From the NCBI GenBank assembly GCA_039588275.1, contig JBDHAC010000009.1, positions 1 through 64,000 of the forward strand: a DNA stretch of 64,000 nt, read 5' to 3'. Numbering within the stretch: position 1 is the stretch's first letter; each line of letters opens with the position of its first letter. The notes below the pieces were generated by a model. The model saw nothing but the letters and a program-made list of their open reading frames with translations. It searched no databases and was not told where the DNA came from. This document shows positions 1-64,000 of the stretch, piece by piece. The translations under genes and the position numbers were made by a program. The DNA is from Gemmatimonadota bacterium. Lineage in GTDB: Bacteria > Gemmatimonadota > Gemmatimonadetes > Palauibacterales > Palauibacteraceae.

Positions 1-574
1 CATCCCGTGCTTTCGAACCAATCCACCATGAATAGCGCCCTGACCCCCGCCTCGCTATGTACAGATCCGACGCCGCGTTGAGTCAAACTCCAACGCCCGG
101 CGGGTGTTCCGTCCAGAACACCGGAGTCTTCAGGTGGACGCCTCGGAGCGGATCCAGGGGGGTCGCTCCCCGCCTGCCTGCGCGCGGTTAGCCATGACTC
201 GCCTTCGGCCTCGGTGCGGCAGGGCCTGTGCCCACCCCGCGACGTCTCTCCATCTCCTTTATGCATTTTGGGTTACGGTGCGTGGGGGACTATCGGAGCC
301 CAGAGCGCTATCCCAAAATGTCCCAACACCGGGAGATCCTCCCCGTAACTGCGTCATCGCGACGATTCTCGCGCCAGGGTTGGGCTCATGGCGCCTTCGT
401 TCGTTCCTGAGCAAGGGTTCACCGACAAGTCTCCCGGCTGACTGATAGATGACGAATCGTGCCTCGAAAGTGCCGTGAACGATCTGACCTGGGGGGTGGG
501 TGGGTCGGCCCCCCGCCAGCTCCAGGCTCGCGGTCAACAGGCAAAATTCGGCCTTATGGACCTTGCGAGGGCCG

Positions 575-640
575 ATTTATTCGTGTATCGTTATATAGTT
601 CAATGAGTTACGTATGATGACACGGGACATAATGTCACGC
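575..640 (+). promoter_or_regulatory. AT-rich candidate promoter region of the cytochrome locus
   Basis: AT-rich patch (tttattcgtgtatcgttatatagttcaatgagtta...cataat) in GC-rich DNA, with palindrome GACAT-A-ATGTC at 626-636; about 360 nt upstream of the first gene. Start site cannot be fixed. Confidence 0.35.
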
Positions 641-969
641 TCCCGGCGTCGTCTGGCCTTTGTCGACACGTTGTCAGCGAGCCGTCCAGGCTCCCCCAGT
701 AACAGTGGCGCCGAGGCCGGGTTTGGCTCCGGAGGGCAGAGCGCCCCGAAGGGTCCCAAATACGCGGGGCATTCTGGTTGCGCTATTGTCGCAGACTGTC
801 CCAGCAAACAGGGGAGGCGTCCCTGACCCAGATTGGGAAAAGCCTCATGATATCAACGGATTCGTGCCTCCAAGGGCTCGGTGCGGGTTTTGCACCTCGC
901 GCGTGCGTAGGATTGTGTCGAGCGGACGGGCCCGTAAGGCGAAACGGGCGATCGACCCGCAGAGAACGC

Positions 970-987
970 GATAACTGTCAAACTGTC
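970..987. repeat. Left arm of inverted repeat flanking the first cytochrome gene
   Basis: GATAACTGTCAAACTGTC is the reverse complement of 2501-2519 with one mismatch and one bulge; includes tandem AACTGTCA x2 (973-988). Confidence 0.6.
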
Positions 988-998
988 AGGTGGTGACC

Positions 999-2495
999 AT
1001 GAAAGACTCACGTAAGCATACGTCGCTCGCGTGGGCCGGTCTCGTGCTCCTCGCCGGCATCTTCGTGGGTTGTACCGACGAGGAAACCGTGTTCGTGGAG
1101 CGGCCCTTCTTCGATGACCCGCCCGCCAACGCCGGGGGTTTCCTGGGCTGGGACCAGCCAACTGAGAAGCTGACGGTGTGCGGGAACTGCCACGTCGGCC
1201 AGCAGAGCGGCTACGAGCTCACCAACCACGCCGATGCGTGGAACACGCTGCAGAATAACCCGAATGCGCAGGAATTCTGCGAGAACTGCCACACCGTCGG
1301 CGGCTACGGCAACCAGACGGACGAGGGCGGTTGGGCGACCACGGCCGATGAGCGCTATCTCGACGTGCAGTGCGAGAATTGCCACGGCCCCGGTGAGGCG
1401 CATGTGAGGAACCCGGATGCTGGCGCCAAGCCGCAGGCCGAGGCCGCGGTGGGGCTCGATACCGGCACGGGGTGCGGGGAGTGCCACGAGGGCACGCACC
1501 ACGGCTTCGTGGACGAGTGGCTCGACTCGCCGCACTCGCAAGTCGTCGGCTTCGCGGCAGCCCGGGCAGCGTGTGAGCGCTGCCACAAGGGTCAAGGGAC
1601 CCTCACGGCGTGGGGTGAGAACGCGGACTACGTCGAGAAGGATGGCGACGCGCTCGCGGTCGTCTGCGTCGTATGCCACGATCCCCACGATCGGACGAAC
1701 GAGCACCAGCTGCGCTTCCCGGTCAGAACGAACGTGATCGAGAACCACCTGTGTGCCCAGTGTCACGATCGTCGAACGGTTCCCGATCCCGGCTCGTCGC
1801 ACGGCCTCCACCCGCACGCGCCCGAAGCGGCATTGCTCGTCGGAGAGGCAGGTTGGTTCCCGCCGGGTGCGGGCTTCGACCCGGGTCAGATCATCGCCAC
1901 GCACGGAAGCGAGGGGAACCCCGAGCTGTGTGCGACCTGTCACCTGCCTTCGTTCGAAGTGACAGACCCGGGCACCGGCGACCACATCTTCTCCGTGACG
2001 GGGCACCTGTTCCGGCCGATCCCGTGCGTGGATGCGCTGGGGGTCCCCGAAGGGTTCGGGGTCGATTGCGGGCTCACCACCGCGGAGCGCTATTACACGG
2101 GGTGCACCGGGGGCGGGTGCCACTTCAACGAGCAGGCGGCAGCCTCGGCGATCACGTCCAAGTCCAACACGATCCAGTTCCTCGCGGACGAGGTGCACCA
2201 CCTGCTCGACATCGTGGATCCGAATGGTGAAGACCCGGGTGGCGAGATCGATGCCACCAATCCGTCGTTCACGGTGGCGGAGGGGGCGCTATTCAACCAC
2301 TCGCTTGCCGAGCACGGCGACGAGGATTTCGGGACGTTCACGGTGCTCGGATCGACCGCCCACAACCCGTTCCTGATGGAGGCGCTGCTGATCGCCAGCA
2401 TCCAGGCCCTCCAAGACGAGTACGGCGTGTCGGGGCGCATCGAGCGCGACTGGGACCTCGAGCTGCAGAAGGTCCTGAACAGCGTGCCCAGGTAA
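999..2495 (+). CDS. Multiheme c-type cytochrome lipoprotein (8 CXXCH + 1 CX4CH), OcwA/OmhA/c554-like
   Basis: ATG 999 after aggtggtga; signal peptide with lipobox FVGC; CGNCH, CENCH, CENCH, CGECH, CERCH, CVVCH, CAQCH, CATCH, CTGGGCH; VQCENCHGPG motif; helical C-terminus with HNP motif; no CXXCK. Confidence 0.9.
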   Translation: MKDSRKHTSLAWAGLVLLAGIFVGCTDEETVFVERPFFDDPPANAGGFLGWDQPTEKLTVCGNCHVGQQSGYELTNHADAWNTLQNNPNAQEFCENCHTVGGYGNQTDEGGWATTADERYLDVQCENCHGPGEAHVRNPDAGAKPQAEAAVGLDTGTGCGECHEGTHHGFVDEWLDSPHSQVVGFAAARAACERCHKGQGTLTAWGENADYVEKDGDALAVVCVVCHDPHDRTNEHQLRFPVRTNVIENHLCAQCHDRRTVPDPGSSHGLHPHAPEAALLVGEAGWFPPGAGFDPGQIIATHGSEGNPELCATCHLPSFEVTDPGTGDHIFSVTGHLFRPIPCVDALGVPEGFGVDCGLTTAERYYTGCTGGGCHFNEQAAASAITSKSNTIQFLADEVHHLLDIVDPNGEDPGGEIDATNPSFTVAEGALFNHSLAEHGDEDFGTFTVLGSTAHNPFLMEALLIASIQALQDEYGVSGRIERDWDLELQKVLNSVPR

Positions 2496-2500
2496 CGAAG

Positions 2501-2519
2501 GACAGGTTTGACAGCTATC
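2501..2519. repeat. Right arm of inverted repeat flanking the first cytochrome gene
   Basis: GACAGGTTTGACAGCTATC pairs with 970-987 over 17 bp. Confidence 0.6.
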
Positions 2520-2522
2520 ATA

Positions 2523-2548
2523 CGGGCCGAGGGGTGACCCTCGGCCCG
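2523..2548 (+). terminator. Stem-loop (mRNA stabiliser or weak terminator)
   Basis: Perfect 11-bp stem CGGGCCGAGGG/CCCTCGGCCCG with GTGA (GNRA) loop; no U tract follows. Confidence 0.5.
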
Positions 2549-2672
2549 CTCGCAAGGGGGTCAAGGCCGCGTTCGGAAGGTGACGGACGCGCCCGGCGGG
2601 ACGTCTAGTGTGCGGCGGCCCTCTCGACAATCGAAGAAGGGCGCACGGACTCTGAAAGCGGAGCGAAAGAAC

Positions 2673-3077
2673 ATGACCCGAATCGGCCCGATTGCGGCCA
2701 TTATCGCCCTCTGCGCTGGGCTCATCGCGACGACCACCGCCATCGCTCAAGAAGCGCCGGCGAAACCACCCGTCGTCCAGCACGATCTCGAGGGGCGCAG
2801 CGCGTGCCTCGCTTGTCATGGCGGCGCGATGGAGGCGATTCCCGCCGTTCCGGAGAGCCACACCAGCCGCCCCGACGAGACGTGCCTCTGGTGCCACGCC
2901 GCCGGCGCGCAGATCCAGACGACCGACCCGAAGACGATCTCGCACGATCTCGAAGGTCGCAGCGCGTGTCTGATGTGCCATGCGGCCGGCGTCATGGAAG
3001 CCATCCCGGATGTGCCCGCGACGCACGAGGGAAGGGCGGACCAGTTCTGCACGCTGTGCCACCAGACGGCGGGCTAA
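2673..3077 (+). CDS. Small periplasmic tetraheme cytochrome c made of two tandem diheme repeats
   Basis: Signal peptide ending AIA-Q; CLACH, CLWCH, CLMCH, CTLCH; unit HDLEGRSACLxCH...MEAIP.VP..H..R....CxxCH occurs twice. Confidence 0.9.
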   Translation: MTRIGPIAAIIALCAGLIATTTAIAQEAPAKPPVVQHDLEGRSACLACHGGAMEAIPAVPESHTSRPDETCLWCHAAGAQIQTTDPKTISHDLEGRSACLMCHAAGVMEAIPDVPATHEGRADQFCTLCHQTAG

Positions 3078-3185
3078 GGCGAATCGCGCGACGCGTTCGC
3101 GCTCGACATAGATAGCGTTGGGCGGCCGACGAGCGCCTGATCGTGCTTGTCGGAGTGCCCGCCCAGGCTCGGGAGACGGGGCCTG

Positions 3186-3653
3186 ATGGAGAAGGAGGCG
3201 GCACGAAAGAACCCGCGGCTTGATCTTAACGGCCTGCTTCTGGCTGCCGTCGTCCTGCTGATGATCACGGGCGCCGCCCTCGCGGTGGCCCTCTACGTCC
3301 TGCCCGGCGAGCACCTCGACGTTCCCGAAACACAACCCGCGATTCGCATCGAGAGCGAAGAGCACTTCATGGTCGGGTCGAGTCGCGTCCAGAATCTGGG
3401 CGAAGAGGTCATCCTCGTCGTGCGCCGCGCCGAGGCCGACTACCACGCATTGCAGGGGATCTCGCCGGCTGATGGGTGCATCCTGCGTTGGGATGAAGAA
3501 TCGCTACGGGTCGTCTCACCCTGCACGCATGCGGTGTACGATCTGCGCGGGAACGTGGTTCGGGGACTGACCCGCGAGCCGCTCCATCGGTATCCCGTTT
3601 ACGTCCGGAACGGAGTCGTGTATGTCGCAACACGGTCGGCTGCGGGCGGCTAG
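3186..3653 (+). CDS. Degenerate Rieske-fold protein lacking [2Fe-2S] ligands
   Basis: N-terminal TM helix, Rieske-like C-terminus (YDLRGNVVRG...PLHRYPV); box I SPADGC and box II SPCTHA in place of CTHxxC and CxCHxx. Confidence 0.8.
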   Translation: MEKEAARKNPRLDLNGLLLAAVVLLMITGAALAVALYVLPGEHLDVPETQPAIRIESEEHFMVGSSRVQNLGEEVILVVRRAEADYHALQGISPADGCILRWDEESLRVVSPCTHAVYDLRGNVVRGLTREPLHRYPVYVRNGVVYVATRSAAGG

Positions 3654-4929
3654 GCGTCGCGTCTCGGCCTGGCTGGGCCAGTTCCGGGCCGACGTCAAGG
3701 CGAGCCTGGATCCCGGCCTGCTGCGAATCCTGCGGTTGTTCGGGCTAGCCTACGGCCCGATTCACCGCCGGGTCCCGATCGACCAAGCCCTCCGTGAGGT
3801 CGTCCGCAACCCGGTGCCCTCGCACGTCGGGTGGCCACACCTGTTCGGTTGGGTGACGTACCTCCTGTTCATGATTCTCGTGGTGAGCGGAGTCCTCCTC
3901 GCGCTCTACTATCGTCCGGCGGTCGGCGAGGCATACGCGAGCATACAGCACATCGTGTCGGACGTGCGCATGGGCTGGCTAATGCGTGACATGCATGTGT
4001 GGGCGGCCAGCCTGATCGTGATCGCCGTCCTCGTGCATATGGGGCGCGGGTTCCTGTACGGGGCCTATCACCCACCACGCGAGACGGTGTGGCTGGTCGG
4101 GTTGATTCTCTTGCTTCTGATCCTCGCTTTCGGGGCTACCGGATACCTCCTCCCCTGGGACCAGTGGTCCTACTGGACCGTGACGGAAGCCCTCAACACG
4201 CTCGGCGCCATGCCGATCGCGGGCAACTTCCTGGTGCGGATCCTGACGGGAGCCGAGTTCGTCTGGGGTGCGACGCTGAGCCGATTCTTCGCCATCCACG
4301 TGATCATCCTGCCGTGGCTCGTTTTCGGCCTCCTGGGCTTTCACATCAGCATGGCCAGGCGGCACGGTCCCGCACCGCCTGTACGCGGAGCACCGAAGGA
4401 CGATCCAGGCGTGCCGTTTTACCCGACGCACCTGTTGCGCAACTTCGTGGTCGGCGTGCTGGTCACAGCGGCGGTCATCACCCTAGCGGCGATCTACCCG
4501 AGACCAGTCGGCGACCCGGCCAACCCGCTCCAGCTGCCAGAGGAGATCGTCTCGACGTGGGTGGTGGTGGACGTCACACGCGCCCTGCTTCATTACCTGG
4601 GCCCATGGGGTCTGGGTCTGGTGACCCTGCTCGGGGTCAGCCTGGGCCTGATCCCGTTGTTCGATCGGAGAGGGGGGAAGCGGCTGCGGGAACGCCCTGT
4701 GGCCGTGGCGCTGGCCTCGACGTTCTTCCTCGTTTTCCTGGCAGCCTGGGTGGCCGGTCGTCGCCTGCAGGCGCCGCCGGCGCCCGAACTCCTCACGCCG
4801 GCCCTCGAGCAGGTCGCTCCGTCCGACGCTGGCACGCCGATACCTGAGCCCGGACCCGAGCCCGTGTGGCCGGCGCCGCCTCCGGATCCGCAGCCGGATG
4901 CGCCGCACGAGGGAGGGGGCGGCTCGTGA
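3622..4929 (+). CDS. Cytochrome b (bc-complex type) with degenerate Qo site
   Basis: Four heme b His (RDMHVW...VHMGR; AIHVII...FHISM), GYLLPWDQ; the PEWY position reads STWV (4552-4563); Pro-rich C-tail. Confidence 0.9.
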   Translation: MSQHGRLRAARRRVSAWLGQFRADVKASLDPGLLRILRLFGLAYGPIHRRVPIDQALREVVRNPVPSHVGWPHLFGWVTYLLFMILVVSGVLLALYYRPAVGEAYASIQHIVSDVRMGWLMRDMHVWAASLIVIAVLVHMGRGFLYGAYHPPRETVWLVGLILLLLILAFGATGYLLPWDQWSYWTVTEALNTLGAMPIAGNFLVRILTGAEFVWGATLSRFFAIHVIILPWLVFGLLGFHISMARRHGPAPPVRGAPKDDPGVPFYPTHLLRNFVVGVLVTAAVITLAAIYPRPVGDPANPLQLPEEIVSTWVVVDVTRALLHYLGPWGLGLVTLLGVSLGLIPLFDRRGGKRLRERPVAVALASTFFLVFLAAWVAGRRLQAPPAPELLTPALEQVAPSDAGTPIPEPGPEPVWPAPPPDPQPDAPHEGGGGS

Positions 4930-6179
4930 GGTCGCTCGCACGCTCGGCGTGGGTCGGCCTCATGACCGCCGTGCTGTTGGCGCCGGCGGCGCCGCGCGCC
5001 GTCTCGGCGCAGCAGACACCCCGCCTGAGCGCCCACCCGGACTCCGTGTACGGGTGCATCGTGTGCCACGCGGACAAGCGGAGGGCGTTCGTGCTTGGGG
5101 TGCACTCCGAGTGGGGGATCCGTTGCAGCGACTGCCACGGGGGCGATCCGCGGGCGTTCGAGATCGCGGACGCCCACGTCGGACGGTTCATCGGACACCC
5201 GGAGAAGCTCGAAACAGTCCAGATCTGCAGCACGTGCCACTCGAGCGTCGACCTCATGCGGCAGTACGGCATCCCGGCTGACCAGATCGCGGAGCTGCGG
5301 TCCAGTCGGCACGGACAGCTGCTCCTCGAGCAAGGGAACGAGGACGCGCCCACATGCACGGACTGTCACGACGCGCACACGATCCATCGACCGGACGATG
5401 CGCGGAGCAAGACGCATCCGACTGCCATCCCGGCCACCTGTGGGCGGTGCCACGAGGACGCCGGCCTTATGGGACGGTATGAGTTGCCCACCAACCAGTT
5501 CGAGGAGTATCGCTCGAGTGCGCACGGCCAGGCGCTCTACGACGAGCTGAACTTCGCCGCGCCCAGTTGCATCGGCTGCCACGGCTCGCACGCGGCGCTG
5601 CCGCCGTCCGTCACCGAGATCTCCAACGTCTGCGGCCAGTGCCACCTGCTCGTGCGCGAGGCCTTCGGCGGGGGACTCCATGGCGCGGCAGCGGCCGGCG
5701 GCGCCCTCCCGGGTTGTACCGCGTGTCATTCCAACCACAGCACCGAGCCCGTGCCGATCGACGGGATAGCTGACACCTGCACGTCGTGTCACGATGCCGA
5801 TACGGACGTGGCCGTGCTCGGGGAGGAGATCCAGGAGCGCGTGATACGCGCGAACTCGCAGATGGAAGAGGCCGAGAGCGCGCTCGAGGAGCTGGTGCGG
5901 GCCGGACGCCCGGTGGAGGACTATCGCTTTCGTTTTCAGAGCGCGCGCACCGCGTACGAGCAAATCGCTCTCGTGCAGCATAGCCTCGATCTGGAACAGC
6001 TCGAAGACCTGGGTCTGCGCGTGGCGTCGGTTTCCGGGGACATCCGGGCCGCCGCCGAGGTCAGCGAGGAGCGCAGATGGGAGCACCGGCTGCTCCTCAT
6101 CCCGGTGTGGTTCTTCGCGCTCGCCGCGATCGCGTTCGCGAGCTTCAAGCTGCGGACGAACACTGCGGAGGGTCCGTAA
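4926..6179 (+). CDS. Nonaheme cytochrome c with C-terminal coiled coil and membrane anchor
   Basis: GTG overlaps the upstream TGA; signal peptide; 9 CXXCH; C-terminal TM helix; paralog of 19218-20543. Confidence 0.9.
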   Translation: MRSLARSAWVGLMTAVLLAPAAPRAVSAQQTPRLSAHPDSVYGCIVCHADKRRAFVLGVHSEWGIRCSDCHGGDPRAFEIADAHVGRFIGHPEKLETVQICSTCHSSVDLMRQYGIPADQIAELRSSRHGQLLLEQGNEDAPTCTDCHDAHTIHRPDDARSKTHPTAIPATCGRCHEDAGLMGRYELPTNQFEEYRSSAHGQALYDELNFAAPSCIGCHGSHAALPPSVTEISNVCGQCHLLVREAFGGGLHGAAAAGGALPGCTACHSNHSTEPVPIDGIADTCTSCHDADTDVAVLGEEIQERVIRANSQMEEAESALEELVRAGRPVEDYRFRFQSARTAYEQIALVQHSLDLEQLEDLGLRVASVSGDIRAAAEVSEERRWEHRLLLIPVWFFALAAIAFASFKLRTNTAEGP

Positions 6180-6181
6180 CC

Positions 6182-8191
6182 GTGGGTCGCGTGAGCTTGT
6201 GGCTGCGGAGCCTTTCGAGGCGCGCCCAGATCACGGTCCAGGTGGGCGTCGGCCTCGTGATCGTGCTCCTGCTCGGCACGGTGGGCTTCGTCGAGTACAG
6301 CGGGCAGCCGAGCTTCTGCCTCAACTGCCACATCATGGAGCCCTACTACGAGTCGTGGCAGACCTCCACGCACAACGATGTCGCCTGCATCGAGTGCCAC
6401 TACGCGCCCGGCGTCAAGGCCGAGGCGATGGGCAAGTTCCAGGCAGCCAACCAGGTGGTGAAGTACGTCACGGGTGCATACGGGACGAAGCCGTGGGCGG
6501 AGATCGAGGATGCGGCCTGCCTGCGGTCGGGGTGTCATTCCGAGCGTAAGCTGGAGGGCGTGGTCGCGTTCCGGGGGATCCGCTTCGACCACACGCAGCA
6601 CCTGGGGCAGCTGCGTCGCGGCAAGCAGCTGCGCTGCACGAGCTGCCACTCGCAGATCGTGCAGGGCGACCACCTGGCCGTGACCGTGTCGACCTGCAAC
6701 CTGTGTCACTTCAAGGACCGACCGGCGGGCGAGCCCATCGCGGGCTGCACCGGCTGCCACCAGACACTCCCGCGGGTTGAATCGCCGGCGGGCTTCGTGG
6801 TCGATCACGATCAGTACGTGCAGGATCTCACCTCGTGCACGGGGTGTCACGCAGAGGTCACCGTGGGCGCGGGGGAGGCGGAGCGTGATCGGTGCTTCAC
6901 ATGCCACAACCGGCCGGAGCGCGTGGCGGAGTTCGACGACGTCACGCTCGTGCACCAGGTGCACATCGCGCAGCACAACGTGGAGTGCCAGCAGTGCCAC
7001 ACGCCGATCGAGCACCGACTGGTCGCGCTCGAAGCCACGTTCGAGCTGGACTGCCAGGGCTGTCACCAACGCGCGCACGATGAGCAGCGACGCATGTACG
7101 CCGGCATTGGCGGACACGGTGCCGAGGACATGCCGAGCGCGATGTATCAAGCGCGTGTCTCGTGCAAAGGGTGTCATGCCCTGCCGACGGAGATCCGCGG
7201 CCACGAGGAGGTGCAGTTGGCCGGCGAAGCGACGTGTCTGTCGTGTCACGGCATCCGCTACGCCAATATCCTCCCCGCGTGGCAGGACGGCATCCAGGGG
7301 CGCGTGACCCGCGTAGCAGGCGTGGTGAGCGGGGCCCGCCGGACGCTGGGATCGGCCTCCGTGGCCGGGCGCGCGGCGGCGGACAGCCTGATCCGACTGG
7401 CGGAGGAGAACGTCGAGTTCGTCAGTCGCGGCAGGGGCGCGCACAACATCGCGTATGCCGATCAGCTTCTGGTGGCGGCCCTGGCCCTCGTCCGAGATGC
7501 GGTCCAGCAGGGCAGGTTGCCGTACACGGAGCCCGACGTCGCGCTCGGCCCAACCGTGGGGGAGAACGTGTGTCTGCGGTGCCACCTGGGGCAGGAGCGC
7601 CGCCGGGTGGATTTTCAGGGCGGCGAATTCGACCACGGCCCGCACGTGCTCGGCGGGATGACGTGTTCCAACTGCCACACGTCCCTCGACCAGCATGGGG
7701 GCACGACCCTCTCGGACCGGGCCTCGTGCGAGGGGTGCCACCACGGCCAGGTGGAGCCACTGGTCTGCGGTCGTTGCCACGAGGGGCCAGGTGGGGCTCC
7801 CGCGGCGGTGCTCCAGACCCCGGTCGGGCAGTTCTCGCACACGGTGCACCGGGAAGGCGGCTTGCCCTGCGCCGTGTGCCACACGGCGCCCGACATGAGC
7901 CCGGAGACGTCGGTGTGCGAGGGCTGCCACGCGCTGCACCACCAGCCTGAGGCGTCCTGCGTGGCCTGTCACGCGGAAGGTGCCCTCGCCAGCCACCCGC
8001 GTGCCGCGCACGAGGGGTGCGAGGTTTGTCACGGAGAGCGTGTCGCAGGCATCACGCAGTGGACCCGGAGCGTGTGCACGGTCTGTCACGTGGACCGCGT
8101 CGAGCACAACCCGCCGATGGATTGCGTGACGTGTCACAGGATTCCGGCCCTGGGCGAGCCCGACCCGGACCAGGCCGAGGAAGGGAGGTGA
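6182..8191 (+). CDS. NapC/NirT-headed membrane-anchored 22-heme cytochrome c
   Basis: GGAGG then GTG 6182; N-terminal TM; NapC-like PSFCLNCHIMEPYYESWQTSTH...CIECH; 21 CXXCH + CLRSGCH. Confidence 0.9.
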   Translation: MGRVSLWLRSLSRRAQITVQVGVGLVIVLLLGTVGFVEYSGQPSFCLNCHIMEPYYESWQTSTHNDVACIECHYAPGVKAEAMGKFQAANQVVKYVTGAYGTKPWAEIEDAACLRSGCHSERKLEGVVAFRGIRFDHTQHLGQLRRGKQLRCTSCHSQIVQGDHLAVTVSTCNLCHFKDRPAGEPIAGCTGCHQTLPRVESPAGFVVDHDQYVQDLTSCTGCHAEVTVGAGEAERDRCFTCHNRPERVAEFDDVTLVHQVHIAQHNVECQQCHTPIEHRLVALEATFELDCQGCHQRAHDEQRRMYAGIGGHGAEDMPSAMYQARVSCKGCHALPTEIRGHEEVQLAGEATCLSCHGIRYANILPAWQDGIQGRVTRVAGVVSGARRTLGSASVAGRAAADSLIRLAEENVEFVSRGRGAHNIAYADQLLVAALALVRDAVQQGRLPYTEPDVALGPTVGENVCLRCHLGQERRRVDFQGGEFDHGPHVLGGMTCSNCHTSLDQHGGTTLSDRASCEGCHHGQVEPLVCGRCHEGPGGAPAAVLQTPVGQFSHTVHREGGLPCAVCHTAPDMSPETSVCEGCHALHHQPEASCVACHAEGALASHPRAAHEGCEVCHGERVAGITQWTRSVCTVCHVDRVEHNPPMDCVTCHRIPALGEPDPDQAEEGR

Positions 8192-8195
8192 GGAC

Positions 8196-9503
8196 GTGCG
8201 CCCTTGGACGGGGGTGCCGGTCGTTCTCTTCCTCGCCTCGGTAGGCTGGCTCGATCCACCCGCGCGCGCGGCTGCGCAGGACGTCGCGTGTGAGGCATGT
8301 CACGGGAACCGGGCGTTCCTCGCAGGCAAGACACCCACGCCCGCGCAGGACTCGGCCCTGTTCGTGCCCGACGCGTTGGTCTCCGAGACTGTGCACGCGA
8401 ATCTCCCGTGTGCGGCATGTCACCCCGCCCCTGCCGAGGGCTATCCGCACCCAGCTCCGGCCGCTCTCCCCTGCGAAACCTGCCACGCGGAGGCGGGGCA
8501 GAAGTGGGAGATCTCGATCCACGCCGAGGGCGTCGACGGTGAAACCCACGGCGCCCGGTGTGTGGACTGCCACACCCCGCACGAGGTGTACCGAGCGGAC
8601 GACCAGCGGGCGGAGACGCACCCGCTGAACGTGGCCGCGATGTGCGGGCGGTGTCACGCGGACGAGCACATCATCGACGAGTACTTCACGGCCCCTGAGG
8701 AGACTCAGGCGCGGGTCGCGGTCGAGCAGTTCCACCAGACGGTGCACGGCACGGCGCTGTCGCGCGCAGGCCTGGCGGTCTCCGCCACCTGCAACGACTG
8801 CCACCGGGGGCACGATGTCCTGCCCGGTTGGGATCCCCGATCGTCGGTGCACCGCGATCACGTCGCGGCCACCTGCGAGGAGTGCCACGTGGGGATCCGG
8901 GAGCGCTACGAGCGCTCGGCACACGGAACCGCAGGTCCGACCGTAACGTCCAGCGGCGAAATCCGACAGCCGCCGGTGTGCACGGACTGTCACACCTCGC
9001 ACCAGATCGTGCGGGCGGACGAGCCGGGGTGGTTCGTGGGAGTCGTCGAGGAGTGCGGAGCCTGCCACCAGCAAGTGTACGACACCTACTTCGAGACGTA
9101 TCACGGGCAGGTCACCGCGCTCGGGTTCGCGCTCACGGCGAAGTGCAGCGACTGCCACTCCCCGCATTTGATGCTGCCCGCGTCGGACCGCGAGTCCACG
9201 GTCCACCCCCGGAATCTCGTCCGCACCTGCCAGCAGTGTCACCCGGAGGCGAACGCGAGCTTCGTTCGCTACTTCGCGCACGGCGATCACCGCGACCGTG
9301 AGCGTTTCCCGGTGCTGTTCTGGACCTGGGCGATCATGACCACGCTGCTCGTGAGCGTGTGGTCGTTCTTCGGCCTTCATTCCTTCTTGTGGCTCGGACG
9401 CGTGGCGATCGATCGGATCCGGGGGATAGGCCCGCACTCGTACCATTTGCCAGGCGGTACCCAGCCGATCAAGCGAGAGAAGAAGGGGAAGGGGGACGCG
9501 TGA
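8196..9503 (+). CDS. Undecaheme cytochrome c with C-terminal TM helix (CbcL-like c domain)
   Basis: Signal peptide; 11 CXXCH; AKCSDCH...HGDH..RERFPVLFW matches the C-terminal heme block of 10351-13182. Confidence 0.9.
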   Translation: MRPWTGVPVVLFLASVGWLDPPARAAAQDVACEACHGNRAFLAGKTPTPAQDSALFVPDALVSETVHANLPCAACHPAPAEGYPHPAPAALPCETCHAEAGQKWEISIHAEGVDGETHGARCVDCHTPHEVYRADDQRAETHPLNVAAMCGRCHADEHIIDEYFTAPEETQARVAVEQFHQTVHGTALSRAGLAVSATCNDCHRGHDVLPGWDPRSSVHRDHVAATCEECHVGIRERYERSAHGTAGPTVTSSGEIRQPPVCTDCHTSHQIVRADEPGWFVGVVEECGACHQQVYDTYFETYHGQVTALGFALTAKCSDCHSPHLMLPASDRESTVHPRNLVRTCQQCHPEANASFVRYFAHGDHRDRERFPVLFWTWAIMTTLLVSVWSFFGLHSFLWLGRVAIDRIRGIGPHSYHLPGGTQPIKREKKGKGDA

Positions 9504-10354
9504 GGAAGATCGCGTCCTCCGACCGTGGCCACGGTCCCTACGTGTGGCGCTTCAGTCCCTTCGAGCGGGTCCTCCATCTCATGGTGATCGTCTCGTTCTT
9601 CGGGCTGGTCATGACGGGCACGCCGCTCCTGTTCTCGCACACTCCGTGGGCGCGGGGGATGATCCGCCTGTTCGGAGGGTTCCAGGCGGCCGGGTACATC
9701 CACCGCGTGTGCGCGGTCCTCACCTTCGCCTACTTCTTCCTGCACGTCGGGCAGCTGACGTATCGGATCGCGAAGAGCTCGAACCGGAAACGGTTCTTCT
9801 GGGGACCGGACTCGATGGTCGCACAACCCAAGGACTTCCAGGACCTGGCCCAGACGTTCCGCTGGTTCTTCGGCAGGGGATCGCCGCCCCAATTCGACCG
9901 CTGGAGCTACATGGACAAGCTCGATTACTGGGGCGAGGTCTGGGGAGTGGCGGTGATCGGCGGCTCTGGGCTGGTCCTCTGGTTCCCCACGTTCTTCTCG
10001 AAGCTACTTCCCGGTTGGATGTTCAACGTCGCGACGATCATCCACGGCATCGAGGCCCTACTGGCGGCGGGCGTGATCTTCACCATCCACTTCTTCAACG
10101 TGAACCTGCGCCCCGAGAAGTTTCCGATCGACGTGGTGATGTTCACGGGCCGCGCGACGCTCTCGTACATGAAGGAGGAGCACCCGCTCGAGTACCGCCG
10201 GCTGATCGAGGACAGCAGCCTCGAAGAGCGATTCGCCCCCGCGCCGACGAAGACGGCGTACGTGTGGTCGGTGTCTCTCGGCCTCGTGGGTCTGTCGATC
10301 GGGCTCTTCCTGATCGGATTGATCCTGTGGGCGCTGTTGTTCGGGGGAGGATGA
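9500..10354 (+). CDS. FdnI/HydC-type membrane cytochrome b (CbcL-like b domain)
   Basis: GTG overlaps the upstream TGA; RF...ERVLH, IHR, LHV, IIHG, IHFF histidines; several TM helices; FP.D.V.FTG motif. Confidence 0.85.
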   Translation: MRKIASSDRGHGPYVWRFSPFERVLHLMVIVSFFGLVMTGTPLLFSHTPWARGMIRLFGGFQAAGYIHRVCAVLTFAYFFLHVGQLTYRIAKSSNRKRFFWGPDSMVAQPKDFQDLAQTFRWFFGRGSPPQFDRWSYMDKLDYWGEVWGVAVIGGSGLVLWFPTFFSKLLPGWMFNVATIIHGIEALLAAGVIFTIHFFNVNLRPEKFPIDVVMFTGRATLSYMKEEHPLEYRRLIEDSSLEERFAPAPTKTAYVWSVSLGLVGLSIGLFLIGLILWALLFGGG

Positions 10355-13182
10355 TGTCGCGCGACGGCCTGCGGGTGGATCCGCACGGACTGCGGGCGCC
10401 GGCCGTCGCGGCGGCCGGCCTCCTCGCGCTCATCGGCCCCGGGGCGACGCCGACGCTGGCTCAGGATGACGCCACCTGCGCCGTCTGCCACACCAACCCC
10501 GACTTCTTCCAGGGGCAGCCGAACCCGAGCCGCCTGATCGTACGGCCCGCCATGGTCGCCCGCTCGGTCCACGGCGCGGCGGGGTTCGGGTGCACGACGT
10601 GCCACGGTGCGATGGCTTTTCCGCACGCCGAGGACCGCGCCCCCGTCCAATGCGGCTCCTGCCACATCGAGGGTGAGCAGCACCGGCGCTCGCTTCACGG
10701 GCAGGCGGCGGCGAGGGGGGACCCGCTCGCGCCCAGCTGCGCGACCTGCCATGGCATCCACGCGGTGAAGTCACACACGGACCCGACCTCTCGCACGGCC
10801 GTGATGAACATCCCCACGCTGTGCGGGGAGTGCCACCACGAAGGGACGGAGGTGTCCCTGCAACGAAACATCCCGCAGGACCGGATCCTCGAGAACTACT
10901 CGCAGTCGATCCACGGCGAGGGTCTGTTCCGGCAGGGTCTGACTGTGACGGCCGTGTGCACCTCCTGCCACACCTCGCACAACATCCTGCCGCACACCGA
11001 CCGCCGCTCGAGCATCCACCACGAGAACGTCGCGGCGACCTGCACCCAGTGTCATGCGCTGATCGAACAGGTGCACCTCCAGGTGATCGAGGGCCGTCTG
11101 TGGGAGGAGCGTCCCGACGTGATCCCGGCGTGCGTCGATTGTCACGCACCGCACAGGATCCGGCGGGTCTTCTACGACACCGGGGCGGCCAACCAGGACT
11201 GCATGCGCTGTCATGGCGACGCCGGGCTCGTGGGGCTCGCGAACGGCGACAGCGTCTCGCTGTACGTGGATGAAGTCGCCTACGGTGCGGGAGCCCACGG
11301 AGAGACCGCCTGCGCGCAGTGTCACGACGACGTGACCCCCGGGCTGTCTCCCGCCACGCGCGCGTGCGCCACCGCCACCGCGAGCAGCGTGGACTGCAGC
11401 GTTTGCCACGAGGACCAGTCGGACGAGTACGGGGCCGGCATGCACGGGCAGCTCGCCGCGCAGGGCGATCCCGACGCGCCGGTGTGCCTGGACTGCCACG
11501 CGAAGCATGCGACGCTGGACCACGAGTCTCCCGAGTCTCCCACCTACCCGCGCAACGTCCCCGATCTGTGTGCCCGATGTCATCGACCCGGCGAAGCCGC
11601 GGCCGTGCGGATCGGCGAGGAGGTGCTCAACCCCGTGGAGAGCTACGGGATGAGCATCCACGGGAAGGGGCTGATAGAGAGCGGTCTGGTCGTGACAGCG
11701 ACCTGCTCGAACTGTCACACGGCGCACCGGGAGCTGCCGGCGAGCGATTCTCTGTCGAGCATCCACCCCGACAACGTCGCGGGGACCTGCGGGACGTGTC
11801 ACCACGGGATTGAAGAGGAGTTCGCGACCAGCATCCACGCGATCCGCCGAGCGGAGGGGGAGACCGAGCGCGAGCTGCCGACGTGCGAGGACTGCCACAC
11901 CTCGCACACGATCAGCCGCACGGACCTCGACGACTTCCGGCTGACGATGATGACCCAGTGCGGCCGGTGTCACGTGGATGAATCGGAGACGTTCTTCGAC
12001 ACGTTCCACGGCAAGGTGTCGAGGCTGGGCGAGGCCGGGGCCGCCAAGTGCTACGACTGCCACGGAACGCACAACATCCTGCAGCCCACCGAGCCGGCCT
12101 CGATGCTGAGCCGCCGCAACATCATCGAGACCTGCTCGCAATGCCACGCGGGGGTGAACCGCCGCTTCACCGGCTACCTGACCCACGCGACGCACCACGA
12201 CCCGGACCGGTATCCGTTCCTGTTCTGGACCTTCTGGGCGATGACCGCGCTGCTGATCGGGACGCTCAGCTTCGCGATCCTGCACACGCTCGCGTGGCTC
12301 TTCCGCCTGTCGCGCTCGGCCGAGAAGTGGAAGGTGCGCCACGTCGTCAGGCCGGGAGAGAAGGTGTACCAGCGGTTCACCGTCTTCCAGCGCACGCTCC
12401 ACATCGTCATGCTGCTCAGCTTCTTCATGCTCGCGCTCACCGGGATGGCCCTGAAGTTCTCGCACATGGTCTGGGCGCAGGTGTTCGCGGACCTGCTAGG
12501 CGGTTTCGCGGTCACCGGCGTGCTGCACCGAATCGGGGCCATCGCGCTGATCGTCGTGTTCGGGATCCACCTTCGGGAGTTGCGCCGTCAAAAACGGCGG
12601 CGAGAAACGACCTGGTGGCAGTTCCTCACAGACCCTGACTCCCTCGTCTTCAACCGGAACGACCTCAGGGAGCTGTGGGGGTCGATCAAGTGGTTCATGG
12701 GTCGCGCCGAGCGGCCGCACTACGGACGCTACACCTACTGGGAGAAGTTCGACTATTTCGCGGTCTTCTGGGGGATGATGGTGATCGGGTCCACCGGTCT
12801 CCTCCTCTGGTTCCCGGAGTTGTTCACCGTCCTGCTTCCAGGGTGGACGGTGAACGTCGCGACCATCATCCACAGCGATGAGGCACTGCTGGCCGTGGCC
12901 TTCATCTTCACGGTGCACTTCTTCAACACGCACTTCCGGCTCGACAAATTCCCCATGGACCCGGTGATCTTCACGGGGCACGTACCGGTGGACGAGCTCA
13001 AGCGCGACAAGCCTCGCGAATACGAGGAGCTGGTCGAGTCGGGGACGTTGGAGAACAAGCTGGTGGAGGCGTACCCCAGGAAACTGGAGAAGGCTTTCAA
13101 GATCTTCGGGATGACCGCGCTCGCCATCGGCGTCACGCTCATCCTGTTGATCGTGTACTCGATGTTGTTCGGATATCGATAG
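10351..13182 (+). CDS. Fused 19-heme cytochrome c / cytochrome b, CbcL-like quinol oxidoreductase
   Basis: ATGA overlap at 10351; signal peptide; 19 CXXCH; b domain with QRTLH, LHR, YWEKFDYFAVFWG, IIHSDEALLA, VHFFNTH, FPMDPVIFTG. Confidence 0.9.
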   Translation: MMSRDGLRVDPHGLRAPAVAAAGLLALIGPGATPTLAQDDATCAVCHTNPDFFQGQPNPSRLIVRPAMVARSVHGAAGFGCTTCHGAMAFPHAEDRAPVQCGSCHIEGEQHRRSLHGQAAARGDPLAPSCATCHGIHAVKSHTDPTSRTAVMNIPTLCGECHHEGTEVSLQRNIPQDRILENYSQSIHGEGLFRQGLTVTAVCTSCHTSHNILPHTDRRSSIHHENVAATCTQCHALIEQVHLQVIEGRLWEERPDVIPACVDCHAPHRIRRVFYDTGAANQDCMRCHGDAGLVGLANGDSVSLYVDEVAYGAGAHGETACAQCHDDVTPGLSPATRACATATASSVDCSVCHEDQSDEYGAGMHGQLAAQGDPDAPVCLDCHAKHATLDHESPESPTYPRNVPDLCARCHRPGEAAAVRIGEEVLNPVESYGMSIHGKGLIESGLVVTATCSNCHTAHRELPASDSLSSIHPDNVAGTCGTCHHGIEEEFATSIHAIRRAEGETERELPTCEDCHTSHTISRTDLDDFRLTMMTQCGRCHVDESETFFDTFHGKVSRLGEAGAAKCYDCHGTHNILQPTEPASMLSRRNIIETCSQCHAGVNRRFTGYLTHATHHDPDRYPFLFWTFWAMTALLIGTLSFAILHTLAWLFRLSRSAEKWKVRHVVRPGEKVYQRFTVFQRTLHIVMLLSFFMLALTGMALKFSHMVWAQVFADLLGGFAVTGVLHRIGAIALIVVFGIHLRELRRQKRRRETTWWQFLTDPDSLVFNRNDLRELWGSIKWFMGRAERPHYGRYTYWEKFDYFAVFWGMMVIGSTGLLLWFPELFTVLLPGWTVNVATIIHSDEALLAVAFIFTVHFFNTHFRLDKFPMDPVIFTGHVPVDELKRDKPREYEELVESGTLENKLVEAYPRKLEKAFKIFGMTALAIGVTLILLIVYSMLFGYR

Positions 13183-13228
13183 GTCGGCCCGCATGAAAAA
13201 CGGGTCATTAAAGCTCTGGAGAAAAGCC

Positions 13229-14701
13229 ATGAACGCCTATTGGCGTAGCCTGCTCGGGGCGGTGGTCGCCCTCTCGCTGGGCGCGCATACGCTCGCCGGA
13301 CAGGGATTCCGGGCCGAGGTCGGCGTGTGGGGCAGCTTCCTCGAGCTCCAGGGAATCGTCCGCGACAGCCTGCCGGAGGATCAAGTCCCGGGGGCTGGTC
13401 TGAGCCGTCGCCTCGGCGACGGCACGGTGGTCACATGCACCCCCGAGGAGTTCTGCCGCTGGTTCCGCACTGAGGGCGAGGAATCGATCAATGTGCTGAA
13501 CCAGGATCTCAAGATCTCGGCCTGGGCGGGTGGGAGCGTCCCGGGCCTGGCGGCGCACGCACACGTACGGGGGCGCTTCGGCACGGACGAGTTCTGGCCG
13601 CGGGAGAGCCAGGAGGTCGATGTGCTCACGGCGTACCTGAGCTACGACCGGAGCGGCTTCGGGGTTCGCGCGGGGCGCCTGTACCGTACCGACGGGCTCG
13701 GCTACCGGAACTTCGATGGGGCGTCGCTCGCCTGGTACGGGTTGGAGAACCTGCGGCTCGAGGCATATGGCGGCTGGAGCCTGGCGCCGCACATCAACGC
13801 ACCGCGCTCGGGCTCGCTCCTCACGACCGCCGACGTGTTCGCACCCGACGATCGGGGCTTCATCTTCGGCGCGAAGGTCGGGGGACGCCTCGCGGGCACG
13901 GTGTCGGGGAACGTCGTCTACCAAAGGGAGATCCGGACGGACCGCCAGGCGCTGTATTCCGACCGGCTCGGGTTAGACGCCCGCGCGCTGTTGGGACGCG
14001 TGACGGCCGAGGCGGCCGCGGAGTACGACCTCACGTACGAGGAGTTCAACGAAGCTCGCGTGCGACTCAGCGCTCCGATCGCCGGCGGCCTGGAGGTCTC
14101 GCTCCAGGGCCGGCACTACACCCCGTTCTTCGAGCTGTGGACGATCTGGGGGGCGTTCTCGCCGGTCGGCTTCAACGAAGGCCGGGCCGCCCTCCTGTGG
14201 GCCGTGCCCGGCGGCCACCTCAGCTTGGAGGCGGGTGGGGCGTACCGGAAGTACGAGGAGACCGACGCGGGCGCCGATTTCATCGAGATCAAGGACTACG
14301 GGTGGCGCGCGTTCGGTGGTGCCCACTTCACCAGCCGCGGCTGGTACCTGGACGGCAACTACCGAGCGGAAACGGGGTTCGGCGACGTCCGCTACGGTGG
14401 TGACGTCGGGATCGGCAAGCGCTTCGGGACCGGCCGCTACATCGGTTTGCAGGGATCGGCCACGCAGACCTTCGGCGAGTTCAGGCTCGGTGAGCAGGTC
14501 GTCAGCGGTGGCGGACTGGAAGGCGCCTGGCGGTTCGGCGACGTGTCGCTGTCGGGCGGAACGGCGCTGTATCGGATCACGTTCGAGAACCGGCCCAGCG
14601 CTGAGGATTGGACGCAAACCAGGGCATATGGGGGCATCTCGTATCGGTTCGGGAGCGATACATCCGGCTCGAGCCGCTCGGGGTCAGGAGGCGACCGATG
14701 A
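13229..14701 (+). CDS. Putative outer-membrane beta-barrel (porin of a porin-cytochrome conduit)
   Basis: Signal peptide; alternating aromatic/Gly beta-strand pattern throughout; last strand YGGISYRF followed by a short Ser/Gly tail; lies between multiheme genes. Alternative start 13193. Confidence 0.75.
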   Translation: MNAYWRSLLGAVVALSLGAHTLAGQGFRAEVGVWGSFLELQGIVRDSLPEDQVPGAGLSRRLGDGTVVTCTPEEFCRWFRTEGEESINVLNQDLKISAWAGGSVPGLAAHAHVRGRFGTDEFWPRESQEVDVLTAYLSYDRSGFGVRAGRLYRTDGLGYRNFDGASLAWYGLENLRLEAYGGWSLAPHINAPRSGSLLTTADVFAPDDRGFIFGAKVGGRLAGTVSGNVVYQREIRTDRQALYSDRLGLDARALLGRVTAEAAAEYDLTYEEFNEARVRLSAPIAGGLEVSLQGRHYTPFFELWTIWGAFSPVGFNEGRAALLWAVPGGHLSLEAGGAYRKYEETDAGADFIEIKDYGWRAFGGAHFTSRGWYLDGNYRAETGFGDVRYGGDVGIGKRFGTGRYIGLQGSATQTFGEFRLGEQVVSGGGLEGAWRFGDVSLSGGTALYRITFENRPSAEDWTQTRAYGGISYRFGSDTSGSSRSGSGGDR

Positions 14702-16105
14702 ACACGGGAGCGAAGATGCGTAAGGTCGCGATGGTTATCGGGAGCGCGCTCCTGCTGATGGTCGCGAGCGGTATGGTCCTCTCGGGGATGGGTGCGCAGG
14801 AGTTCCCGCACGAGCGTCACGCGAACCTGTTTCCGACGTGTATGGGGTGCCACGCGGGGATTCCGGAAGGGGACGCGGCGACCGCGTTCTCGGTCGACCC
14901 CGCATTCTGCGGAGGGTGCCACAACGGGAACGTGCAGCCGGAGGTCGATTGGTCGGGACCGACGCCGGTCGCCAGCAACCTCGCATTCGGGCACACGGAG
15001 CACCCGACGTGGAGAGACGATGGAGATCGCGCGGAACACACCCAGCGTGTGCCTGGGTTGTCACGCTCCGAGCGCGGAGGAGCACCAGGCCGCCGGTGTA
15101 GATTGCGCGAAGTGCCATGTGCCGATTGCGGACGCGCCCGACTTGAGCGCGGAGCGGATCGCCGCGTTCCCGCGCCCGGCGGATCACGAGTCGGACGACT
15201 ACGTCGCCGCACACGGCGGCCTTGGCGAGGCCGATGCGCAGCGGTGCTCGGTGTGCCACGCGCAGGAGAGCTGCAGCCGCTGCCACGTCAACGCGGATCG
15301 GCTTCCAGCGATTCGCGACCTGTCGTCGGATGACCGGGTGGCGGGCCTGGTGGCCGGGACGCCCGGAGTGTGGCCCAGGCCGACCAGCCACGAGTCGGCG
15401 GACTGGCTGAACACGCACGGCGGACAGGCGGCGGAATCGATCGAGAGCTGCGCCAGCTGCCACGCCCAGGAGAGCTGCGCGACGTGCCATGGAGAGGAAG
15501 CCGAGCGGCTCGCCGACGGACTCTCGAAGCAGCGCCCCGGTGGCCCGCAGGGGGCTGGAACGGTGGCCGTGCGCCCACCCGGGCATACGCCGAGCTTCGT
15601 GACGGAGCACGGCACCGCCGCGGCCGTCGAGCTGCCGCAGTGCAACTCGTGCCATGCGGAATCGTTCTGTGCCGATTGCCATGATGGGCCTGCAGCTCCG
15701 CGATTCAACGTGGAGAGCGCGGCCGGCTTTCACCCGGCGAACTTCGTCACCCGTCACGGCGCGGAGGCGTTCGCCCGGCAGACGCAGTGCAGCTCGTGTC
15801 ACTCGACCGAAGTGTTCTGCCGTGACTGCCATCAGCAGGTCGGCATCGGCCAGAGGGGGACCACGACGGGTGGGGCGTTCCACGATGCCCAACCGGGGTG
15901 GCTGCTCGCCCACGGTCAGGCGGCCCGTCAGGGCCTCGAGACCTGCACGGGTTGCCACGCTCAGCAGTCATGTCTGAAGTGCCACTCGGCGAGGAGCGGC
16001 TGGCGGGTGAGCCCGCACGGTCCCTCGTTCGACCCGAGTCGGGTGCAGGACCGAAGCACCATGTCGTGCGGGATCTGCCACTTCTCGTTCCAGCTCGATC
16101 CATAG
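14698..16105 (+). pseudogene. 15-heme periplasmic cytochrome c interrupted by a frameshift near 15001-15020
   Basis: Frame from ATG 14698 gives a signal peptide, CMGCH and CGGCH; a further 13 CXXCH lie in the +1 frame ending at 16105. Could be a sequencing or assembly error. Confidence 0.8.
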
Positions 16106-16344
16106 CGGCCGCCGCCGGCCCCTGGCTGCCGGTGGACCGATTCCCCGGATGAGTCGCGAGGAGCGGAGGAGCAAGATAGGATAATAAGGGGTTGCGGGTC
16201 CATCAGTCGGGATCGCCCCCTCCGCGAGTCCGGCACCGGACCCGCCGCCCCGCCTGTGCATCTCGGCGTGACTGCGCCGAAAGAGAAGCTTCTGGTCGGC
16301 CGCCGCGGTTGGAGGTGGCGTCGGCAGACAGGAAGGGGGTTCAC

Positions 16345-17559
16345 ATGAACGCCCAAATCCAAGCCCACGCTCATCAGGGGCGCCGCGTGGTGTTCGCGGC
16401 GCTTTGTGGGCTGTTCGTCGGGTCCGCGAGCCTGGTGGGGCAGGCGGCGGCCGGGCCCACGCAGAACGCCGCCGCCGGGGCGGCGGTCTTCGGCTCCAAG
16501 GGCTGCGTCCAGTGCCACGCGATCAAGGCCATGGGTGGAGGGGCAGGACCCGATCTGGGCCTCATTGAGGAGCGCCGCTCGTTCTTTCAGCTGGCGGCGG
16601 CGATGTGGAACCATCTCCCCGCCATGCACGCGACGATGGCGGAGGCCGGTACCGAGCGCCCGAGGCTCTCGGCCCAGGAGACCGGTGATCTCATCGCCTT
16701 CCTGTTCACGCTCGATTACTTCGACGCGATCGGGAGCGCGGACAGCGGACGGGCCCTATTCGCCGAGAGGAAATGCGTGCTCTGCCATCAAGTGCAGGGC
16801 GCCGGAGGGGTGATCGGGCCCAGCCTGGATTACCTGAGCCAGTACAGTTCGCCCATGTTTGTGGCCGCCGCCATGTGGGGGCACGGCCCCGGCATGGCGG
16901 AGACGATGAGGTCTCTGCGCGTCGAGCGGCCCCGGCTTACCGGAAGCGAATTCCGGGATCTGATGGCGTTCTTCCAATCGGTCTCTGAAGCCTCTCACGG
17001 GGGACCGATGTACGTTTTGCCCGGACGCGCGGACGTGGGGCGAGAGCTGTTCAGCAGCAAGTCGTGCCTGCGCTGCCACAGCGTGCGGGGGAGCGGAGGG
17101 CAGATCGGACCGCCACTGGGTGGCCGGGGGCTGGAATGGAGCGCGTCCGACTTCGTCGCGGCCCTGTGGAACAAGGCGCCCTCCATGCAGGCGGCCATGC
17201 TCGCGGGAGGGATCTTGATCCCCGACCTGAGTGCGGAAGAGATGGCGGATCTCGTGGCCTACCTCTACTCCGTCAACTACTTCAGCGAGACCGGTGACAC
17301 GCGTCGTGGTCGCCAGCTCGTCACTCAAAAGGGCTGTCTGCAGTGTCACGGGCTCGATGCTCGCGGGGGGACGACGGCTCCCGACCTCGCCGAGATCACC
17401 GGGCTCGTAACCCAAACCGAGGTCGTCTCGGCGCTCTGGAGCCACACTACCAGCGGTGTGGAGACATCGGCAGGCGAGTTGGCCGGCTGGCCTGCGTTGA
17501 GCGCGTCGGACATGGCGGATCTGGTGGCCTTCCTGCGCGGCTTGCGACAGGCTCCGTGA
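16345..17559 (+). CDS. Four-domain class I-like cytochrome c (copy 1)
   Basis: Signal peptide; CVQCH, CVLCH, CLRCH, CLQCH, each in a G..LF..K.CxxCH...GP.L...W.H/K..M repeat. Confidence 0.9.
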   Translation: MNAQIQAHAHQGRRVVFAALCGLFVGSASLVGQAAAGPTQNAAAGAAVFGSKGCVQCHAIKAMGGGAGPDLGLIEERRSFFQLAAAMWNHLPAMHATMAEAGTERPRLSAQETGDLIAFLFTLDYFDAIGSADSGRALFAERKCVLCHQVQGAGGVIGPSLDYLSQYSSPMFVAAAMWGHGPGMAETMRSLRVERPRLTGSEFRDLMAFFQSVSEASHGGPMYVLPGRADVGRELFSSKSCLRCHSVRGSGGQIGPPLGGRGLEWSASDFVAALWNKAPSMQAAMLAGGILIPDLSAEEMADLVAYLYSVNYFSETGDTRRGRQLVTQKGCLQCHGLDARGGTTAPDLAEITGLVTQTEVVSALWSHTTSGVETSAGELAGWPALSASDMADLVAFLRGLRQAP

Positions 17560-17835
17560 CGCGGGCGCGCGCGATCACCATTGGGGGCTGGCTGGCTCTC
17601 GCTGCCCTGGCCGCCCCCTCGGCTGCGTTCGGCCAGCAACCGGCCGATGAAGGCTGTGTGACCTACCACGGCGCCCTCGGCGACGAGCGTCCTCGGACCC
17701 GGTCGAGAGCTTCTCCGAAGACGAACACCTGCTCCAACTGCTACCCGGCTCATCAGATCCTTCAGACGTCGGATCCCCAATCCAGCGGCTACCCACACAA
17801 CGTGGCTGGATTGTGTGGCGGGTATCAGGTGGACG
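17556..17835 (+). pseudogene. Decayed remnant of a nonaheme cytochrome gene
   Basis: GTGA overlap and signal peptide, then GCVTYHGALGDER, TCSNCYPAH and NVAGLCGGYQ, aligning to SCATCHSVLGDER, TCVSCHPAH and NVASLCGACH of 19218-20543. Confidence 0.8.
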
Positions 17836-17997
17836 TTTCAGCTGGATGCGCCTCAAGTTTGCGTTTTCAGAGCCTTTCGAGGCATGCTACGGTTGAAGAA
17901 GGCACTGAAGTACCCGAGGACCCGTTTGTGGTCCCGATGAGCCGATGAAGAACAAACGATGCTCCGGTCGGCGGTGCAGTAGGAAGGTGGTTCGCGC

Positions 17998-19221
17998 ATG
18001 ATCGCCCAGTCGCGTTGCAGAGTTCCGAGCCCTGATGCGGTGCGCAGGATCCTGCTCGGCGCCGTCCTGTCGCTCATGCTGCCGGCCGCGAATCTGCTCG
18101 CACAGGCAGGGCCTGGGCCGACGCAGAACGCGGCATCCGGCGCGAGGGTGTTCGGCACGAAGGGTTGCGTCCAGTGCCACGCCGTGCGGGGGCTGGGTGG
18201 CGGGGTCGGACCCGACCTCGGGCGGATTGAAGGGCGCAGGTCCTTCTTCCAGCTCGCCGCCGCCATGTGGAACCATCTACCGAGCATGCGGAAGAGCATG
18301 GAGGAGCTCGGTGTCGATTACCCCGAGCTTCATGCCCACGAGACGGATGACCTCATCGGCTTCCTGTTCACCCTCGACTATTTCGACTCGCATGGCGACG
18401 TGGATGCGGGCCGGCAGCTGTTTGCGGAGAAGAAGTGCGCGATGTGCCACCAGGTCCAGGGCGCAGGAGGTGTGCTCGGGCCGAACCTGGACTTCCTGGC
18501 CCAACACAGCTCGCCGATGTTCGTGGCGGCCGCGATGTGGAACCATGGTCCCGGCATGGCGGAGACGATGCGGACCCTCCGCATCCAACGGGCACCTTTC
18601 ACGGGAACCGAGTTCGGGAATCTCATGTCGTTCCTCGAATCGGTTATGGATCAGACCCCGCAGGGTCCTCTGTACGTGCTGCCTGGGCGCGCGGACGTGG
18701 GTCGCGAGCTGTTCTCGGAAAAGGGATGCATCCGCTGTCATGCGGTCCGTGGAGCCGGAGGCCAGATAGGTCCGCCACTCGGAGGGCGCGGGCGGGAGTG
18801 GAGCGCGTCGGAGTTCATCGCGGCCATGTGGAACAAGGCACCTTCCATGCAGGCGGCCATGCGGGCCGGAGGGATCTCGGTACCCGAGCTCACCGCCGAG
18901 GAGATGGCCGATCTCGTGGCCTACCTCTACTCCCTGGACTATTTCGGCGAATCGGGGACCCCGGCACGAGGTCGCCAGCAGCTCACACTGAAGGGGTGCC
19001 TGCAGTGCCATGCGCTGTATGGACGTGGTGGGAGGAGCGCGAGCGATCTAGGGGAGTCTGCCGGGCTGGTGACAACCACCGAGGTGGTGACGGCACTTTG
19101 GAACCACACGGTGATCGGTATGGGCGGCGGAACGGGTGAGGCCGCCGAATGGCCTGCGTTCAGCGCGGTCGAGATGGCGGACTTGGTGGCGTTTTTGCGC
19201 CAGCTCGGATCGACCCCGTGA
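17998..19221 (+). CDS. Four-domain class I-like cytochrome c (copy 2)
   Basis: CVQCH, CAMCH, CIRCH, CLQCH; colinear with 16345-17559 (shared YVLPGRADVGRELFS, WNKAPSMQAAM, AEEMADLVAYLYS). Confidence 0.9.
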   Translation: MIAQSRCRVPSPDAVRRILLGAVLSLMLPAANLLAQAGPGPTQNAASGARVFGTKGCVQCHAVRGLGGGVGPDLGRIEGRRSFFQLAAAMWNHLPSMRKSMEELGVDYPELHAHETDDLIGFLFTLDYFDSHGDVDAGRQLFAEKKCAMCHQVQGAGGVLGPNLDFLAQHSSPMFVAAAMWNHGPGMAETMRTLRIQRAPFTGTEFGNLMSFLESVMDQTPQGPLYVLPGRADVGRELFSEKGCIRCHAVRGAGGQIGPPLGGRGREWSASEFIAAMWNKAPSMQAAMRAGGISVPELTAEEMADLVAYLYSLDYFGESGTPARGRQQLTLKGCLQCHALYGRGGRSASDLGESAGLVTTTEVVTALWNHTVIGMGGGTGEAAEWPAFSAVEMADLVAFLRQLGSTP

Positions 19222-20543
19222 ACCATCCGTCCTCGCACGGGATCAGAGGCGGACTGATCCTGGTCGCGCTCCTCGCGTCGTGGCCGGCCTCCGGCCAGGA
19301 GCCAGCCGAGCAGTCCCCACAGGAATCCGCCGAGCAGCCCACCCAGCGACCCACGGGCAGCTGCGCGACGTGCCATAGCGTACTGGGAGACGAAAGGCTC
19401 GCCGGTCCTGCGGCGCGTTTCCCCGAGGACATCCACGCTGCCCGAGGATTCGGTTGCAGTGCCTGTCACGGCGGCAACCCGGCGGTCATGGGAGCGGAGG
19501 CGATGGATCCCGAGATGGGGTACATCGGAGCGCCCGGACCGCGGCAGGTCCCCGACGTCTGCGGAAGCTGCCACTCCAGTCTTCCGTTCATGCGCCGCTT
19601 CAACCCGTCCACGCGCGTAGACCAGGTGTCGGAGTACTGGACGTCGGTCCATGGCCAGCGGCTTGCGGAGCTGAATGATCCCGGGGTAGCGACGTGCGTT
19701 AGCTGCCACCCGGCCCATTCCATCAGACCTGCGGCCGATCCGCAGTCCACGGTTCACCCGCTCAACGTCGCGAGTCTGTGTGGCGCGTGTCACTCCGACG
19801 GCGCGCGCATGGCGGGCTACGGCATCCCGACGGACCAACAAGAGAAGTACGAGCGCAGCAAGCACTGGCAGATCATGTGGGAAGAGGGCGACCTCTCCGC
19901 GCCAACCTGCAATGACTGCCACGGAAACCACGGCGCAGCGCCGCCCGGGATCTCCTGGGTCGGGAACGTCTGCGGTCAGTGCCATGCGGTCCAGGGGCAG
20001 CTCTTCGGCAACAGTTTCAAGAGCAGCATGTTCACGGTGATCGGTGCCCCGGGGTGCGCCACCTGCCACGGCAATCACGAAATCGGACCGACAAGCGACG
20101 AGATGCTCGGCGCGCAGGGTCAGGCCGTGTGCACGCGCTGTCACACGCCCGAGAGCCGTGGAGGACAGTCGGCCACGGAGATGCGGTCGCTCATTGACTC
20201 TCTACACGAGAGCTTCGAACAGGCGAACTCCCTGCTGACCAGAGCCGAGGAGGCCGGGATGGAGGTGAGTGAGGCTCAATTCGGCCTCCGCGATGCGACG
20301 AACTCCCTCATCAAGGCGCGCACCGTCCTCCACTCGTTCTCCCTTGATTCCGTGCGTGCCGCCGTCGAGAGTGGCTTCGAGGTCACGCTCGCCGCCCACG
20401 CGAGGGGGGAAGACGCCCTCAGGGAGTTGCGCACACGGCGCGTGGGACTCACCGTCTCGGCTGCCATCATCCTCGTGCTAATCGTCGGCCTCGTCTTCAA
20501 GATTCGCGAGCACGAAGGGGTTGGTGTTAAAACGGAGCCTTGA
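19218..20543 (+). CDS. Nonaheme cytochrome c with C-terminal coiled coil and membrane anchor
   Basis: GTGA overlap; signal peptide; 9 CXXCH; C-terminal TM helix. Confidence 0.9.
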   Translation: MNHPSSHGIRGGLILVALLASWPASGQEPAEQSPQESAEQPTQRPTGSCATCHSVLGDERLAGPAARFPEDIHAARGFGCSACHGGNPAVMGAEAMDPEMGYIGAPGPRQVPDVCGSCHSSLPFMRRFNPSTRVDQVSEYWTSVHGQRLAELNDPGVATCVSCHPAHSIRPAADPQSTVHPLNVASLCGACHSDGARMAGYGIPTDQQEKYERSKHWQIMWEEGDLSAPTCNDCHGNHGAAPPGISWVGNVCGQCHAVQGQLFGNSFKSSMFTVIGAPGCATCHGNHEIGPTSDEMLGAQGQAVCTRCHTPESRGGQSATEMRSLIDSLHESFEQANSLLTRAEEAGMEVSEAQFGLRDATNSLIKARTVLHSFSLDSVRAAVESGFEVTLAAHARGEDALRELRTRRVGLTVSAAIILVLIVGLVFKIREHEGVGVKTEP

Positions 20544-20564
20544 TGTCGCGGGGGGGGAGGAGCG

Positions 20565-21035
20565 ATGGCAGCAGAGAATGCGCGTTCGAAGTCCACACAT
20601 TCAGCGTCTACACGTCGGCGTTTCGTCAATTGGATTCTGGGTACCAGCGCGGGGGGCCTCGTCCTGTCGGTCCTGTACCCGACCACGCGTTACCTTATCC
20701 CGCCCGAGGCGGCAGAGTCCACCGCGTCGACCGTAACGCTCCAGATATCACCGGACGAGATCGGCCCCAACACGGGTCAGATCTTCAGGTTCGGAAGTCG
20801 CCCGGGCATCCTCATCCGCACTCCCGACGGAGACCTGCGCGCGTACGAAGCTATGTGCACCCATTTGGATTGCATCGTCCAGTATCGGGACGATATCAGT
20901 CGGATCTGGTGTGCTTGCCACAACGGGCACTACGATCTGAACGGGATCAACATCCAGGGTCCTCCCCCGCGACCGCTCCAGCGCTTCACCGTGAACGTCC
21001 AAGAAGACAGGATCGTGATCGGGAGGGAATCGTGA
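20565..21035 (+). CDS. Rieske [2Fe-2S] subunit of a bc-type complex
   Basis: Tat motif TRRRFV, TM helix, CTHLDC (20856-20873), CACHNG (from 20910), GPPPRPL. Confidence 0.95.
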
Positions 21036-21084
21036 CCTTGAGCGCAGAAGTGCCCAGACAGGCCCGAGCGGGAGACTGACGGGC

Positions 21085-22182
21085 GTGCGCACCTGGGACA
21101 GGATGGCGCGCGACGCGAGTCGGTGGTTGGAGGACCGGCTGGGCTTGTCCGCGCTCGGCCGGATCGCGAAGAAGAAGGAAGTCCCGGTCCACCGGCACAC
21201 GATCTGGTACTACCTGGGCGGGATGACGCTCTTCCTGTTCGCGATCCAGGTGGCGACCGGCGTACTCCTGCTGTTCTACTACCGTCCCAGCGCGACAGAG
21301 GCCTATGAGTCCGTGCAGTTCCTGATGACGGACGTGCAGTTCGGGTGGCTGATCCGCTCGATTCACTCGTGGGCGTCGAACCTCATGATTCTCGTCTTGT
21401 TCTTCCACCTGTTCAGCGTCTTCCTGCTCAGGGCGTATCGTCCCCCGCGGGATCTCACGTGGTACACGGGGATGGCGCTGTTCGGCATCACGCTCGCGTT
21501 CGGGTTCACCGGCTACCTGCTTCCGTGGAATCAGCTCGCCTTCTTCGCCACCCGCGTGGGAACGCAGATCGTGGGAGTGGTGCCGTGGATAGGCGAGGGC
21601 TTGCTGCGCGTCGCGCGCGGCGGGGACGACGTGAGCGGCGCCACGCTGACCCGCTTCTACGCGATCCACGCGGCGGTCCTTCCAGCCCTGATCGTGATCC
21701 TCCTCGGTCTGCACGTCTACCTGGTGCAGAGGCACGGCATGAGCGTGCCGCCCAGCGTCGAACGGGAAGGGGGGTCGAAGCGCTCACTGCCCTTCGTCCC
21801 GAGCTTCCTGCTGCGAGATCTTGTGGGCTGGCTGGCGGCGCTGGCGATCGTGGCGGCGTTGGCGGCCTATTTTCCGGCCGAGCTGGGAGAGAAGGCGGAC
21901 CCCTTCGCGCCGGCGCCGGCCGGGATCAAGCCCGAGTGGTACTTCATGTTCATGTTCCAGACCCTCAAGTACCTCCCGGCGCACATCCTGTGGATCGAGG
22001 GCGAGGTGGTCGGGGTCGCCGCGTTCGGGATCGCGGCCCTGCTTCTGTTCCTCGCGCCGGTCATTGGCCGCCCGAGACGCGACGGCAGGCCGAACCGGGT
22101 CATCACGTGGATCGGCGTGGGGATCATCGTCTACATGATCGTTCTGACCATCCTCGGATATACGGCCAGTCCAACGGCCTGA
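21085..22182 (+). CDS. Cytochrome b of a bc-type complex (canonical)
   Basis: Four heme His, [12 protein letters not shown] (21931-21942). Alternative start ATG 21103. Confidence 0.95.
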
Positions 22183-22316
22183 TTCGGATTGTGGCCCACA
22201 AGCGCCTCCTCGGTGTATCCTGACGGACTTCGGGCACTCGACGGCTTCCGGCTGCTTCCGGTCGGGAAACCGGTTGGAGAGCACAACCAGATCATGAAAG
22301 GCTCAGCGAGATCACG

Positions 22317-23642
22317 ATGAAACGTATCAGATACACGTTCGCTACCGGTCTCACGCTTCTGATCGGCGCGCCCTTCGGGCCCTCGGCCGACATCGTCGCT
22401 CAGACACCGGCCGAGCCCGGCGCCAAGCCGGAAGGCTCGCCGGCGTGCCCCGTTATCGCCGATGAGGAGTGGACCGCCATCGCGGTCGTGCGCTACCTGG
22501 CCGACGACGCCCTCGGTGGGCGGCTCGCGGGCAGCGAGGGCGAGCAGTGCGCCGCGGCGTACATCGTCACGCGCTTCGAGCAGCTCGGGCTGAAGCCGGC
22601 CGGCGAGGACGGGACCTACTTCCAGGACGTGCCGCTGGCGAGCGCGACCAACCCTCACGCCGCCGCCGGCACCGGCAGGAACATCGTGGCCTTGCTTCCG
22701 GGCACCGATCCCGAGCTCGCGAACGAAGTCGTGGTGTTCGGCGCTCACTACGATCACCTGGGCGACGGCGGCTTCGGATCGTTGGGTGATGCGGGAGAGA
22801 TCCACAACGGGGCTGACGATAACGCCTCGGGCGTGGCCGCCCTGCTCGTGGCAGCCGAACGGCTGGCGGCCGGCCCCGCCCCGGCGCGACCGGTTCTGTT
22901 CATGGCGTTCACGGGTGAGGAGAGCGGTCTGATCGGATCCGGCTTCTACGCCAAGAATCCCACGATCTCGCTCGAGCGGGCGCAGGCCATGGTGAATCTG
23001 GACATGGTCGGCCGGCTCGAGAGCAGCCCACTGATCGTGTACGGGATCGGGACGGCGCCAGAGTGGCAGGAGCTGGTGGACCTCGCGAACGAGCCGCTCG
23101 GGATCGAGCTGGCGTACGAGGAGGCCGGGTACGGACCCAGCGACCACACCTCGTTCTACGCGCGAGACATCCCGGTCTTGCACCTGTTCACGAACGTGCA
23201 CGGAGATTACCACAAGCCGTCGGATGATTGGGACAAGATCGACGCCGACGGACTGGAGCGGGTGGGGGATTTCGCGGCGCGCATCGTCTCGAGCGTGGCG
23301 GACCGTCGCGACCGTCTCACGCTGATTCCCGATGTCGGTGCTCCCGCGCAGGATTCCGGTGGATACGGCGCCTACCTGGGGACGGTCCCCGACTTCACGC
23401 CGGTCGATCACGGCGTGCTGCTCAGCGGCGTGAGCGCGGGCTCGCCCGCCGAAGAGGCCGGGATCGAGGGCGGCGACATCATCATCGCGCTCGGTGAGCA
23501 CGATGTGGCGGATCTCTACGGCCTGACCGACGCACTGCGGGCACACGCGCCCGGCGATCGGGTTCGAGTGGTCGTGATCCGCGAGGGTGAGGAGATCGAG
23601 TTCGACGTCGTGCTCGGCGACCGATCGGATCGGGAATCTTGA
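22317..23642 (+). CDS. M28 family peptidase with C-terminal PDZ domain
   Basis: GAHYDH, GADDNASG, FTGEESGL, NLDMVG, DYHKPSD; PDZ-like YLGTVPD...GSPAEEAGI. Confidence 0.9.
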   Translation: MKRIRYTFATGLTLLIGAPFGPSADIVAQTPAEPGAKPEGSPACPVIADEEWTAIAVVRYLADDALGGRLAGSEGEQCAAAYIVTRFEQLGLKPAGEDGTYFQDVPLASATNPHAAAGTGRNIVALLPGTDPELANEVVVFGAHYDHLGDGGFGSLGDAGEIHNGADDNASGVAALLVAAERLAAGPAPARPVLFMAFTGEESGLIGSGFYAKNPTISLERAQAMVNLDMVGRLESSPLIVYGIGTAPEWQELVDLANEPLGIELAYEEAGYGPSDHTSFYARDIPVLHLFTNVHGDYHKPSDDWDKIDADGLERVGDFAARIVSSVADRRDRLTLIPDVGAPAQDSGGYGAYLGTVPDFTPVDHGVLLSGVSAGSPAEEAGIEGGDIIIALGEHDVADLYGLTDALRAHAPGDRVRVVVIREGEEIEFDVVLGDRSDRES

Positions 23643-23685
23643 CCGGCCGCTGGAGCTTCGCGCCGATCTGGAAAGGGGAGCTCCC

Positions 23686-24489
23686 ATGAAGACCGTTCGC
23701 TGTCCGTCTTGCGGCTCGCAGGGAGGCGGAAGGTTCTGCGCGGAATGCGGTGCCGCCTTGACCGGCAAGCCCGGAGATCCGGAGCTCTGCAACGCGTGTG
23801 GATCCCGCCTCGCAGCCGGTGCCCTGTACTGCGGCGAATGCGGCCAGCAGGTCTCGACACACGCGAAGAAGCCGCTCGCGGCGCGACTCCCCTGGATCGC
23901 ATCCGCCCTCGCGCTGGTGGCGTTCTCGGTGCTGATCGCGGTCCTCGTGCAGCGGGGGAGCCTGGCGCGCATCGGCGACGACCCGATCACCGGTGGCATC
24001 GGCACTCCCGGGGACGCCGGCGCGGCCGGCGGGTCGACCGGGATGATGTCGGCCGAGGAGCTAGCCAACATGCCCCCACGCGAGGCCGCGGATCGCCTCT
24101 TCGACCGCGCCATGCGCGAGCACGAGGGAGGGAGCGACCGCGCCGAGTTCTTCGGCCAGATGGCGATCGACGCCTACCAGGCGCTGCCCCCCGCGGAGCT
24201 CGACGGGGATGCTCGCTTTCATGTGGGTCTTCTCCAGCTGATGCTGGGTGACGCAGCCGGGGCCCGCGCCGAGTCGGAGGCACTGCTCAGCGACAATCCA
24301 CGCCAGCTCTACGGCCTCCTGCTGGGCGGCCGCGCGGCGGCCCTCGACGGCGACGCGGCGGGCGAGGCGGCATACCTGCAGCGTCTCAACGAGGCCATCG
24401 CATCGGGCGAGTCGTTGGATGACCCGGTCTACGCTCCGCACCGTACGTTCATCGAATCGCAGCTGAGCGCCGCGGGCGGCGGGGCCTGA
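23686..24489 (+). CDS. Double zinc-ribbon membrane protein with helical/TPR-like C-terminus
   Basis: CPSCG, CAECG, CNACG, CGECG; one TM helix; Ala-rich helical domain. Confidence 0.75.
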   Translation: MKTVRCPSCGSQGGGRFCAECGAALTGKPGDPELCNACGSRLAAGALYCGECGQQVSTHAKKPLAARLPWIASALALVAFSVLIAVLVQRGSLARIGDDPITGGIGTPGDAGAAGGSTGMMSAEELANMPPREAADRLFDRAMREHEGGSDRAEFFGQMAIDAYQALPPAELDGDARFHVGLLQLMLGDAAGARAESEALLSDNPRQLYGLLLGGRAAALDGDAAGEAAYLQRLNEAIASGESLDDPVYAPHRTFIESQLSAAGGGA

Positions 24490-24557
24490 GCCGAGAGTCC
24501 CGGCACGAATCGGCTGACCGGGGAGGGAACCCGGCAGGCTGACGGATTCCGACGCAC

Positions 24558-25766
24558 ATGCAATCTCGCACCGATCAGGGGAGGCGCGGCGTGGAGGTTG
24601 GATCGGAGGTCGAAGGCACCCGTCTGCTCCAGCACGTGCGGCAGCAGCGCGACGAGATGGTGGACTACGTCCGGGCGCTGACCCTGGCCGAGTCACCGAC
24701 GACCGTTCCGGAATCCCAAGCGGAGGTTCGAGAGCTCCTGACGGGTGGACTGGAGCGCGCGGGCTATGCCGTGCGCCACCTCCCGGGCCGGGCGACGGGG
24801 GGGCAGCTGTTCGCGCGTCCTGTCGAGCGCGAGCGTGGCAGGCCACTCCAGCTGGTTCTGGGTCACATGGACACGGTGTGGCCGTTGGGCACGTTGACCG
24901 ACATGCCTCTCGAAGTCGATGAGGACGTAATTCGCGGCCCGGGCACGTTCGACATGAAGGTCGGGCTCGCTCAGATCGTCTTCGCGCTGCAGGCGCTGAA
25001 GGACCTGGATGTCGTTCCATCCGTCGTGCCGGTCGTGTTGCTGACCTCGGACGAAGAGATCGGCAGTCCCGAATCCGAGCGTCATATCATCCGGCTGGCG
25101 AAGCGCGTCGTGCGGGCGTTGGTGCCCGAGCCGGCGCTCGGGCCGACCGGGAAGCTGAAGACCCGGCGACGCGGCATCGCGCACTACACACTGCAGGTGA
25201 TCGGGAAGGAGGCCCACGCCGGCCTCGACCCCGACTCGGGCGCATCCGCGATCCTCGAGCTCTCGTATGTCATCCAGAAGCTCCACGCGCTCGCTGATCG
25301 GGATCGCGGGATCACCGTCAACGTGGGCGTCATCGAAGGCGGGACGCGCTCCAACGTGATCGCGCCCAGCAGCCGGGCCGAGGTCGATGTGCGGGTGTGG
25401 ACGGCGGAGGATGCCGCACGGATCGAGTCGGCGATTCGATCCCTGGAGCCGACCGTTCCGGGCACGCGCATCGAGATCGAGGGCCTGGTCGGTCGCGCAC
25501 CCATGGAGCGGACGCCTCGGAACGCCCTCCTGTGGAAGGCCGCCGAAGGGTTGGCGACCCGGCTGGGGATCGAGCTCGAGGAGGGAGACTCGGGTGGTGG
25601 GTCTGATGGCAACCTCACCAGCCTCTACACCGCCACCCTGGATGGCCTCGGGGCGGTCGGCGATGGGGCGCACGCCCGACACGAGTTCGCGTATATCGAT
25701 GCCATGCTCGAGCGCGCCGCGCTGCTCGCTCAGGTCCTGGCCCTCCCGCCCTTGCCCGGCGTGTGA
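24558..25766 (+). CDS. M20 metallopeptidase (glutamate carboxypeptidase-like)
   Basis: GHMDTVW, GPGTFDMK, DEEIGS, GGGSDGN, GAHA. Confidence 0.9.
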   Translation: MQSRTDQGRRGVEVGSEVEGTRLLQHVRQQRDEMVDYVRALTLAESPTTVPESQAEVRELLTGGLERAGYAVRHLPGRATGGQLFARPVERERGRPLQLVLGHMDTVWPLGTLTDMPLEVDEDVIRGPGTFDMKVGLAQIVFALQALKDLDVVPSVVPVVLLTSDEEIGSPESERHIIRLAKRVVRALVPEPALGPTGKLKTRRRGIAHYTLQVIGKEAHAGLDPDSGASAILELSYVIQKLHALADRDRGITVNVGVIEGGTRSNVIAPSSRAEVDVRVWTAEDAARIESAIRSLEPTVPGTRIEIEGLVGRAPMERTPRNALLWKAAEGLATRLGIELEEGDSGGGSDGNLTSLYTATLDGLGAVGDGAHARHEFAYIDAMLERAALLAQVLALPPLPGV

Positions 25767-26018
25767 AGGGAGAATCGGAGTGTCCACCGGGCGGCCGGAC
25801 CCGATGTCCCGGGGTGGTTCGGCCTTCATGTCGCAGGATGTCCCGTCTGGAGTCCGTTTTGCGCGGCGCGGATCGAAGCAAGCCGTCCCGTTACAACGAG
25901 TTGCCCGCGCGCCCCAGCCGCGGCCCCTCGCGTGCGGCGCATGCGTTCTGTAAGGTCCGAACGTCTCGCGAGCCGGGCGAATGTCTCGCCCGCCGAGCGG
26001 GGAAAGGAGACAGGGACC

Positions 26019-26936
26019 GTGCCGCGTAGGAGTGCGCGAGCCGCGCTCGCGGTGAGCCTGCTCGTCAGCTGCGGGTACGAGCCACCAGCCGTGCCCGTCT
26101 CCGGCGACCCGGCCAGCATCGCGGCATTGGTGGGGGAGTGGAGTGGTTCGTATGCGGGCCGCGAAAGCGGTCGCACCGGGAGCATCTTCTTTCGCCTCGC
26201 ATCCGACGCCGACAGCGCCTACGGCGATGTGCTCATGGCGCCCGCCGGGTTCGAGCACCCTCTCCCCGAGGGGCGCGATGCGAGCTTGCCGCCACCGCTG
26301 CTCGCCATCCGCTTCGTGCGCGCAGAGGGTGACGTCATCTACGGCCAACTCGGCGAATATGAAGATCCCGCTTGTGGTTGCCGACTGAAGACCACCTACA
26401 CCGGCCGCATCGCCGTGGACCGGATCGAGGGCACGTTCACCACACTGCACATCGATACCGGGGTGAGGCACGCCGGCGTCTGGCAGGTGACCCGCACCGC
26501 CGAGCCTTCCGTGGCGTTCCGGCCGCGTGCGCCGGAGGCCGACACGGCTCGAGCGGAGCCGCTCGAGCCCGTCGAGCCCGGGCTGAAAGGGCCGGACGAG
26601 GCCGAGCTCGTCGCGCAGGGCCGGGAGCTGTTCTCGAGTCTGGGGTGCGCGAACTGCCATGGATTCGACCGGCGCGGGCTGGTCGGACCCGACCTGAACG
26701 CGGTCACCGAGCACCGCACGTTCGGGTGGATCTACCGTATGATCCTCGTCCCGGATTCGATGCTCACGCACGATCCGACCGCTCGAACCCTGCTCTCCGG
26801 ATACGGCGTTCGTATGCCGGATGTCGGGGCGAGCCCGTGGGAGGCTCTCGTCCTGTACGAGTACCTACTCCGGGCCACCGACGACACGCTCCCACCCGGC
26901 GATGCCAGGCCGGAAGAAGGGAGCGAGCGAGAGTGA
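26019..26936 (+). CDS. Lipoprotein with beta-rich domain fused to monoheme cytochrome c
   Basis: Lipobox LVSC; CGC motif; C-terminal GRELF...CANCH...GPDL...MP class I domain. Confidence 0.75.
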   Translation: MPRRSARAALAVSLLVSCGYEPPAVPVSGDPASIAALVGEWSGSYAGRESGRTGSIFFRLASDADSAYGDVLMAPAGFEHPLPEGRDASLPPPLLAIRFVRAEGDVIYGQLGEYEDPACGCRLKTTYTGRIAVDRIEGTFTTLHIDTGVRHAGVWQVTRTAEPSVAFRPRAPEADTARAEPLEPVEPGLKGPDEAELVAQGRELFSSLGCANCHGFDRRGLVGPDLNAVTEHRTFGWIYRMILVPDSMLTHDPTARTLLSGYGVRMPDVGASPWEALVLYEYLLRATDDTLPPGDARPEEGSERE

Positions 26937-27091
26937 GCGAGGGCGCATTCGGACGCGGCCCGCAGGCTCGAAACCTGCAGGCGAAGACCTCCGCGGCTTC
27001 CATCGCGAACCGCGGGGCACTGGGCCTGGCACCCGGGTGAGATCTCGGGGAAACCAGCACACTGACACCCGTTCAACAGTGCGGGCCGTAG

Positions 27092-28441
<1,350 letters not shown>

Positions 28442-28645
28442 CGCTTTAATCTGCCCTGCTGGGCCCCTCGGACAACGCCGAGAGGAATAGCGCCCCCGTT
28501 TCCGGGCTTGCCCTGCGGCAGGCTCCCGAGCGGGGGCGCGTTGCATCCCCACCCGCCGCGTCGAATCTTCCGTGCTTCGCCGCCCCGAACCGGACGGCCA
28601 CGCTCCGTCGTGGACGAGTCGGTGCATGACGAAAGGAAACGGTCG

Positions 28646-30655
28646 ATGACGTACGCGCGACGTTTGCTCCCCGCGTTGGCGATCTTGTACGCCGCCGCTC
28701 AGGTGTCCCTGCACGCGCAGGGCGAGGCGGCCAGCATCGAGATCAGTCCTGCCTCGCTGGAGCTCGAAGTGGGAGACCAGGTGACGGTCGAGGCGCGGGT
28801 GCTCGACGCGAGCGGCCACACGGTGGACGCCCCCGTGATGTTCTTCCCCCTGTTCCGGGGTGAGAGACAGCGATTCGCCGGACGGAACCTGGACGTGTCC
28901 CGGTTCGAGGGCGTCGTGAAGGCGATCAAGGGAGGCGAGTACCTGATCATCGCGATCGTGGCCGATGCGCGAAACGTGCGTACTCAGATTCCGGTGAGCG
29001 TCGCGTTTCCCCCCCTCGACCGCGTCGACGTGACGCCCGGCGGCGGGCAGATGTACGCCGGGACGTCGGTGCGCCACGCGGCCACGCTCCTCGACACTGC
29101 GGGCGACGTACGGGACAGCGAAGTCCGTTGGTCCACCAGCGATCCGAGTGTGGCGGAGGTCGATCGCTTCGGCATCCTGACCGCCGGCGCACCGGGTCGA
29201 GTCACGCTCGCGGCAGAGGCCGAAGGGATCCAGGGAGCTGTCAGCTACGAGATCGTCGAGAACCCGACGGCCTCGATCTCGATCAGCGCCAGCCGGGAGC
29301 GGGCTCGCACCGGCGAGGTGGTGCACTTCACGGCCGAGGCGCGTGACGCGACCGGCTCCGAGGTCGAGGGGATGCCGGTGACCTTCACGGTTCTGGCGGA
29401 TGCGGCGCTCGAAGCGACAGCGGACCTTCCCCCCGCCGAGGTGGATGACGAGGGGCGCTTCGTGGCGTATCGCCCCGGCGTGTACACCGTCGTCGCCAAC
29501 GTCCCGGGGCACGCCGCGCGGCAGACCGTCGAGATTCACCCGCGTCACGTGTCGCAGGAGATCAAGTTCGTGGGTCAGGGGGCGGTCCATAACGTGTCGA
29601 CATCCGACCTGTGGGTGTGGGAGGGAGCGGATGGTCGAGACTACGCGATCACCGGTACGCACCGGGCCAGCGGGGCGGTGTACTTCTGGGACGTGACGGA
29701 TCCGTCCAGCCCCGCTATGACCGATTCGATCGTCGTCGATGCCCGCACGACGAACGATGTGAAGGTCTCCGAGGACGGTGCGGTGTGCGTGATCTCGCGC
29801 GAGGGTGCCTCGAGTCGACGCAACGGAATCGTTATCCTCGATTGCTCCGACCCCAGAGACATCCGGGTCCATTCGACCTTCGACGACGAGCTCACGGGCG
29901 GGGTCCACAACCTGTTCATCTACCAGGATCACGTGTACGCCGTGAACAACGGGATTCGGTTCGACGTGATCAACATCGAGGACCCGACGAGCCCGCAGCG
30001 CGTGGGTCGCTTCGAGCTCGATACCCCGGGTCACGCGATCCACGACGTGTGGATCGTGGATGGGATCGCGTACACGTCGAACTGGGGTGACGGAGTCGTC
30101 CTCGTCGACGTGGGTGGCGGAAACGTCGGTGGCAGCCCCTCGAATCCGGTCGAGATCGCTCGCTTTCGCGACATTGGCGGTGCTACCCATGCGGCCTTCC
30201 CCTACCGGAGTCCGACGGGGAAGTTCTACGTTTTCATGGGCGACGAGATCGGACGCCCCGGGTTCGACGGCCTGGATCAGGCGCGTACTCCGCAGTTCAT
30301 GGCCGGCTACATCCACATCGTCGATTTCACCGACCCCGAGAACCCCGAAGAGGTCGCACGCTACGAGATCCCGGAGGCGGGGTCGCACAATCTGTGGATC
30401 GAGGGGGACAAGCTGTACGCGGCCTTCTACAACGGGGGACTGCGCGTCGTCGATATCTCGGGCGAGTTGAAGGGCAACCTGTATCATCAGGGCCGCGAGA
30501 TAGCGGTCTACAAGGCATACGACCCCGACGGAGTGGTCGCCAACGCGCCGTTCACGTGGGGGCCGCAGCCGCACAAAGGGAACCTGTTTTTCGCCGAGTA
30601 CTTCAGTGGCCTGTGGAGTGTCCGCCTGGAGCCTGGGGAGGAGCTGGTCCCCTGA
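28646..30655 (+). CDS. Secreted protein with Ig-like repeats and LVIVD-type beta-propeller
   Basis: Signal peptide; WSTSDPSVAEVD Ig-like motif; repeated HN/HD...V.D.SDP..P blades. Confidence 0.75.
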   Translation: MTYARRLLPALAILYAAAQVSLHAQGEAASIEISPASLELEVGDQVTVEARVLDASGHTVDAPVMFFPLFRGERQRFAGRNLDVSRFEGVVKAIKGGEYLIIAIVADARNVRTQIPVSVAFPPLDRVDVTPGGGQMYAGTSVRHAATLLDTAGDVRDSEVRWSTSDPSVAEVDRFGILTAGAPGRVTLAAEAEGIQGAVSYEIVENPTASISISASRERARTGEVVHFTAEARDATGSEVEGMPVTFTVLADAALEATADLPPAEVDDEGRFVAYRPGVYTVVANVPGHAARQTVEIHPRHVSQEIKFVGQGAVHNVSTSDLWVWEGADGRDYAITGTHRASGAVYFWDVTDPSSPAMTDSIVVDARTTNDVKVSEDGAVCVISREGASSRRNGIVILDCSDPRDIRVHSTFDDELTGGVHNLFIYQDHVYAVNNGIRFDVINIEDPTSPQRVGRFELDTPGHAIHDVWIVDGIAYTSNWGDGVVLVDVGGGNVGGSPSNPVEIARFRDIGGATHAAFPYRSPTGKFYVFMGDEIGRPGFDGLDQARTPQFMAGYIHIVDFTDPENPEEVARYEIPEAGSHNLWIEGDKLYAAFYNGGLRVVDISGELKGNLYHQGREIAVYKAYDPDGVVANAPFTWGPQPHKGNLFFAEYFSGLWSVRLEPGEELVP

Positions 30656-30724
30656 AGGGCCGGCTCCGGTCCTCTTTCGACGACGACGCCTTCCGCGGCC
30701 ACGGAGACGGCGGGTAGGACCGCG

Positions 30725-31198
30725 ATGAGCCTCGTCCAGATCCGCGTGCGCGTGAACGGAGGGGAACACGAGGGCGACGTCGAGCCGCGTCTGCTGCTGA
30801 GCGACTTCCTGCGTCACGAGCTCGGGCTGACGGGGACGCACGTGGGCTGCGAGCACGGTGTGTGTGGCGCCTGCACCGTGCTTCTGGACGGAGAGCCCGT
30901 CCGGTCCTGTCTCCTGTTTGCGGTGCAGGCGAACGGTCGCGAGCTCACCACGGTCGAGGGATTGGCCGAAGACGGGGATCTTCACCCGGTCCAGCTGGCG
31001 TTTAGGGACGCACACGGGCTGCAGTGCGGCTTCTGCACCCCGGGCATCTTGATGACCGTGGTGGCCTTCCTGCGCGAGCAGCCGAGCCCGAGCCAGGAAC
31101 AGATCCGCGACGTCGTCTCCGGCCACCTGTGCCGGTGCACCGGCTACCAAAACATCCTGGAAGCCGTGAAGCTCGCCGCTGAGCGGGGCTCGCCGTGA
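30725..31198 (+). CDS. Molybdenum hydroxylase 2x[2Fe-2S] subunit (CoxS-like)
   Basis: GCEHGVCGACTV, QCGFCTPG, LCRCTGY. Confidence 0.95.
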   Translation: MSLVQIRVRVNGGEHEGDVEPRLLLSDFLRHELGLTGTHVGCEHGVCGACTVLLDGEPVRSCLLFAVQANGRELTTVEGLAEDGDLHPVQLAFRDAHGLQCGFCTPGILMTVVAFLREQPSPSQEQIRDVVSGHLCRCTGYQNILEAVKLAAERGSP

Positions 31199-33576
31199 GC
31201 GAGCGCTGGTTCGGCGCGCCGGTGGTCAGAAACGAGGACCCACGGCTTCTCGCGGGCCAGGCGCTATTCGTGGACGACGTCCAGCTCCCGGGGCTTCTGC
31301 ACGCGGCGTTCGTCCGCAGCGATCTCGCGCACGGACGTATCCGGAGTCTCGATCTTTCGGCTGCCCGCGCGCACCCGGGCGTCGTGGGCGTGTACTCGGC
31401 CGAAGACCTCGGAGACCTGTGTATCGCAGGACCCGTTCTGGTCCCGCCGCCTCCGATCGAGCGGCTGGAGTTCCACGCTCGCACCCCATTGCCCCTCGCA
31501 CGGGACCGAGTGCGTCACGTCGGCGAGGCCATCGCGGTCATCGTGGCCGAGAGCCGTTACACGGCCGAGGATGCGGCGGAAGCCGTGCAGCTCGACCTCG
31601 AGCCGCTGGACCCTGCCGTGGCGCTGGAGGCCGCTCTCGCGCCCGACGCGCCTCTGGTGCACGAGGACCTGGCCTCGAACCTGGCTGCGCACGTGATCCA
31701 GGAGAAGGGTGATTACCGTGCGGCGCGCGAAGCAGCGGATCGTGTCATCCGCCGACGCTTTCGATATGACAGGGGGGTCTCCGGGGCGCTCGAGAATCGC
31801 GGCATCGTGGCCTGGTGGGATCCTCACGATGGACGTCTTTCGGTCTGGGACACGACGCAGGCACCCATCCCGGTGCGCAACGCGCTCGCCGCCACCTTCG
31901 GTCTTTCCGAGTCGCAGGTCCGCGTGATCGCTCCGTTCATCGGCGGCGGCTTCGGACCGAAGATCATGTTCTACGGGGAGGAGATCATCCTGCCCTGGAT
32001 CTCGCTCCAACTCGGGCGACCCGTGAAGTGGATCGAGGACCGCTACGAGAGCTTCTTCGCTACCACGCAGGAGCGGGAACAGATTCACGACGCCGAGCTG
32101 GCGGTGGCCGCGGACGGGACGATCCTCGGGGTTCACGACGAGTTCCTGCACGATACCGGCGCGTACGATCCGTACGGGCTGACGGTCCCGATCAACAGCC
32201 AGTGCACGCTCCTCGGCCCGTACCGGGTGCCCAGCTACTACAGCGAGTTCAGGGTCGTATTCACGAACAAGCCGATCGTCACGCCCGTGCGGGGGGCAGG
32301 ACGACAGCACGGCGTGTTCGTAATCGAGCGCCTGCTAGATGCGGCGGCAGGCGAGCTCGGCATCGACCGGGTCGAGATCCGCCGTCGTAACTACCTGGAT
32401 CCGGAAGACTTTCCGCACGATCACCAGATCCTCTTTCAAGACTCGGCGCCCCTCACGTACGACAGCGGCAACTACGCCCCGGCGCTCGAGCGCGCCGCGG
32501 ATCTGATCGGGTACGAAGCGTTCCCGGCCGAGCAGCAGAAGGCGCGGGACGACGGCCGCCACCTGGGGTTGGGGATCGTCTCGTACGTCGAGGGAACGGG
32601 GATCGGGCCTTACGAGGGTGCGCGGGTGACCGTGGAGCCGAGCGGCACCGTGTCCGTGGTCACCGGCGTCGGCACGCAGGGCCAGGGCCATTTCACCGTG
32701 TTCGCGCAGGTCGTGGCCGACCAGCTCGGGGTCGACCCGGCGCACGTCCGGGTCGTCACCGGCGATACGATGGAGTTCCACTGGGGAACGGGCACTTTCG
32801 CGAGCCGCGGGGCGGTGGTGGCCGGGAGCGCCTGCCACGCCGCCGCGCAGGCCGTGCGGGAGAAGATCTTCAGGCTCGCGAGCCACCTGCTCGAGGTAAG
32901 CGAGGATGATCTCGAGCTGGCGCATGGACGAGTGACCGTGAAGGGGGCGCCCGATCACGGATTCGACCTGAGCGAGCTGGCGGCTCGGGCCAATCCGCTT
33001 CGGGGCGCCGTGCGCCCCGGCACCGAGCCCGGGCTCGAAGCGACGTCGTATTTCGGGCCGGACCGGGGCAGCACGGCCAGCGGTGTGCACGCGCTGGTCC
33101 TGGAGGTGGATCCCGAAACGGCGCTCGCGAAGATCCTTCGATACGTCGTCGTGCACGACTGCGGGGTCGTGATCAATCCGACGATCGTCGAGGGACAGAT
33201 CCATGGAGGAGTAGCGCTCGGGATCGGAAACGCGTTCTACGAGCAGCTCCACTTCGACGAGTCCGGCCAGCTCTCGAACGCCTCGTTCATGGATTACCTG
33301 CTGCCGACCGCGACGGAGGTGCCCCCGATCGTGGCCGAGCACATCGAGACGCCGTCGCCGCTCAACCCGCTCGGCGTGAAAGGCGTCGGTGAGGCGGGGG
33401 CGATACCGGTGGCCGCCGCGTTCGCGCAGGCGATCGAGGATGCTCTCGCGCCATGGGGGATCGAGGTGCTGGAGATCCCGCTCAGCCCGCAACGCCTGTT
33501 CGACCTCCTCGAGAGGGCTTCGGGGGAGAGCCCCACCGAGGGTAAGCCGGGGGAGACGGAGGAGGTGACTCCATGA
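31195..33576 (+). CDS. Xanthine dehydrogenase-family molybdopterin subunit (CoxL-like, not form I CODH)
   Basis: GGGFGPK, active-site loop PVRGAGR, QGH.T, GTFASR, KGVGEAG. Confidence 0.9.
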   Translation: MSERWFGAPVVRNEDPRLLAGQALFVDDVQLPGLLHAAFVRSDLAHGRIRSLDLSAARAHPGVVGVYSAEDLGDLCIAGPVLVPPPPIERLEFHARTPLPLARDRVRHVGEAIAVIVAESRYTAEDAAEAVQLDLEPLDPAVALEAALAPDAPLVHEDLASNLAAHVIQEKGDYRAAREAADRVIRRRFRYDRGVSGALENRGIVAWWDPHDGRLSVWDTTQAPIPVRNALAATFGLSESQVRVIAPFIGGGFGPKIMFYGEEIILPWISLQLGRPVKWIEDRYESFFATTQEREQIHDAELAVAADGTILGVHDEFLHDTGAYDPYGLTVPINSQCTLLGPYRVPSYYSEFRVVFTNKPIVTPVRGAGRQHGVFVIERLLDAAAGELGIDRVEIRRRNYLDPEDFPHDHQILFQDSAPLTYDSGNYAPALERAADLIGYEAFPAEQQKARDDGRHLGLGIVSYVEGTGIGPYEGARVTVEPSGTVSVVTGVGTQGQGHFTVFAQVVADQLGVDPAHVRVVTGDTMEFHWGTGTFASRGAVVAGSACHAAAQAVREKIFRLASHLLEVSEDDLELAHGRVTVKGAPDHGFDLSELAARANPLRGAVRPGTEPGLEATSYFGPDRGSTASGVHALVLEVDPETALAKILRYVVVHDCGVVINPTIVEGQIHGGVALGIGNAFYEQLHFDESGQLSNASFMDYLLPTATEVPPIVAEHIETPSPLNPLGVKGVGEAGAIPVAAAFAQAIEDALAPWGIEVLEIPLSPQRLFDLLERASGESPTEGKPGETEEVTP

Positions 33577-34460
33577 AGCCGCCTCCGTTCGACTACGTGG
33601 CTCCGTCGAGCCTGGCGGAGGCGCTCCAACAGCTCGAGGAGGGCGGGTTCGACGCCCGTCCGCTCGCGGGCGGGCAGAGCCTGATCCCGATGCTGAACTT
33701 CCGATTGGCTCGAGCGACGCTCCTCATCGACCTGAACGGCGTGGACGAGCTCTCTTTTCTCCATGTCTCCGATGACGGCTCTCTGCGGATCGGCGCCATG
33801 ACGCGGCAGCGCGCGGTGGAGCGCTCGGAGGATGTGGCTCGCGCGGCACCGCTGCTCGCCGAAGCCCTCGGTCACGTCGCGCACCCGCAGATCCGCAACC
33901 GGGGCACGATCGGGGGCAGCCTCGCACATGCGGACCCGGCGTCGGAGCTCCCCGCCGTGATGCTCGCGCTCGGGGCGCGGTTCCGGGTCGAGGGAGTGAA
34001 CGGCGATCGCTGGATTCCCGCCGCCGAGTTCTTCTTCGGGCCGTTCATGGCGGCGCTCGACCCGGGGGAGTTGCTGGTGGAGATCGAGGTGCCGGCGCTC
34101 GAGAACGGGGACGGGTGGGCCTTCGAAGAGGTCGCGCGGCGCGCCGGAGACTACGCGCTGGTCGGGGTGGCCGCGCAGGTCCGTGTTGATGGGGCCGGAG
34201 TGTGCTCGAGCGCCGCGCTCGGATACGTGAACGCCGCCGCGACCGCGAGCCTCGCCCCAAGCGCGGCCGCGATCCTCGTCGGTGAGGCCCCGACGCCGGA
34301 GAGAATCGCCGAGGCCGCGCGGGCCGCGGCGACCGACGACTGTGAGCCTCCGTCGGACATCCACGCCTCCGAGGCGTATCGTCGACGCCTGGCGGAAGTG
34401 CTGACGCGCAGGGCGCTGGATCGGGCCTTCGCGCGAGCCGCGGAGGCACACGAGCCGTGA
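33573..34460 (+). CDS. Molybdenum hydroxylase FAD subunit (CoxM-like)
   Basis: AGGQSL, IRNRGTIGGS, ADPASE. Confidence 0.95.
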   Translation: MKPPPFDYVAPSSLAEALQQLEEGGFDARPLAGGQSLIPMLNFRLARATLLIDLNGVDELSFLHVSDDGSLRIGAMTRQRAVERSEDVARAAPLLAEALGHVAHPQIRNRGTIGGSLAHADPASELPAVMLALGARFRVEGVNGDRWIPAAEFFFGPFMAALDPGELLVEIEVPALENGDGWAFEEVARRAGDYALVGVAAQVRVDGAGVCSSAALGYVNAAATASLAPSAAAILVGEAPTPERIAEAARAAATDDCEPPSDIHASEAYRRRLAEVLTRRALDRAFARAAEAHEP

Positions 34461-36010
34461 TGGCGCGTGGCCCCGGTGAAGGGGCCGGCGACGGGAACGC
34501 TCTGCCCGGCGTAGAGCGCGTCGGCGATCTGGTACAGCTCACCGCATCTCTCCCCCCGGGACCTCTGGTAAACGACGACATCGCGCCTACCCCGCTCAGC
34601 GAGCGCACGTGGAACGTGTGGCACATTGCCTCGCTGTGGGTGGGGATGAGCGTCTGCATCCCCACCTACATGCTGGCCTCGAGCATGATCGAAGCGGGCA
34701 TGAATTGGTGGCAGAGCTTGCTGGCGATCCTGCTGGGGAACGCCATCGTTCTCGTGCCCATGGTGCTGAACGCGCACGCGGGAACCCGCTTCGGTATTCC
34801 GTTCCCCGTGTTCGTACGTGCCCCGTTCGGTCCGCGCGGAGCGCACGTCCCCTCGCTCCTCCGTTCGGTGGTAGCGTGTGGCTGGTTCGGGATCCAGACG
34901 TGGATCGGAGGACTCGCCATCCACGCGCTCATCGGGATCCTGTGGGCGGGGTGGGATGGGCTCGGTGGCGGCTGGACCTTCATGGGGTACGGCGTCCCGC
35001 ATTACCTCAGCTTCGGGCTGTTCTGGCTCATCAACATGTACTTCGTGTGGCGGGGTACGGAGTCGATCAAGTGGCTGGAGACACTGGCTGCGCCGTTTCT
35101 GCTCCTGATCGGGATCGTCTTGCTGGTCTGGGCGATCGGGCGCGTGGGCGGGCTCGGACGCGTCCTGAGCGAGTCGAACCAGCTGATGAGCTCTGGACGC
35201 ACCCTGCCTCCGAGTCGCTTCCTGCTCACGCTGTTCGTCCCATGGCTGACCGCCATGGTCGGCTACTGGGCGACGCTGGCCCTGAACATCCCCGACTTCA
35301 CCCGCTACGCGAAGAGCCAGCGCGATCAGTCTGTCGGGCAGGCGCTGGGGCTGCTGACGACGATGCCGCTGTTCGCCTTCATCGGTATCGTCGTGACGAG
35401 TGCCACCGTGGTGTTGTACGGCGAGGCGATCTGGAACCCGATCGATCTCGTGGCGCGGCTCACCGCCGATCGCGGGAGCCCGGTCCTGGGGCTGTTCGCG
35501 ATGGCGGTCCTGGCCCTCGCCACGCTCTCCACCAACATCGCGGCCAACGTGGTGGCGCCTGCCAACAGCTTCTCGAACCTCGCACCGCGAGCCATCAGCT
35601 TTCGCACGGGGGGTCTGATCGCCGGCCTCATCGGGATCTTCATCCTGCCGTGGAAGTTGCTGGATGCCTATCAGATGTGGCTGATCACCTACTCGGGTCT
35701 CCTCGGTGCGGTGGGCGGGGTTCTGGTGTGCGATTACGCGTGGGTCAGACGCGGGTGGCTGGAGCTCGTCGATCTCTATCGGGAAGACGGCTCGTACGCC
35801 TATCACGGCGGCATCAACCGGGCGGCCATGATCGCGCTCGGGGCCGGGATCGCGGTCGCGCTCCTCGGACGACTGCACCCGGGCCTCGCGTTCCTGTTCA
35901 ACGGAGCGTGGTTCTCGGCAGCGAGCGTGTCGTTCCTGCTCTACGCGTGGCTGATGCGAGACGAGCGCCAGCGGCTCGCGTCGGCGACCCGCAGTTCGAC
36001 GGCGGCGTAG
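34457..36010 (+). CDS. NCS1 nucleobase:cation symporter-1 permease
   Basis: LWVGMSVCIPTY, GIPFPV, GWFGIQTW, NIPDFTRY, NIAANVV; many TM helices. Confidence 0.9.
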   Translation: MMARGPGEGAGDGNALPGVERVGDLVQLTASLPPGPLVNDDIAPTPLSERTWNVWHIASLWVGMSVCIPTYMLASSMIEAGMNWWQSLLAILLGNAIVLVPMVLNAHAGTRFGIPFPVFVRAPFGPRGAHVPSLLRSVVACGWFGIQTWIGGLAIHALIGILWAGWDGLGGGWTFMGYGVPHYLSFGLFWLINMYFVWRGTESIKWLETLAAPFLLLIGIVLLVWAIGRVGGLGRVLSESNQLMSSGRTLPPSRFLLTLFVPWLTAMVGYWATLALNIPDFTRYAKSQRDQSVGQALGLLTTMPLFAFIGIVVTSATVVLYGEAIWNPIDLVARLTADRGSPVLGLFAMAVLALATLSTNIAANVVAPANSFSNLAPRAISFRTGGLIAGLIGIFILPWKLLDAYQMWLITYSGLLGAVGGVLVCDYAWVRRGWLELVDLYREDGSYAYHGGINRAAMIALGAGIAVALLGRLHPGLAFLFNGAWFSAASVSFLLYAWLMRDERQRLASATRSSTAA

Positions 36011-37536
36011 TGGGCTCGGGCGTCAGCGGGATCCCACTCGTGGATCGGGCCGTCGCTCATCGTGAGAGGGTCGCGATCCTGGATCGCGAAGGCGCGCATT
36101 CATACGAGGCGCTCGACCGCCGCTCGGCGGCCTGGGCGGCCGCTCTGCTCGCGGATCGGGCGGATCTCGAGGGGGCGCGCGTGGCCTATATGGTCCCCGC
36201 GGGCGCCGAGTACGTAGCCGTTCAGTGGGGGATCTGGCGCGCGGGCGGGATCGCGGTACCGCTTTGCTCCGATCACCCGCCCTTCGAGCTGGCGCGGTCG
36301 CTCGACGACTCCGGGGCCGAGGCGATCGTGTGTTCGGCCGAAGGCGTGAGCCGTCTGGAGCCGCTCGTCGACGAGCGCGGGACTCGTCTTCTCGTCAGCG
36401 AAGCCGCCAGGCCGCCCGTCAGCGACGAGCGGCCGGTCCGCGACGGCGGGCTGCCCGAGGTGGAGCCCGGCCGCCGCGCGATGATTCTGTTCACGAGCGG
36501 CACCACGAGCCGGCCGAAGGGTGTGGTGAGCACCCACGCCATGATCGAAGCGCAGGTGCGGTCCATGCTCGAGGCGTGGGAGTGGGAAGCGAGCGACCGC
36601 ATCCTCCATATCCTGCCCCTGCACCATACGCACGGCATCATCAACGCCCTCGCGTGCCCGCTGTGGGCCGGCGCGACGTGTCGGATGCAGAGGGAGTTCG
36701 ACGCCCGCCGTGTGTGGGACACGATCGCGGAGGGGGACATCACGCTCTTCATGGCGGTGCCGACGGTGTACGTGCGGCTGATCGCCGCGTGGGATGGCGC
36801 CGAGTCCGAAGCGCAACGGCGGTGGACGGACGGCGCCGCCCGTCTCCGGCTCATGGTGTCGGGGTCGGCCGCGCTCCCGGCCAGGGTATTCGCGCGTTGG
36901 GAAGAGATCACCGGGCACCGGCTGCTCGAGCGGTACGGCATGACCGAGATCGGTATGGGGCTCTCGAACCCGTTGCGCGGCCCAAGGCGGCCGGGCACCG
37001 TCGGCCGCCCGCTACCGGGGGTCGACGTTCAACTGGTCGACGAGGTGGGTCACCCGGTCACGGACGAGGGCCGGCCGGGCGAGATCCGGATCCGGGGCCC
37101 GGGCGTGTTTCGAGAGTATTGGGAACAGCCCCAGGCGACGCGCGAGGCATTCGCGGGCGACTGGTTCAAGACGGGCGACATCGCCCAGCTCGAGGGGGGT
37201 TACTACCGCATCCTGGGTCGGAGCTCGGTGGACATCATCAAGACCGGTGGATACAAGGTCTCCGCGATCGAGATCGAGGAGACCCTGAGAACCCACCCGC
37301 AGGTGGTCGACTGCGCGGTCGTGGGTGTCCCGGACGAGGAGTGGGGGGAGCGCGTGTGCGCGGCGGTGGTCCCGACTTCAAACCTCGAGATCGAAGCTCT
37401 CGACGCCTGGAGCCGCGAGCGACTCGCCCGCTACAAGCTCCCGCGCACCTGGTTGGAGGTGGACGACCTGCCTCGCAACGCGATGGGCAAGGTCCAGAAG
37501 CCCGCCGTCAAGGCGATGTTCGCCGACGAGTCGTAG
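36010..37536 (+). CDS. Acyl-CoA synthetase (MatB/ACSF3-like)
   Basis: FTSGTTSRPKG, ERYGMTE, FKTGD, PRNAMGK; start GTG overlaps the NCS1 stop. Confidence 0.9.
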   Translation: MGSGVSGIPLVDRAVAHRERVAILDREGAHSYEALDRRSAAWAAALLADRADLEGARVAYMVPAGAEYVAVQWGIWRAGGIAVPLCSDHPPFELARSLDDSGAEAIVCSAEGVSRLEPLVDERGTRLLVSEAARPPVSDERPVRDGGLPEVEPGRRAMILFTSGTTSRPKGVVSTHAMIEAQVRSMLEAWEWEASDRILHILPLHHTHGIINALACPLWAGATCRMQREFDARRVWDTIAEGDITLFMAVPTVYVRLIAAWDGAESEAQRRWTDGAARLRLMVSGSAALPARVFARWEEITGHRLLERYGMTEIGMGLSNPLRGPRRPGTVGRPLPGVDVQLVDEVGHPVTDEGRPGEIRIRGPGVFREYWEQPQATREAFAGDWFKTGDIAQLEGGYYRILGRSSVDIIKTGGYKVSAIEIEETLRTHPQVVDCAVVGVPDEEWGERVCAAVVPTSNLEIEALDAWSRERLARYKLPRTWLEVDDLPRNAMGKVQKPAVKAMFADES

Positions 37537-37647
37537 TTTGACTCCAGCCCGGCGATCCCGCCGGAACGTAGAGGTGCCCGCGGGGGGCGTCGGCGGCCCG
37601 CCGGGACAAGCGCCATCAACTCCGAAACGAAGCGAGGATCCGCCAAG

Positions 37648-38436
37648 ATGAAGCCCTACGACCTTTCCCAACCGTTGAACCAAGAAGTGTCTTTCTGGCC
37701 CTACTACCCGCCGTTCGAGGTCAAGTACATCAAGCGGAAGGCCGAGCACGGGGTGAACGCTCAGTACATCCAGACCTCGAACCACATGGGGACACATCTC
37801 GATGCGCCGCGCCATTTCGTGACGAACGGGATGACGATCGACGAGATCCCGCTCGATTGGCTATACGGACCGGGGGTCATCGTCGATCTGTCGGATGAGA
37901 TGGATGACCTGGGCGCGTACACGCCGGAGATGATCGAGTCGCGGGTCGAGGTGCGGGAAGGCGACCTCCTGATGCTGCACACGGGCTGGCACCGCTACGG
38001 GCAATTCGGCGAAGAGGCCAACGAGGAGCGCTACATCCACCTGCACCCCGGCGCGCATCCTGACATGGTGCAGTGGCTGATCGACAAGAAGATCAAGATC
38101 TGGGGCGTGGATGCGATCTCGACGGACCACCCCATGAACCTCCCGATCGGGCGATTCCTCGGGAAGGGGACGTTCGGGCATTGCGATCGCGTGCGCCGCA
38201 TCGCCGAGAACAAGTTCGGTGGCCCGGAGGGCGTGGCCGAGATCTTCCCCGACGATCACTACCAGCTCACGCACAACGCCCTCTTCCCGCTGAACTGCAT
38301 GCACGTCGAGAACCTCGGAGGGCAGATCGAGGCGCCGGAGCTCCAGAATCGGCGGCTCACGATCGGGTGCTTCCCATGGCTGTTCAAAGGCGGCGAGGCG
38401 GCGTTCTGTCGCGTCGTGGCGTTCGTGGAGGAGTGA
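37648..38436 (+). CDS. Cyclase / kynurenine formamidase-family metal hydrolase
   Basis: HMGTHLDAPRH, LHTGW, GVDAISTD, HVENL. Confidence 0.9.
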   Translation: MKPYDLSQPLNQEVSFWPYYPPFEVKYIKRKAEHGVNAQYIQTSNHMGTHLDAPRHFVTNGMTIDEIPLDWLYGPGVIVDLSDEMDDLGAYTPEMIESRVEVREGDLLMLHTGWHRYGQFGEEANEERYIHLHPGAHPDMVQWLIDKKIKIWGVDAISTDHPMNLPIGRFLGKGTFGHCDRVRRIAENKFGGPEGVAEIFPDDHYQLTHNALFPLNCMHVENLGGQIEAPELQNRRLTIGCFPWLFKGGEAAFCRVVAFVEE

Positions 38437-38441
38437 GGGCG

Positions 38442-39677
38442 ATGATCGGTCGGCCCTCTCGACACCGGATGCGGAGCCACGGCGTCGCTCGGGGACCGCG
38501 CGGGCGGAGATCACTTCGCCGCGTCCCGGCGGTCGCTTCGATCCTGATCGCGGCGCTCGCGACCGCGTCGCTGGCGACCGCGGCCGCGGCCCAGGCCATC
38601 GATCGCGAGCAGCTCCTCGACTACATGCGGCAGGTGCGCGCCGACAACGACCTGCCGGGTCTGTCGGTGGCGGTGGCGCTGAACGGCGAGATCGCGTTTG
38701 CCGAGGGAGTCGGATACGCCGAGCTGGACAATCGCACGCCGCAAACGGGGCGTACCGTTCACAACGTCGGATCCATCTCGAAGGTGTTGGCGGTCGTGGC
38801 GGTCATGCAGCTGGTGGAGCGGGGGAGCGTCGATCTCGACGCCACGATTCAGACATACCTTCCCTACTATCCCGAGAAGGAATGGCCGATCACGGTTCGC
38901 CACATCCTCACGCATACCTCGGGCACCCGTCACTACAACGGGGTGGAGTTCGGGGAGCACGACCTCCTCGCGCTGCGCCGCTACGACGACTTCGAGGAGG
39001 CGACTCGGCTGTGGCGCGATGATCCGCTCCTGTTCGAGCCGGGCACCCACTGGCTCTACTCGTCCCACGCCATGAACCTCATGCACGGTATCGTGGAGAC
39101 CGCTTCAGGGCTCGGGTTCGAGGACTACATGCGGACGTACGTATTCCAGCCCGCCGGCATGCTGGCGACGCAGTTCGATGTGCCATCGCGGATCATCAAC
39201 AACCGGGGCCACGGCTACGTGCGCGAGGAGGGGGGTAGGTTCGTGCACGCTCCGCCCGAAGATCCGAGCTACAAGTACGCCGGCGGCGGCATTCTCTCCA
39301 CCGTCGAGGACCTGGCGCGCTTCGGGCTCGCCCTGAACGACGGGAAGCTCTTGCGGCCGGAGTCACTGGCCGAGATGTACAGGCCGCAGCTGGATTCGTC
39401 CGTCAGGCGGTTCGCCCGGAACTCGGAACCGCAGCCGCTAGGCCACCGACAGGCGCTCGCCTGGTGGATCCGGACGGATCCCGCCGGCCGGGAGTTCCCG
39501 AGCCACACGGGCACCGTGAAGGGCACGAGATCCTTCATCGGCAATTACCCCGAGCACGGGCTCGTCGTGGCGCTCCAGGCCAACACCCTCCCGCTGGACT
39601 CGGTGCGCTACGGGGTCGCGATCGCGCAGATGTTCTTGCCGGCCGCGGACAGCCCTGACGGCACCGGCGGGCCCTGA
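38442..39677 (+). CDS. Secreted serine hydrolase, beta-lactamase family
   Basis: SxxK (SISK), LTHTSG, YSS, HTG; signal peptide; start uncertain. Confidence 0.85.
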   Translation: MIGRPSRHRMRSHGVARGPRGRRSLRRVPAVASILIAALATASLATAAAAQAIDREQLLDYMRQVRADNDLPGLSVAVALNGEIAFAEGVGYAELDNRTPQTGRTVHNVGSISKVLAVVAVMQLVERGSVDLDATIQTYLPYYPEKEWPITVRHILTHTSGTRHYNGVEFGEHDLLALRRYDDFEEATRLWRDDPLLFEPGTHWLYSSHAMNLMHGIVETASGLGFEDYMRTYVFQPAGMLATQFDVPSRIINNRGHGYVREEGGRFVHAPPEDPSYKYAGGGILSTVEDLARFGLALNDGKLLRPESLAEMYRPQLDSSVRRFARNSEPQPLGHRQALAWWIRTDPAGREFPSHTGTVKGTRSFIGNYPEHGLVVALQANTLPLDSVRYGVAIAQMFLPAADSPDGTGGP

Positions 39678-39687
39678 GCCCGAACCC

Positions 39688-41112
39688 GTGGATCTCGTCC
39701 TCCTCCCCGCGCACGAACAGACGCGACTCGTTCGCGTCGGAGAGGTGTCGGCGGCCGAGCTTCTGGATGCGTGCATGGCGCAGGTCGAGCGGCACAACGA
39801 GGCGGTCAACGCCGTGGTGACCCTGAACGAGCGGGCGCACGACGACGCCCGCGCGATCGACGAGGCGCTGGCACGCGGCGAGGACCCCGGTCCGCTCCTC
39901 GCTCTTCCGGTCGGCGTCAAGGATGTGACCGACACGGCCGGGATCCGCACCACGTACGGCTCCAAGCTCTATGCCGATCACGTCCCCGAGGAAGACGCGC
40001 TCGTGGTGCGCCGCTTTCGGGATGCGGGCGCGGTGATCCTCGGAAAGACGAACACGCCGGAGTTCGCGGCCGGCGCCAACACGTCGAACGAGGTGTTCGG
40101 CGCCACGCGTAACCCCTGGAACCTGGAACGGAGCGCCGGGGGCTCGACGGGCGGCGGAGCCGCCGCCCTCGCGACCGGGATGATCTCGCTGGCGCACGGA
40201 ACCGACCTGGGCGGATCGTTGCGGATCCCCGCGTCCTTCTGCGGCGTGGTAGGTCTGAGACCCACCGCGGGGCTCATCCCCACCTATCCGGCCGGCTACC
40301 TGTGGGACGATCTGCACGTGACGGGGATTATGGCGCGCGCGTCGGCCGACGTGGCGCTCTCGCTCCACGCGCTGTCGGGACCGAGCCCGCTATCACCGAT
40401 GACCAGTCCGCTTCAAAGAGGCGGGATCCAGAGCATGCTCGCCGAGGCCGACCTGTTCCAGAGGCGGTTCGCGTACTGCCCGGATGTGGCCGGCAGCGGC
40501 ATCGATACGAGTGTGGAATCGCGCTGCCGCGAGGTCGTGGAGATGCTCCGGGAGTGGGACGTGGACGTGGACGAGATCGAGCTGGATCTCGGCTATTGCC
40601 GGGATGCGTTCCTGGCGCTCCGAGCTTACGGCCTGGTCGCGCACCTGTTCGACGGCCTCGATCGCATCGACGATTACGGTCCCAACCTGAGCGCGAACCT
40701 GAAAGCCGGGCTCGCGGTCACGATGCGCGAGCTGGGCGCGGCCGAGGCTGCAAGACGCCGGGCCCGGCAGGAGATGCTGGCCCTGTTCGAGCGCTACGCG
40801 GTGATCCTGACGCCCTGCACGGCGGTCTCTCCGTTTCCCGTCGAGCAAAATTACCCGGAGGCGGTCGCGGGCAGACCGATGGAGACGTACGTGGACTGGA
40901 TCGCCCCCACGTTCGTACTGAGCCTCCCGGGACTGCCCGTGGCCTCGGTCCCGGTAGGGCTGGACGACGAGGGTCTGCCCGTGGGGCTCCAGATCGTGGC
41001 CCCGCCGTTTCGCGAGACGCGCGCGCTGGCGATCGCGGGCGGGATCGAGGCGGAGCGGTCGATCGGCACGCCGGCGCTGCTCGCGCTCGACGGTGAGGAT
41101 CCGACGCCATGA
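39688..41112 (+). CDS. Amidase-signature family amidase
   Basis: GVKD, GKTNTPEF, GGSTGG, GTDLGGSLRIPA. Confidence 0.92.
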   Translation: MDLVLLPAHEQTRLVRVGEVSAAELLDACMAQVERHNEAVNAVVTLNERAHDDARAIDEALARGEDPGPLLALPVGVKDVTDTAGIRTTYGSKLYADHVPEEDALVVRRFRDAGAVILGKTNTPEFAAGANTSNEVFGATRNPWNLERSAGGSTGGGAAALATGMISLAHGTDLGGSLRIPASFCGVVGLRPTAGLIPTYPAGYLWDDLHVTGIMARASADVALSLHALSGPSPLSPMTSPLQRGGIQSMLAEADLFQRRFAYCPDVAGSGIDTSVESRCREVVEMLREWDVDVDEIELDLGYCRDAFLALRAYGLVAHLFDGLDRIDDYGPNLSANLKAGLAVTMRELGAAEAARRRARQEMLALFERYAVILTPCTAVSPFPVEQNYPEAVAGRPMETYVDWIAPTFVLSLPGLPVASVPVGLDDEGLPVGLQIVAPPFRETRALAIAGGIEAERSIGTPALLALDGEDPTP

Positions 41113-42290
41113 GCGATCACGAGGCGTGTGTCGAGTTCCTCCAGCGGCTGATCCGAACACGGAGCATGCCCGGAGAGGAAGCCGAGATCGCCCAGCTCGT
41201 GAAGGTCGAGATGGAGGGTTTGGGCTACGACGAGGTGGGGATCGACGCGGCCGGCAACGTGATCGGACTGCTGCGTGGCAGCGGGTCGGCGCCGACGGTG
41301 ATGTTCAACACGCACCTGGATCACGTCGACGCCGGAGACCCGGCCGACTGGCCGCACCCGCCGTTTGGCGGCGAGATCCACGCGGATCACGTGTGGGGAC
41401 GCGGCACGGTGGACATCAAAGGACCGTTGGCGGCGCAAGTGTACGGTGTAGGCCGCCTCGCTGCCGCCGGCGAGCGTCCACCCGGGGATGTGTACGTCAC
41501 GGCAGTGGTCCAGGAGGAGGTCGGAGGGCTCGGCGCCCGCTTCCTGGCCGAGGCCCTGCGCCCCGATCTGATCCTGGTGGGTGAGCCGAGCCGGAACGAG
41601 GTGCGCCGGGGCCACCGCGGCCGCATCGAGCTCCGCGTGGCGGTGAAGGGAAGGATGGCGCACGCCTCGATGACGGAGATCGGGATCAACCCGCTCACCG
41701 TCATCGGAAGCTTCCTGGCCGCGCTCCCCGGCCTCCCGCTCCCGGACGATCCCGAGCTGGGGCAGGCGACGATCGCCCCGACGTTGATCAGAACCGACCA
41801 GGCGAGCGCGAACGTGATCCCGGGAGAGGTGGTCCTGACGCTGGATTGTCGTACGGTGCCCGGGCAAAACGCGCATGACCTGCGAGAGGAGCTGCTCCCC
41901 GTACTGGAGAGAGCGGAGATCCCCGGAACGCGGACCGAGATCGTGATTCCGGAGTTCGATCGCGTGAGCTGGAGCGGGCTCGAGAAGCGATATCCCGCCG
42001 ACAACCCCGCGTACGCGTTACCCGCGGATCATCCCGCGGTCCGAAGCGCCACCGGTGTCCTGGCGGCGACTCTCGGGGCCGTCCCACCGGTCGACGTCTG
42101 GCGCTTCGCGACGGATGGCGGCCACTTCGCCGAAGCCGGTCTGACGGTGGTGGGCTTTGGCCCAGGTGATGACCGCCTCGCCCACACGGTCGATGAAGCG
42201 ATCGGTCTCGACGAGCTGGAAACGGGTCTGCGCGGGAACGAGGCACTCGCGCGAGGCTGGGGCGCGGCGTACGCGGCTCTCCTCGGCTGA
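41109..42290 (+). CDS. M20 family amidohydrolase (ArgE/DapE/YgeY-like)
   Basis: HLDHV, GRGTVDIKG, QEEVG, GEPS, AHTVDE. Confidence 0.9.
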   Translation: MSDHEACVEFLQRLIRTRSMPGEEAEIAQLVKVEMEGLGYDEVGIDAAGNVIGLLRGSGSAPTVMFNTHLDHVDAGDPADWPHPPFGGEIHADHVWGRGTVDIKGPLAAQVYGVGRLAAAGERPPGDVYVTAVVQEEVGGLGARFLAEALRPDLILVGEPSRNEVRRGHRGRIELRVAVKGRMAHASMTEIGINPLTVIGSFLAALPGLPLPDDPELGQATIAPTLIRTDQASANVIPGEVVLTLDCRTVPGQNAHDLREELLPVLERAEIPGTRTEIVIPEFDRVSWSGLEKRYPADNPAYALPADHPAVRSATGVLAATLGAVPPVDVWRFATDGGHFAEAGLTVVGFGPGDDRLAHTVDEAIGLDELETGLRGNEALARGWGAAYAALLG

Positions 42291-42306
42291 GGAAGACCGG
42301 GATCTG

Positions 42307-43773
42307 CTAGCTCACCACGAACTCCGCCACGTGCGCCTCCTCCATCGGCGCGGTGGCGAGTGAAACGCCGACCATGACGATCGTGTTCGCCAGGATCCCC
42401 CAGATGCCCGGGTGCACGTCCGCGAACGAGGCCCCTGGGATCAGGTTCAGCGTCAACGTCACGGCGCCGCCCGCCAACAGACCGGCGAGGGCACCGGCCG
42501 GGGTCGCTCGCGGCCAGAAGAACGTCGCCAGCAGGAGGGGGAATAGCTGCGCGATAAAGCCGTACGAGAGCAACAGCAGCTGGACGAGCGACACCTGCAA
42601 GACCACAGCGAGCAGGTAGGCGAGCGCCCCGAAGACCACGACGAGGACCTGAATGGCGCGCCGCTCCTGCGCGTCGGTGAGCTCGCGGCCCGAGATGTTG
42701 TCGTAGAAGTCCTTCACCGCCACGGACCCGCTCGCGTGCAGAAGCGCATCTCCCGTCGACATCGACGCCGCCAGGGCGCCCGCGCAAAACAGGCCCACCA
42801 CCCAGGGCGGCAGCCCGATGGACGTCACGACGGTCGGGAGGATGGCATCGGCCGGCTCGACGCCCGGGAACGCGATGACGCCGGAGAAGCCGATGAACAG
42901 GATCGGGACGAGAAAGATCAAGAACGTCGGATAGAAGACGACGGTCTTTTTGAGCGTCGGGATGTCGCGGGCCGTGTAGATCTTCATGAAGTAGTGCGGC
43001 CACAAGCTGAAACCGAGGGCGGATATGGCCACCGAGCTGGAGAATGCGCCCCAACTCCAGGGCTCGCCGTTCGCGGCCAGGCCCGGGGCGCTCAGCATCT
43101 GCGGCGCGGCCTCCGCGATCGCATCGAACATGGGTCCCACACCCCCGTACAGCCGGTAGGGGAGGTAGAGGCCCAGACCCCATGCCAGGGCCATCATGAA
43201 CATGCCCTGGAAGGTGTTCGTCCAACCGACACCGAGCACGCCGCTGCGGAAGACGTAGATGAGCACGACGCCGTAAGCGATCCCGGCACCGGCCCATTCG
43301 GGTACGCGCCCCTCGGTCACGACGCTGAACACGTACCCGGCTCCCTCCATCTGGAGCATCAGGTACGGGATGAACGCGATCAGGGAGAGCACGGCGAGCA
43401 AGGCGGGCAGCGAGCGGCTCCGGAACCGGTGCCCGAACAGCTCGGCCTGCGTCACGTAGCCGAAGCGACGGCCCAGCCGCGCGACCCGCGGACCGAAGAA
43501 ATACCACGGGACGAGCCCCACGGTGCCGTACGCGAGGATGTAGAACGCGGCGGCCCCCCGCGAGTAGGCCCACCCCGGTCCCCCCAGAAACGCGAACGCG
43601 CTGAAGATCGACGCGCCCATGATGAAGTAGAGGACCAGGAAGCCCAACGAGCGGTCACCGGCCACGTACCCCTCGGTGCTGCGGGAGACGCGCCGGCCCG
43701 ACGCGAGACCGATGATCAGCGATGCGAGCAGATACCCGATCGTGACGAGGAAAACAACGAGCCAGGCGGGCAT
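42307..43773 (-). CDS. Sodium:solute symporter family protein
   Basis: YVAGDRSLG, SAFAFLGGPG, AASMST; many TM helices. Confidence 0.9.
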   Translation of the reverse strand: MPAWLVVFLVTIGYLLASLIIGLASGRRVSRSTEGYVAGDRSLGFLVLYFIMGASIFSAFAFLGGPGWAYSRGAAAFYILAYGTVGLVPWYFFGPRVARLGRRFGYVTQAELFGHRFRSRSLPALLAVLSLIAFIPYLMLQMEGAGYVFSVVTEGRVPEWAGAGIAYGVVLIYVFRSGVLGVGWTNTFQGMFMMALAWGLGLYLPYRLYGGVGPMFDAIAEAAPQMLSAPGLAANGEPWSWGAFSSSVAISALGFSLWPHYFMKIYTARDIPTLKKTVVFYPTFLIFLVPILFIGFSGVIAFPGVEPADAILPTVVTSIGLPPWVVGLFCAGALAASMSTGDALLHASGSVAVKDFYDNISGRELTDAQERRAIQVLVVVFGALAYLLAVVLQVSLVQLLLLSYGFIAQLFPLLLATFFWPRATPAGALAGLLAGGAVTLTLNLIPGASFADVHPGIWGILANTIVMVGVSLATAPMEEAHVAEFVVS

Positions 43774-44102
43774 CAGTCGGCCGGTCCTTCGGGGCCCTGG
43801 GGCTCATCGCCACGAACGCTCCCCGAGCCGATGTCCGGCTCGGCGGACTCCCGCCCTCCCGCTCGACGGCGCTCCCACGTGAACAGCGTCAACAGAACGG
43901 CGAACGACAACAGCACGCCCCCGATGACGTACGCCATCGAGAACGGCAGCCCGAGCACGCGCGGCTCGATGCCCGCGAAGCGCGGGTACACCGGCCACAG
44001 CAACGCCAGAAACAGCGCGACGTAGAAGAGGGTGACGACCCGATACACGCGCCGGTCGCCCCGCTCGAGCCGGGTCGGAAAAATGCGGGGAGCCTTGCGC
44101 AC
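43773..44102 (-). CDS. Small two-TM partner of the symporter (DUF3311-like)
   Basis: EPRVLGLPF motif between two TM helices; stop overlaps the symporter ATG; start GTG 44102 is tentative. Confidence 0.75.
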   Translation of the reverse strand: MRKAPRIFPTRLERGDRRVYRVVTLFYVALFLALLWPVYPRFAGIEPRVLGLPFSMAYVIGGVLLSFAVLLTLFTWERRRAGGRESAEPDIGSGSVRGDEPQGPEGPAD

Positions 44103-44345
44103 GCAGGAGTCCTTTAGCTGTCTGGGCGACGTCCGGCAGGGCGCGTCAGAGTCCCTGCGCGAGGTCGAAGAATAGGGCCGCGCGAACCCCGGCCGGTCAA
44201 GCTCAGGCCCTTGCACACCGCCGGACGAGTCGCCGCGTCGTTTGATGCGCCGGGTCGCGCTGCCGATCTTCCTGGGCCCGACTGGGCCCGACGCCCTGGC
44301 CCGCCGCCGGCGGGAAGGCGGTGGAATTGAACAGCGGAGGTATGG

Positions 44346-45407
44346 ATGAACTGCCGGTCGGACCACGTCCCGGAGTCTCGCCGTCGAACGAAGAGCCGAC
44401 CCCCCGCCCGGTGGCGCGGCGCAGCGATCCTGGGTTCCCTGGTGCTCGCGTGCGGGGGCGAGGAGCCCGCTCCGACGGCGGACGCCGCAGCGGCAAGAGC
44501 GGACGTGGGAGGCGCGGCCGCGACCGAGAACCGACCGGACTTGCCGGGGTGGGCAGCCTCGGAAGCGTACGCTCGCGGCACGCACGTGGTGCTGCTCGGG
44601 AGCGGGACGCCAAACGCGGATCCGGACCGATCGGGCACCGCGATCGCGATCGTCGTGGATGGCTTCGCGTACCTCGTGGATGCAGGGCCCGGGGTGGTTC
44701 GGCGAGCGTCGGCCGCTGCGCGAAACGGCGTCGAGGCGTTGCTCCCGGCGCGCCTGGACATCGTTTTCCTCACCCACCTACACAGCGATCATACGGTGGG
44801 TCTACCCGATCTGATGCTCACTCCGTGGGTGTTGGAGCGGGAAGCGCCGCTGCGGGTGTTCGGACCTGAAGGAACGCAGGAGATGACGGGGCACCTGCTC
44901 GCGGCCTGGAGTCGCGACATCCAGAGCCGGTCGTCGGGTATTCACCCCACCACGCCCGAGGGCCACAGGGTGGAGGCGGTCGATATCACGCCCGGCACCG
45001 TGTACCGCGACCAGCGCCTGACCGTGACCGCGTTCCGGGTCCCGCACGAGGGCGTGACGGACGCGTTCGGGTATCGCTTCGATACTGCGGACCGGTCGGT
45101 CGTGATCTCGGGGGACACGGGCCCGGGCGACGCGGTGGCGGACGCGTGCGCGGGTTGCGACGTGCTCTTGCACGAGGTGTACTCGGCGGACGCGTTCCAG
45201 CGGCACCTGCCCGAGTGGCAGCGCTATCATTCCCGCGCGCACACATCGACGACCGAGCTCGCGGAGCTCGCGACGCGGGCGCGTCCGGGTACCCTCGTCC
45301 TCTACCACGCGCTCCTGTGGGGCGTGACGCCAGAGGCGCTTCTTGGGGAGGTGGCCCGAGGGTACGACGGCTCGGTCGTCTTCGGCCGCGACCTCGACGT
45401 CTACTAG
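44346..45407 (+). CDS. MBL-fold metallohydrolase (RNase Z/AtsA-like), probable lipoprotein
   Basis: LLGSGTP, THLHSDH, SGDT, HE, AHT; lipobox VLAC. Confidence 0.85.
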   Translation: MNCRSDHVPESRRRTKSRPPARWRGAAILGSLVLACGGEEPAPTADAAAARADVGGAAATENRPDLPGWAASEAYARGTHVVLLGSGTPNADPDRSGTAIAIVVDGFAYLVDAGPGVVRRASAAARNGVEALLPARLDIVFLTHLHSDHTVGLPDLMLTPWVLEREAPLRVFGPEGTQEMTGHLLAAWSRDIQSRSSGIHPTTPEGHRVEAVDITPGTVYRDQRLTVTAFRVPHEGVTDAFGYRFDTADRSVVISGDTGPGDAVADACAGCDVLLHEVYSADAFQRHLPEWQRYHSRAHTSTTELAELATRARPGTLVLYHALLWGVTPEALLGEVARGYDGSVVFGRDLDVY

Positions 45408-45467
45408 CGGGCCCCCGAAAAGCTCGAGGAGGTCGGCCTGCGAGGCGGTCGTCTCCCTCGGCGGCCC

Positions 45468-46739
45468 CTAGTTGGGCGCGTGCACACCCGGCCCGCCATG
45501 GTTGCGATCGCGGCCGATCGACGGCCCGCTCATGTTCGCCCCCCCATGTGTGTTGTCGATCTTCGCGATGAACTGCTGGATGGCACCGGGGAACGACTGA
45601 GTCTGAGCGTTGTTCCCGAACGGGTCCGTGTACCAGACGAGCGGACCTTCGGGGTTCACGACCCGGATCGAGTTGATGTCGAAATCGCGCGAAACGCCGT
45701 TGAACCGCGAGCGGGGGTCATCGAATTGGAGACCCTGCAGCTGGCCACCGCCCGTCGAGTCTTCGCAATCACCGCCACGCGCGCGCCTGCCGTCCACCAC
45801 CTCGTAGCAATCGTCGATCGGCCGCCCGACGCCGCTCGGAGCGGCCGGGTCGAAATATCGGCTCGGACGGAACACGTTGAAGTACGGGTTGATCGAGACG
45901 AGCGTCTTCCCGTCCGCCCTGCGTAGACGCTGAGACAGCTGCCAGCTCTCGCGCAGCGCGCGCCCGAAGTTCGAGCGGTCGCCGTCCGCGACCAACATGT
46001 GCTGCTCTACACACGTGCGGTCGGGGATAAGTCGCTTGCCTCCACCGGAAGGAGAGTTCAACGGACTGGGCGGCCCGACGGTGACGTGCACGTCCGAGTC
46101 GCACGAGCGCACGAACTCACCCGGCTGACCGATGGCGGTGAGAACCGTGAAGCTCACCGCGGTTCCGTCATCGCACCGGGCGTGGTACGCGAGCTCGTGA
46201 ACGTTGTTGGTGAACGCGTCTTTCGAGTGAGAGCCCTGGTGCAGCTTCGCGAGCACGTTGCAGCGGACCTCGAACACGGCGGAAGCCGGTCCGGGGAAGC
46301 GCATCTGTATGTCGTTCTCCCACTCGATCTTGTGACCCACGTGGTCCTCGTGACGCGTGGTGAGCGGGTCCCACACATCCAGCCTCTCATTGGCGTACCC
46401 GAACGGAATCGCGCCCACCTCATCGAAGATGGCCGAGCCCCTGGGGTCGCGGCCGTGCTCGTGCCCGAAGGAGCAGCCGGTCGCGTCGTCCACGGGCGGG
46501 TGCCAGGTCGGATACAACTTCCCGTCGGGCCCCACGGTCGCGTAGTCGTCGTGGTCCTGGGTCGAGCAGGTGTCGAGCGGCCCGGGCTGCCAGCGGCCAT
46601 ACGCCACGCTCAACTCACCACTCGATGGCGGCGTGTCGAACGGAGCCGAGGGTATCGCGCCATCGCAGCCGGCGGCCACCAGGGGTGCCAGCAAGGCGAA
46701 TGTGACCACAGCGTTCCTCGAAGCTACGAGCCAGTTCAT
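45468..46739 (-). CDS. Hypothetical His/Cys-rich lipoprotein
   Basis: GGAGG RBS; lipobox AAGC; HEHG, HEDHVGHK, HQGSH motifs. Confidence 0.75.
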   Translation of the reverse strand: MNWLVASRNAVVTFALLAPLVAAGCDGAIPSAPFDTPPSSGELSVAYGRWQPGPLDTCSTQDHDDYATVGPDGKLYPTWHPPVDDATGCSFGHEHGRDPRGSAIFDEVGAIPFGYANERLDVWDPLTTRHEDHVGHKIEWENDIQMRFPGPASAVFEVRCNVLAKLHQGSHSKDAFTNNVHELAYHARCDDGTAVSFTVLTAIGQPGEFVRSCDSDVHVTVGPPSPLNSPSGGGKRLIPDRTCVEQHMLVADGDRSNFGRALRESWQLSQRLRRADGKTLVSINPYFNVFRPSRYFDPAAPSGVGRPIDDCYEVVDGRRARGGDCEDSTGGGQLQGLQFDDPRSRFNGVSRDFDINSIRVVNPEGPLVWYTDPFGNNAQTQSFPGAIQQFIAKIDNTHGGANMSGPSIGRDRNHGGPGVHAPN

Positions 46740-46834
46740 ACAACCTCCCTTGGACACGGCCCTTACGTCGCCCGTGCCTTTACATCTGGTACGACTTGCA
46801 GCGGGGGTTGGAGAGCGCCGCTGAAGCCGGATCG

Positions 46835-47449
46835 TCAATGCCAGGTGAGCCCCAGGCCGCCCTGGAGCATGGCCAGCATTGCCCCATCCGTGGCTGGATC
46901 TCCGTTGAACTTCAGACCGGCGAACGGTGCCAGGACGAGATTCGCGAACGGGGCCAACGACAGGTTGTCTGCGATCCGAAGCTCGTATCCGATCCCCGCC
47001 TGGCCACCGAAGGTGAGCGCGGTCAGCGCATCGCCGTCCTCTTCGGCGCGGTATCCCACCGCCCCGAGCCCGCCCTTGAGGTAAAGGGATCCGTCGGGTC
47101 GCGTGTACCAGAGCACTACGGCGCCCAGCGAGCCCAGGTATTGGCGGATGCCCTCATCGCCGCGAGTCCAGCCGTCGAACTCGGCGCCGATCAACAGGCG
47201 CGGGCTGAGTGTCCCTCCGAAGCGTACATAGCCGGCGAGTCCCGGCTTCGGGTCGCCGGCGCAGATATCGCAGCTGACCTGGTCGAAGCCTCCCCCGAAG
47301 CCGACTCCCAACCATTGCCCATCCCTTACTGGCGTCGTCTGAGCACGCCCCGGGGCCGATGTGGCGAGGGCGAGGATCCCCCCCACCGCGACTGCGGTGA
47401 GCGATGACCGTCGCGTCCTGCCTCGGGCGTTGCGGTTCGGCGATGGCAT
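46835..47449 (-). CDS. Small outer-membrane beta-barrel protein
   Basis: Signal peptide, amphipathic Gly/aromatic strands, terminal GLGLTWH. Confidence 0.7.
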   Translation of the reverse strand: MPSPNRNARGRTRRSSLTAVAVGGILALATSAPGRAQTTPVRDGQWLGVGFGGGFDQVSCDICAGDPKPGLAGYVRFGGTLSPRLLIGAEFDGWTRGDEGIRQYLGSLGAVVLWYTRPDGSLYLKGGLGAVGYRAEEDGDALTALTFGGQAGIGYELRIADNLSLAPFANLVLAPFAGLKFNGDPATDGAMLAMLQGGLGLTWH

Positions 47450-47700
47450 CCGACTCTCCTTACGATTCGCACTGCTCACGGGCTGCGGACGTCGGCCCTC
47501 TCGCGAGCGCGGCGCCCGGGTATAGGGGGTGCCGAGGAGCGAAGAGCGTGCCATTCCGCACGCCCGCCGTAAGTGGGCGTGGCAGGGGGAGGTAGGGCTC
47601 GAGTAGCGGCCGCCCGTACGCGTTACCCGCGCTGGCCGGGCGGTACTCGGTTGCGCAAAGGGCTATTCTTTACAGGGTCGCCGCGCTCTCGAGCGCCGAG

Positions 47701-48378
47701 TCAGGTTCCCGAAGAGGAGAGAATGGGAGCGCTGACGCCCACGGACACGGCGGCGGCGACCTCGGCCCCCGGCACCTGCCCGGCGAGCAGATGGTCTTCG
47801 GTGACCCAGCGCTCCGTGTTCAGGTCGAAGACCAGGGTCGCCCGCCGATCCGCCGCGATGACCACGGCCTGGTCGAGACGAACGTCTACGGTCACGGTGA
47901 GCCCCGGCTCGACCGGGAGCGCAGCCGCCCGATCAAGCTCGCTCCCTCCGATCTCCGCACCGGCCTCGAGTGCGGCCACGGCATCTCGCAGAACCAGACG
48001 GACGTGATGATACGAGCCGGCCAGCAGCTCGCCCGCGAGCGGTGCCGAAGAAGCCGCCTCGTCCTGGAGGGCCACCTGGAGCGTCGGCGCGCGCGCGGCG
48101 ACAAGGTACTCGACTCCATCCGAGGAGAGTTGCAGCTCGACGGACACGGCCAAGAAGCCGTGGTAGTAGTCGCCGTCGAACGATTTGTGATGAGCTAGCC
48201 ACGCGAACGGGGCGGGAAGCGCCGCGATCTCGGACGCCGGATTGTCGAGCAGGACCGCGTCGATGGGTCCGGTCTCGATCGGCCCGGTTCCCTCGCCACA
48301 TGCGGCTGGCACCAGGCCGAGGAGTACGGTTCCGATCCGGGTGGTGCTTCGGGTGCCTCGTGTTGCGGCACGGCTCAT
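47701..48378 (-). CDS. Hypothetical lipoprotein (DUF4382-like)
   Basis: Lipobox PAAC; GSYHHVRLVL and TLVFDLN motifs. Confidence 0.6.
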   Translation of the reverse strand: MSRAATRGTRSTTRIGTVLLGLVPAACGEGTGPIETGPIDAVLLDNPASEIAALPAPFAWLAHHKSFDGDYYHGFLAVSVELQLSSDGVEYLVAARAPTLQVALQDEAASSAPLAGELLAGSYHHVRLVLRDAVAALEAGAEIGGSELDRAAALPVEPGLTVTVDVRLDQAVVIAADRRATLVFDLNTERWVTEDHLLAGQVPGAEVAAAVSVGVSAPILSSSGT

Positions 48379-48591
48379 CCTCTTCTCCTTGCCGGGGACG
48401 GATGTTCCAGACTGCTACCGGGCTCGGCGCTCCAGGATCCACGCGCACGACATGAGTGGCGGGAGCGGTACACCTGGCATGGTGTGTCGGTCGCGGGCGC
48501 GGCGGGCGGTGCGAGCGGCCGGTGGACCCTCCTACCTTTCAGCCGATCGACTAGAGCAGACCGCGCCAGCCCCTGGGTCCTCGTCAGGAGC

Positions 48592-49488
48592 ATGAGCTTG
48601 GGCATACCTGTGATCTTCAATCCGTCGGCGGGTACGGGCTTCCCACCCGAGGCGCTCGATCGCCTGCTGAACACGCACCTGCCCGGCGCGACACTCCACC
48701 TCCTGTCCTCCCCCGCCGAGCTGACCGACCGGGTGGAGTGCGCAGTCCGGGCGGGAGATGGGCCGCTCGTCCTGGCCGGTGGGGATGGGCTGGTGAACCT
48801 GGCGGTGAACGCGTTGTCGTCGGATCTGTCGCGAGTCCCGCTCGGTCTGGTGCCTCTGGGTACCGGTAACGATCTCGCTCGCTCGTTGGGGATCCCGATG
48901 GATGCCGCTTCCGCCCTGCGCCTGCTGCAGGGGGCCGCCGAGCGCACCGTGGACGCCGTACGCGTGCATTGGGCCGACGCCCGGCCGGCCACGCACTTCG
49001 TGAACGTCGGGCTCCTCGGGTTCGGCGCGACGATAGAGCTTGGACCCAGTCTCAAGCGGCGCTTGGGAAGTCGGGCCTACACGATGGCCGCAATCGGGGA
49101 AGTCCGTAGGCTCAAAGCCCACCCCGTGGCGCTCCGATTCGCTGATGAGGCATTGGAGCTCGAGGCATATTTGGTGGCCGTGGCGAACGGCGCTTTCATG
49201 GGCGGCGGCGTGGCAATCGCCCCCGCCGCACGTCTCGACGACGGCCAGCTAGACCTCGTTGTCGTTCCGCGATCAGCTCCACACCGACTCGTGCGGGCCG
49301 CAGCGGCCATCCTGCGTGGGCGTCAGCGGTCGGGGCGGGAGGTGATCATGCGCCGATGCAGCGAGGTTTCCGTGGAGGTGCCCGCGTCTTGGGTCCTCAA
49401 CGCCGACGGGGAGCAGGTGTCGGGGAGCCCGGCCCGCTTCGAGGTTCTCCCTGCCGCGCTCCGCTTCCGAGTCCCGACCGCTCCCTGA
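48592..49488 (+). CDS. Diacylglycerol/lipid kinase (YegS/DgkB family)
   Basis: NPSAG, GGDG, PLGTGNDLA, LDDG, DGE. Confidence 0.9.
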   Translation: MSLGIPVIFNPSAGTGFPPEALDRLLNTHLPGATLHLLSSPAELTDRVECAVRAGDGPLVLAGGDGLVNLAVNALSSDLSRVPLGLVPLGTGNDLARSLGIPMDAASALRLLQGAAERTVDAVRVHWADARPATHFVNVGLLGFGATIELGPSLKRRLGSRAYTMAAIGEVRRLKAHPVALRFADEALELEAYLVAVANGAFMGGGVAIAPAARLDDGQLDLVVVPRSAPHRLVRAAAAILRGRQRSGREVIMRRCSEVSVEVPASWVLNADGEQVSGSPARFEVLPAALRFRVPTAP

Positions 49489-49663
49489 GAGGGACCTCCA
49501 AGCCGCACGCTCGAGGCCTTGGGGGAGACAGCGCGCGGGACAGCCCCCAGGCTGACCGCCGTACCGTCACGAGCCGCCCCGGCCGCGTATCTTCTTACCG
49601 GGATCACGTTGGGCACTCTGTTCTCCCCGGGGCCCGAGGCTCCGGTCGCGGAGGAGCGAATCC

Positions 49664-51478
49664 TTGTCGTCTGTAGGAATCCACCCGCCCGGGCCCGATG
49701 GCCGGCTGCTGCTATCGGGCGCAGCCGTGCTGGCGAGCATCGTGTTGACTGCGTTCGTGGGCCCCGGAAGCCACTCTCGGACCCACACGGCTACGGTTCT
49801 CCAGGTGGTTCAACCACAACACGTCGCCCCGGATTCCGGAAGCGTTCTGGGCGGCGTACAGGCGCAGCAGCGCCGCTTCGAGCGCACCCGACGCCGGCAC
49901 TTCCCCTACGGCCTCTTGTGGACCGGCCCCTGCGACGAGCGCATCGGCCGCTTCTGCCTCTCGTATGACGAAGATGAGGACTGGGAGGCGGCCCCCGAAC
50001 ACCCGGACGTGTCGCTTGCCCGAGGCGCACTGCTGGACAGTCTGGACGCCGCGGCCGCCTCGCTACCGGGGGACGCCTGGATCCACGGACAACGCGTGCG
50101 CTACCGCATCGAGAGCGGCAGCCCACGCGAGGCGTTCGAGGTCGCGGTCTCCTGTCGACTCAAGGCGCGATGGTGGTGCCACGCGCTCGCGGGACACGCG
50201 CTCCATGCGGCGGGGGACTTCGGCGCCGCGGAGGAGTGGTTCGATCGGGCCCTCGCCAGGATGCCGACCGACGAGAGGTGTCGCTGGGCCGATCTGGAAC
50301 CGATCCTCAAGGGCAAGAACCGCGGGCGGTACACCGACGCGCCCTGCGCCGAGAGGATCGACTTCGAGCGCCACTTCTGGACTCTCGCAGATCCGCTGTG
50401 GCTGACGCCCGGGAACGAGAGACGGACCGAGCACCTCAGCCGCTGGGTGTGGGATCGTCTCCAGCGGGATGCCGATTCGGGGTACGGTCTGCGCTGGGGC
50501 CGTGATCTGCGCGAGATCGTCCTCCGGTTCGGGTGGCCGAGCGGGTGGGATGTCGGGCGCCGCAGGTACCCCGGTCTGCGGACCGAGGAGGCCATTCAGG
50601 CACACCGCTCGCCCGACGCGCAAGAGTTCACACCACGCGCGGAGTGGATTCACGACTCGGGCCCCTTGGGTTCGGATGCATGGGAGCTGGATGCGGACCG
50701 ACCTCGCGCCTCGTGGTCGCCGCCGTATGGGCGGGTTCGGGAGTTGGAGTACCAGCTCGCGCGGTTTCGGCGCGGCGACAGCGTCCTGGTCGTTGCGGCG
50801 ATCGATCCGTCGGCCATCGAATCCACGCAGGACTCCAAGGCCTCGTGCCTGCGCGAGGCGGGGCTGTTCATCGCCACCGCCGAAGGGGTTGGCCGGCGGG
50901 CGGTCACCGAGGGGCGGCACAGCTTCCGAATGATCGCGAACCTGGGGCCCCCACCGCGTCCGGGTGCCCGTCGTTTCGTGGGTGTGGAGACCCGTTGTCT
51001 GGACCATGCGGGCGCCGCTCGGGCCCGCTTCGAGCTGGATTCCCGCAGCTCGGAGCGCACGTTGCTGTCGGATCTCCTGCTGTTCCAGGAGGCGGATCGT
51101 CTTCCCGGCACGCTGGATGCAGCAGTGCAATTGGCTTTGGGGTCGCTTAAGTCGCGACCCGAGACGGTTTTGGGCGTGTTTTGGGAGTGGTACGGCCCGA
51201 TCTCGGGCTTGGAACCGGTGCAACTGACGCTGACTCTTGTCCGAGAAGGCAAGAGTTTCTGGCGAAGAGCGATCGAATGGACGGGGCTCGCGGGACGACG
51301 AACGGAATCGGTCGGGCTCAGGTGGGCGGAGCGAATCGCGGGGGATACGCCGGTGGCTCGGTCGGTGCGACTGGAGCTTCCCGACCTCCCGGAGGGCCGG
51401 TACCGCCTGATCCTGGAGGTCCGCTCGCGCCGGACCGGCGCGGTGTCTTCGTCGCGGGAGCTGGTGGTCGAGAGGTGA
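49664..51478 (+). CDS. Hypothetical exported protein (TPR-like helices, GWxTD-like segment, beta-rich C-terminus)
   Basis: 604-aa ORF with an N-terminal hydrophobic segment; ends 6 nt before the next gene; start uncertain. Confidence 0.6.
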   Translation: MSSVGIHPPGPDGRLLLSGAAVLASIVLTAFVGPGSHSRTHTATVLQVVQPQHVAPDSGSVLGGVQAQQRRFERTRRRHFPYGLLWTGPCDERIGRFCLSYDEDEDWEAAPEHPDVSLARGALLDSLDAAAASLPGDAWIHGQRVRYRIESGSPREAFEVAVSCRLKARWWCHALAGHALHAAGDFGAAEEWFDRALARMPTDERCRWADLEPILKGKNRGRYTDAPCAERIDFERHFWTLADPLWLTPGNERRTEHLSRWVWDRLQRDADSGYGLRWGRDLREIVLRFGWPSGWDVGRRRYPGLRTEEAIQAHRSPDAQEFTPRAEWIHDSGPLGSDAWELDADRPRASWSPPYGRVRELEYQLARFRRGDSVLVVAAIDPSAIESTQDSKASCLREAGLFIATAEGVGRRAVTEGRHSFRMIANLGPPPRPGARRFVGVETRCLDHAGAARARFELDSRSSERTLLSDLLLFQEADRLPGTLDAAVQLALGSLKSRPETVLGVFWEWYGPISGLEPVQLTLTLVREGKSFWRRAIEWTGLAGRRTESVGLRWAERIAGDTPVARSVRLELPDLPEGRYRLILEVRSRRTGAVSSSRELVVER

Positions 51479-51484
51479 AGCCGA

Positions 51485-54007
51485 ATGAGTGAGGTGCTGG
51501 GCTGGGTGCAGGATAACCTCTACGAGAGCGGTGCCTTCGCCGGCTTTCTGGTCGTCGTCCTGCTGCTCTTCTTTCGCGCCCGCCGCGCGTCACGCACGGC
51601 CGCCGAGCACGCCACCCAGGGAAGAGTGCTCGAACAACGACTACAGGCGATCGAGGCCGCCGGTGACGGCATCTTCCTGACCGCTGGAGGCGAGCGGTGC
51701 ATCTACGCCAACCAGGCCGCGGCCACCTTGTTCGGGTACGGGGCGCCGAACGAGATGTTCGGAAAGACCTGGCGTCCCTTGTTCGAGAAGTCCGAGGCGG
51801 AGGTCGTCCAGGCGCAGGTACTTCCCGCTCTGCGCTCTTCCGGTCGGTGGGTCGGCTCCCTGCGCGGTAGGGAGCGTGGTGGTGGCAGGATTCCGCTCGA
51901 TGTCTCTCTGACGCAGGTGGAGGGCGGGTACGTTTGGGTCGTTCGAAGCCACCAGGAGAAGTCCAGCACGAACGGCGCGGACCCGCTGGTCTACGAGTCG
52001 CTGGTGCGTCGGGCGGGCACCCCTCTGGTCCTGCTCGACCCGGATCGTCGCGTCGTCGAGTGGAACCCCGAAGCCGAGCGACTCCTGGGACAGGACCGGG
52101 GCCGCGTGCTGGGAACCGACTTTCTCGCGCAGTTCCCGCAGGACGACCAGGCGCGCGTCGCCGGCGAGCTACGCGACGTGGTCGAGACCAAGGAACGGGC
52201 GAGCTTCGAGGCGCCCGTGCTCTCCGACCCGCGCCGCGTCCTCCTCTGGAACGTGACGCCGGGGTCGGGAGACGGGGAGGGGCAACTCGTATGCGTCGCG
52301 CAGGATGCGAGCTGGGTGAAGGAAGCCGAGCGAGAGCTGGTTCGTCAGGAGAGCCTCTATCGCCTCCTGGCCAACAACAGCAGCGACCTGGTCGGGCTGC
52401 ACGATCTCGAGGGTACCTTCACGTACGTAAGCCCCTCATGCACGACTCTGCTGGGCCACGAGCCGGACGATCTGGTGGGGAAGGACCCCTACCAGTTGAG
52501 CCACACCGATGACTGGATGGATGTCCAGGCTTCTCTCGCGTCCGCGCGCTTCGGTCGACTGAACCGGACCCAGCTTCGATTCCGATCGAGCGAAGGCCAG
52601 TACGTATGGTTCGAGATGCTGGTGCGGCCCATCTACGATAACCACGGCGCCGTGGTCCAGCTGCAAACCAGCTCGCGGGACATCAGCGAGCGGAAGGCGT
52701 TCGAGGACCAGCTGGCGCATCAGGCGCTGCACGAGCCGCTGACCGGGCTTCCGAACCGGAGCCTGTTCATGGACCGCTTGCGGCACGCCCTCATCCGGGG
52801 CAAACGGACCGGTGGCAAGGTCGCCGTGATGTTCATGGACCTGGACCGGTTCAAGATCATCAACGACAGCATGGGTCACGAAGCGGGTGACCGTCTGATC
52901 GCGGCGGTGGCCCGGCGTGTCCGCGCCGTGCTGCGCGAGTCGGACACGGTGGCTCGGCTGGGAGGTGACGAGTTCGGCATCTTGCTGGAGCACAACATCT
53001 CGCAAACCGATGCCGATGTCGTCGCCGAGCGCGTCCTTCAGGAGCTCGAGCCACCCTTCACGTTCTCGGGCCAGGAGATGTACATCTCGGCCAGCCTGGG
53101 GATCGCTTTCGACAGCCCCGACATCGAGAGTCCCGAAGACCTGCTCCGATACGCGGACGTCGCCATGTATCGGGCCAAGGGTGACGGCCCCGGGAACTAT
53201 CGGATCTACGACCCGGCCGTGGACTCGGGGGCGACTGGGCGTCTGGCGATGGAGACCGACCTTCGCCTCGCCATCGAGCGCGACCAGCTGTTCGCGTTGT
53301 ATCAGCCCATCGTCTCTCTAGCCACAGGGAGGATCTCGGGCGTCGAGGCCCTCGTCCGCTGGCAGCACCCCGATCGCGGACTCGTGGGGCCCGACGAGTT
53401 CATCCCTGTCGCCGAGGAAACCGGACTCATCGTTCCGATCGGATACTTCATCGCCCGCCGGGCCTGCGATGCGCTGAAGCTGTGGCAGGGGGCGGTCGAG
53501 GACGGAAGGGAGCTCGTGGTCGCCGTCAACCTGTCGACGCGACAGTTCGAGCAGCCCGACCTGGCGAAGGAGATCCACCGCATCGTCGAGGAGACGGGGA
53601 CCCCGCCCCACTGCTTGCGCCTGGAGATCACCGAGAGCGAGCTGATGCGGGACATGGGCCGCATGGGGGAGCTCAAGGAGCTGGGTCTCCAGGTGGCGAT
53701 CGACGACTTCGGGACGGGCTACTCCTCGCTCGCCTACCTGAAGAACATCCAGGCCGACTCGCTCAAGATCGACAAGTCGTTCGTTTCGGGCCTCGGCGAG
53801 AACCCGGAGGACGAAGCCATCGTGCGAACGGTCGTGACGCTCGCCGGCTCTCTGGACCTGGACGTCACCGCCGAGGGAATCGAGACGGCGGAGCAGCTTC
53901 GACTGCTGCGTGAGATCGGGTGCGAGTCGGGCCAGGGGTATTTCTTCGCGAAGCCGCAATCCTCGGATGAGCTGCTGGCGCTCGTGCAGGAGGACCCGAC
54001 CTGGTGA
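51485..54007 (+). CDS. Membrane-anchored PAS x3-GGDEF-EAL c-di-GMP enzyme
   Basis: TM helix; three PAS-like repeats; RESD I-site, GGDEF, EAL and DDFGTGYSSL all intact. Confidence 0.93.
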   Translation: MSEVLGWVQDNLYESGAFAGFLVVVLLLFFRARRASRTAAEHATQGRVLEQRLQAIEAAGDGIFLTAGGERCIYANQAAATLFGYGAPNEMFGKTWRPLFEKSEAEVVQAQVLPALRSSGRWVGSLRGRERGGGRIPLDVSLTQVEGGYVWVVRSHQEKSSTNGADPLVYESLVRRAGTPLVLLDPDRRVVEWNPEAERLLGQDRGRVLGTDFLAQFPQDDQARVAGELRDVVETKERASFEAPVLSDPRRVLLWNVTPGSGDGEGQLVCVAQDASWVKEAERELVRQESLYRLLANNSSDLVGLHDLEGTFTYVSPSCTTLLGHEPDDLVGKDPYQLSHTDDWMDVQASLASARFGRLNRTQLRFRSSEGQYVWFEMLVRPIYDNHGAVVQLQTSSRDISERKAFEDQLAHQALHEPLTGLPNRSLFMDRLRHALIRGKRTGGKVAVMFMDLDRFKIINDSMGHEAGDRLIAAVARRVRAVLRESDTVARLGGDEFGILLEHNISQTDADVVAERVLQELEPPFTFSGQEMYISASLGIAFDSPDIESPEDLLRYADVAMYRAKGDGPGNYRIYDPAVDSGATGRLAMETDLRLAIERDQLFALYQPIVSLATGRISGVEALVRWQHPDRGLVGPDEFIPVAEETGLIVPIGYFIARRACDALKLWQGAVEDGRELVVAVNLSTRQFEQPDLAKEIHRIVEETGTPPHCLRLEITESELMRDMGRMGELKELGLQVAIDDFGTGYSSLAYLKNIQADSLKIDKSFVSGLGENPEDEAIVRTVVTLAGSLDLDVTAEGIETAEQLRLLREIGCESGQGYFFAKPQSSDELLALVQEDPTW

Positions 54008-54038
54008 GCGCCTGAGCCCACCCGCGACTCCGTCGCGT

Positions 54039-55211
54039 TCAGCCGGCGATCGCCCCGAGGATCCAGGCGCAACCCAGCGCGGCGTAGATGCCCAGGACGT
54101 ACCCGAACACGGCCATCAACAGGCCGACGGGCGCCATCGCGGGGTGGTAGACTCCGGCTACCACCGGGGCCGAGGCGGCGCCTCCCACGTTCGCCATGCT
54201 GCCGGTGGCGAAGAAGAACAGGGGGGCGCGGACGAGCCGGGCGACGAGCAGGAGGATGGCTGCGTGAATGGCGATCCAGAGCACGCCGGTGGCCAAGAAC
54301 AGCGGGGCCTCCAGCACGGCCTTCAGATCCGCCTGCGCACCGATCGCGGTCAGGAGCAGGTACAGCGCGAGATACCCCATACGCGACGCTCCCGCGGCTT
54401 CGAGCCGTCGGACGGGGGTGAAGGAGAGCGCGAGACCGACCGTCACCACGATGAGAACGGCCCAGGTCGTATGGCTGATGATCGTCGGATCCCCGAGGAC
54501 GGGCAGCGCGTCCCCGAGCGCCAGCGCCGCCACGGCCCCGGCAAACGCGACTCCACCGATCACGGCCGCGTCGCGCAACTCGAGCGGACGGCGCCCGGCG
54601 TCGTACTCGGCCATCCGTTCGTTCGCCTCCTCGATGGCGGCCGTCCGCGCGCGCGTGCGTGCGTCGAAGCGGCTCTGCCAGGCGCTGAAGAAGAGGAGCA
54701 CGCCCATCCACCCGTATCCAACGACGGTATCCACGACGATGATGGGTCCCATCATCGCGTCTGGAGTGCCGACGCTTTCAGCGATCGCGACCATGTTGGC
54801 GGTCCCGCCGATCCAGCTGCCGGAGAGCGCCGCGAGGCCCGTCCAGGCGTTCTCGGGCAGGAACGAGCCGAAGGCGAGGAAGGCGATTGGCCCCCCAACG
54901 ACGATCCCCACCGTGCCGGCGACGACCATCACGAGGGCCATCACGCCCAACCGCGCGATGCTCTTGAGGTCGATCGTGATCATCAAGAGGAGCAGCGCGA
55001 CAGGGAGGAGGTAACGCACCATCCAATCGTATGTCGGCGACGCTGCCGGTATGATGCCGACCGTGGTCGAGATCGTGGGGACGAAATAGGCGTAGATCAC
55101 GGGGGGCGTAACCCGAAACAGACGTGCGAGCCGAGGTCGTTCGCTGAGCCAGAAGATGAGCGCGAGGACGCCGGCCAGGTATCCGAACACCGCCATCGGT
55201 TCGCTCAACAT
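54039..55211 (-). CDS. DUF819 family membrane protein
   Basis: SWIGGTANM and SMANVGGAASAP re-entrant motifs; many TM helices. Confidence 0.85.
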   Translation of the reverse strand: MLSEPMAVFGYLAGVLALIFWLSERPRLARLFRVTPPVIYAYFVPTISTTVGIIPAASPTYDWMVRYLLPVALLLLMITIDLKSIARLGVMALVMVVAGTVGIVVGGPIAFLAFGSFLPENAWTGLAALSGSWIGGTANMVAIAESVGTPDAMMGPIIVVDTVVGYGWMGVLLFFSAWQSRFDARTRARTAAIEEANERMAEYDAGRRPLELRDAAVIGGVAFAGAVAALALGDALPVLGDPTIISHTTWAVLIVVTVGLALSFTPVRRLEAAGASRMGYLALYLLLTAIGAQADLKAVLEAPLFLATGVLWIAIHAAILLLVARLVRAPLFFFATGSMANVGGAASAPVVAGVYHPAMAPVGLLMAVFGYVLGIYAALGCAWILGAIAG

Positions 55212-55495
55212 GCCCAGGACCTCGGTGCGCCGCGCTCGTGGCTCATATCGATCACTCCCCGTGTACGAGAACGGACGACCCCTCGCGGCGGTCGCCCCAT
55301 CGAATCATCGGTCGACCGAACGTGCGGCCTTACCTTGGATCGGGTCAAATGCCGGCCGCCGCGAGCGGGTGTGCAACTGCCGGACTCGAAGGCGTCATCT
55401 TTATTGAAGAGGGCGTCCCGGGGCGCAGACGTGGGATGTCCAGGCGGGGCCGGCAAGGGTGATCCTTCGCTTCGTGGGAGGGGCTGGAAACGGTC

Positions 55496-56005
55496 GTGAG
55501 CGTCGATTGGGCTGAGCTGTATCGCACGACGTACGAGGACCTCTTCCGGTTTCTCCACTCCAAGGTGTGGGACGCAGAGAGAGCCCACGATCTCGCGCAG
55601 GAGACCTTCGTACGCGCGCTCCGGCACGAGCCCGACCACCCCCGAGCCTGGCTGTTCTCGGTCGCCGCCAACTTGGCGCGCGACGAGGCGAGGACGGCCG
55701 TGCGGCGCAAGCGGCACCTGGAGCTTCTGCGGAACGAGGCCGCGACCGAGCCGGCCGCCGACCCGGAGGCGACGGGTCGCATGGAGCGGGAGGAGCAATC
55801 GTTGGCCGTACGCAACGCGCTCGAGCAACTGACCGAGCGGGACCGCGACGTCCTTCTGCTGTGGAACGCCGGCCAGAGCTACACGGAGATTGCGAAGGCG
55901 ACCGGACTGTCGCCCGGTGCCATCGGCACGACCCTGGCGCGGGCCAGGAAACGGCTTGTAGAAGCCTACGACGGGCTTGAGAGAGAGAATGTCGCACGGA
56001 ACTGA
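55496..56005 (+). CDS. ECF sigma-70 factor
   Basis: AHDLAQETF, WLFSVAANL, SYTEIA...RARKRL. Confidence 0.9.
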   Translation: MSVDWAELYRTTYEDLFRFLHSKVWDAERAHDLAQETFVRALRHEPDHPRAWLFSVAANLARDEARTAVRRKRHLELLRNEAATEPAADPEATGRMEREEQSLAVRNALEQLTERDRDVLLLWNAGQSYTEIAKATGLSPGAIGTTLARARKRLVEAYDGLERENVARN

Positions 56006-57446
56006 CGGTGAATTGCACGCCTACCTCGATGGGGCGCTGGGCTCGATCGACCCGGTTCGCGCAGATCGTCTGAAGATCCATCTCGAGGGGTGCTCGGACT
56101 GCACGACACGTCTCGAGGACGCACGCGTGCTACGCGCCCGAGCCGGTGAGATTCTCGCGGACGCGCAGCCCGAGTTCGTCGAGATACCGCCCTTCGAGGC
56201 AATTCTGGAGCGTCGGGCGAAGGGAGCGGTCTCGAGCGGCACGGACGCCCCGGGAGCGGGGGACGGGTCGACACCGATCCCGTTTCGGCGGTCCCGACCG
56301 CCGCTCGCATGGGCCGCCAGCGTCGCCGTCGCGCTCGGGGCCGGTTGGCTGGGTCATGCGTTGTTGTCCGGCACGAGGGTGGGGGACATGGCGGGCTCAC
56401 CGATGGCGCAGGCCCCGGCGGTCACGGGTGCGCGCGGGCCGGAGAGCGCCGAGGCGCCGACGCCTGCCGCGAACTTCGGCCTCGTCGAGGGTGAGGTCGG
56501 AGATGTGGCGTCGGAGGCCCAAGAGCTCGCGGCCGCCGGGTCGCTCGACCGGCTCACGGTCACGGAGAGGTCGGACGACGCACCGGGCACCTCTGGACGT
56601 CAGGCCGACCCCAGGGAGCAGGATCACCTCGAGAACCGCGCCGTAGAGCCGGCCGACGAACTGGATGAAGATGCCGCGCGGGTCTCAGTCTCAGAGCTTG
56701 TGGCGGTCGTTCCCACAGGTGTGGCGCGGGGCGGGGGAGAGCGAGAGAATCAACCGCCGCCGGCCCGGCCGGCGCCGGATGCGGCAGAGCGGCGCGCGGA
56801 GCAACCGGCGGAGCAGCCCGCCGAGGAGCCGCAGCCGTCCCCTGAAGCGGCTCAGGCGCGTGAGCGTCGGGCGGCTGAGGCCGGGGAAGGAAACGAGACG
56901 CTGCGGAACGTGCAAAAGGCCGCGCAGGACGCCGAGGCCGCGCAGGATGCCCAGATCGAGTTGGCGGAGACAGGCGTGGACGCTCGGGACGAAGAAGCTC
57001 GTCGACGCTTTGCCGACGCACGGGGCGAGTACTTCCGAGATGAGTTGACGCTCGACGCCCGCCTCGTTGGAGGACAGCTGTCCTGGCTCCCGGTGTCACG
57101 CGCGCACGCCGAGCATTGGATCGGCGGTCCGGTGCTCGACGTTCCCGGTCTGGCTCCGGCCACCCTGGCCATCTCGACGCTCGGGGAGGCGCGCCTGGTC
57201 CGCGCGGTCCAAACGCTGCCCGGGGGCGAGACGCTGGAGCTCATCCAGGAGGCGCTCGCAACCGACGAGGCGGTTCAGTTGCGTGAGGCCCCCGGTGCGG
57301 CGCCCGCCGCGCCGCCCGGCTTCGAGGCGGACTTCGCGCGGGCTCCGGGCTCTCGCCTGGTCATCGAGCGCGACGGATTCCGGATCACCGCCCACGCTCA
57401 GGTGGCGGTCGACTCGCTCCGAATCCTACTTTCGAGGCTGCGTTAG
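55989..57446 (+). CDS. Zinc-finger (zf-HC2) anti-sigma factor
   Basis: H...YLDG.L...HLEGCSDC, TM helix WAASV, low-complexity extracytoplasmic tail; overlaps the sigma gene. Confidence 0.85.
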   Translation: MSHGTDGELHAYLDGALGSIDPVRADRLKIHLEGCSDCTTRLEDARVLRARAGEILADAQPEFVEIPPFEAILERRAKGAVSSGTDAPGAGDGSTPIPFRRSRPPLAWAASVAVALGAGWLGHALLSGTRVGDMAGSPMAQAPAVTGARGPESAEAPTPAANFGLVEGEVGDVASEAQELAAAGSLDRLTVTERSDDAPGTSGRQADPREQDHLENRAVEPADELDEDAARVSVSELVAVVPTGVARGGGERENQPPPARPAPDAAERRAEQPAEQPAEEPQPSPEAAQARERRAAEAGEGNETLRNVQKAAQDAEAAQDAQIELAETGVDARDEEARRRFADARGEYFRDELTLDARLVGGQLSWLPVSRAHAEHWIGGPVLDVPGLAPATLAISTLGEARLVRAVQTLPGGETLELIQEALATDEAVQLREAPGAAPAAPPGFEADFARAPGSRLVIERDGFRITAHAQVAVDSLRILLSRLR

Positions 57447-57525
57447 CGAGGCCTCCGGCACCGCGGCACGGGGTCGGCAGGCCGGCTCGAAACCTGTTAG
57501 CAGGCCTGCTGAGGGCCGTGGACCC

Positions 57526-58329
57526 ATGAAATCATCCTATGCTCCAGCGGTCGCCATCTGGTTGGGTGCGGCCACCTCGATCCTCGCCTGCGCTCCGCCC
57601 GGAGACGATTCCCCCCCCGCCTCGCCGGAGGCGGCTCTTGGGGATTCGCTCGTCGACGCCTGGATCGCGTCGGCCGGCGGCCTCGGCGCGTGGTGGGACG
57701 TCGAGAGCGCGCGTTACACGGTCACCACCGTCTGGTACGACTCCGTCGAGCAGATCCGGCGTATGCGTCCACGGCGTGTCGAGTTGCGGAAGGTGTCCGG
57801 GAGCGAGCAATCGCGCATCGAGCGCCCCGAGGCGGAAGGGCTTTATGTGCAGGTGTTCACAGGAGATACGGCATGGGCTACGCTAAACGAGGTCAGGCTC
57901 CCGGCGGACCATCCGGCGGCCGCCGAGTCCGAGTACGTGGGCCGCGACGTGTTCTACTGGTTCGGGCTGCCGTACAAGCTGCGCGACCCCGGGGTGAACC
58001 GGAGGGCTCGCCAGCTCCCGGACGGCGGCTACGAACTGACCGTCACTTTCGGCGATGAGATCGGAGCCCACCCGGGCGACCGGTACTTCTATTACTTCCT
58101 GGATGACGACCCCCAACCGGAAGAAGTCCACTACATCGAGCAGGGTCGTGGCGAAGAAGCCAGGAGCCGCACTGTATGGTCCGGCGTCGGTCGCGCTGGA
58201 GCCCTCTCCTACGTCGTGAGTCGGGTGTGGTTGGACTCGGCGGAGCGCCGCACCAAAGAGCTCAGGATCGACGACGTGACGATCAATCCCGAGCTCCCGG
58301 ACTCGCTGTTCGAGCCCCCTCGAAACTGA
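57526..58329 (+). CDS. Hypothetical lipoprotein
   Basis: Lipobox ILAC; YWFGLPYKLRDPG; LolA-like terminal FEPP. Confidence 0.7.
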   Translation: MKSSYAPAVAIWLGAATSILACAPPGDDSPPASPEAALGDSLVDAWIASAGGLGAWWDVESARYTVTTVWYDSVEQIRRMRPRRVELRKVSGSEQSRIERPEAEGLYVQVFTGDTAWATLNEVRLPADHPAAAESEYVGRDVFYWFGLPYKLRDPGVNRRARQLPDGGYELTVTFGDEIGAHPGDRYFYYFLDDDPQPEEVHYIEQGRGEEARSRTVWSGVGRAGALSYVVSRVWLDSAERRTKELRIDDVTINPELPDSLFEPPRN

Positions 58330-58454
58330 CGTCGGGCGCGGCCAAATTCTGGTTTGCCGCCCCGGCTTCGCTCGGCTAGGTTAGCGCCCGACCACGAGTT
58401 GTGCGCGTCTGGCGCGAACCGAACCGGTCTCCACCACGGAACGTGAACGCACCG

Positions 58455-59525
58455 ATGAATCCCGACATGCGACACTCTCTGGCGCGGCTCCTTGACGCTC
58501 ACGGACCCTCCGGGTTCGAGGCGCAGGCGGGTGCGGTATGGCGCAAGGAAGCCGAGAAATTCGCCGAACAGGTATGGGTTGATGTACACGGCAACTCCTT
58601 CGCGTCGATCGGGGCCGACGGGGCCCCGACCGTCATGCTCGCCGGCCATATCGACGAAATCGGACTCATGGTCCACTACATCGATGACGACGGGTACCTG
58701 TTCGTCCGCGCGGTCGGAGGGTGGGATCCGCAGGTGCTGGTGGGTCAGCGGGTGGAGGTCCTGACCCGCGAGGGACCGGTGGTCGGAGTCATCGGCAGGC
58801 GCGCCGTCCACCTGCTCAACCCGGACGAGCGCGACAAGGCCGTGAAGGTCAAAGACCTGTGGGTCGATATCGGCGCCGCCGACGGTGAAGCGGCTCGAGC
58901 GCTCGTCTCGGTGGGAGATGTGGCCGTGATACGGTCCGATACGGTCGAGCTCGGCGAGACGTGCCTGGCCGCGAGGTCCGTGGATGATCGGATCGGGGCC
59001 GTGGTCGTCCTCGAATCGCTGCGCCGCGCCGCTGAGAAAGGCACCGGGGCGCGCGTGGTGGCCGTAGCGACGACGCAGGAGGAGATCAGCATGCGCTCCG
59101 GCGGGGGCGCTCGAACGAGCAGCTTCGGTCTGGAGCCGGATGTGGCCATCGTGGTCGACGTCACCCACGCCACGGACCATCCGAACCTTGATAAAAAGGA
59201 ATACGGCGACGTACGGCTGGGAGCCGGGCCGGTGCTCAGCCGCGGGGCGGTGGTCAACGGAATCCTCCTCGAGGGACTCAGAGCGGCTGCCGAGACTGCC
59301 GCGATCCCGGTCCAGTTGTTGGCCGCGCCATCCGCGACCGGCACGGATGCGGACACGATCTTCACGAGCCGTGCCGGGGTGGCGACGGCCATCGTCTCCG
59401 TGCCGAACCGTTACATGCACAGCCCGAACCAGCTCGTGGACGTTTCTGACGTCGAGGGGGCGTCCGAGCTCATCGCGTCGTATCTGTCCGGTCTCGAGCC
59501 GGAGCAGAGCTTCATTCCCGATTGA
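58455..59525 (+). CDS. M42 family aminopeptidase
   Basis: PSGFE, GHIDEIG, DDRIG, QEE, DVT, RYMHSP. Confidence 0.92.
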   Translation: MNPDMRHSLARLLDAHGPSGFEAQAGAVWRKEAEKFAEQVWVDVHGNSFASIGADGAPTVMLAGHIDEIGLMVHYIDDDGYLFVRAVGGWDPQVLVGQRVEVLTREGPVVGVIGRRAVHLLNPDERDKAVKVKDLWVDIGAADGEAARALVSVGDVAVIRSDTVELGETCLAARSVDDRIGAVVVLESLRRAAEKGTGARVVAVATTQEEISMRSGGGARTSSFGLEPDVAIVVDVTHATDHPNLDKKEYGDVRLGAGPVLSRGAVVNGILLEGLRAAAETAAIPVQLLAAPSATGTDADTIFTSRAGVATAIVSVPNRYMHSPNQLVDVSDVEGASELIASYLSGLEPEQSFIPD

Positions 59526-59556
59526 GCGCACCCTTTGAGAACCCCCACCCACCCAA

Positions 59557-60264
59557 TTGACCGAGTCGAAGCGCGGGCGTAGGGAGCGCCCGAAAGAGGC
59601 TATCCGCAGCCGCGCGGTCGAGGATTACCTCAAGGCGGTGTACAAGCTCCAGCAGGCCGCGGCCTCGGTCTCGACCACGGCGCTCGCAGAGGAGCTCGGG
59701 AGATCGGCGGCCTCGGTCACGAACATGGTCAAGAGCCTGGCCGAGCACGGGCTCCTCGAGCACGAGCCGTATCGAGGCGTGCGACTCACGGCCAGCGGGG
59801 AGTTGACGGCGCTCCGCATCATCCGCCGACACAGGGTCCTCGAGCTGTATCTGATCGAGAAGCTCGGTTTCACGTGGGACAACGTACACGAGGAGGCGGA
59901 GCGGTTGGAGCACGCCGCCAGCGAGGCGCTGATCGACCGCATGGCACAGGCGCTCGGGGAGCCTTCGTTCGACCCGCATGGGTCGCCGATCCCGACGCGC
60001 GAGGGTGTGATCGCTGCGACAGATCGGACGTCCCTGAGCCAGGTCCAGCCAGGCGAGGGGGCGATCGTGCGCGAAGTCTCGGATGAGAGCGCGGAAGGAT
60101 TGCGGCGCCTGGCGAGGCTGGGTCTGTTTCCTGGCACGCGCCTCCGCGTGATGAGCTCGCCCTCGCCCGCTTCGGTGGTGCGGATCGAGGTCGAGGGGCG
60201 AGGCATGGAGATTGAAGAGAGTTTAGCGGATGCAGTATTCGTGGAACTGGAACCGTCGAGTTGA
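59557..60264 (+). CDS. DtxR/MntR metal-dependent regulator with FeoA domain
   Basis: EDYLKAVY, RRHRVLE, EAERLEH, DPHGSPIP, C-terminal FeoA-like domain. Confidence 0.92.
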   Translation: MTESKRGRRERPKEAIRSRAVEDYLKAVYKLQQAAASVSTTALAEELGRSAASVTNMVKSLAEHGLLEHEPYRGVRLTASGELTALRIIRRHRVLELYLIEKLGFTWDNVHEEAERLEHAASEALIDRMAQALGEPSFDPHGSPIPTREGVIAATDRTSLSQVQPGEGAIVREVSDESAEGLRRLARLGLFPGTRLRVMSSPSPASVVRIEVEGRGMEIEESLADAVFVELEPSS

Positions 60265-60267
60265 TCG

Positions 60268-60525
60268 ATGAGTGCACAGATAAGGGCCGATGGCGACACA
60301 TGGACCGCCAGGCTCGGTGATCAGCGGCCCGGCGCGGAGACGCGACCGGTGCTCTTCTTTTGTACGACGACCGACCAGCGCCCGTATCGGGTGGTCGAGG
60401 TTCCCGCGGACCGTTTCGATGGGGATGACGACCTAGATGAGCTGGCCGAGGACGAACTGCGGGACCTGTTCGCCGACTCACGCTCGATGGACTTCCCACG
60501 GGAGTATCCCAAATACACGGCGTGA
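60268..60525 (+). CDS. Hypothetical protein
   Basis: 85-aa ORF tightly coupled to both neighbours. Confidence 0.7.
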   Translation: MSAQIRADGDTWTARLGDQRPGAETRPVLFFCTTTDQRPYRVVEVPADRFDGDDDLDELAEDELRDLFADSRSMDFPREYPKYTA

Positions 60526-61394
60526 AAGGCGGAACGGGGTCGCTCACGGCCGGTCATGGATCGGCCGAGGTGACCGTGGACCTCCACATGCATTCGACGG
60601 CCTCGGACGGAACCCTTCCGCCGCAGGAAGTGGTGCGCCGCGCCGTATCGGTCGGGTTGGGAGGGATCGCGCTCACCGATCACGACACCGTGGAGGGTAT
60701 CGCGGAAGCGATGTCCGAGGCCGAGGGGCACGACCTCGCGTTCTTGCCCGGTGCGGAGCTGTCCGCCAACGAGCCCGGACGGTCGATCCACCTGCTCGCG
60801 TACGGGTTCGATCTCACCGACGGGAACCTCCTGGCGTTCTTTGAAGAGTACGGAGCCGACCGTCGCCGTCGGGCGCGCGATATCGTGGGCCGGCTGCGGG
60901 GTCTCGGCCTGCAGCTCCACTACGAGGATGTCGAGGAGCAGGCCGGGTCCGCCGCGCCCACACGTGCGCACGTCGCTCGAGCGCTCGTTCAGCACGGGCA
61001 CGTGCCCAGCGAGGAGCAAGTGTTTCGCCACTATCTCTCGCGCGGGCGGCCGGGATACGTGGAAAAACGCCCCACGCCGCCCGCGGAAGTGATCGATCGC
61101 GTGCATCGGGCGGGCGGCGTCGTGCTGTTGGCGCACCCGGGTCGGACCCACGGTCCCGCCGAGGTTCGCCGCTGGGTGGCGGATGGCCTGGACGGAGTGG
61201 AGATCCGTCACCCGAACAACCCACCGCGAGTCCGGCGGCGTATGGCGGCGCTCGTGGAGGAGCTCGGGCTGCTGCGCAGCGGCGGCTCGGACTGGCACGG
61301 GCCGGGGACCCGCAAGTTCGATCTGGGTGGGGAGTCGGTGCCGTTGGCGTGGATGCGGGAGATCGAGACTCGGTGCCCGGCGCTGAGCGCTTGA
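60522..61394 (+). CDS. PHP domain phosphoesterase
   Basis: DLHMHSTASDG, TDHD, AHP, GGSDWH. Confidence 0.92.
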   Translation: MKGGTGSLTAGHGSAEVTVDLHMHSTASDGTLPPQEVVRRAVSVGLGGIALTDHDTVEGIAEAMSEAEGHDLAFLPGAELSANEPGRSIHLLAYGFDLTDGNLLAFFEEYGADRRRRARDIVGRLRGLGLQLHYEDVEEQAGSAAPTRAHVARALVQHGHVPSEEQVFRHYLSRGRPGYVEKRPTPPAEVIDRVHRAGGVVLLAHPGRTHGPAEVRRWVADGLDGVEIRHPNNPPRVRRRMAALVEELGLLRSGGSDWHGPGTRKFDLGGESVPLAWMREIETRCPALSA

Positions 61395-61510
61395 GCGGTG
61401 CGCTCCCTACGGCGGGTACCGTAGCCCGGCGCTGCCGGCAGGTCGCTCGAAGATGCGAGCCGGTCGCGGGGTATCGAGACGAGGATGGAAAGGACGCGAG
61501 GTAAGCCGCG

Positions 61511-62485
61511 ATGGAAGTGAACGATCACGAGATGATCATTATCGGCGCTGGCCCGGCGGGTTTGTGCGCAGCGCTATACGCGGGTCGCTCGGAGCTGGAC
61601 GCGGTCCTGCTCGAGTTGGGTCTGCCCGGGGGGCAGCTCCTGCTCACCGATCTCGTCGATGATTATCCCGGCGTGGAAGAAGTCGGCGGCATGGAGCTCG
61701 CGCAGAAGATGGCGGAGCACGCCAAGAGATTCGGGGTGGAGGCGACCCGGGGTCGTGTTGAGCGTGTGTCGCGGGATGAGAAGGGTGTCTTCCTGGTGGA
61801 CGTGGAGGGCGGGCGCCGCTATCGAGCACCAACGGTGGTCTTCACTGCGGGGGGAACTCCCAGACCGCTGGGTGTTCCGGGTGAGAACCGGTTCCTGGGT
61901 CGAGGCGTGAGCTACTGCGCGATCTGCGATGGCGCCTTCTTCAAGGGAGAGGAGATCGCCGTGATCGGGGGTGGCGACGCGGCCGTCGAGGAAGGTGAGT
62001 TCCTGACGCGCTACGCCTCGAAGGTCACGCTCGTCCACCGTCGAGACGAGCTCCGGGCTCAAGCCGTTCTCCAGAATCGCCTGCTCAACAATCCGAAGGT
62101 GGAGGTGCGTTGGGACACGGTGGTGGACGAGATCCTCGGAGACGAGGGCGGCGTCACCGGGTTGCGGCTGCGCGACGTAAAGACGGATGAGCTGTCGGAA
62201 CTTTCTGTCACAGGGGTGTTTATCTTCATCGGATTCACACCCAACGTAGGCAGCCTCGCGGAGCACGTGGACCACGACTTGAGCGGTTATATTGTAACGG
62301 ACCGCGATATGCGTGCGTCGATTCCGGGGCTGTTCGTGGCGGGAGATGTCCGCTCGCAGCTCGTGCGCCAGATCACCACGGCCGTGGGTGACGCCACGAC
62401 CGCGGTGTTTGCGGCGGAGAAGTACTTGCAGGAGCTCGAGGACGCGCACACCGAGCGGGCCGTGGAGGAGGAACAAACCGCATGA
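61511..62485 (+). CDS. trxB: Thioredoxin reductase
   Basis: GAGPAG, CAICDG, GGGDAAVEE, HRRDELR, AGD. Confidence 0.95.
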   Translation: MEVNDHEMIIIGAGPAGLCAALYAGRSELDAVLLELGLPGGQLLLTDLVDDYPGVEEVGGMELAQKMAEHAKRFGVEATRGRVERVSRDEKGVFLVDVEGGRRYRAPTVVFTAGGTPRPLGVPGENRFLGRGVSYCAICDGAFFKGEEIAVIGGGDAAVEEGEFLTRYASKVTLVHRRDELRAQAVLQNRLLNNPKVEVRWDTVVDEILGDEGGVTGLRLRDVKTDELSELSVTGVFIFIGFTPNVGSLAEHVDHDLSGYIVTDRDMRASIPGLFVAGDVRSQLVRQITTAVGDATTAVFAAEKYLQELEDAHTERAVEEEQTA

Positions 62486-62853
62486 CCGATACCGCGCAGC
62501 AGGAGACGGGAACGCCGACGGGCGACGCGCTGGTTGCGCTGACCCCGGAGGCCGCGGACAAAGTGCGTGAGTTCATGGCGGCGGACGGAGCGCCCGACGC
62601 CGCGCTTCGCGTGAGCGTACTGCCAGGAGGGTGCTCCGGGTTCGAGTACGGCCTGGACATCGAGGACGAGATCCGCGAAGACGACTTCGTTTTCGAATCG
62701 CACGGCATCCGCCTCGTCATGGATCCGTTCAGCGCCCAGTACCTGAACGGCGTATCGATCGGATACCACAGCTCGTTCCAGGGCTCCGGCTTCACGTTCG
62801 ACAATCCCAACGCGACCGGGAGCTGCGGCTGCGGAACGTCCTTCGCGGTGTGA
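62482..62853 (+). CDS. A-type Fe-S carrier (IscA/ErpA/HesB)
   Basis: GGCSGFEY, NPNATGSCGCGTSF. Confidence 0.95.
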   Translation: MTDTAQQETGTPTGDALVALTPEAADKVREFMAADGAPDAALRVSVLPGGCSGFEYGLDIEDEIREDDFVFESHGIRLVMDPFSAQYLNGVSIGYHSSFQGSGFTFDNPNATGSCGCGTSFAV

Positions 62854-62897
62854 GCCGCGGCGCGCATCCCGCCCGGCACGCCATCGAGGTCCCTGAC

Positions 62898-63530
62898 ATG
62901 CAGGTCCGCCGTCTCACGGTTGGCGTCTTCCAATCCAACTGCTATCTGATCGGTCCGTCCTCGGACGGATTCGTCCTGGTGGTGGATCCCGGCTCGGACG
63001 GCGAAGTCATCGCGGAGGCGCTTCGCGGAGCGGGTGGCGAATTGGCAGCGATCCTCCTCACGCACGCGCACCTCGATCACATCGGGGCCGTCGCCGAGCT
63101 ACGCGCCACGTTCGATGTGCCGATATACCTGCACCCCGCGGATCTGCCCCTGTATGAACACGCCCGGGAGCAGGCCGCGGCGTACGGTCTCACCGTCGAT
63201 GCCCCGCCCCCGCCGGATCGGGATCTCGGCCACGGCGACCGATTGACCTTCGGCGACCTTACGCTCGACGTCAGGCATGCGCCCGGGCACTCCCCGGGCG
63301 GCGTCGTCCTGGTCGGCGACGGCGAGGCATTCGTCGGGGATTGCGTATTCGCCGGATCGATCGGACGGACCGACCTGCCGGGCGGAGACACGCGGACGCT
63401 CATTCAGTCCATTCGCGATCAGATCCTCACGCTGCCGCCGGACACGGTCCTCCACCCCGGCCACGGGCCACGGACGACGGTCGGTTTCGAGGCGGCGTCG
63501 AACCCGTTCCTGACGGGGGCGTTCGGGTGA
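62898..63530 (+). CDS. MBL-fold hydrolase (glyoxalase II-like)
   Basis: THAHLDH, PGHSPG, GD, GRTDLPGG, PGHG. Confidence 0.92.
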   Translation: MQVRRLTVGVFQSNCYLIGPSSDGFVLVVDPGSDGEVIAEALRGAGGELAAILLTHAHLDHIGAVAELRATFDVPIYLHPADLPLYEHAREQAAAYGLTVDAPPPPDRDLGHGDRLTFGDLTLDVRHAPGHSPGGVVLVGDGEAFVGDCVFAGSIGRTDLPGGDTRTLIQSIRDQILTLPPDTVLHPGHGPRTTVGFEAASNPFLTGAFG

Positions 63531-64000
63531 AGCGCGATCCGGCCGCGTCCACGGAGGAGGAGGCATCCAGCTCGGTGACGTTGGGCGCCGCACCGGATAT
63601 CGAATCCGGTGACGCCGCTCGACTGGCCGGTCTGGTGGCGTCCGTCGACGGGGCGAACCGGGCGACGGTGCTCACGCACGACAACCCCGATCCCGATGCG
63701 CTGGCGTCGACCGCCGCGCTGGCTTTCCTGCTCGAGAAACGAGCATCCTTGCCCACGACCGTCGCCTTCGGCGGGATCGTGGGCCGGGCCGAGAACAGAG
63801 CGCTGATTCAGGAGATGGGCGTCAAGTTCCAGCGGATCGAATCGCTGGACCTGCCCGCCGGAGCCGCGATCGTGATGGTCGACACACAGCCGCGAGCCGG
63901 GAACAACTCGCTGCCGGCGGGCCGCATCGTCTCGGCGGTCGTGGATCACCACCCGCCCCGCCCGGACACGGTGGCGGCCACTTTCTCCGATATCAGACCG
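63527..64000 (+). CDS. DHH family phosphoesterase (partial, runs off the window)
   Basis: Absent from the ORF track; translating from GTG 63527 gives VLTHDNPDPDALAS, MVDTQP and VVDHH. Confidence 0.88.
   Translation, partial: MKRDPAASTEEEASSSVTLGAAPDIESGDAARLAGLVASVDGANRATVLTHDNPDPDALASTAALAFLLEKRASLPTTVAFGGIVGRAENRALIQEMGVKFQRIESLDLPAGAAIVMVDTQPRAGNNSLPAGRIVSAVVDHHPPRPDTVAATFSDIRP

Follow-up and report, generated by a model that had tools for sequence, protein, structure and literature searches.

The window analysed here, a stretch of 64,000 nucleotides from an uncultured Gemmatimonadota bacterium, holds 16 co-oriented genes and one decayed remnant on its + strand, at 999..22182 (Table 1). 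Stop and start codons overlap by 4 bp at 4926, 9500, 10351, 14698, 17556 and 19218, and the + strand ORFs of this interval contain 104 CXXCH and 2 CX4CH motifs, that is, 106 heme-binding sites in about 21 kb. The gene count, overlaps and motif numbers of the original prediction were exact on recount. Among six-frame ORFs of at least 60 aa, 104 of the 239 CXXCH motifs of the 4.1-Mb genome sit in the 21-kb locus, and the maximum in any ORF elsewhere is 8; thus, the density of heme motifs is far above chance.

Rieske, cytochrome b, NapC/NirT and b561 domains were recognised in the locus with Pfam and NCBIfam. The same libraries gave no Mo, NiFe or heme-maturation family within it and no catalytic soluble-substrate reductase family above cut-off, and a motif scan of the + strand ORFs of 999..22182 gave no CXXCK. 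The predicted lack of Mo, NiFe, CXXCK and heme-maturation genes is borne out by these searches, and the predicted porin-cytochrome character has so far survived the comparison with soluble-substrate systems. The locus had also been called self-contained, which does not hold, as the heme maturation genes of the host are on other contigs and gene K, the partner of the barrel, is frameshifted in this assembly.

Table 1. Genes of the multiheme locus, with positions in the window
Gene	Positions	Strand	Product	Motifs or basis
A	999..2495	+	Nonaheme lipoprotein, OcwA/c554-related, candidate surface terminal cytochrome	8 CXXCH + 1 CX4CH
B	2673..3077	+	Small tetraheme c7-like cytochrome, signal peptide, candidate periplasmic shuttle	4 CXXCH; PF14522 E 1.3e-6
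C	3186..3653	+	Membrane-anchored Rieske-fold protein without [2Fe-2S] ligands or Tat motif	
D	3622..4929	+	b6-like cytochrome b, PEWY replaced by S[TS]W[VI]	
E	4926..6179	+	Nonaheme cytochrome c, C-terminal membrane helix, paralog of O	9 CXXCH
F	6182..8191	+	22-heme cytochrome, N-terminal membrane anchor, NrfH/NapC-type head	PF03264 over cut-off
G	8196..9503	+	11-heme cytochrome, C-terminal helix, N-terminal half of split CbcL-like protein	11 CXXCH
H	9500..10354	+	FdnI/HydC-type cytochrome b561 domain, C-terminal half of split CbcL-like protein	
I	10351..13182	+	CbcL/MtrH/MtoC-like fusion, 19 c-hemes and b561 membrane domain	19 CXXCH
J	13229..14701	+	Plug-less outer-membrane beta-barrel, ~22 strands (counted by eye), unnamed family	AlphaFold2 model, fold search
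K	14698..16105	+	Periplasmic cytochrome with signal peptide	15 motifs, two frames
L	16345..17559	+	Four-domain class I cytochrome c, first of tandem pair	4 PF00034 stretches
M	17556..17948	+	Decayed remnant of duplicated O N-terminus, heme motifs lost	
N	17998..19221	+	Four-domain class I cytochrome c, paralog of L	4 PF00034 stretches
O	19218..20543	+	Nonaheme cytochrome c, C-terminal membrane helix, c subunit of canonical module	9 CXXCH
P	20565..21035	+	Canonical Rieske protein (CxH, CxxH, Tat motif)	PF00355 over cut-off
Q	21085..22182	+	Canonical cytochrome b, PEWY, four heme histidines	

The barrel and its multiheme neighbours

The product of the gene at 13229, predicted as an outer-membrane barrel, is a large plug-less barrel in its predicted structure and in fold searches. 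The AlphaFold2 model of J (pLDDT 85.4) has its first strand at residue 26, which leaves no plug. Its leading fold matches in VIA-align are outer-membrane barrels, the highest being TonB-dependent transporters; the best is 5T3R (Z 18.5, rmsd 5.2, 378 aligned), and MtrB (6R2Q) aligns with Z 16.6, rmsd 4.5 and 351 residues at 8% identity. A barrel fold in a model proves no function by itself. Across 58 family members searched at E 0.01, NCBIfam gave no match and Pfam only three weak ones, each in one member, and the barrel profile has no sequence match in the PDB. The family occurs in 108 of 251 Gemmatimonadota genomes, with a dN/dS of 0.10-0.24. Its neighbours across the phylum are a 12-16-heme cytochrome and usually also an OcwA-related nonaheme lipoprotein: K adjoins the barrel in 78 of 79 barrel loci, in 62 of them as one ORF with at least 16 motifs, and an 8-motif ortholog of A lies within the fetched flanks of 54 of the 79. 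The synteny search suggested in the original prediction thus returned a grouping of barrel, 16-heme cytochrome and lipoprotein that is conserved across the phylum. The locus is not a one-off but has been assembled, at the level of the lineage, from modules that are spread over the phylum. Its smallest common set, namely the lipoprotein, a membrane-anchored 17-18-heme NapC-type cytochrome, the barrel and the 16-heme cytochrome, could in principle span the envelope.

The 16-heme cytochrome K is dense, at about 28 aa per heme. It has no match to TIGR03508 and does not belong to the decaheme MtrA/DmsE family; the hits of its profile are confined to an ACIII subunit and to the N-terminal part of HmcA-type cytochromes. 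In relatives it is a single ORF with 16 motifs, whereas here 2 + 13 motifs are distributed over two frames owing to a 32-bp frameshifting deletion near 15008, as judged against the relatives L001 and L006; the deletion may be genuine or an assembly error. K is intact in genomes G001 and G015. Since it is frameshifted in this assembly, the wire proposed below may be broken in this strain. The splitting of the gene at 14698 over two frames was absent from the original prediction.

In orthologs of lipoprotein A, the lipobox pattern and Cys25 are each conserved in 59 of 60; a lipobox is silent on which membrane or face the protein occupies. The best PDB sequence match of A is OcwA (6I5B, E 2.6e-8), over short stretches only. 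A has a His-His motif after heme 4, matched to that of OcwA by eye, whose first His is kept in 58 of 60 orthologs and the second in 36 of 60. For OcwA, electron exchange has been shown with electrodes, with iron oxide and with shuttles (PMC6703420, in part).

Putative quinone-reactive modules, one of them cluster-less

Three kinds of quinone-interacting module had been predicted (Rieske/cytochrome b, NapC/NirT and CbcL-like), and two deductions have to be made from this list: one Rieske/cytochrome b pair, C-D, is unfit for a Q cycle, and the NapC-type head of F lacks the acidic residue of NrfH. The locus contains two Rieske/cytochrome b modules, one of which is without the four FeS ligands, the Tat motif and PEWY. 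The lack of catalytic motifs in this first pair (3186, 3622) is a point that the original prediction did not contain. In the second module, the FeS ligands of P are intact in 34 of 34 rows and P[ED]W[YF] is found in 48 of 48 rows of Q; O is upstream of P and Q in most loci holding them, and the remnant M retains 50% identity to O over 40 aa (E 1e-10).

The fold of C is that of a Rieske protein (best match 8HN2, E 6.6e-8), and its disulfide cysteine pair is kept (SPxDGC...SPC). The canonical ligand motif (CxH, CxxH) is found in 0 of 120 C homologs and 0 of 28 locus rows, and a Tat-like motif in 0 of 112 homologs, whereas 24 of 33 canonical copies have one. NirD is a known case of a Rieske fold without a cluster, and the NirD-type chains 4AIV and 3C0D are among the fold matches of C. 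Our literature search found no description of such a fold as a membrane-anchored bc subunit, nor of this conduit or of the cluster-less module. D retains all four histidines for hemes bL and bH in 27 of 27 rows; P[ED]W[YF] occurs in 0 of 40, with the conserved proline gone too. The proteins closest to D and to Q are of the cytochrome b6 type, and cytochrome b6 is also the closest solved protein to D; neither D nor Q has the heme ci cysteine. With dN/dS of 0.14-0.26 for C and 0.09-0.21 for D, the cluster-less module is under purifying selection. The adjoining E is 31% identical to O. The head of F matches NrfH (2J7A, E 4.5e-8) and has the N-terminal helix, the CXXCHXM first heme, Met49 and Lys82. 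Asp89, which has a role at the quinol site of NrfH, is replaced by Gln; an acidic residue at this site was found in 0 of 20 F orthologs (Gln in 15, Met in 5).

Of 34 loci that offer room for all four genes, 33 have C, D, E and F next to one another (some genomes are counted twice). The barrel is found in 25 of 25 C-holding genomes, against 108 of 251 overall, although these genomes are kin and hence not independent, and lies within 30 kb of C in 21 of the 25. On balance, C-D-E-F is slightly favoured to be a non-bifurcating quinone:cytochrome c oxidoreductase in which the Rieske protein would be a structural part only. Without an FeS cluster, the route from bL to a c heme lacks an account, which counts against this reading.

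Alternatively, C-D may not stand alone but join a canonical Rieske/cytochrome b copy in an asymmetric bc complex, each contributing one half; a single Qo site would then supply both pairs of b hemes, and low-potential electrons would be diverted to E-F. Such a heterodimer is possible since Q is present in 26 of 26 C-positive genomes of the host order, often less than 10 kb away, and another intact Rieske/cytochrome b pair is found in 4 of 5 Q-less genomes examined; the paralogy of E and O and the four heme ligands kept by D also fit. However, Q is unmatched at E 1e-100 in 7 of 25 C-positive genomes of the phylum, C-D-E-F changes place and orientation independently of O-P-Q, and Q stands without C in many loci. 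In one near-complete genome (G224; 96% complete, 4 contigs), D is the sole PF00033 match, so that D can occur without a canonical partner. The asymmetric complex is considered unlikely.

The third kind of module is present twice. H and I both exceed the PF01292 cut-off of 30.1 bits (33.5 and 31.4 bits, respectively), and the parts split between G and H are fused in relatives such as L007, L010 and L018. CbcL-type proteins are quinone-reactive entry points of known systems (PMC6295460, in part).

A possible wire and its rivals

The locus is probably a porin-cytochrome conduit. The base for this is observed or modelled: gene content, motifs, barrel fold, synteny and purifying selection. From it we infer every protein contact, the surface exposure, the export direction and the substrate of the wire. 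Membrane modules would oxidise quinol and reduce periplasmic multiheme cytochromes; these would pass electrons to K, predicted to sit inside barrel J, and K to lipoprotein A, predicted to face outside, where insoluble or high-molecular-weight acceptors would be reduced. The entry modules P-Q-O, CbcL-like (G+H, I) and C-D-E-F may be alternatives for different redox potentials; in the last, electrons would cross the two b hemes and go directly to c-type hemes of E or F. A conduit with electron export as its main use is what we lean towards, with moderate confidence. More tentatively, and short of an even chance, the barrel and its partners may form a sequence-unrelated conduit family of their own in about 40% of the sampled genomes, a subset of which would be fed by a new class of quinone oxidoreductase, made of complex III parts, through a 31-heme chain and without a Q cycle. 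If this is true, the Rieske cluster was dismantled along with its Tat export and the Qo motif, and b hemes feed the 31-heme chain directly, in a phylum that is common in soil and sediment.

The same wire may also run inward or both ways, with Fe(II), reduced humics, minerals or partner cells as donors whose electrons enter through the barrel and reach the quinone pool, and C-D-E-F or the CbcL-like proteins acting as quinone reductases. CbcL/MtrH/MtoC homologs, like those of CymA, occur in Fe(II) oxidisers as well as in reducers (PMC6295460, in part), so that, as originally predicted, direction cannot be read from sequence. Several heme-copper oxidase genes in the host genome could serve as sinks, and reverse operation has been associated with Qo motifs other than PEWY, among them APWY (PMC4122944, in part). 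Yet A has a terminal reductase as its nearest solved relative, and PEWY, typical of quinol oxidation, is present in the intact module; inward flow is quite unlikely. An improbable reading is a soluble-substrate chain, in which A is an open-heme reductase for an oxyanion of nitrogen, sulfur or a metalloid, or for a redox shuttle, and the barrel is a substrate channel or assembly aid and not an insulating sleeve. By structure, OcwA is a member of the NrfA/c554 group; two of its hemes are open and lie under His-His motifs, and it turns over hydroxylamine and nitrite (PMC6703420, in part); as A keeps the OcwA-like His-His motif in part, a soluble substrate is possible for it. Both cytochromes b also show a likeness to ExtP, from a selenite/tellurite operon, that stays below cut-off (186 and 212 bits against 290). 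Against this stand the lack of a CXXCK, Mo or NiFe subunit in the locus, the OcwA nitrite rate of only 1 per minute (PMC6703420, in part), and the fixed neighbour of the barrel, a dense 16-heme chain and not a transporter partner. That the hemes are mainly an electron store for fluctuating oxygen, with little external transfer, would suit the very large heme load, the redundant entry modules and the oxygen-reductase-family genes of the host, but is very improbable, as a store needs no conserved barrel or lipoprotein and the barrel is under purifying selection.

Comparison with known conduits and complexes

As in MtrCAB/CymA and MtoAB/PioAB, a plug-less barrel is combined here with a periplasmic multiheme cytochrome, a multiheme lipoprotein and a NapC/NirT-type cytochrome. 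Unlike in MtrCAB, the barrel shares little sequence with MtrB, its partner has 16 hemes and not 10, and the lipoprotein resembles OcwA and not MtrC. None of the 58 barrel members matched the MtrB/PioB families, and 24-32 strands are predicted for MtoB/PioB (PMC5566968, in part) against the count by eye for J. Geobacter Pcc (OmbB-OmaB-OmcB) and Ext clusters share the three-part logic and a CbcL-like quinone module; the barrel of the present locus has no NCBIfam match, likeness to OmbB being judged by family profiles. PCC3 and PCC4 (He et al., 2017) have a conserved five-helix inner-membrane protein with two WX3HX13H motifs, and PCC4 cytochromes carry 4, 5 and 10 hemes (PMC5566968, in part); the membrane proteins of the present locus fall in PF00033 and PF01292, and heme numbers differ. 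Clusters bearing petB/petC beside a porin have been reported in other MAGs (PMC13264449, in part).

A resembles OcwA of Thermincola potens in its nine hemes, c554-like N-terminal part and His-His motif after heme 4, but is a Gram-negative lipoprotein in a barrel locus, its ninth motif is CX4CH, and the second His-His motif is not conserved. The CbcL-like proteins share with CbcL/MtrH/MtoC the joining of N-terminal c hemes to an FdnI/HydC-type b561 domain, and their size and heme number are within the family range of 3-23 hemes and 416-1034 aa (PMC6295460, in part); the likeness is by domain layout only, and the locus differs in having two copies, one of them split. With b6f-like complexes, including those of anammox bacteria, whose Rieske proteins bind clusters (PMC12954380, in part), the locus shares b6-type D and Q, a membrane-anchored multiheme cytochrome c and the Rieske fold. 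It departs from them in C, without FeS ligands and Tat motif, in D, without PEWY, and in the missing heme ci cysteine, while the canonical module O-P-Q has the FeS ligands, the Tat motif, PEWY and the four histidines.

Gene content of the locus and its host

The locus occupies positions 999-22182 of the + strand and consists of 16 genes and one remnant, with 104 CXXCH and 2 CX4CH motifs in the ORF motif count. A motif scan of the + strand ORFs in 999-22182 gave no CXXCK, and 4-bp overlaps between genes were confirmed at all six sites named (4926, 9500, 10351, 14698, 17556 and 19218), so that gene number, heme-motif counts, absence of CXXCK and overlaps of the original prediction were all reproduced by recount. 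In six-frame ORFs of at least 60 aa, 104 of the 239 CXXCH motifs of the genome sit in this locus. A tandem duplication at 16345-20543 comprises the class I four-domain cytochromes c L and N, with a decayed copy of the N-terminus of the nonaheme cytochrome O after L; the L and N pair is also found in the related locus L001, and L006 has a single copy. Promoter and terminator scans returned signals at chance level, the Rfam scan gave no match, and the tRNA scan found none.

The host genome (4.1 Mb, 85.8% complete), whose contig C9 begins with the window, carries its heme-maturation genes outside the locus, on contigs C84 and C27. At G000:C84:234-6914 they adjoin genes read by eye as an octaheme cytochrome, a ferredoxin-type protein and an NrfD-like protein. 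The genome further encodes heme-copper oxidase and molybdopterin families, and on contig C62 a putative alternative complex III (read by eye); from these genes, a facultatively aerobic host is probable.

Features of the window beyond the multiheme locus
Feature	Positions	Remark
M28 peptidase with PDZ domain	22317-23642	directly after the locus; adjoins it in about 12 related loci
Monoheme cytochrome-like ORF, NADP glutamate dehydrogenase (over cut-off), Ig/LVIVD choice-of-anchor B protein	25932-30655	
Three overlapping ORFs, CO dehydrogenase/xanthine oxidase-like small, large and medium subunits	30725-34460	read by eye

Barrel J, cytochrome K and lipoprotein A

The product of the gene at 13229 (J) had been proposed to be an outer-membrane barrel, and the AlphaFold2 model and fold searches, both predictive, agree with this. 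Its 58 aligned members gave no NCBIfam match and three weak Pfam matches, each in a single member, and J has no match in the PDB by sequence. The model built on the 58-member alignment (pLDDT 85.4) is all-beta from residue 26, with about 22 membrane strands as counted by eye and no plug. Its fold matches in Foldseek and VIA-align are outer-membrane barrels, with TonB-dependent transporters on top (Z up to 18.5), and VIA-align superposes it on MtrB with Z 16.6, rmsd 4.5 and 351 aligned positions at 8% identity. J is thus predicted to be an outer-membrane barrel by fold, which is evidence that does not extend to function. A Cys70/Cys76 pair in the first hairpin, which is long, and a FELWTIW loop are invariant in all 58 members; hairpin and loop are candidate sites for contact with K or A.

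The multiheme cytochrome K lies beside J in 78 of 79 loci, and in 62 it is a single ORF with at least 16 motifs. In this assembly, 32 bases are missing near 15008 in comparison with two relatives, by which one heme motif is lost and the frame is shifted; K is intact in G001, a genome of the same genus as the host, and in G015. In three sequencing runs, no contig piece spans 15010-15143, and the deletion may be either a mutation of the strain or an error of assembly. The lipoprotein A was found within the fetched flanks of 54 of the 79 barrel loci, and 59 of its 60 orthologs have a lipobox pattern. Its closest solved relative is OcwA (E 2.6e-8, a match confined to short stretches), which PMC6703420 describes as a surface reductase with nine hemes that is active towards electrodes, iron oxide and shuttles; its reaction with nitrite is slow. 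Cys343 and Cys357 of A, outside the heme motifs, are invariant in all 60 orthologs and likely form a disulfide.

The J profile matched 108 of 251 sampled Gemmatimonadota genomes. Relatives of J (79 loci, identity up to 92%) come from records titled Gemmatimonadota, with the exception of two Eisenbacteria, one Krumholzibacteriota and three labelled just 'bacterium'. Among the small versions across the phylum, the most frequent combines A, J and K with a membrane-anchored NapC-type cytochrome of 17-18 hemes. In some cases, a genome contains two or three barrel-cytochrome sets (loci L021 and L047; genomes G139, G193 and G224). The order from C to Q in L006 is identical to that of the host and the modules are rearranged in other loci; on this gene order, the complete 16-gene arrangement is a lineage feature.

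Quinone-side modules and the cluster-less bc-type unit

Four kinds of module are candidates for electron entry: the Rieske/cytochrome b/nonaheme complex O-P-Q, canonical by motif check; the CbcL-like protein I and its split copy G+H (domain scan, with the family definition taken from passages of PMC6295460); the 22-heme NapC-headed cytochrome F; and C-D-E. The head of F is NrfH-type and keeps Met49 and Lys82, but Asp89 is replaced by Gln or Met in 20 of 20 orthologs, so that a quinol site of its own is doubtful. The idea that Asp89 was lost because D feeds F does not discriminate, since in the 17-18-heme NapC-type proteins of C-less loci an acidic residue at this site is absent in most rows (by eye).

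C has a Rieske fold by fold comparison. Among the best 120 of its 197 homologs, none has the ligand motif, all have Ser or Ala at both ligand cysteines, and all keep both disulfide cysteines. A Tat-like motif was found in none of 112 C homologs (8 of the 120 being too short) versus 24 of 33 canonical Rieske copies, the other 9 being mostly Arg-Lys variants; from established knowledge of Tat, its loss fits a protein with no cofactor needing export. When C was searched against 1.84 billion representatives, full-length matches above 100 bits lacked the ligands, and below about 92 bits ordinary Rieske proteins predominated. Named cluster members of this search are Gemmatimonadota, P0242-P0244 carry no taxon, and the nearest clusters in the protein atlas are unnamed and mostly Gemmatimonadota. 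P0243, P0244, P0262 and P0299 are remote representatives of the Rieske fold that lack one or more of the ligands; an N-terminal zinc-ribbon-like segment is present in two of them.

The cytochrome b D keeps all four heme histidines (27/27 rows), and P[ED]W[YF] is present in 0 of 40 D rows versus 48 of 48 Q rows. D also has a conserved His (27/27 rows) where cytochrome b6 has the Tyr preceding the heme ci cysteine, and a conserved Asp right after the lost PEWY position (26/27 rows). Pairwise dN/dS, from few close pairs with one genome used twice, is 0.14-0.26 for C, 0.09-0.21 for D and 0.07-0.13 for P and Q; on values of 0.09-0.26 and the lack of stops in 25 phylum matches, the reading of C and D as pseudogenes was rejected. 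By these residues, C-D-E is a bc-type module paralogous to O-P-Q that cannot run the Q cycle. In a tree of cytochrome b built from 43 of 93 rows, those of D type fall on one side of a branch (100/100), where long branches meet without an outgroup, and thus no origin is claimed for the D type. At L104:2751-7323 (G168), another Rieske/cytochrome b pair (PDWY) and two pentaheme cytochromes are clustered with the cluster-less module.

C is present in 25 of 40 relatives of the host order and in 25 of 251 phylum genomes, the host counted. J occurs in all 25 of the latter, at most 30 kb from C in 21. In 33 of the 34 loci that offer enough sequence, C, D, E and F sit next to one another, a count that omits short loci and includes some genomes twice. 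At E 1e-20, C had no match in 81 genomes of the phylum containing the L078 genome or in 81 of that containing the L026 genome, two sets that hold no positive control.

As to its role, C-D-E-F stands a marginally better than even chance of being a non-bifurcating quinone:cytochrome c oxidoreductase. That it forms a heterodimer with a canonical Rieske/cytochrome b copy seems unlikely: all 26 C-positive genomes from the host order contain Q, but Q has no match at E 1e-100 in 7 of the 25 C-positive phylum genomes, and the C-D-E-F unit inverts and moves relative to O-P-Q. Of five Q-less genomes examined, G224 has D alone, and the other four contain a further intact Rieske/cytochrome b pair. An obligate heterodimer of C-D with P-Q is made less likely by these genomes. 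A scaffold role ranks below the non-bifurcating oxidoreductase.

Proposed electron path and known systems

In the proposed path, quinol would be oxidized by the entry modules in the inner membrane, and electrons would pass through the periplasmic cytochromes B, L, N and the F chain to K seated in J, and then to A at the cell surface. Protein contacts, surface exposure, direction and substrate are what we infer here. A conduit working in either direction is probable, and its use for respiratory electron export is somewhat favoured. The original reading of the locus as a system for electron transfer at the cell surface is therefore partly supported: the barrel fold, the synteny of K and A and the likeness to OcwA speak for it, and the frameshift of K in this assembly speaks against it.

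With a working conduit, a phylum that is widespread and so far not counted among respirers of minerals or humics would join them. That J is unseen by Pfam and NCBIfam may explain why surveys of the phylum gave few MtrABC operons and loose iron-gene matches (passages of PMC11316326 and PMC8805035). C-D-E-F is a bioenergetic natural experiment, a conserved cytochrome b complex minus the first Q-cycle step, and because it adjoins its intact counterpart here, both can be compared side by side.

For Gemmatimonadota, the parts consulted of PMC11316326, PMC8805035, PMC4411801 and PMC6295460 report MtrABC in few MAGs, FeGenie-type Cyc2 and DFE_461-465 matches, and one CbcL homolog. Keyword passages of PMC10581226 and PMC10469786 hold nothing on such a system in the phylum, which also goes unmentioned in passages of a survey of Qo motifs (PMC4122944). 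The J barrel family and the cluster-less bc module were undescribed in a literature search whose scope excludes most subscription papers and supplements, and C-D-E-F fits no described bc complex found. The locus may be likened to MtrCAB/CymA and Pcc/CbcL, although family profile scans do not place it in the Mtr family by sequence. Passages of PMC13264449 report porin-cytochrome clusters with petB/petC in other MAGs, and parts of bioRxiv 10.64898/2026.05.27.727921 report, for Acidobacteriota and Verrucomicrobiota, conduits of divergent sequence that have OcwA-like cytochromes; thus, the general architecture of the locus is already known.

Follow-up and report, generated by a model that had tools for sequence, protein, structure and literature searches.

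The Rieske cluster and the Qo motif of cytochrome b are usually held to be the indispensable core of a bc complex. Variation in that motif has been surveyed, and the part of the survey concerned with it lists PEWY, PDWY, PAWY, APWY, GPWY and PPWF (PMC4122944), while a review states, where it treats the pocket, that bulkier residues at G158 (Gly143 in yeast) prevent Qo binding (PMC7908018). The N-side (Qi) site accepts some change: in the Rhodobacter mutants covered by one account, substitutions of the kind discussed below are tolerated singly, the H217R protein still functions, and proton entry is sustained so long as the K251/D252 pair keeps one protonatable residue (PMC5001787). Among membrane cytochromes b of another type, Geobacter CbcBA is described, in the relevant section of its report, as required once potentials drop below about -0.21 V, and as perhaps able to run in reverse (PMC10553843). 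Our literature search returned no description of a ligand-less Rieske protein paired with a PEWY-less cytochrome b; term look-ups in two papers on related matters gave no passage on gemmatimonads or on heterodimers (PMC4122944; PMC5600118), and the supplements of these papers may bear on the claim. The pair described here represents a real, conserved and apparently undescribed family.

The window is the whole stretch of DNA analysed, 64,000 nucleotides of a Gemmatimonadota genome (GCA_039588275.1, contig JBDHAC010000009.1, positions 1 to 64,000, forward strand). Four genes follow one another on its + strand: a cluster-less pseudo-Rieske protein of 155 residues (3186..3653), a Qo-dead cytochrome b of 435 residues (3622..4929), a nonahaem cytochrome c with a C-terminal helical stalk and membrane anchor (4926..6179), and a cytochrome with 21 CxxCH motifs and an NrfH/NapC-like membrane head (6182..8191). 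The first two reading frames are uninterrupted, and the third probably starts at a GTG that overlaps the cytochrome b stop codon.

The pseudo-Rieske protein combines a transmembrane anchor with the Rieske β-fold. Alignment to the canonical Rieske protein of the same window (20565-21035) places S93, A95, S111 and T114 at the four cluster-ligand positions, and C98 and C113, the disulfide Cys pair, are retained, a feature absent from the preliminary description of this DNA. A protein search gave 197 matches. Among the best 120 of these, none carries a ligand motif (CxHxxC or CxCH), all keep Cys98 and Cys113, and 114 contain exactly two Cys, a pattern that points to a C98-C113 disulfide bond. The same 120 sequences share an invariant G97, C98, W102, S111 and C113, feature GL[TS] in place of the Pro loop, and are acidic throughout at D96 on the tip of the domain (Asp in 117, Glu in three). 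One residue past the last ligand position, the window's protein has a His at 115; across the best 120 matches this position is His in 44 and Tyr in 63. His115 cannot make a standard cluster site, because both ligand Cys are absent. The twin-arginine export motif is a mark of cofactor-loaded Rieske proteins; a twin-Arg-like motif was found in one of the 120, against 18 of 20 canonical-type Rieske proteins, and the window's copy lacks it. The AF2 model (pLDDT 85.8) has one transmembrane helix and the Rieske β-fold, with the Chlorobaculum tepidum Rieske protein (8hn2, E 2.8e-8) as its top Foldseek match. When 1.84 billion representatives were searched with a profile, 12 matched at E 1e-30 or better, each of them a member or fragment of the pseudo-Rieske family; among the best 150 profile matches, 113 have intact ligands, and partial ligand loss was seen in a few unrelated Rieske proteins.

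The cytochrome b has been altered in parallel. In the window's protein the haem ligands H125, H139, H226 and H241 and the RRHG motif are retained, STWV stands at residues 311-314 where PEWY aligns, and the cd1 segment reads WDQWSYWTVTE, versus [11 protein letters not shown] in the canonical copy. We aligned this protein with the best 120 of 701 matches (n=121). All 121 keep the four haem His, and none has a PEWY-type motif; a [ST][TS]W[VI]-type segment is found throughout, with S311 in 114, Thr or Ser at 312 in 120, and W313 in every sequence. At the Gly143 position (T186 in the window's protein), 110 sequences have Thr, 10 have Ala and one has Ile; 19 of 19 intact companion cytochromes b have Ala there. 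At the Val146 position a Glu (E189) appears in 112 of the 121, D317 is present in 114 and R294 in all, and the part of helix D that surrounds the bL ligand is conserved as well. The AF2 model of residues 1-385 (pLDDT 87.3) shows a bc-type fold plus N-terminal helices (3-28 and 31-39) that correspond to a conserved extension of about 35 residues; the protein ends in a Pro-rich tail. PF00033 and PF13631 class it as bc-type rather than FdnI/b561-type, and the closest solved sequences are those of cytochrome b6 (2zt9, 1vf5). Read from the alignments, the Qo site is shown to be disarmed several ways, by the missing cluster ligands, the missing PEWY and the bulky residue at the Gly143 position. A standard Q-cycle cannot run in the degenerate pair.

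A sister module suggests in which order these changes arose. Two genomes of family f12, in the same phylum (G009 and G006), have the same order of Rieske, cytochrome b, nonahaem and, here, 20-haem genes, with a similar N-terminal extension on the cytochrome b; the Rieske ligands and PEWY/PDWY are intact, and the Gly143 position is Lys or Arg in 10 of 10 f12 cytochromes b. A quick tree, subject to a long-branch warning, places the f12 proteins on the degenerate clade's side (support 89). Intact ligands together with a Lys or Arg at Gly143 suggest that blockage of the Qo pocket preceded loss of the cluster. An apparent loss of the PEWY half in f12, where nine of 10 proteins are only about 243 residues long, was rejected: in G006 the cytochrome b is split into b6 and a separate subunit IV, which has PDWY.

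The blocked pocket also bears on the possibility that a remodelled P-side quinol site still bifurcates and that a c-haem has taken over from the 2Fe-2S cluster as the high-potential acceptor. The newly conserved acids D96, E189 and D317, the invariant R294, and the aromatic residue or His at position 115 of most pseudo-Rieske proteins would suit such a site. Against this, the pocket should be closed off by the Thr at the Gly143 position, if the effect described for bulky residues applies here (PMC7908018), f12 has Lys or Arg there in 10 of 10, and the acids and R294 could equally form salt bridges that lock the Rieske head down. We consider Rieske-free bifurcation quite improbable.

Pseudo-Rieske orthologs are present in 31 of 301 sampled Gemmatimonadota genomes (E <= 2e-42, the next best match being 5e-19), and 58 of 60 loci were assigned to Gemmatimonadota or its sub-groups. 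One locus (L097) is labelled Akkermansiaceae and one protein Thermoanaerobaculia; both may be mis-binned. A metagenome scan with a single protein as query gave no match, and an alignment query gave loci; the ESM Atlas returned ordinary cytochrome b and NapC-like clusters only. Coding sequences across this family are under purifying selection. By the Nei-Gojobori method, applied to non-independent pairs at 75-99.5% identity with dS of 0.05-1.5, median dN/dS is 0.146 for the pseudo-Rieske (425 of 453 pairs), 0.164 for the degenerate cytochrome b (271 of 279), and 0.139 and 0.155 for the nonahaem and 21-haem partners; the first two values lie close to the 0.12 of the canonical pair. A decaying pseudo-operon, or a recently relaxed duplicate, might be imagined from the frameshifted 16-haem gene and the nonahaem remnant in the window's cluster. 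The chance of this is negligible, and recent decay can be ruled out: the pattern is identical in 120/120 and 121/121 homologs at 48-88% identity, dN/dS between the window and locus L071 is 0.17 and 0.09 for the degenerate pair, and a quick tree of 79 cytochromes b gives the degenerate clade a long stem with a support of 100. The degenerate pair is thus, on the evidence of its sequences, an old conserved family and not a product of decay. These results bear out much of the preliminary description, which had reported two open frames, a cytochrome b with its four haem His and RRHG but altered PEWY and cd1 segments, and a Rieske partner stripped of ligands, and had read them as a coordinated inactivation; it had named dN/dS below 1 as a check and intact motifs in close homologs as a refutation, and such motifs occur in 0/120 Rieske and 0/121 cytochrome b sequences.

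The order of the four genes is all but fixed. Across 140 partly redundant loci, counting only those with room for the gene in question, the pseudo-Rieske gene is followed by the cytochrome b in 129 of 130, by the nonahaem gene in 96 of 96 and by the 21-haem gene in 84 of 86, as the preliminary description had anticipated in linking the pair to NapC/CbcL-like multihaem genes. The lone cytochrome b miss is a frameshifted copy barely beyond the distance window. All 22 genomes that are 21-haem-positive and common to both samples (own genome excluded) are also pseudo-Rieske-positive. Octahaem, CbcBA-like, CbcL-like, putative porin plus 16-haem, and intact bc genes are frequent neighbors, either rearranged or located elsewhere. 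With variable outer neighbors around this four-gene order, the functional unit is therefore probably these four genes. Four loci in which cytochrome b and nonahaem share one reading frame (L071, L122, L159 and L026) were considered as proof of contact and counted as artefacts, because a separate nonahaem signal peptide is kept and the cytochrome b tail is frameshifted or unreadable.

This unit sits within a larger multihaem cluster that probably serves extracellular electron transfer; the genes listed here all lie on the + strand of the window. Upstream lie an octahaem cytochrome (990..2495), a frequent though not fixed neighbor that is likely a lipoprotein from its N-terminus, and a small tetrahaem cytochrome (2673..3077), a variable neighbor. 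Downstream follow an 11-haem cytochrome with an FdnI-like dihaem cytochrome b (8196..10354), which we call CbcBA-like by analogy, and a 19-haem cytochrome fused to an FdnI-like cytochrome b (10351..13182), called CbcL-like on the same grounds. Next come a haem-less protein and a periplasmic 16-haem cytochrome gene (13193..16105), the latter frameshifted in the window; the haem-less protein gave no family match and is likely an outer-membrane porin. Two cytochromes with four class-I c domains each (16192..19221) precede the intact set, which comprises a nonahaem paralog, a Rieske protein with CTHLDC and CACH, and a PEWY cytochrome b (19218..22182). This set was present as previously described, with a cytochrome of nine CxxCH motifs in each of the two sets. 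The window's cluster also contains a nonahaem remnant, and NrfD-type quinol-site proteins are encoded as well. A promoter and terminator scan of positions 500-20000 found nothing beyond chance level.

The presence of an intact set raises the question of whether the two cytochromes b belong together. The preliminary description had proposed an asymmetric heterodimer, in which one protomer bifurcates and the other is structural or a haem wire, possibly linked to the NapC/CbcL-like proteins. On this reading the degenerate pair would be a silent protomer dimerized with an intact Rieske/cytochrome b; it would receive the low-potential electron over a bL-bL bridge and hand it on, either to a Qi site of its own or to the multihaem cytochromes. 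Cross-inactivated Rhodobacter dimers work in vivo and support growth, according to the experiments described in the corresponding part of that study (PMC4152375), and the conserved helix D around the bL ligand fits the idea. Moreover, a second bc-type cytochrome b occurs in 45 of 48 genomes, against a background of 85/270. The total comprises 29 of 31 pseudo-Rieske genomes, compared with 85 of the other 270 (kin among them are not independent), seven of eight further genomes reached via loci, and 9/9 other genomes with a degenerate cytochrome b, where motifs were read in four of the nine and a tenth genome (G375) was left out with no bc-type match whatsoever. The companion often lies within the same cluster or operon, and in one subgroup an unrelated intact pair has been recruited to the operon end.

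The identity of the companion nonetheless speaks against a dedicated dimer. At least four types serve, namely a nonahaem-linked PEWY type, a PEWY cytochrome b-c fusion, a PDWY type and a PEWF type (found with one more companion in G384); the types compared share 32-40% identity and are often unlinked. Near-identical degenerate cytochromes b are paired with differing companions: in G016 and G076, of one genus, the degenerate proteins are 84% identical and the sole other cytochromes b, both unlinked, only 36%. The window's canonical type is absent at E 1e-62 from eight of the 31 pseudo-Rieske genomes, and it is present without the degenerate pair in six genomes of the same class. Of those eight, five carry the PEWY cytochrome b-cytochrome c fusion, linked in three and unlinked in two; another has a PDWY type, and in the remaining two no companion was found. 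No other bc-type cytochrome b was found in three genomes, G191 (96% complete, 4 contigs), G269 (93%) and G308 (completeness not given), a number that could roughly match the expectation from assembly incompleteness. The degenerate and canonical clades are not sisters in the quick tree of 79 cytochromes b. Across 31 sets containing all seven genes, distances of the degenerate cytochrome b correlate with those of the nonahaem (r 0.77) and the 21-haem cytochrome (0.76) more closely than with the canonical cytochrome b (0.55), which itself reaches 0.91 with its own nonahaem; these are plain r values, given without significance and sensitive to rate variation. The correlations between degenerate and canonical cytochromes b are the lowest in the matrix, and rate variation accounts for part of the signal, because the nonahaem and 21-haem proteins also correlate at about 0.7 with the canonical cytochrome b. 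In sum, a heterodimer with a fixed partner is refuted: the canonical type is replaced by unrelated ones. What survives of the earlier proposal is the co-occurrence with some bc-type cytochrome b, whose three misses could be assembly gaps; a loose requirement for some intact bc complex may still hold. Overall, we regard the asymmetric heterodimer as unlikely.

The N-side of the degenerate cytochrome b, by contrast with its Qo side, appears remodelled but plausibly alive. With equivalences assigned by alignment, the His217 position is Arg and the Lys251 position Arg or Lys in all 121 sequences of the window plus best-120 set, the equivalent of Asp252 is absent (Ser in 95), and none has a haem ci Cys. 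His270 is present in 115 and His73 is near-invariant; a third haem held by these two residues was considered and rejected, as the two positions do not co-vary. Many charged residues on this side (D24, D30, R38, R246, H270 and R273) vary little or not at all, the first three lying in the N-terminal extension. The pattern is compatible with quinone chemistry.

We tentatively favor, at somewhat short of an even chance, a self-contained and non-bifurcating dihaem wire that connects a quinone site on the N-side with the multihaem chain and works alongside an intact bc complex of interchangeable type. Quinone would react at the Qi-derived site facing the cytoplasm and nowhere else; electrons would run from bH to bL and then onward to the periplasmic c-haems of the nonahaem and 21-haem cytochromes, the geometry of this transfer being the weak step; and the disulfide-stabilized pseudo-Rieske head would plug the former Qo crater and hold the complex together. 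The module might then belong to a set of inner-membrane gates that lead in parallel to the cluster's porin-cytochrome conduit. By analogy with Geobacter CbcL and CbcBA, labor could be divided such that the intact bc complex and its Q-cycle serve high-potential acceptors and the module low-potential exchange. Our guess is that electrons flow outward in a pmf-assisted export; the reverse direction would constitute an electrogenic redox loop.

The wire is consistent with the retention of both b-haem ligand pairs and of protonatable N-side residues, with the four genes travelling together, and with a companion that can be exchanged, as in the G016/G076 swap, or is not found, as in G191, G269 and G308. 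The nonahaem domain is, in addition, homologous to a haem domain fused to a dihaem cytochrome b in the same cluster: compared with the window's own CbcL-like protein, rather than Geobacter CbcL, it shows 34% identity over 175 columns (E 2e-25, prob 99.7). Several points count against it. The bL haem is buried in canonical cytochrome b, and a long helical stalk carries the nonahaem. Folding alone could explain why His and haem-contact residues are retained, and with the Asp252 equivalent lost and no haem ci Cys, Qi activity is putative, though compatible with the sequence. Two CbcL/CbcBA-like gates are already encoded in the cluster. Finally, an intact bc complex accompanies the pair in 94% of the genomes, far above background, and a stand-alone wire would not strictly need a companion; such a need would be weaker still because NrfD-type quinol-site proteins are also encoded.

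The putative haem path invites an alternative, in which the pair is a membrane scaffold with structural b-haems that only anchors and organizes the nonahaem/21-haem wire, and the 21-haem cytochrome performs the quinol chemistry in its NrfH-like head. That head has the CxxCHxM haem-1 motif and the Lys82 equivalent in 79 of 79 sequences, both classical Qi ligands are changed in the degenerate cytochrome b, and the route from bL to the c-haems is putative. On the other side, the position of Asp89 in the head is Gln in 70 and Met in nine of the 79, never acidic; yet CymA, as portrayed in the section that deals with this residue, also lacks it and works (PMC3279761). The near-invariant N-side charges, moreover, exceed the obvious needs of a scaffold. 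We judge a purely structural role improbable, and return to the wire as the working interpretation.

The broader proposition has a slightly better than even chance in our estimation: a natural bc complex without a Q-cycle, operating either as a bH-bL wire that joins an N-side quinone site directly to a periplasmic chain of 30 haems beneath a cluster-less Rieske plug, or by splitting or exporting low-potential electrons without an iron-sulfur cluster, alone or in an asymmetric dimer. If true, it would be the first wild-type bc complex to have abandoned the Q-cycle, and the f12 sister module a preserved half-way stage. A phylum-wide lineage has dropped both the Rieske cluster and the Qo motif and kept the rest under selection, suggesting that the bc scaffold is able to carry another job. 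It thereby offers a natural system for probing the roles of bL, bH and Qi without bifurcation, and asymmetric dimers outside the laboratory. Roughly a tenth of the Gemmatimonadota genomes sampled carry this large, undescribed multihaem electron-transfer apparatus. Automatic annotation labels the pair a ferredoxin subunit and an ordinary cytochrome b, and because of these labels metabolic models would miscount an extra complex III.

Set beside known systems, the module resembles the Rieske/cytochrome b complexes bc1 and b6f, with which it shares the Rieske fold, its transmembrane anchor and disulfide Cys pair, the four-His cytochrome b fold, and the gene order Rieske, cytochrome b, membrane-anchored cytochrome c. 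It differs from them in lacking the 2Fe-2S ligands, the twin-Arg motif, a PEWY-type motif and the haem ci Cys, and in possessing a bulky residue at the Gly143 position and an extra N-terminal helical extension. The engineered, cross-inactivated bc1 dimers of Rhodobacter likewise contain a Qo-dead protomer with bL and bH, which is functional there via the bL-bL bridge; as far as the published account of their construction goes, those are laboratory fusions of two cytochromes b with intact Rieske subunits, whereas in Gemmatimonadota the companion varies by lineage and the Rieske protein is disarmed too (PMC4152375). NrfH (Desulfovibrio vulgaris, 2j7a) shares with the head of the 21-haem partner a transmembrane anchor, the CxxCHxM haem 1 and the Lys82 equivalent; the 21-haem partner has Gln or Met at the Asp89 position and a long multihaem extension. 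The cytochromes b of Geobacter CbcL and CbcBA are FdnI-like. These systems resemble the module only by a works-like analogy, in that a dihaem b membrane subunit and multihaem c cytochromes would connect the quinone pool to periplasmic cytochromes at low potential, perhaps in either direction; their cytochrome b is not of bc type, and they have no Rieske-fold subunit. The f12 sister module shares both gene order and N-terminal extension with the degenerate module, and differs in that its cluster ligands and PEWY/PDWY motifs are intact.

The 21-haem protein (window 6182-8191) carries an NrfH-like head in which the Asp89 position is occupied by Gln in 70 of 79 sequences and by Met in the remaining 9. 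Both residues are possible haem ligands, so haem 1 of this head may, judging from sequence, be closed to quinol. In the sister module of family f12 (L048:9924-15045 in genome G009; L049 in G006), the Gly143 position holds Lys/Arg despite an intact Rieske protein and PEWY/PDWY motif. The G009 genome, 98% complete, yielded no haem-copper oxidase.

Downstream in the window, the periplasmic 16-haem cytochrome gene at 14608-16105, when compared with its intact 16-haem counterpart in genome G280, is split by a frameshift, reflecting either an assembly error or a real break. Its conserved neighbor (13193-14701) encodes a haem-less protein of ~500 aa with no match in Pfam or NCBIfam; this protein probably serves as the porin component in a porin-cytochrome conduit. 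Between two tandem tetrahaem genes lies the remnant of a decayed nonahaem gene (17630-17870), which matches the nonahaem gene at 19218 at 50% over 40 residues and has degenerate CxxCH motifs.

Ligand-poor Rieske proteins and divergent cytochromes b also occur outside the module. Three Rieske proteins unrelated to that of the module (P0376, P0417, and P0466) have lost some or all cluster ligands, a pattern in their sequences that hints at independent pseudo-Rieske lineages. Elsewhere in the genome that the window comes from, another divergent cytochrome b (L225:112-1143, contig C32) lacks PEWY, the segment reading KPLW. Adjoining a haem-copper oxidase-family gene on contig C60 of this genome, L226:4472-6097 encodes a single protein that fuses a cytochrome b-like part, a ferredoxin-type Cys cluster and an additional C-terminal domain. 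Its C-terminal domain is probably MvhD-like, and matches to PF00033 of similar weakness were seen in several relatives.
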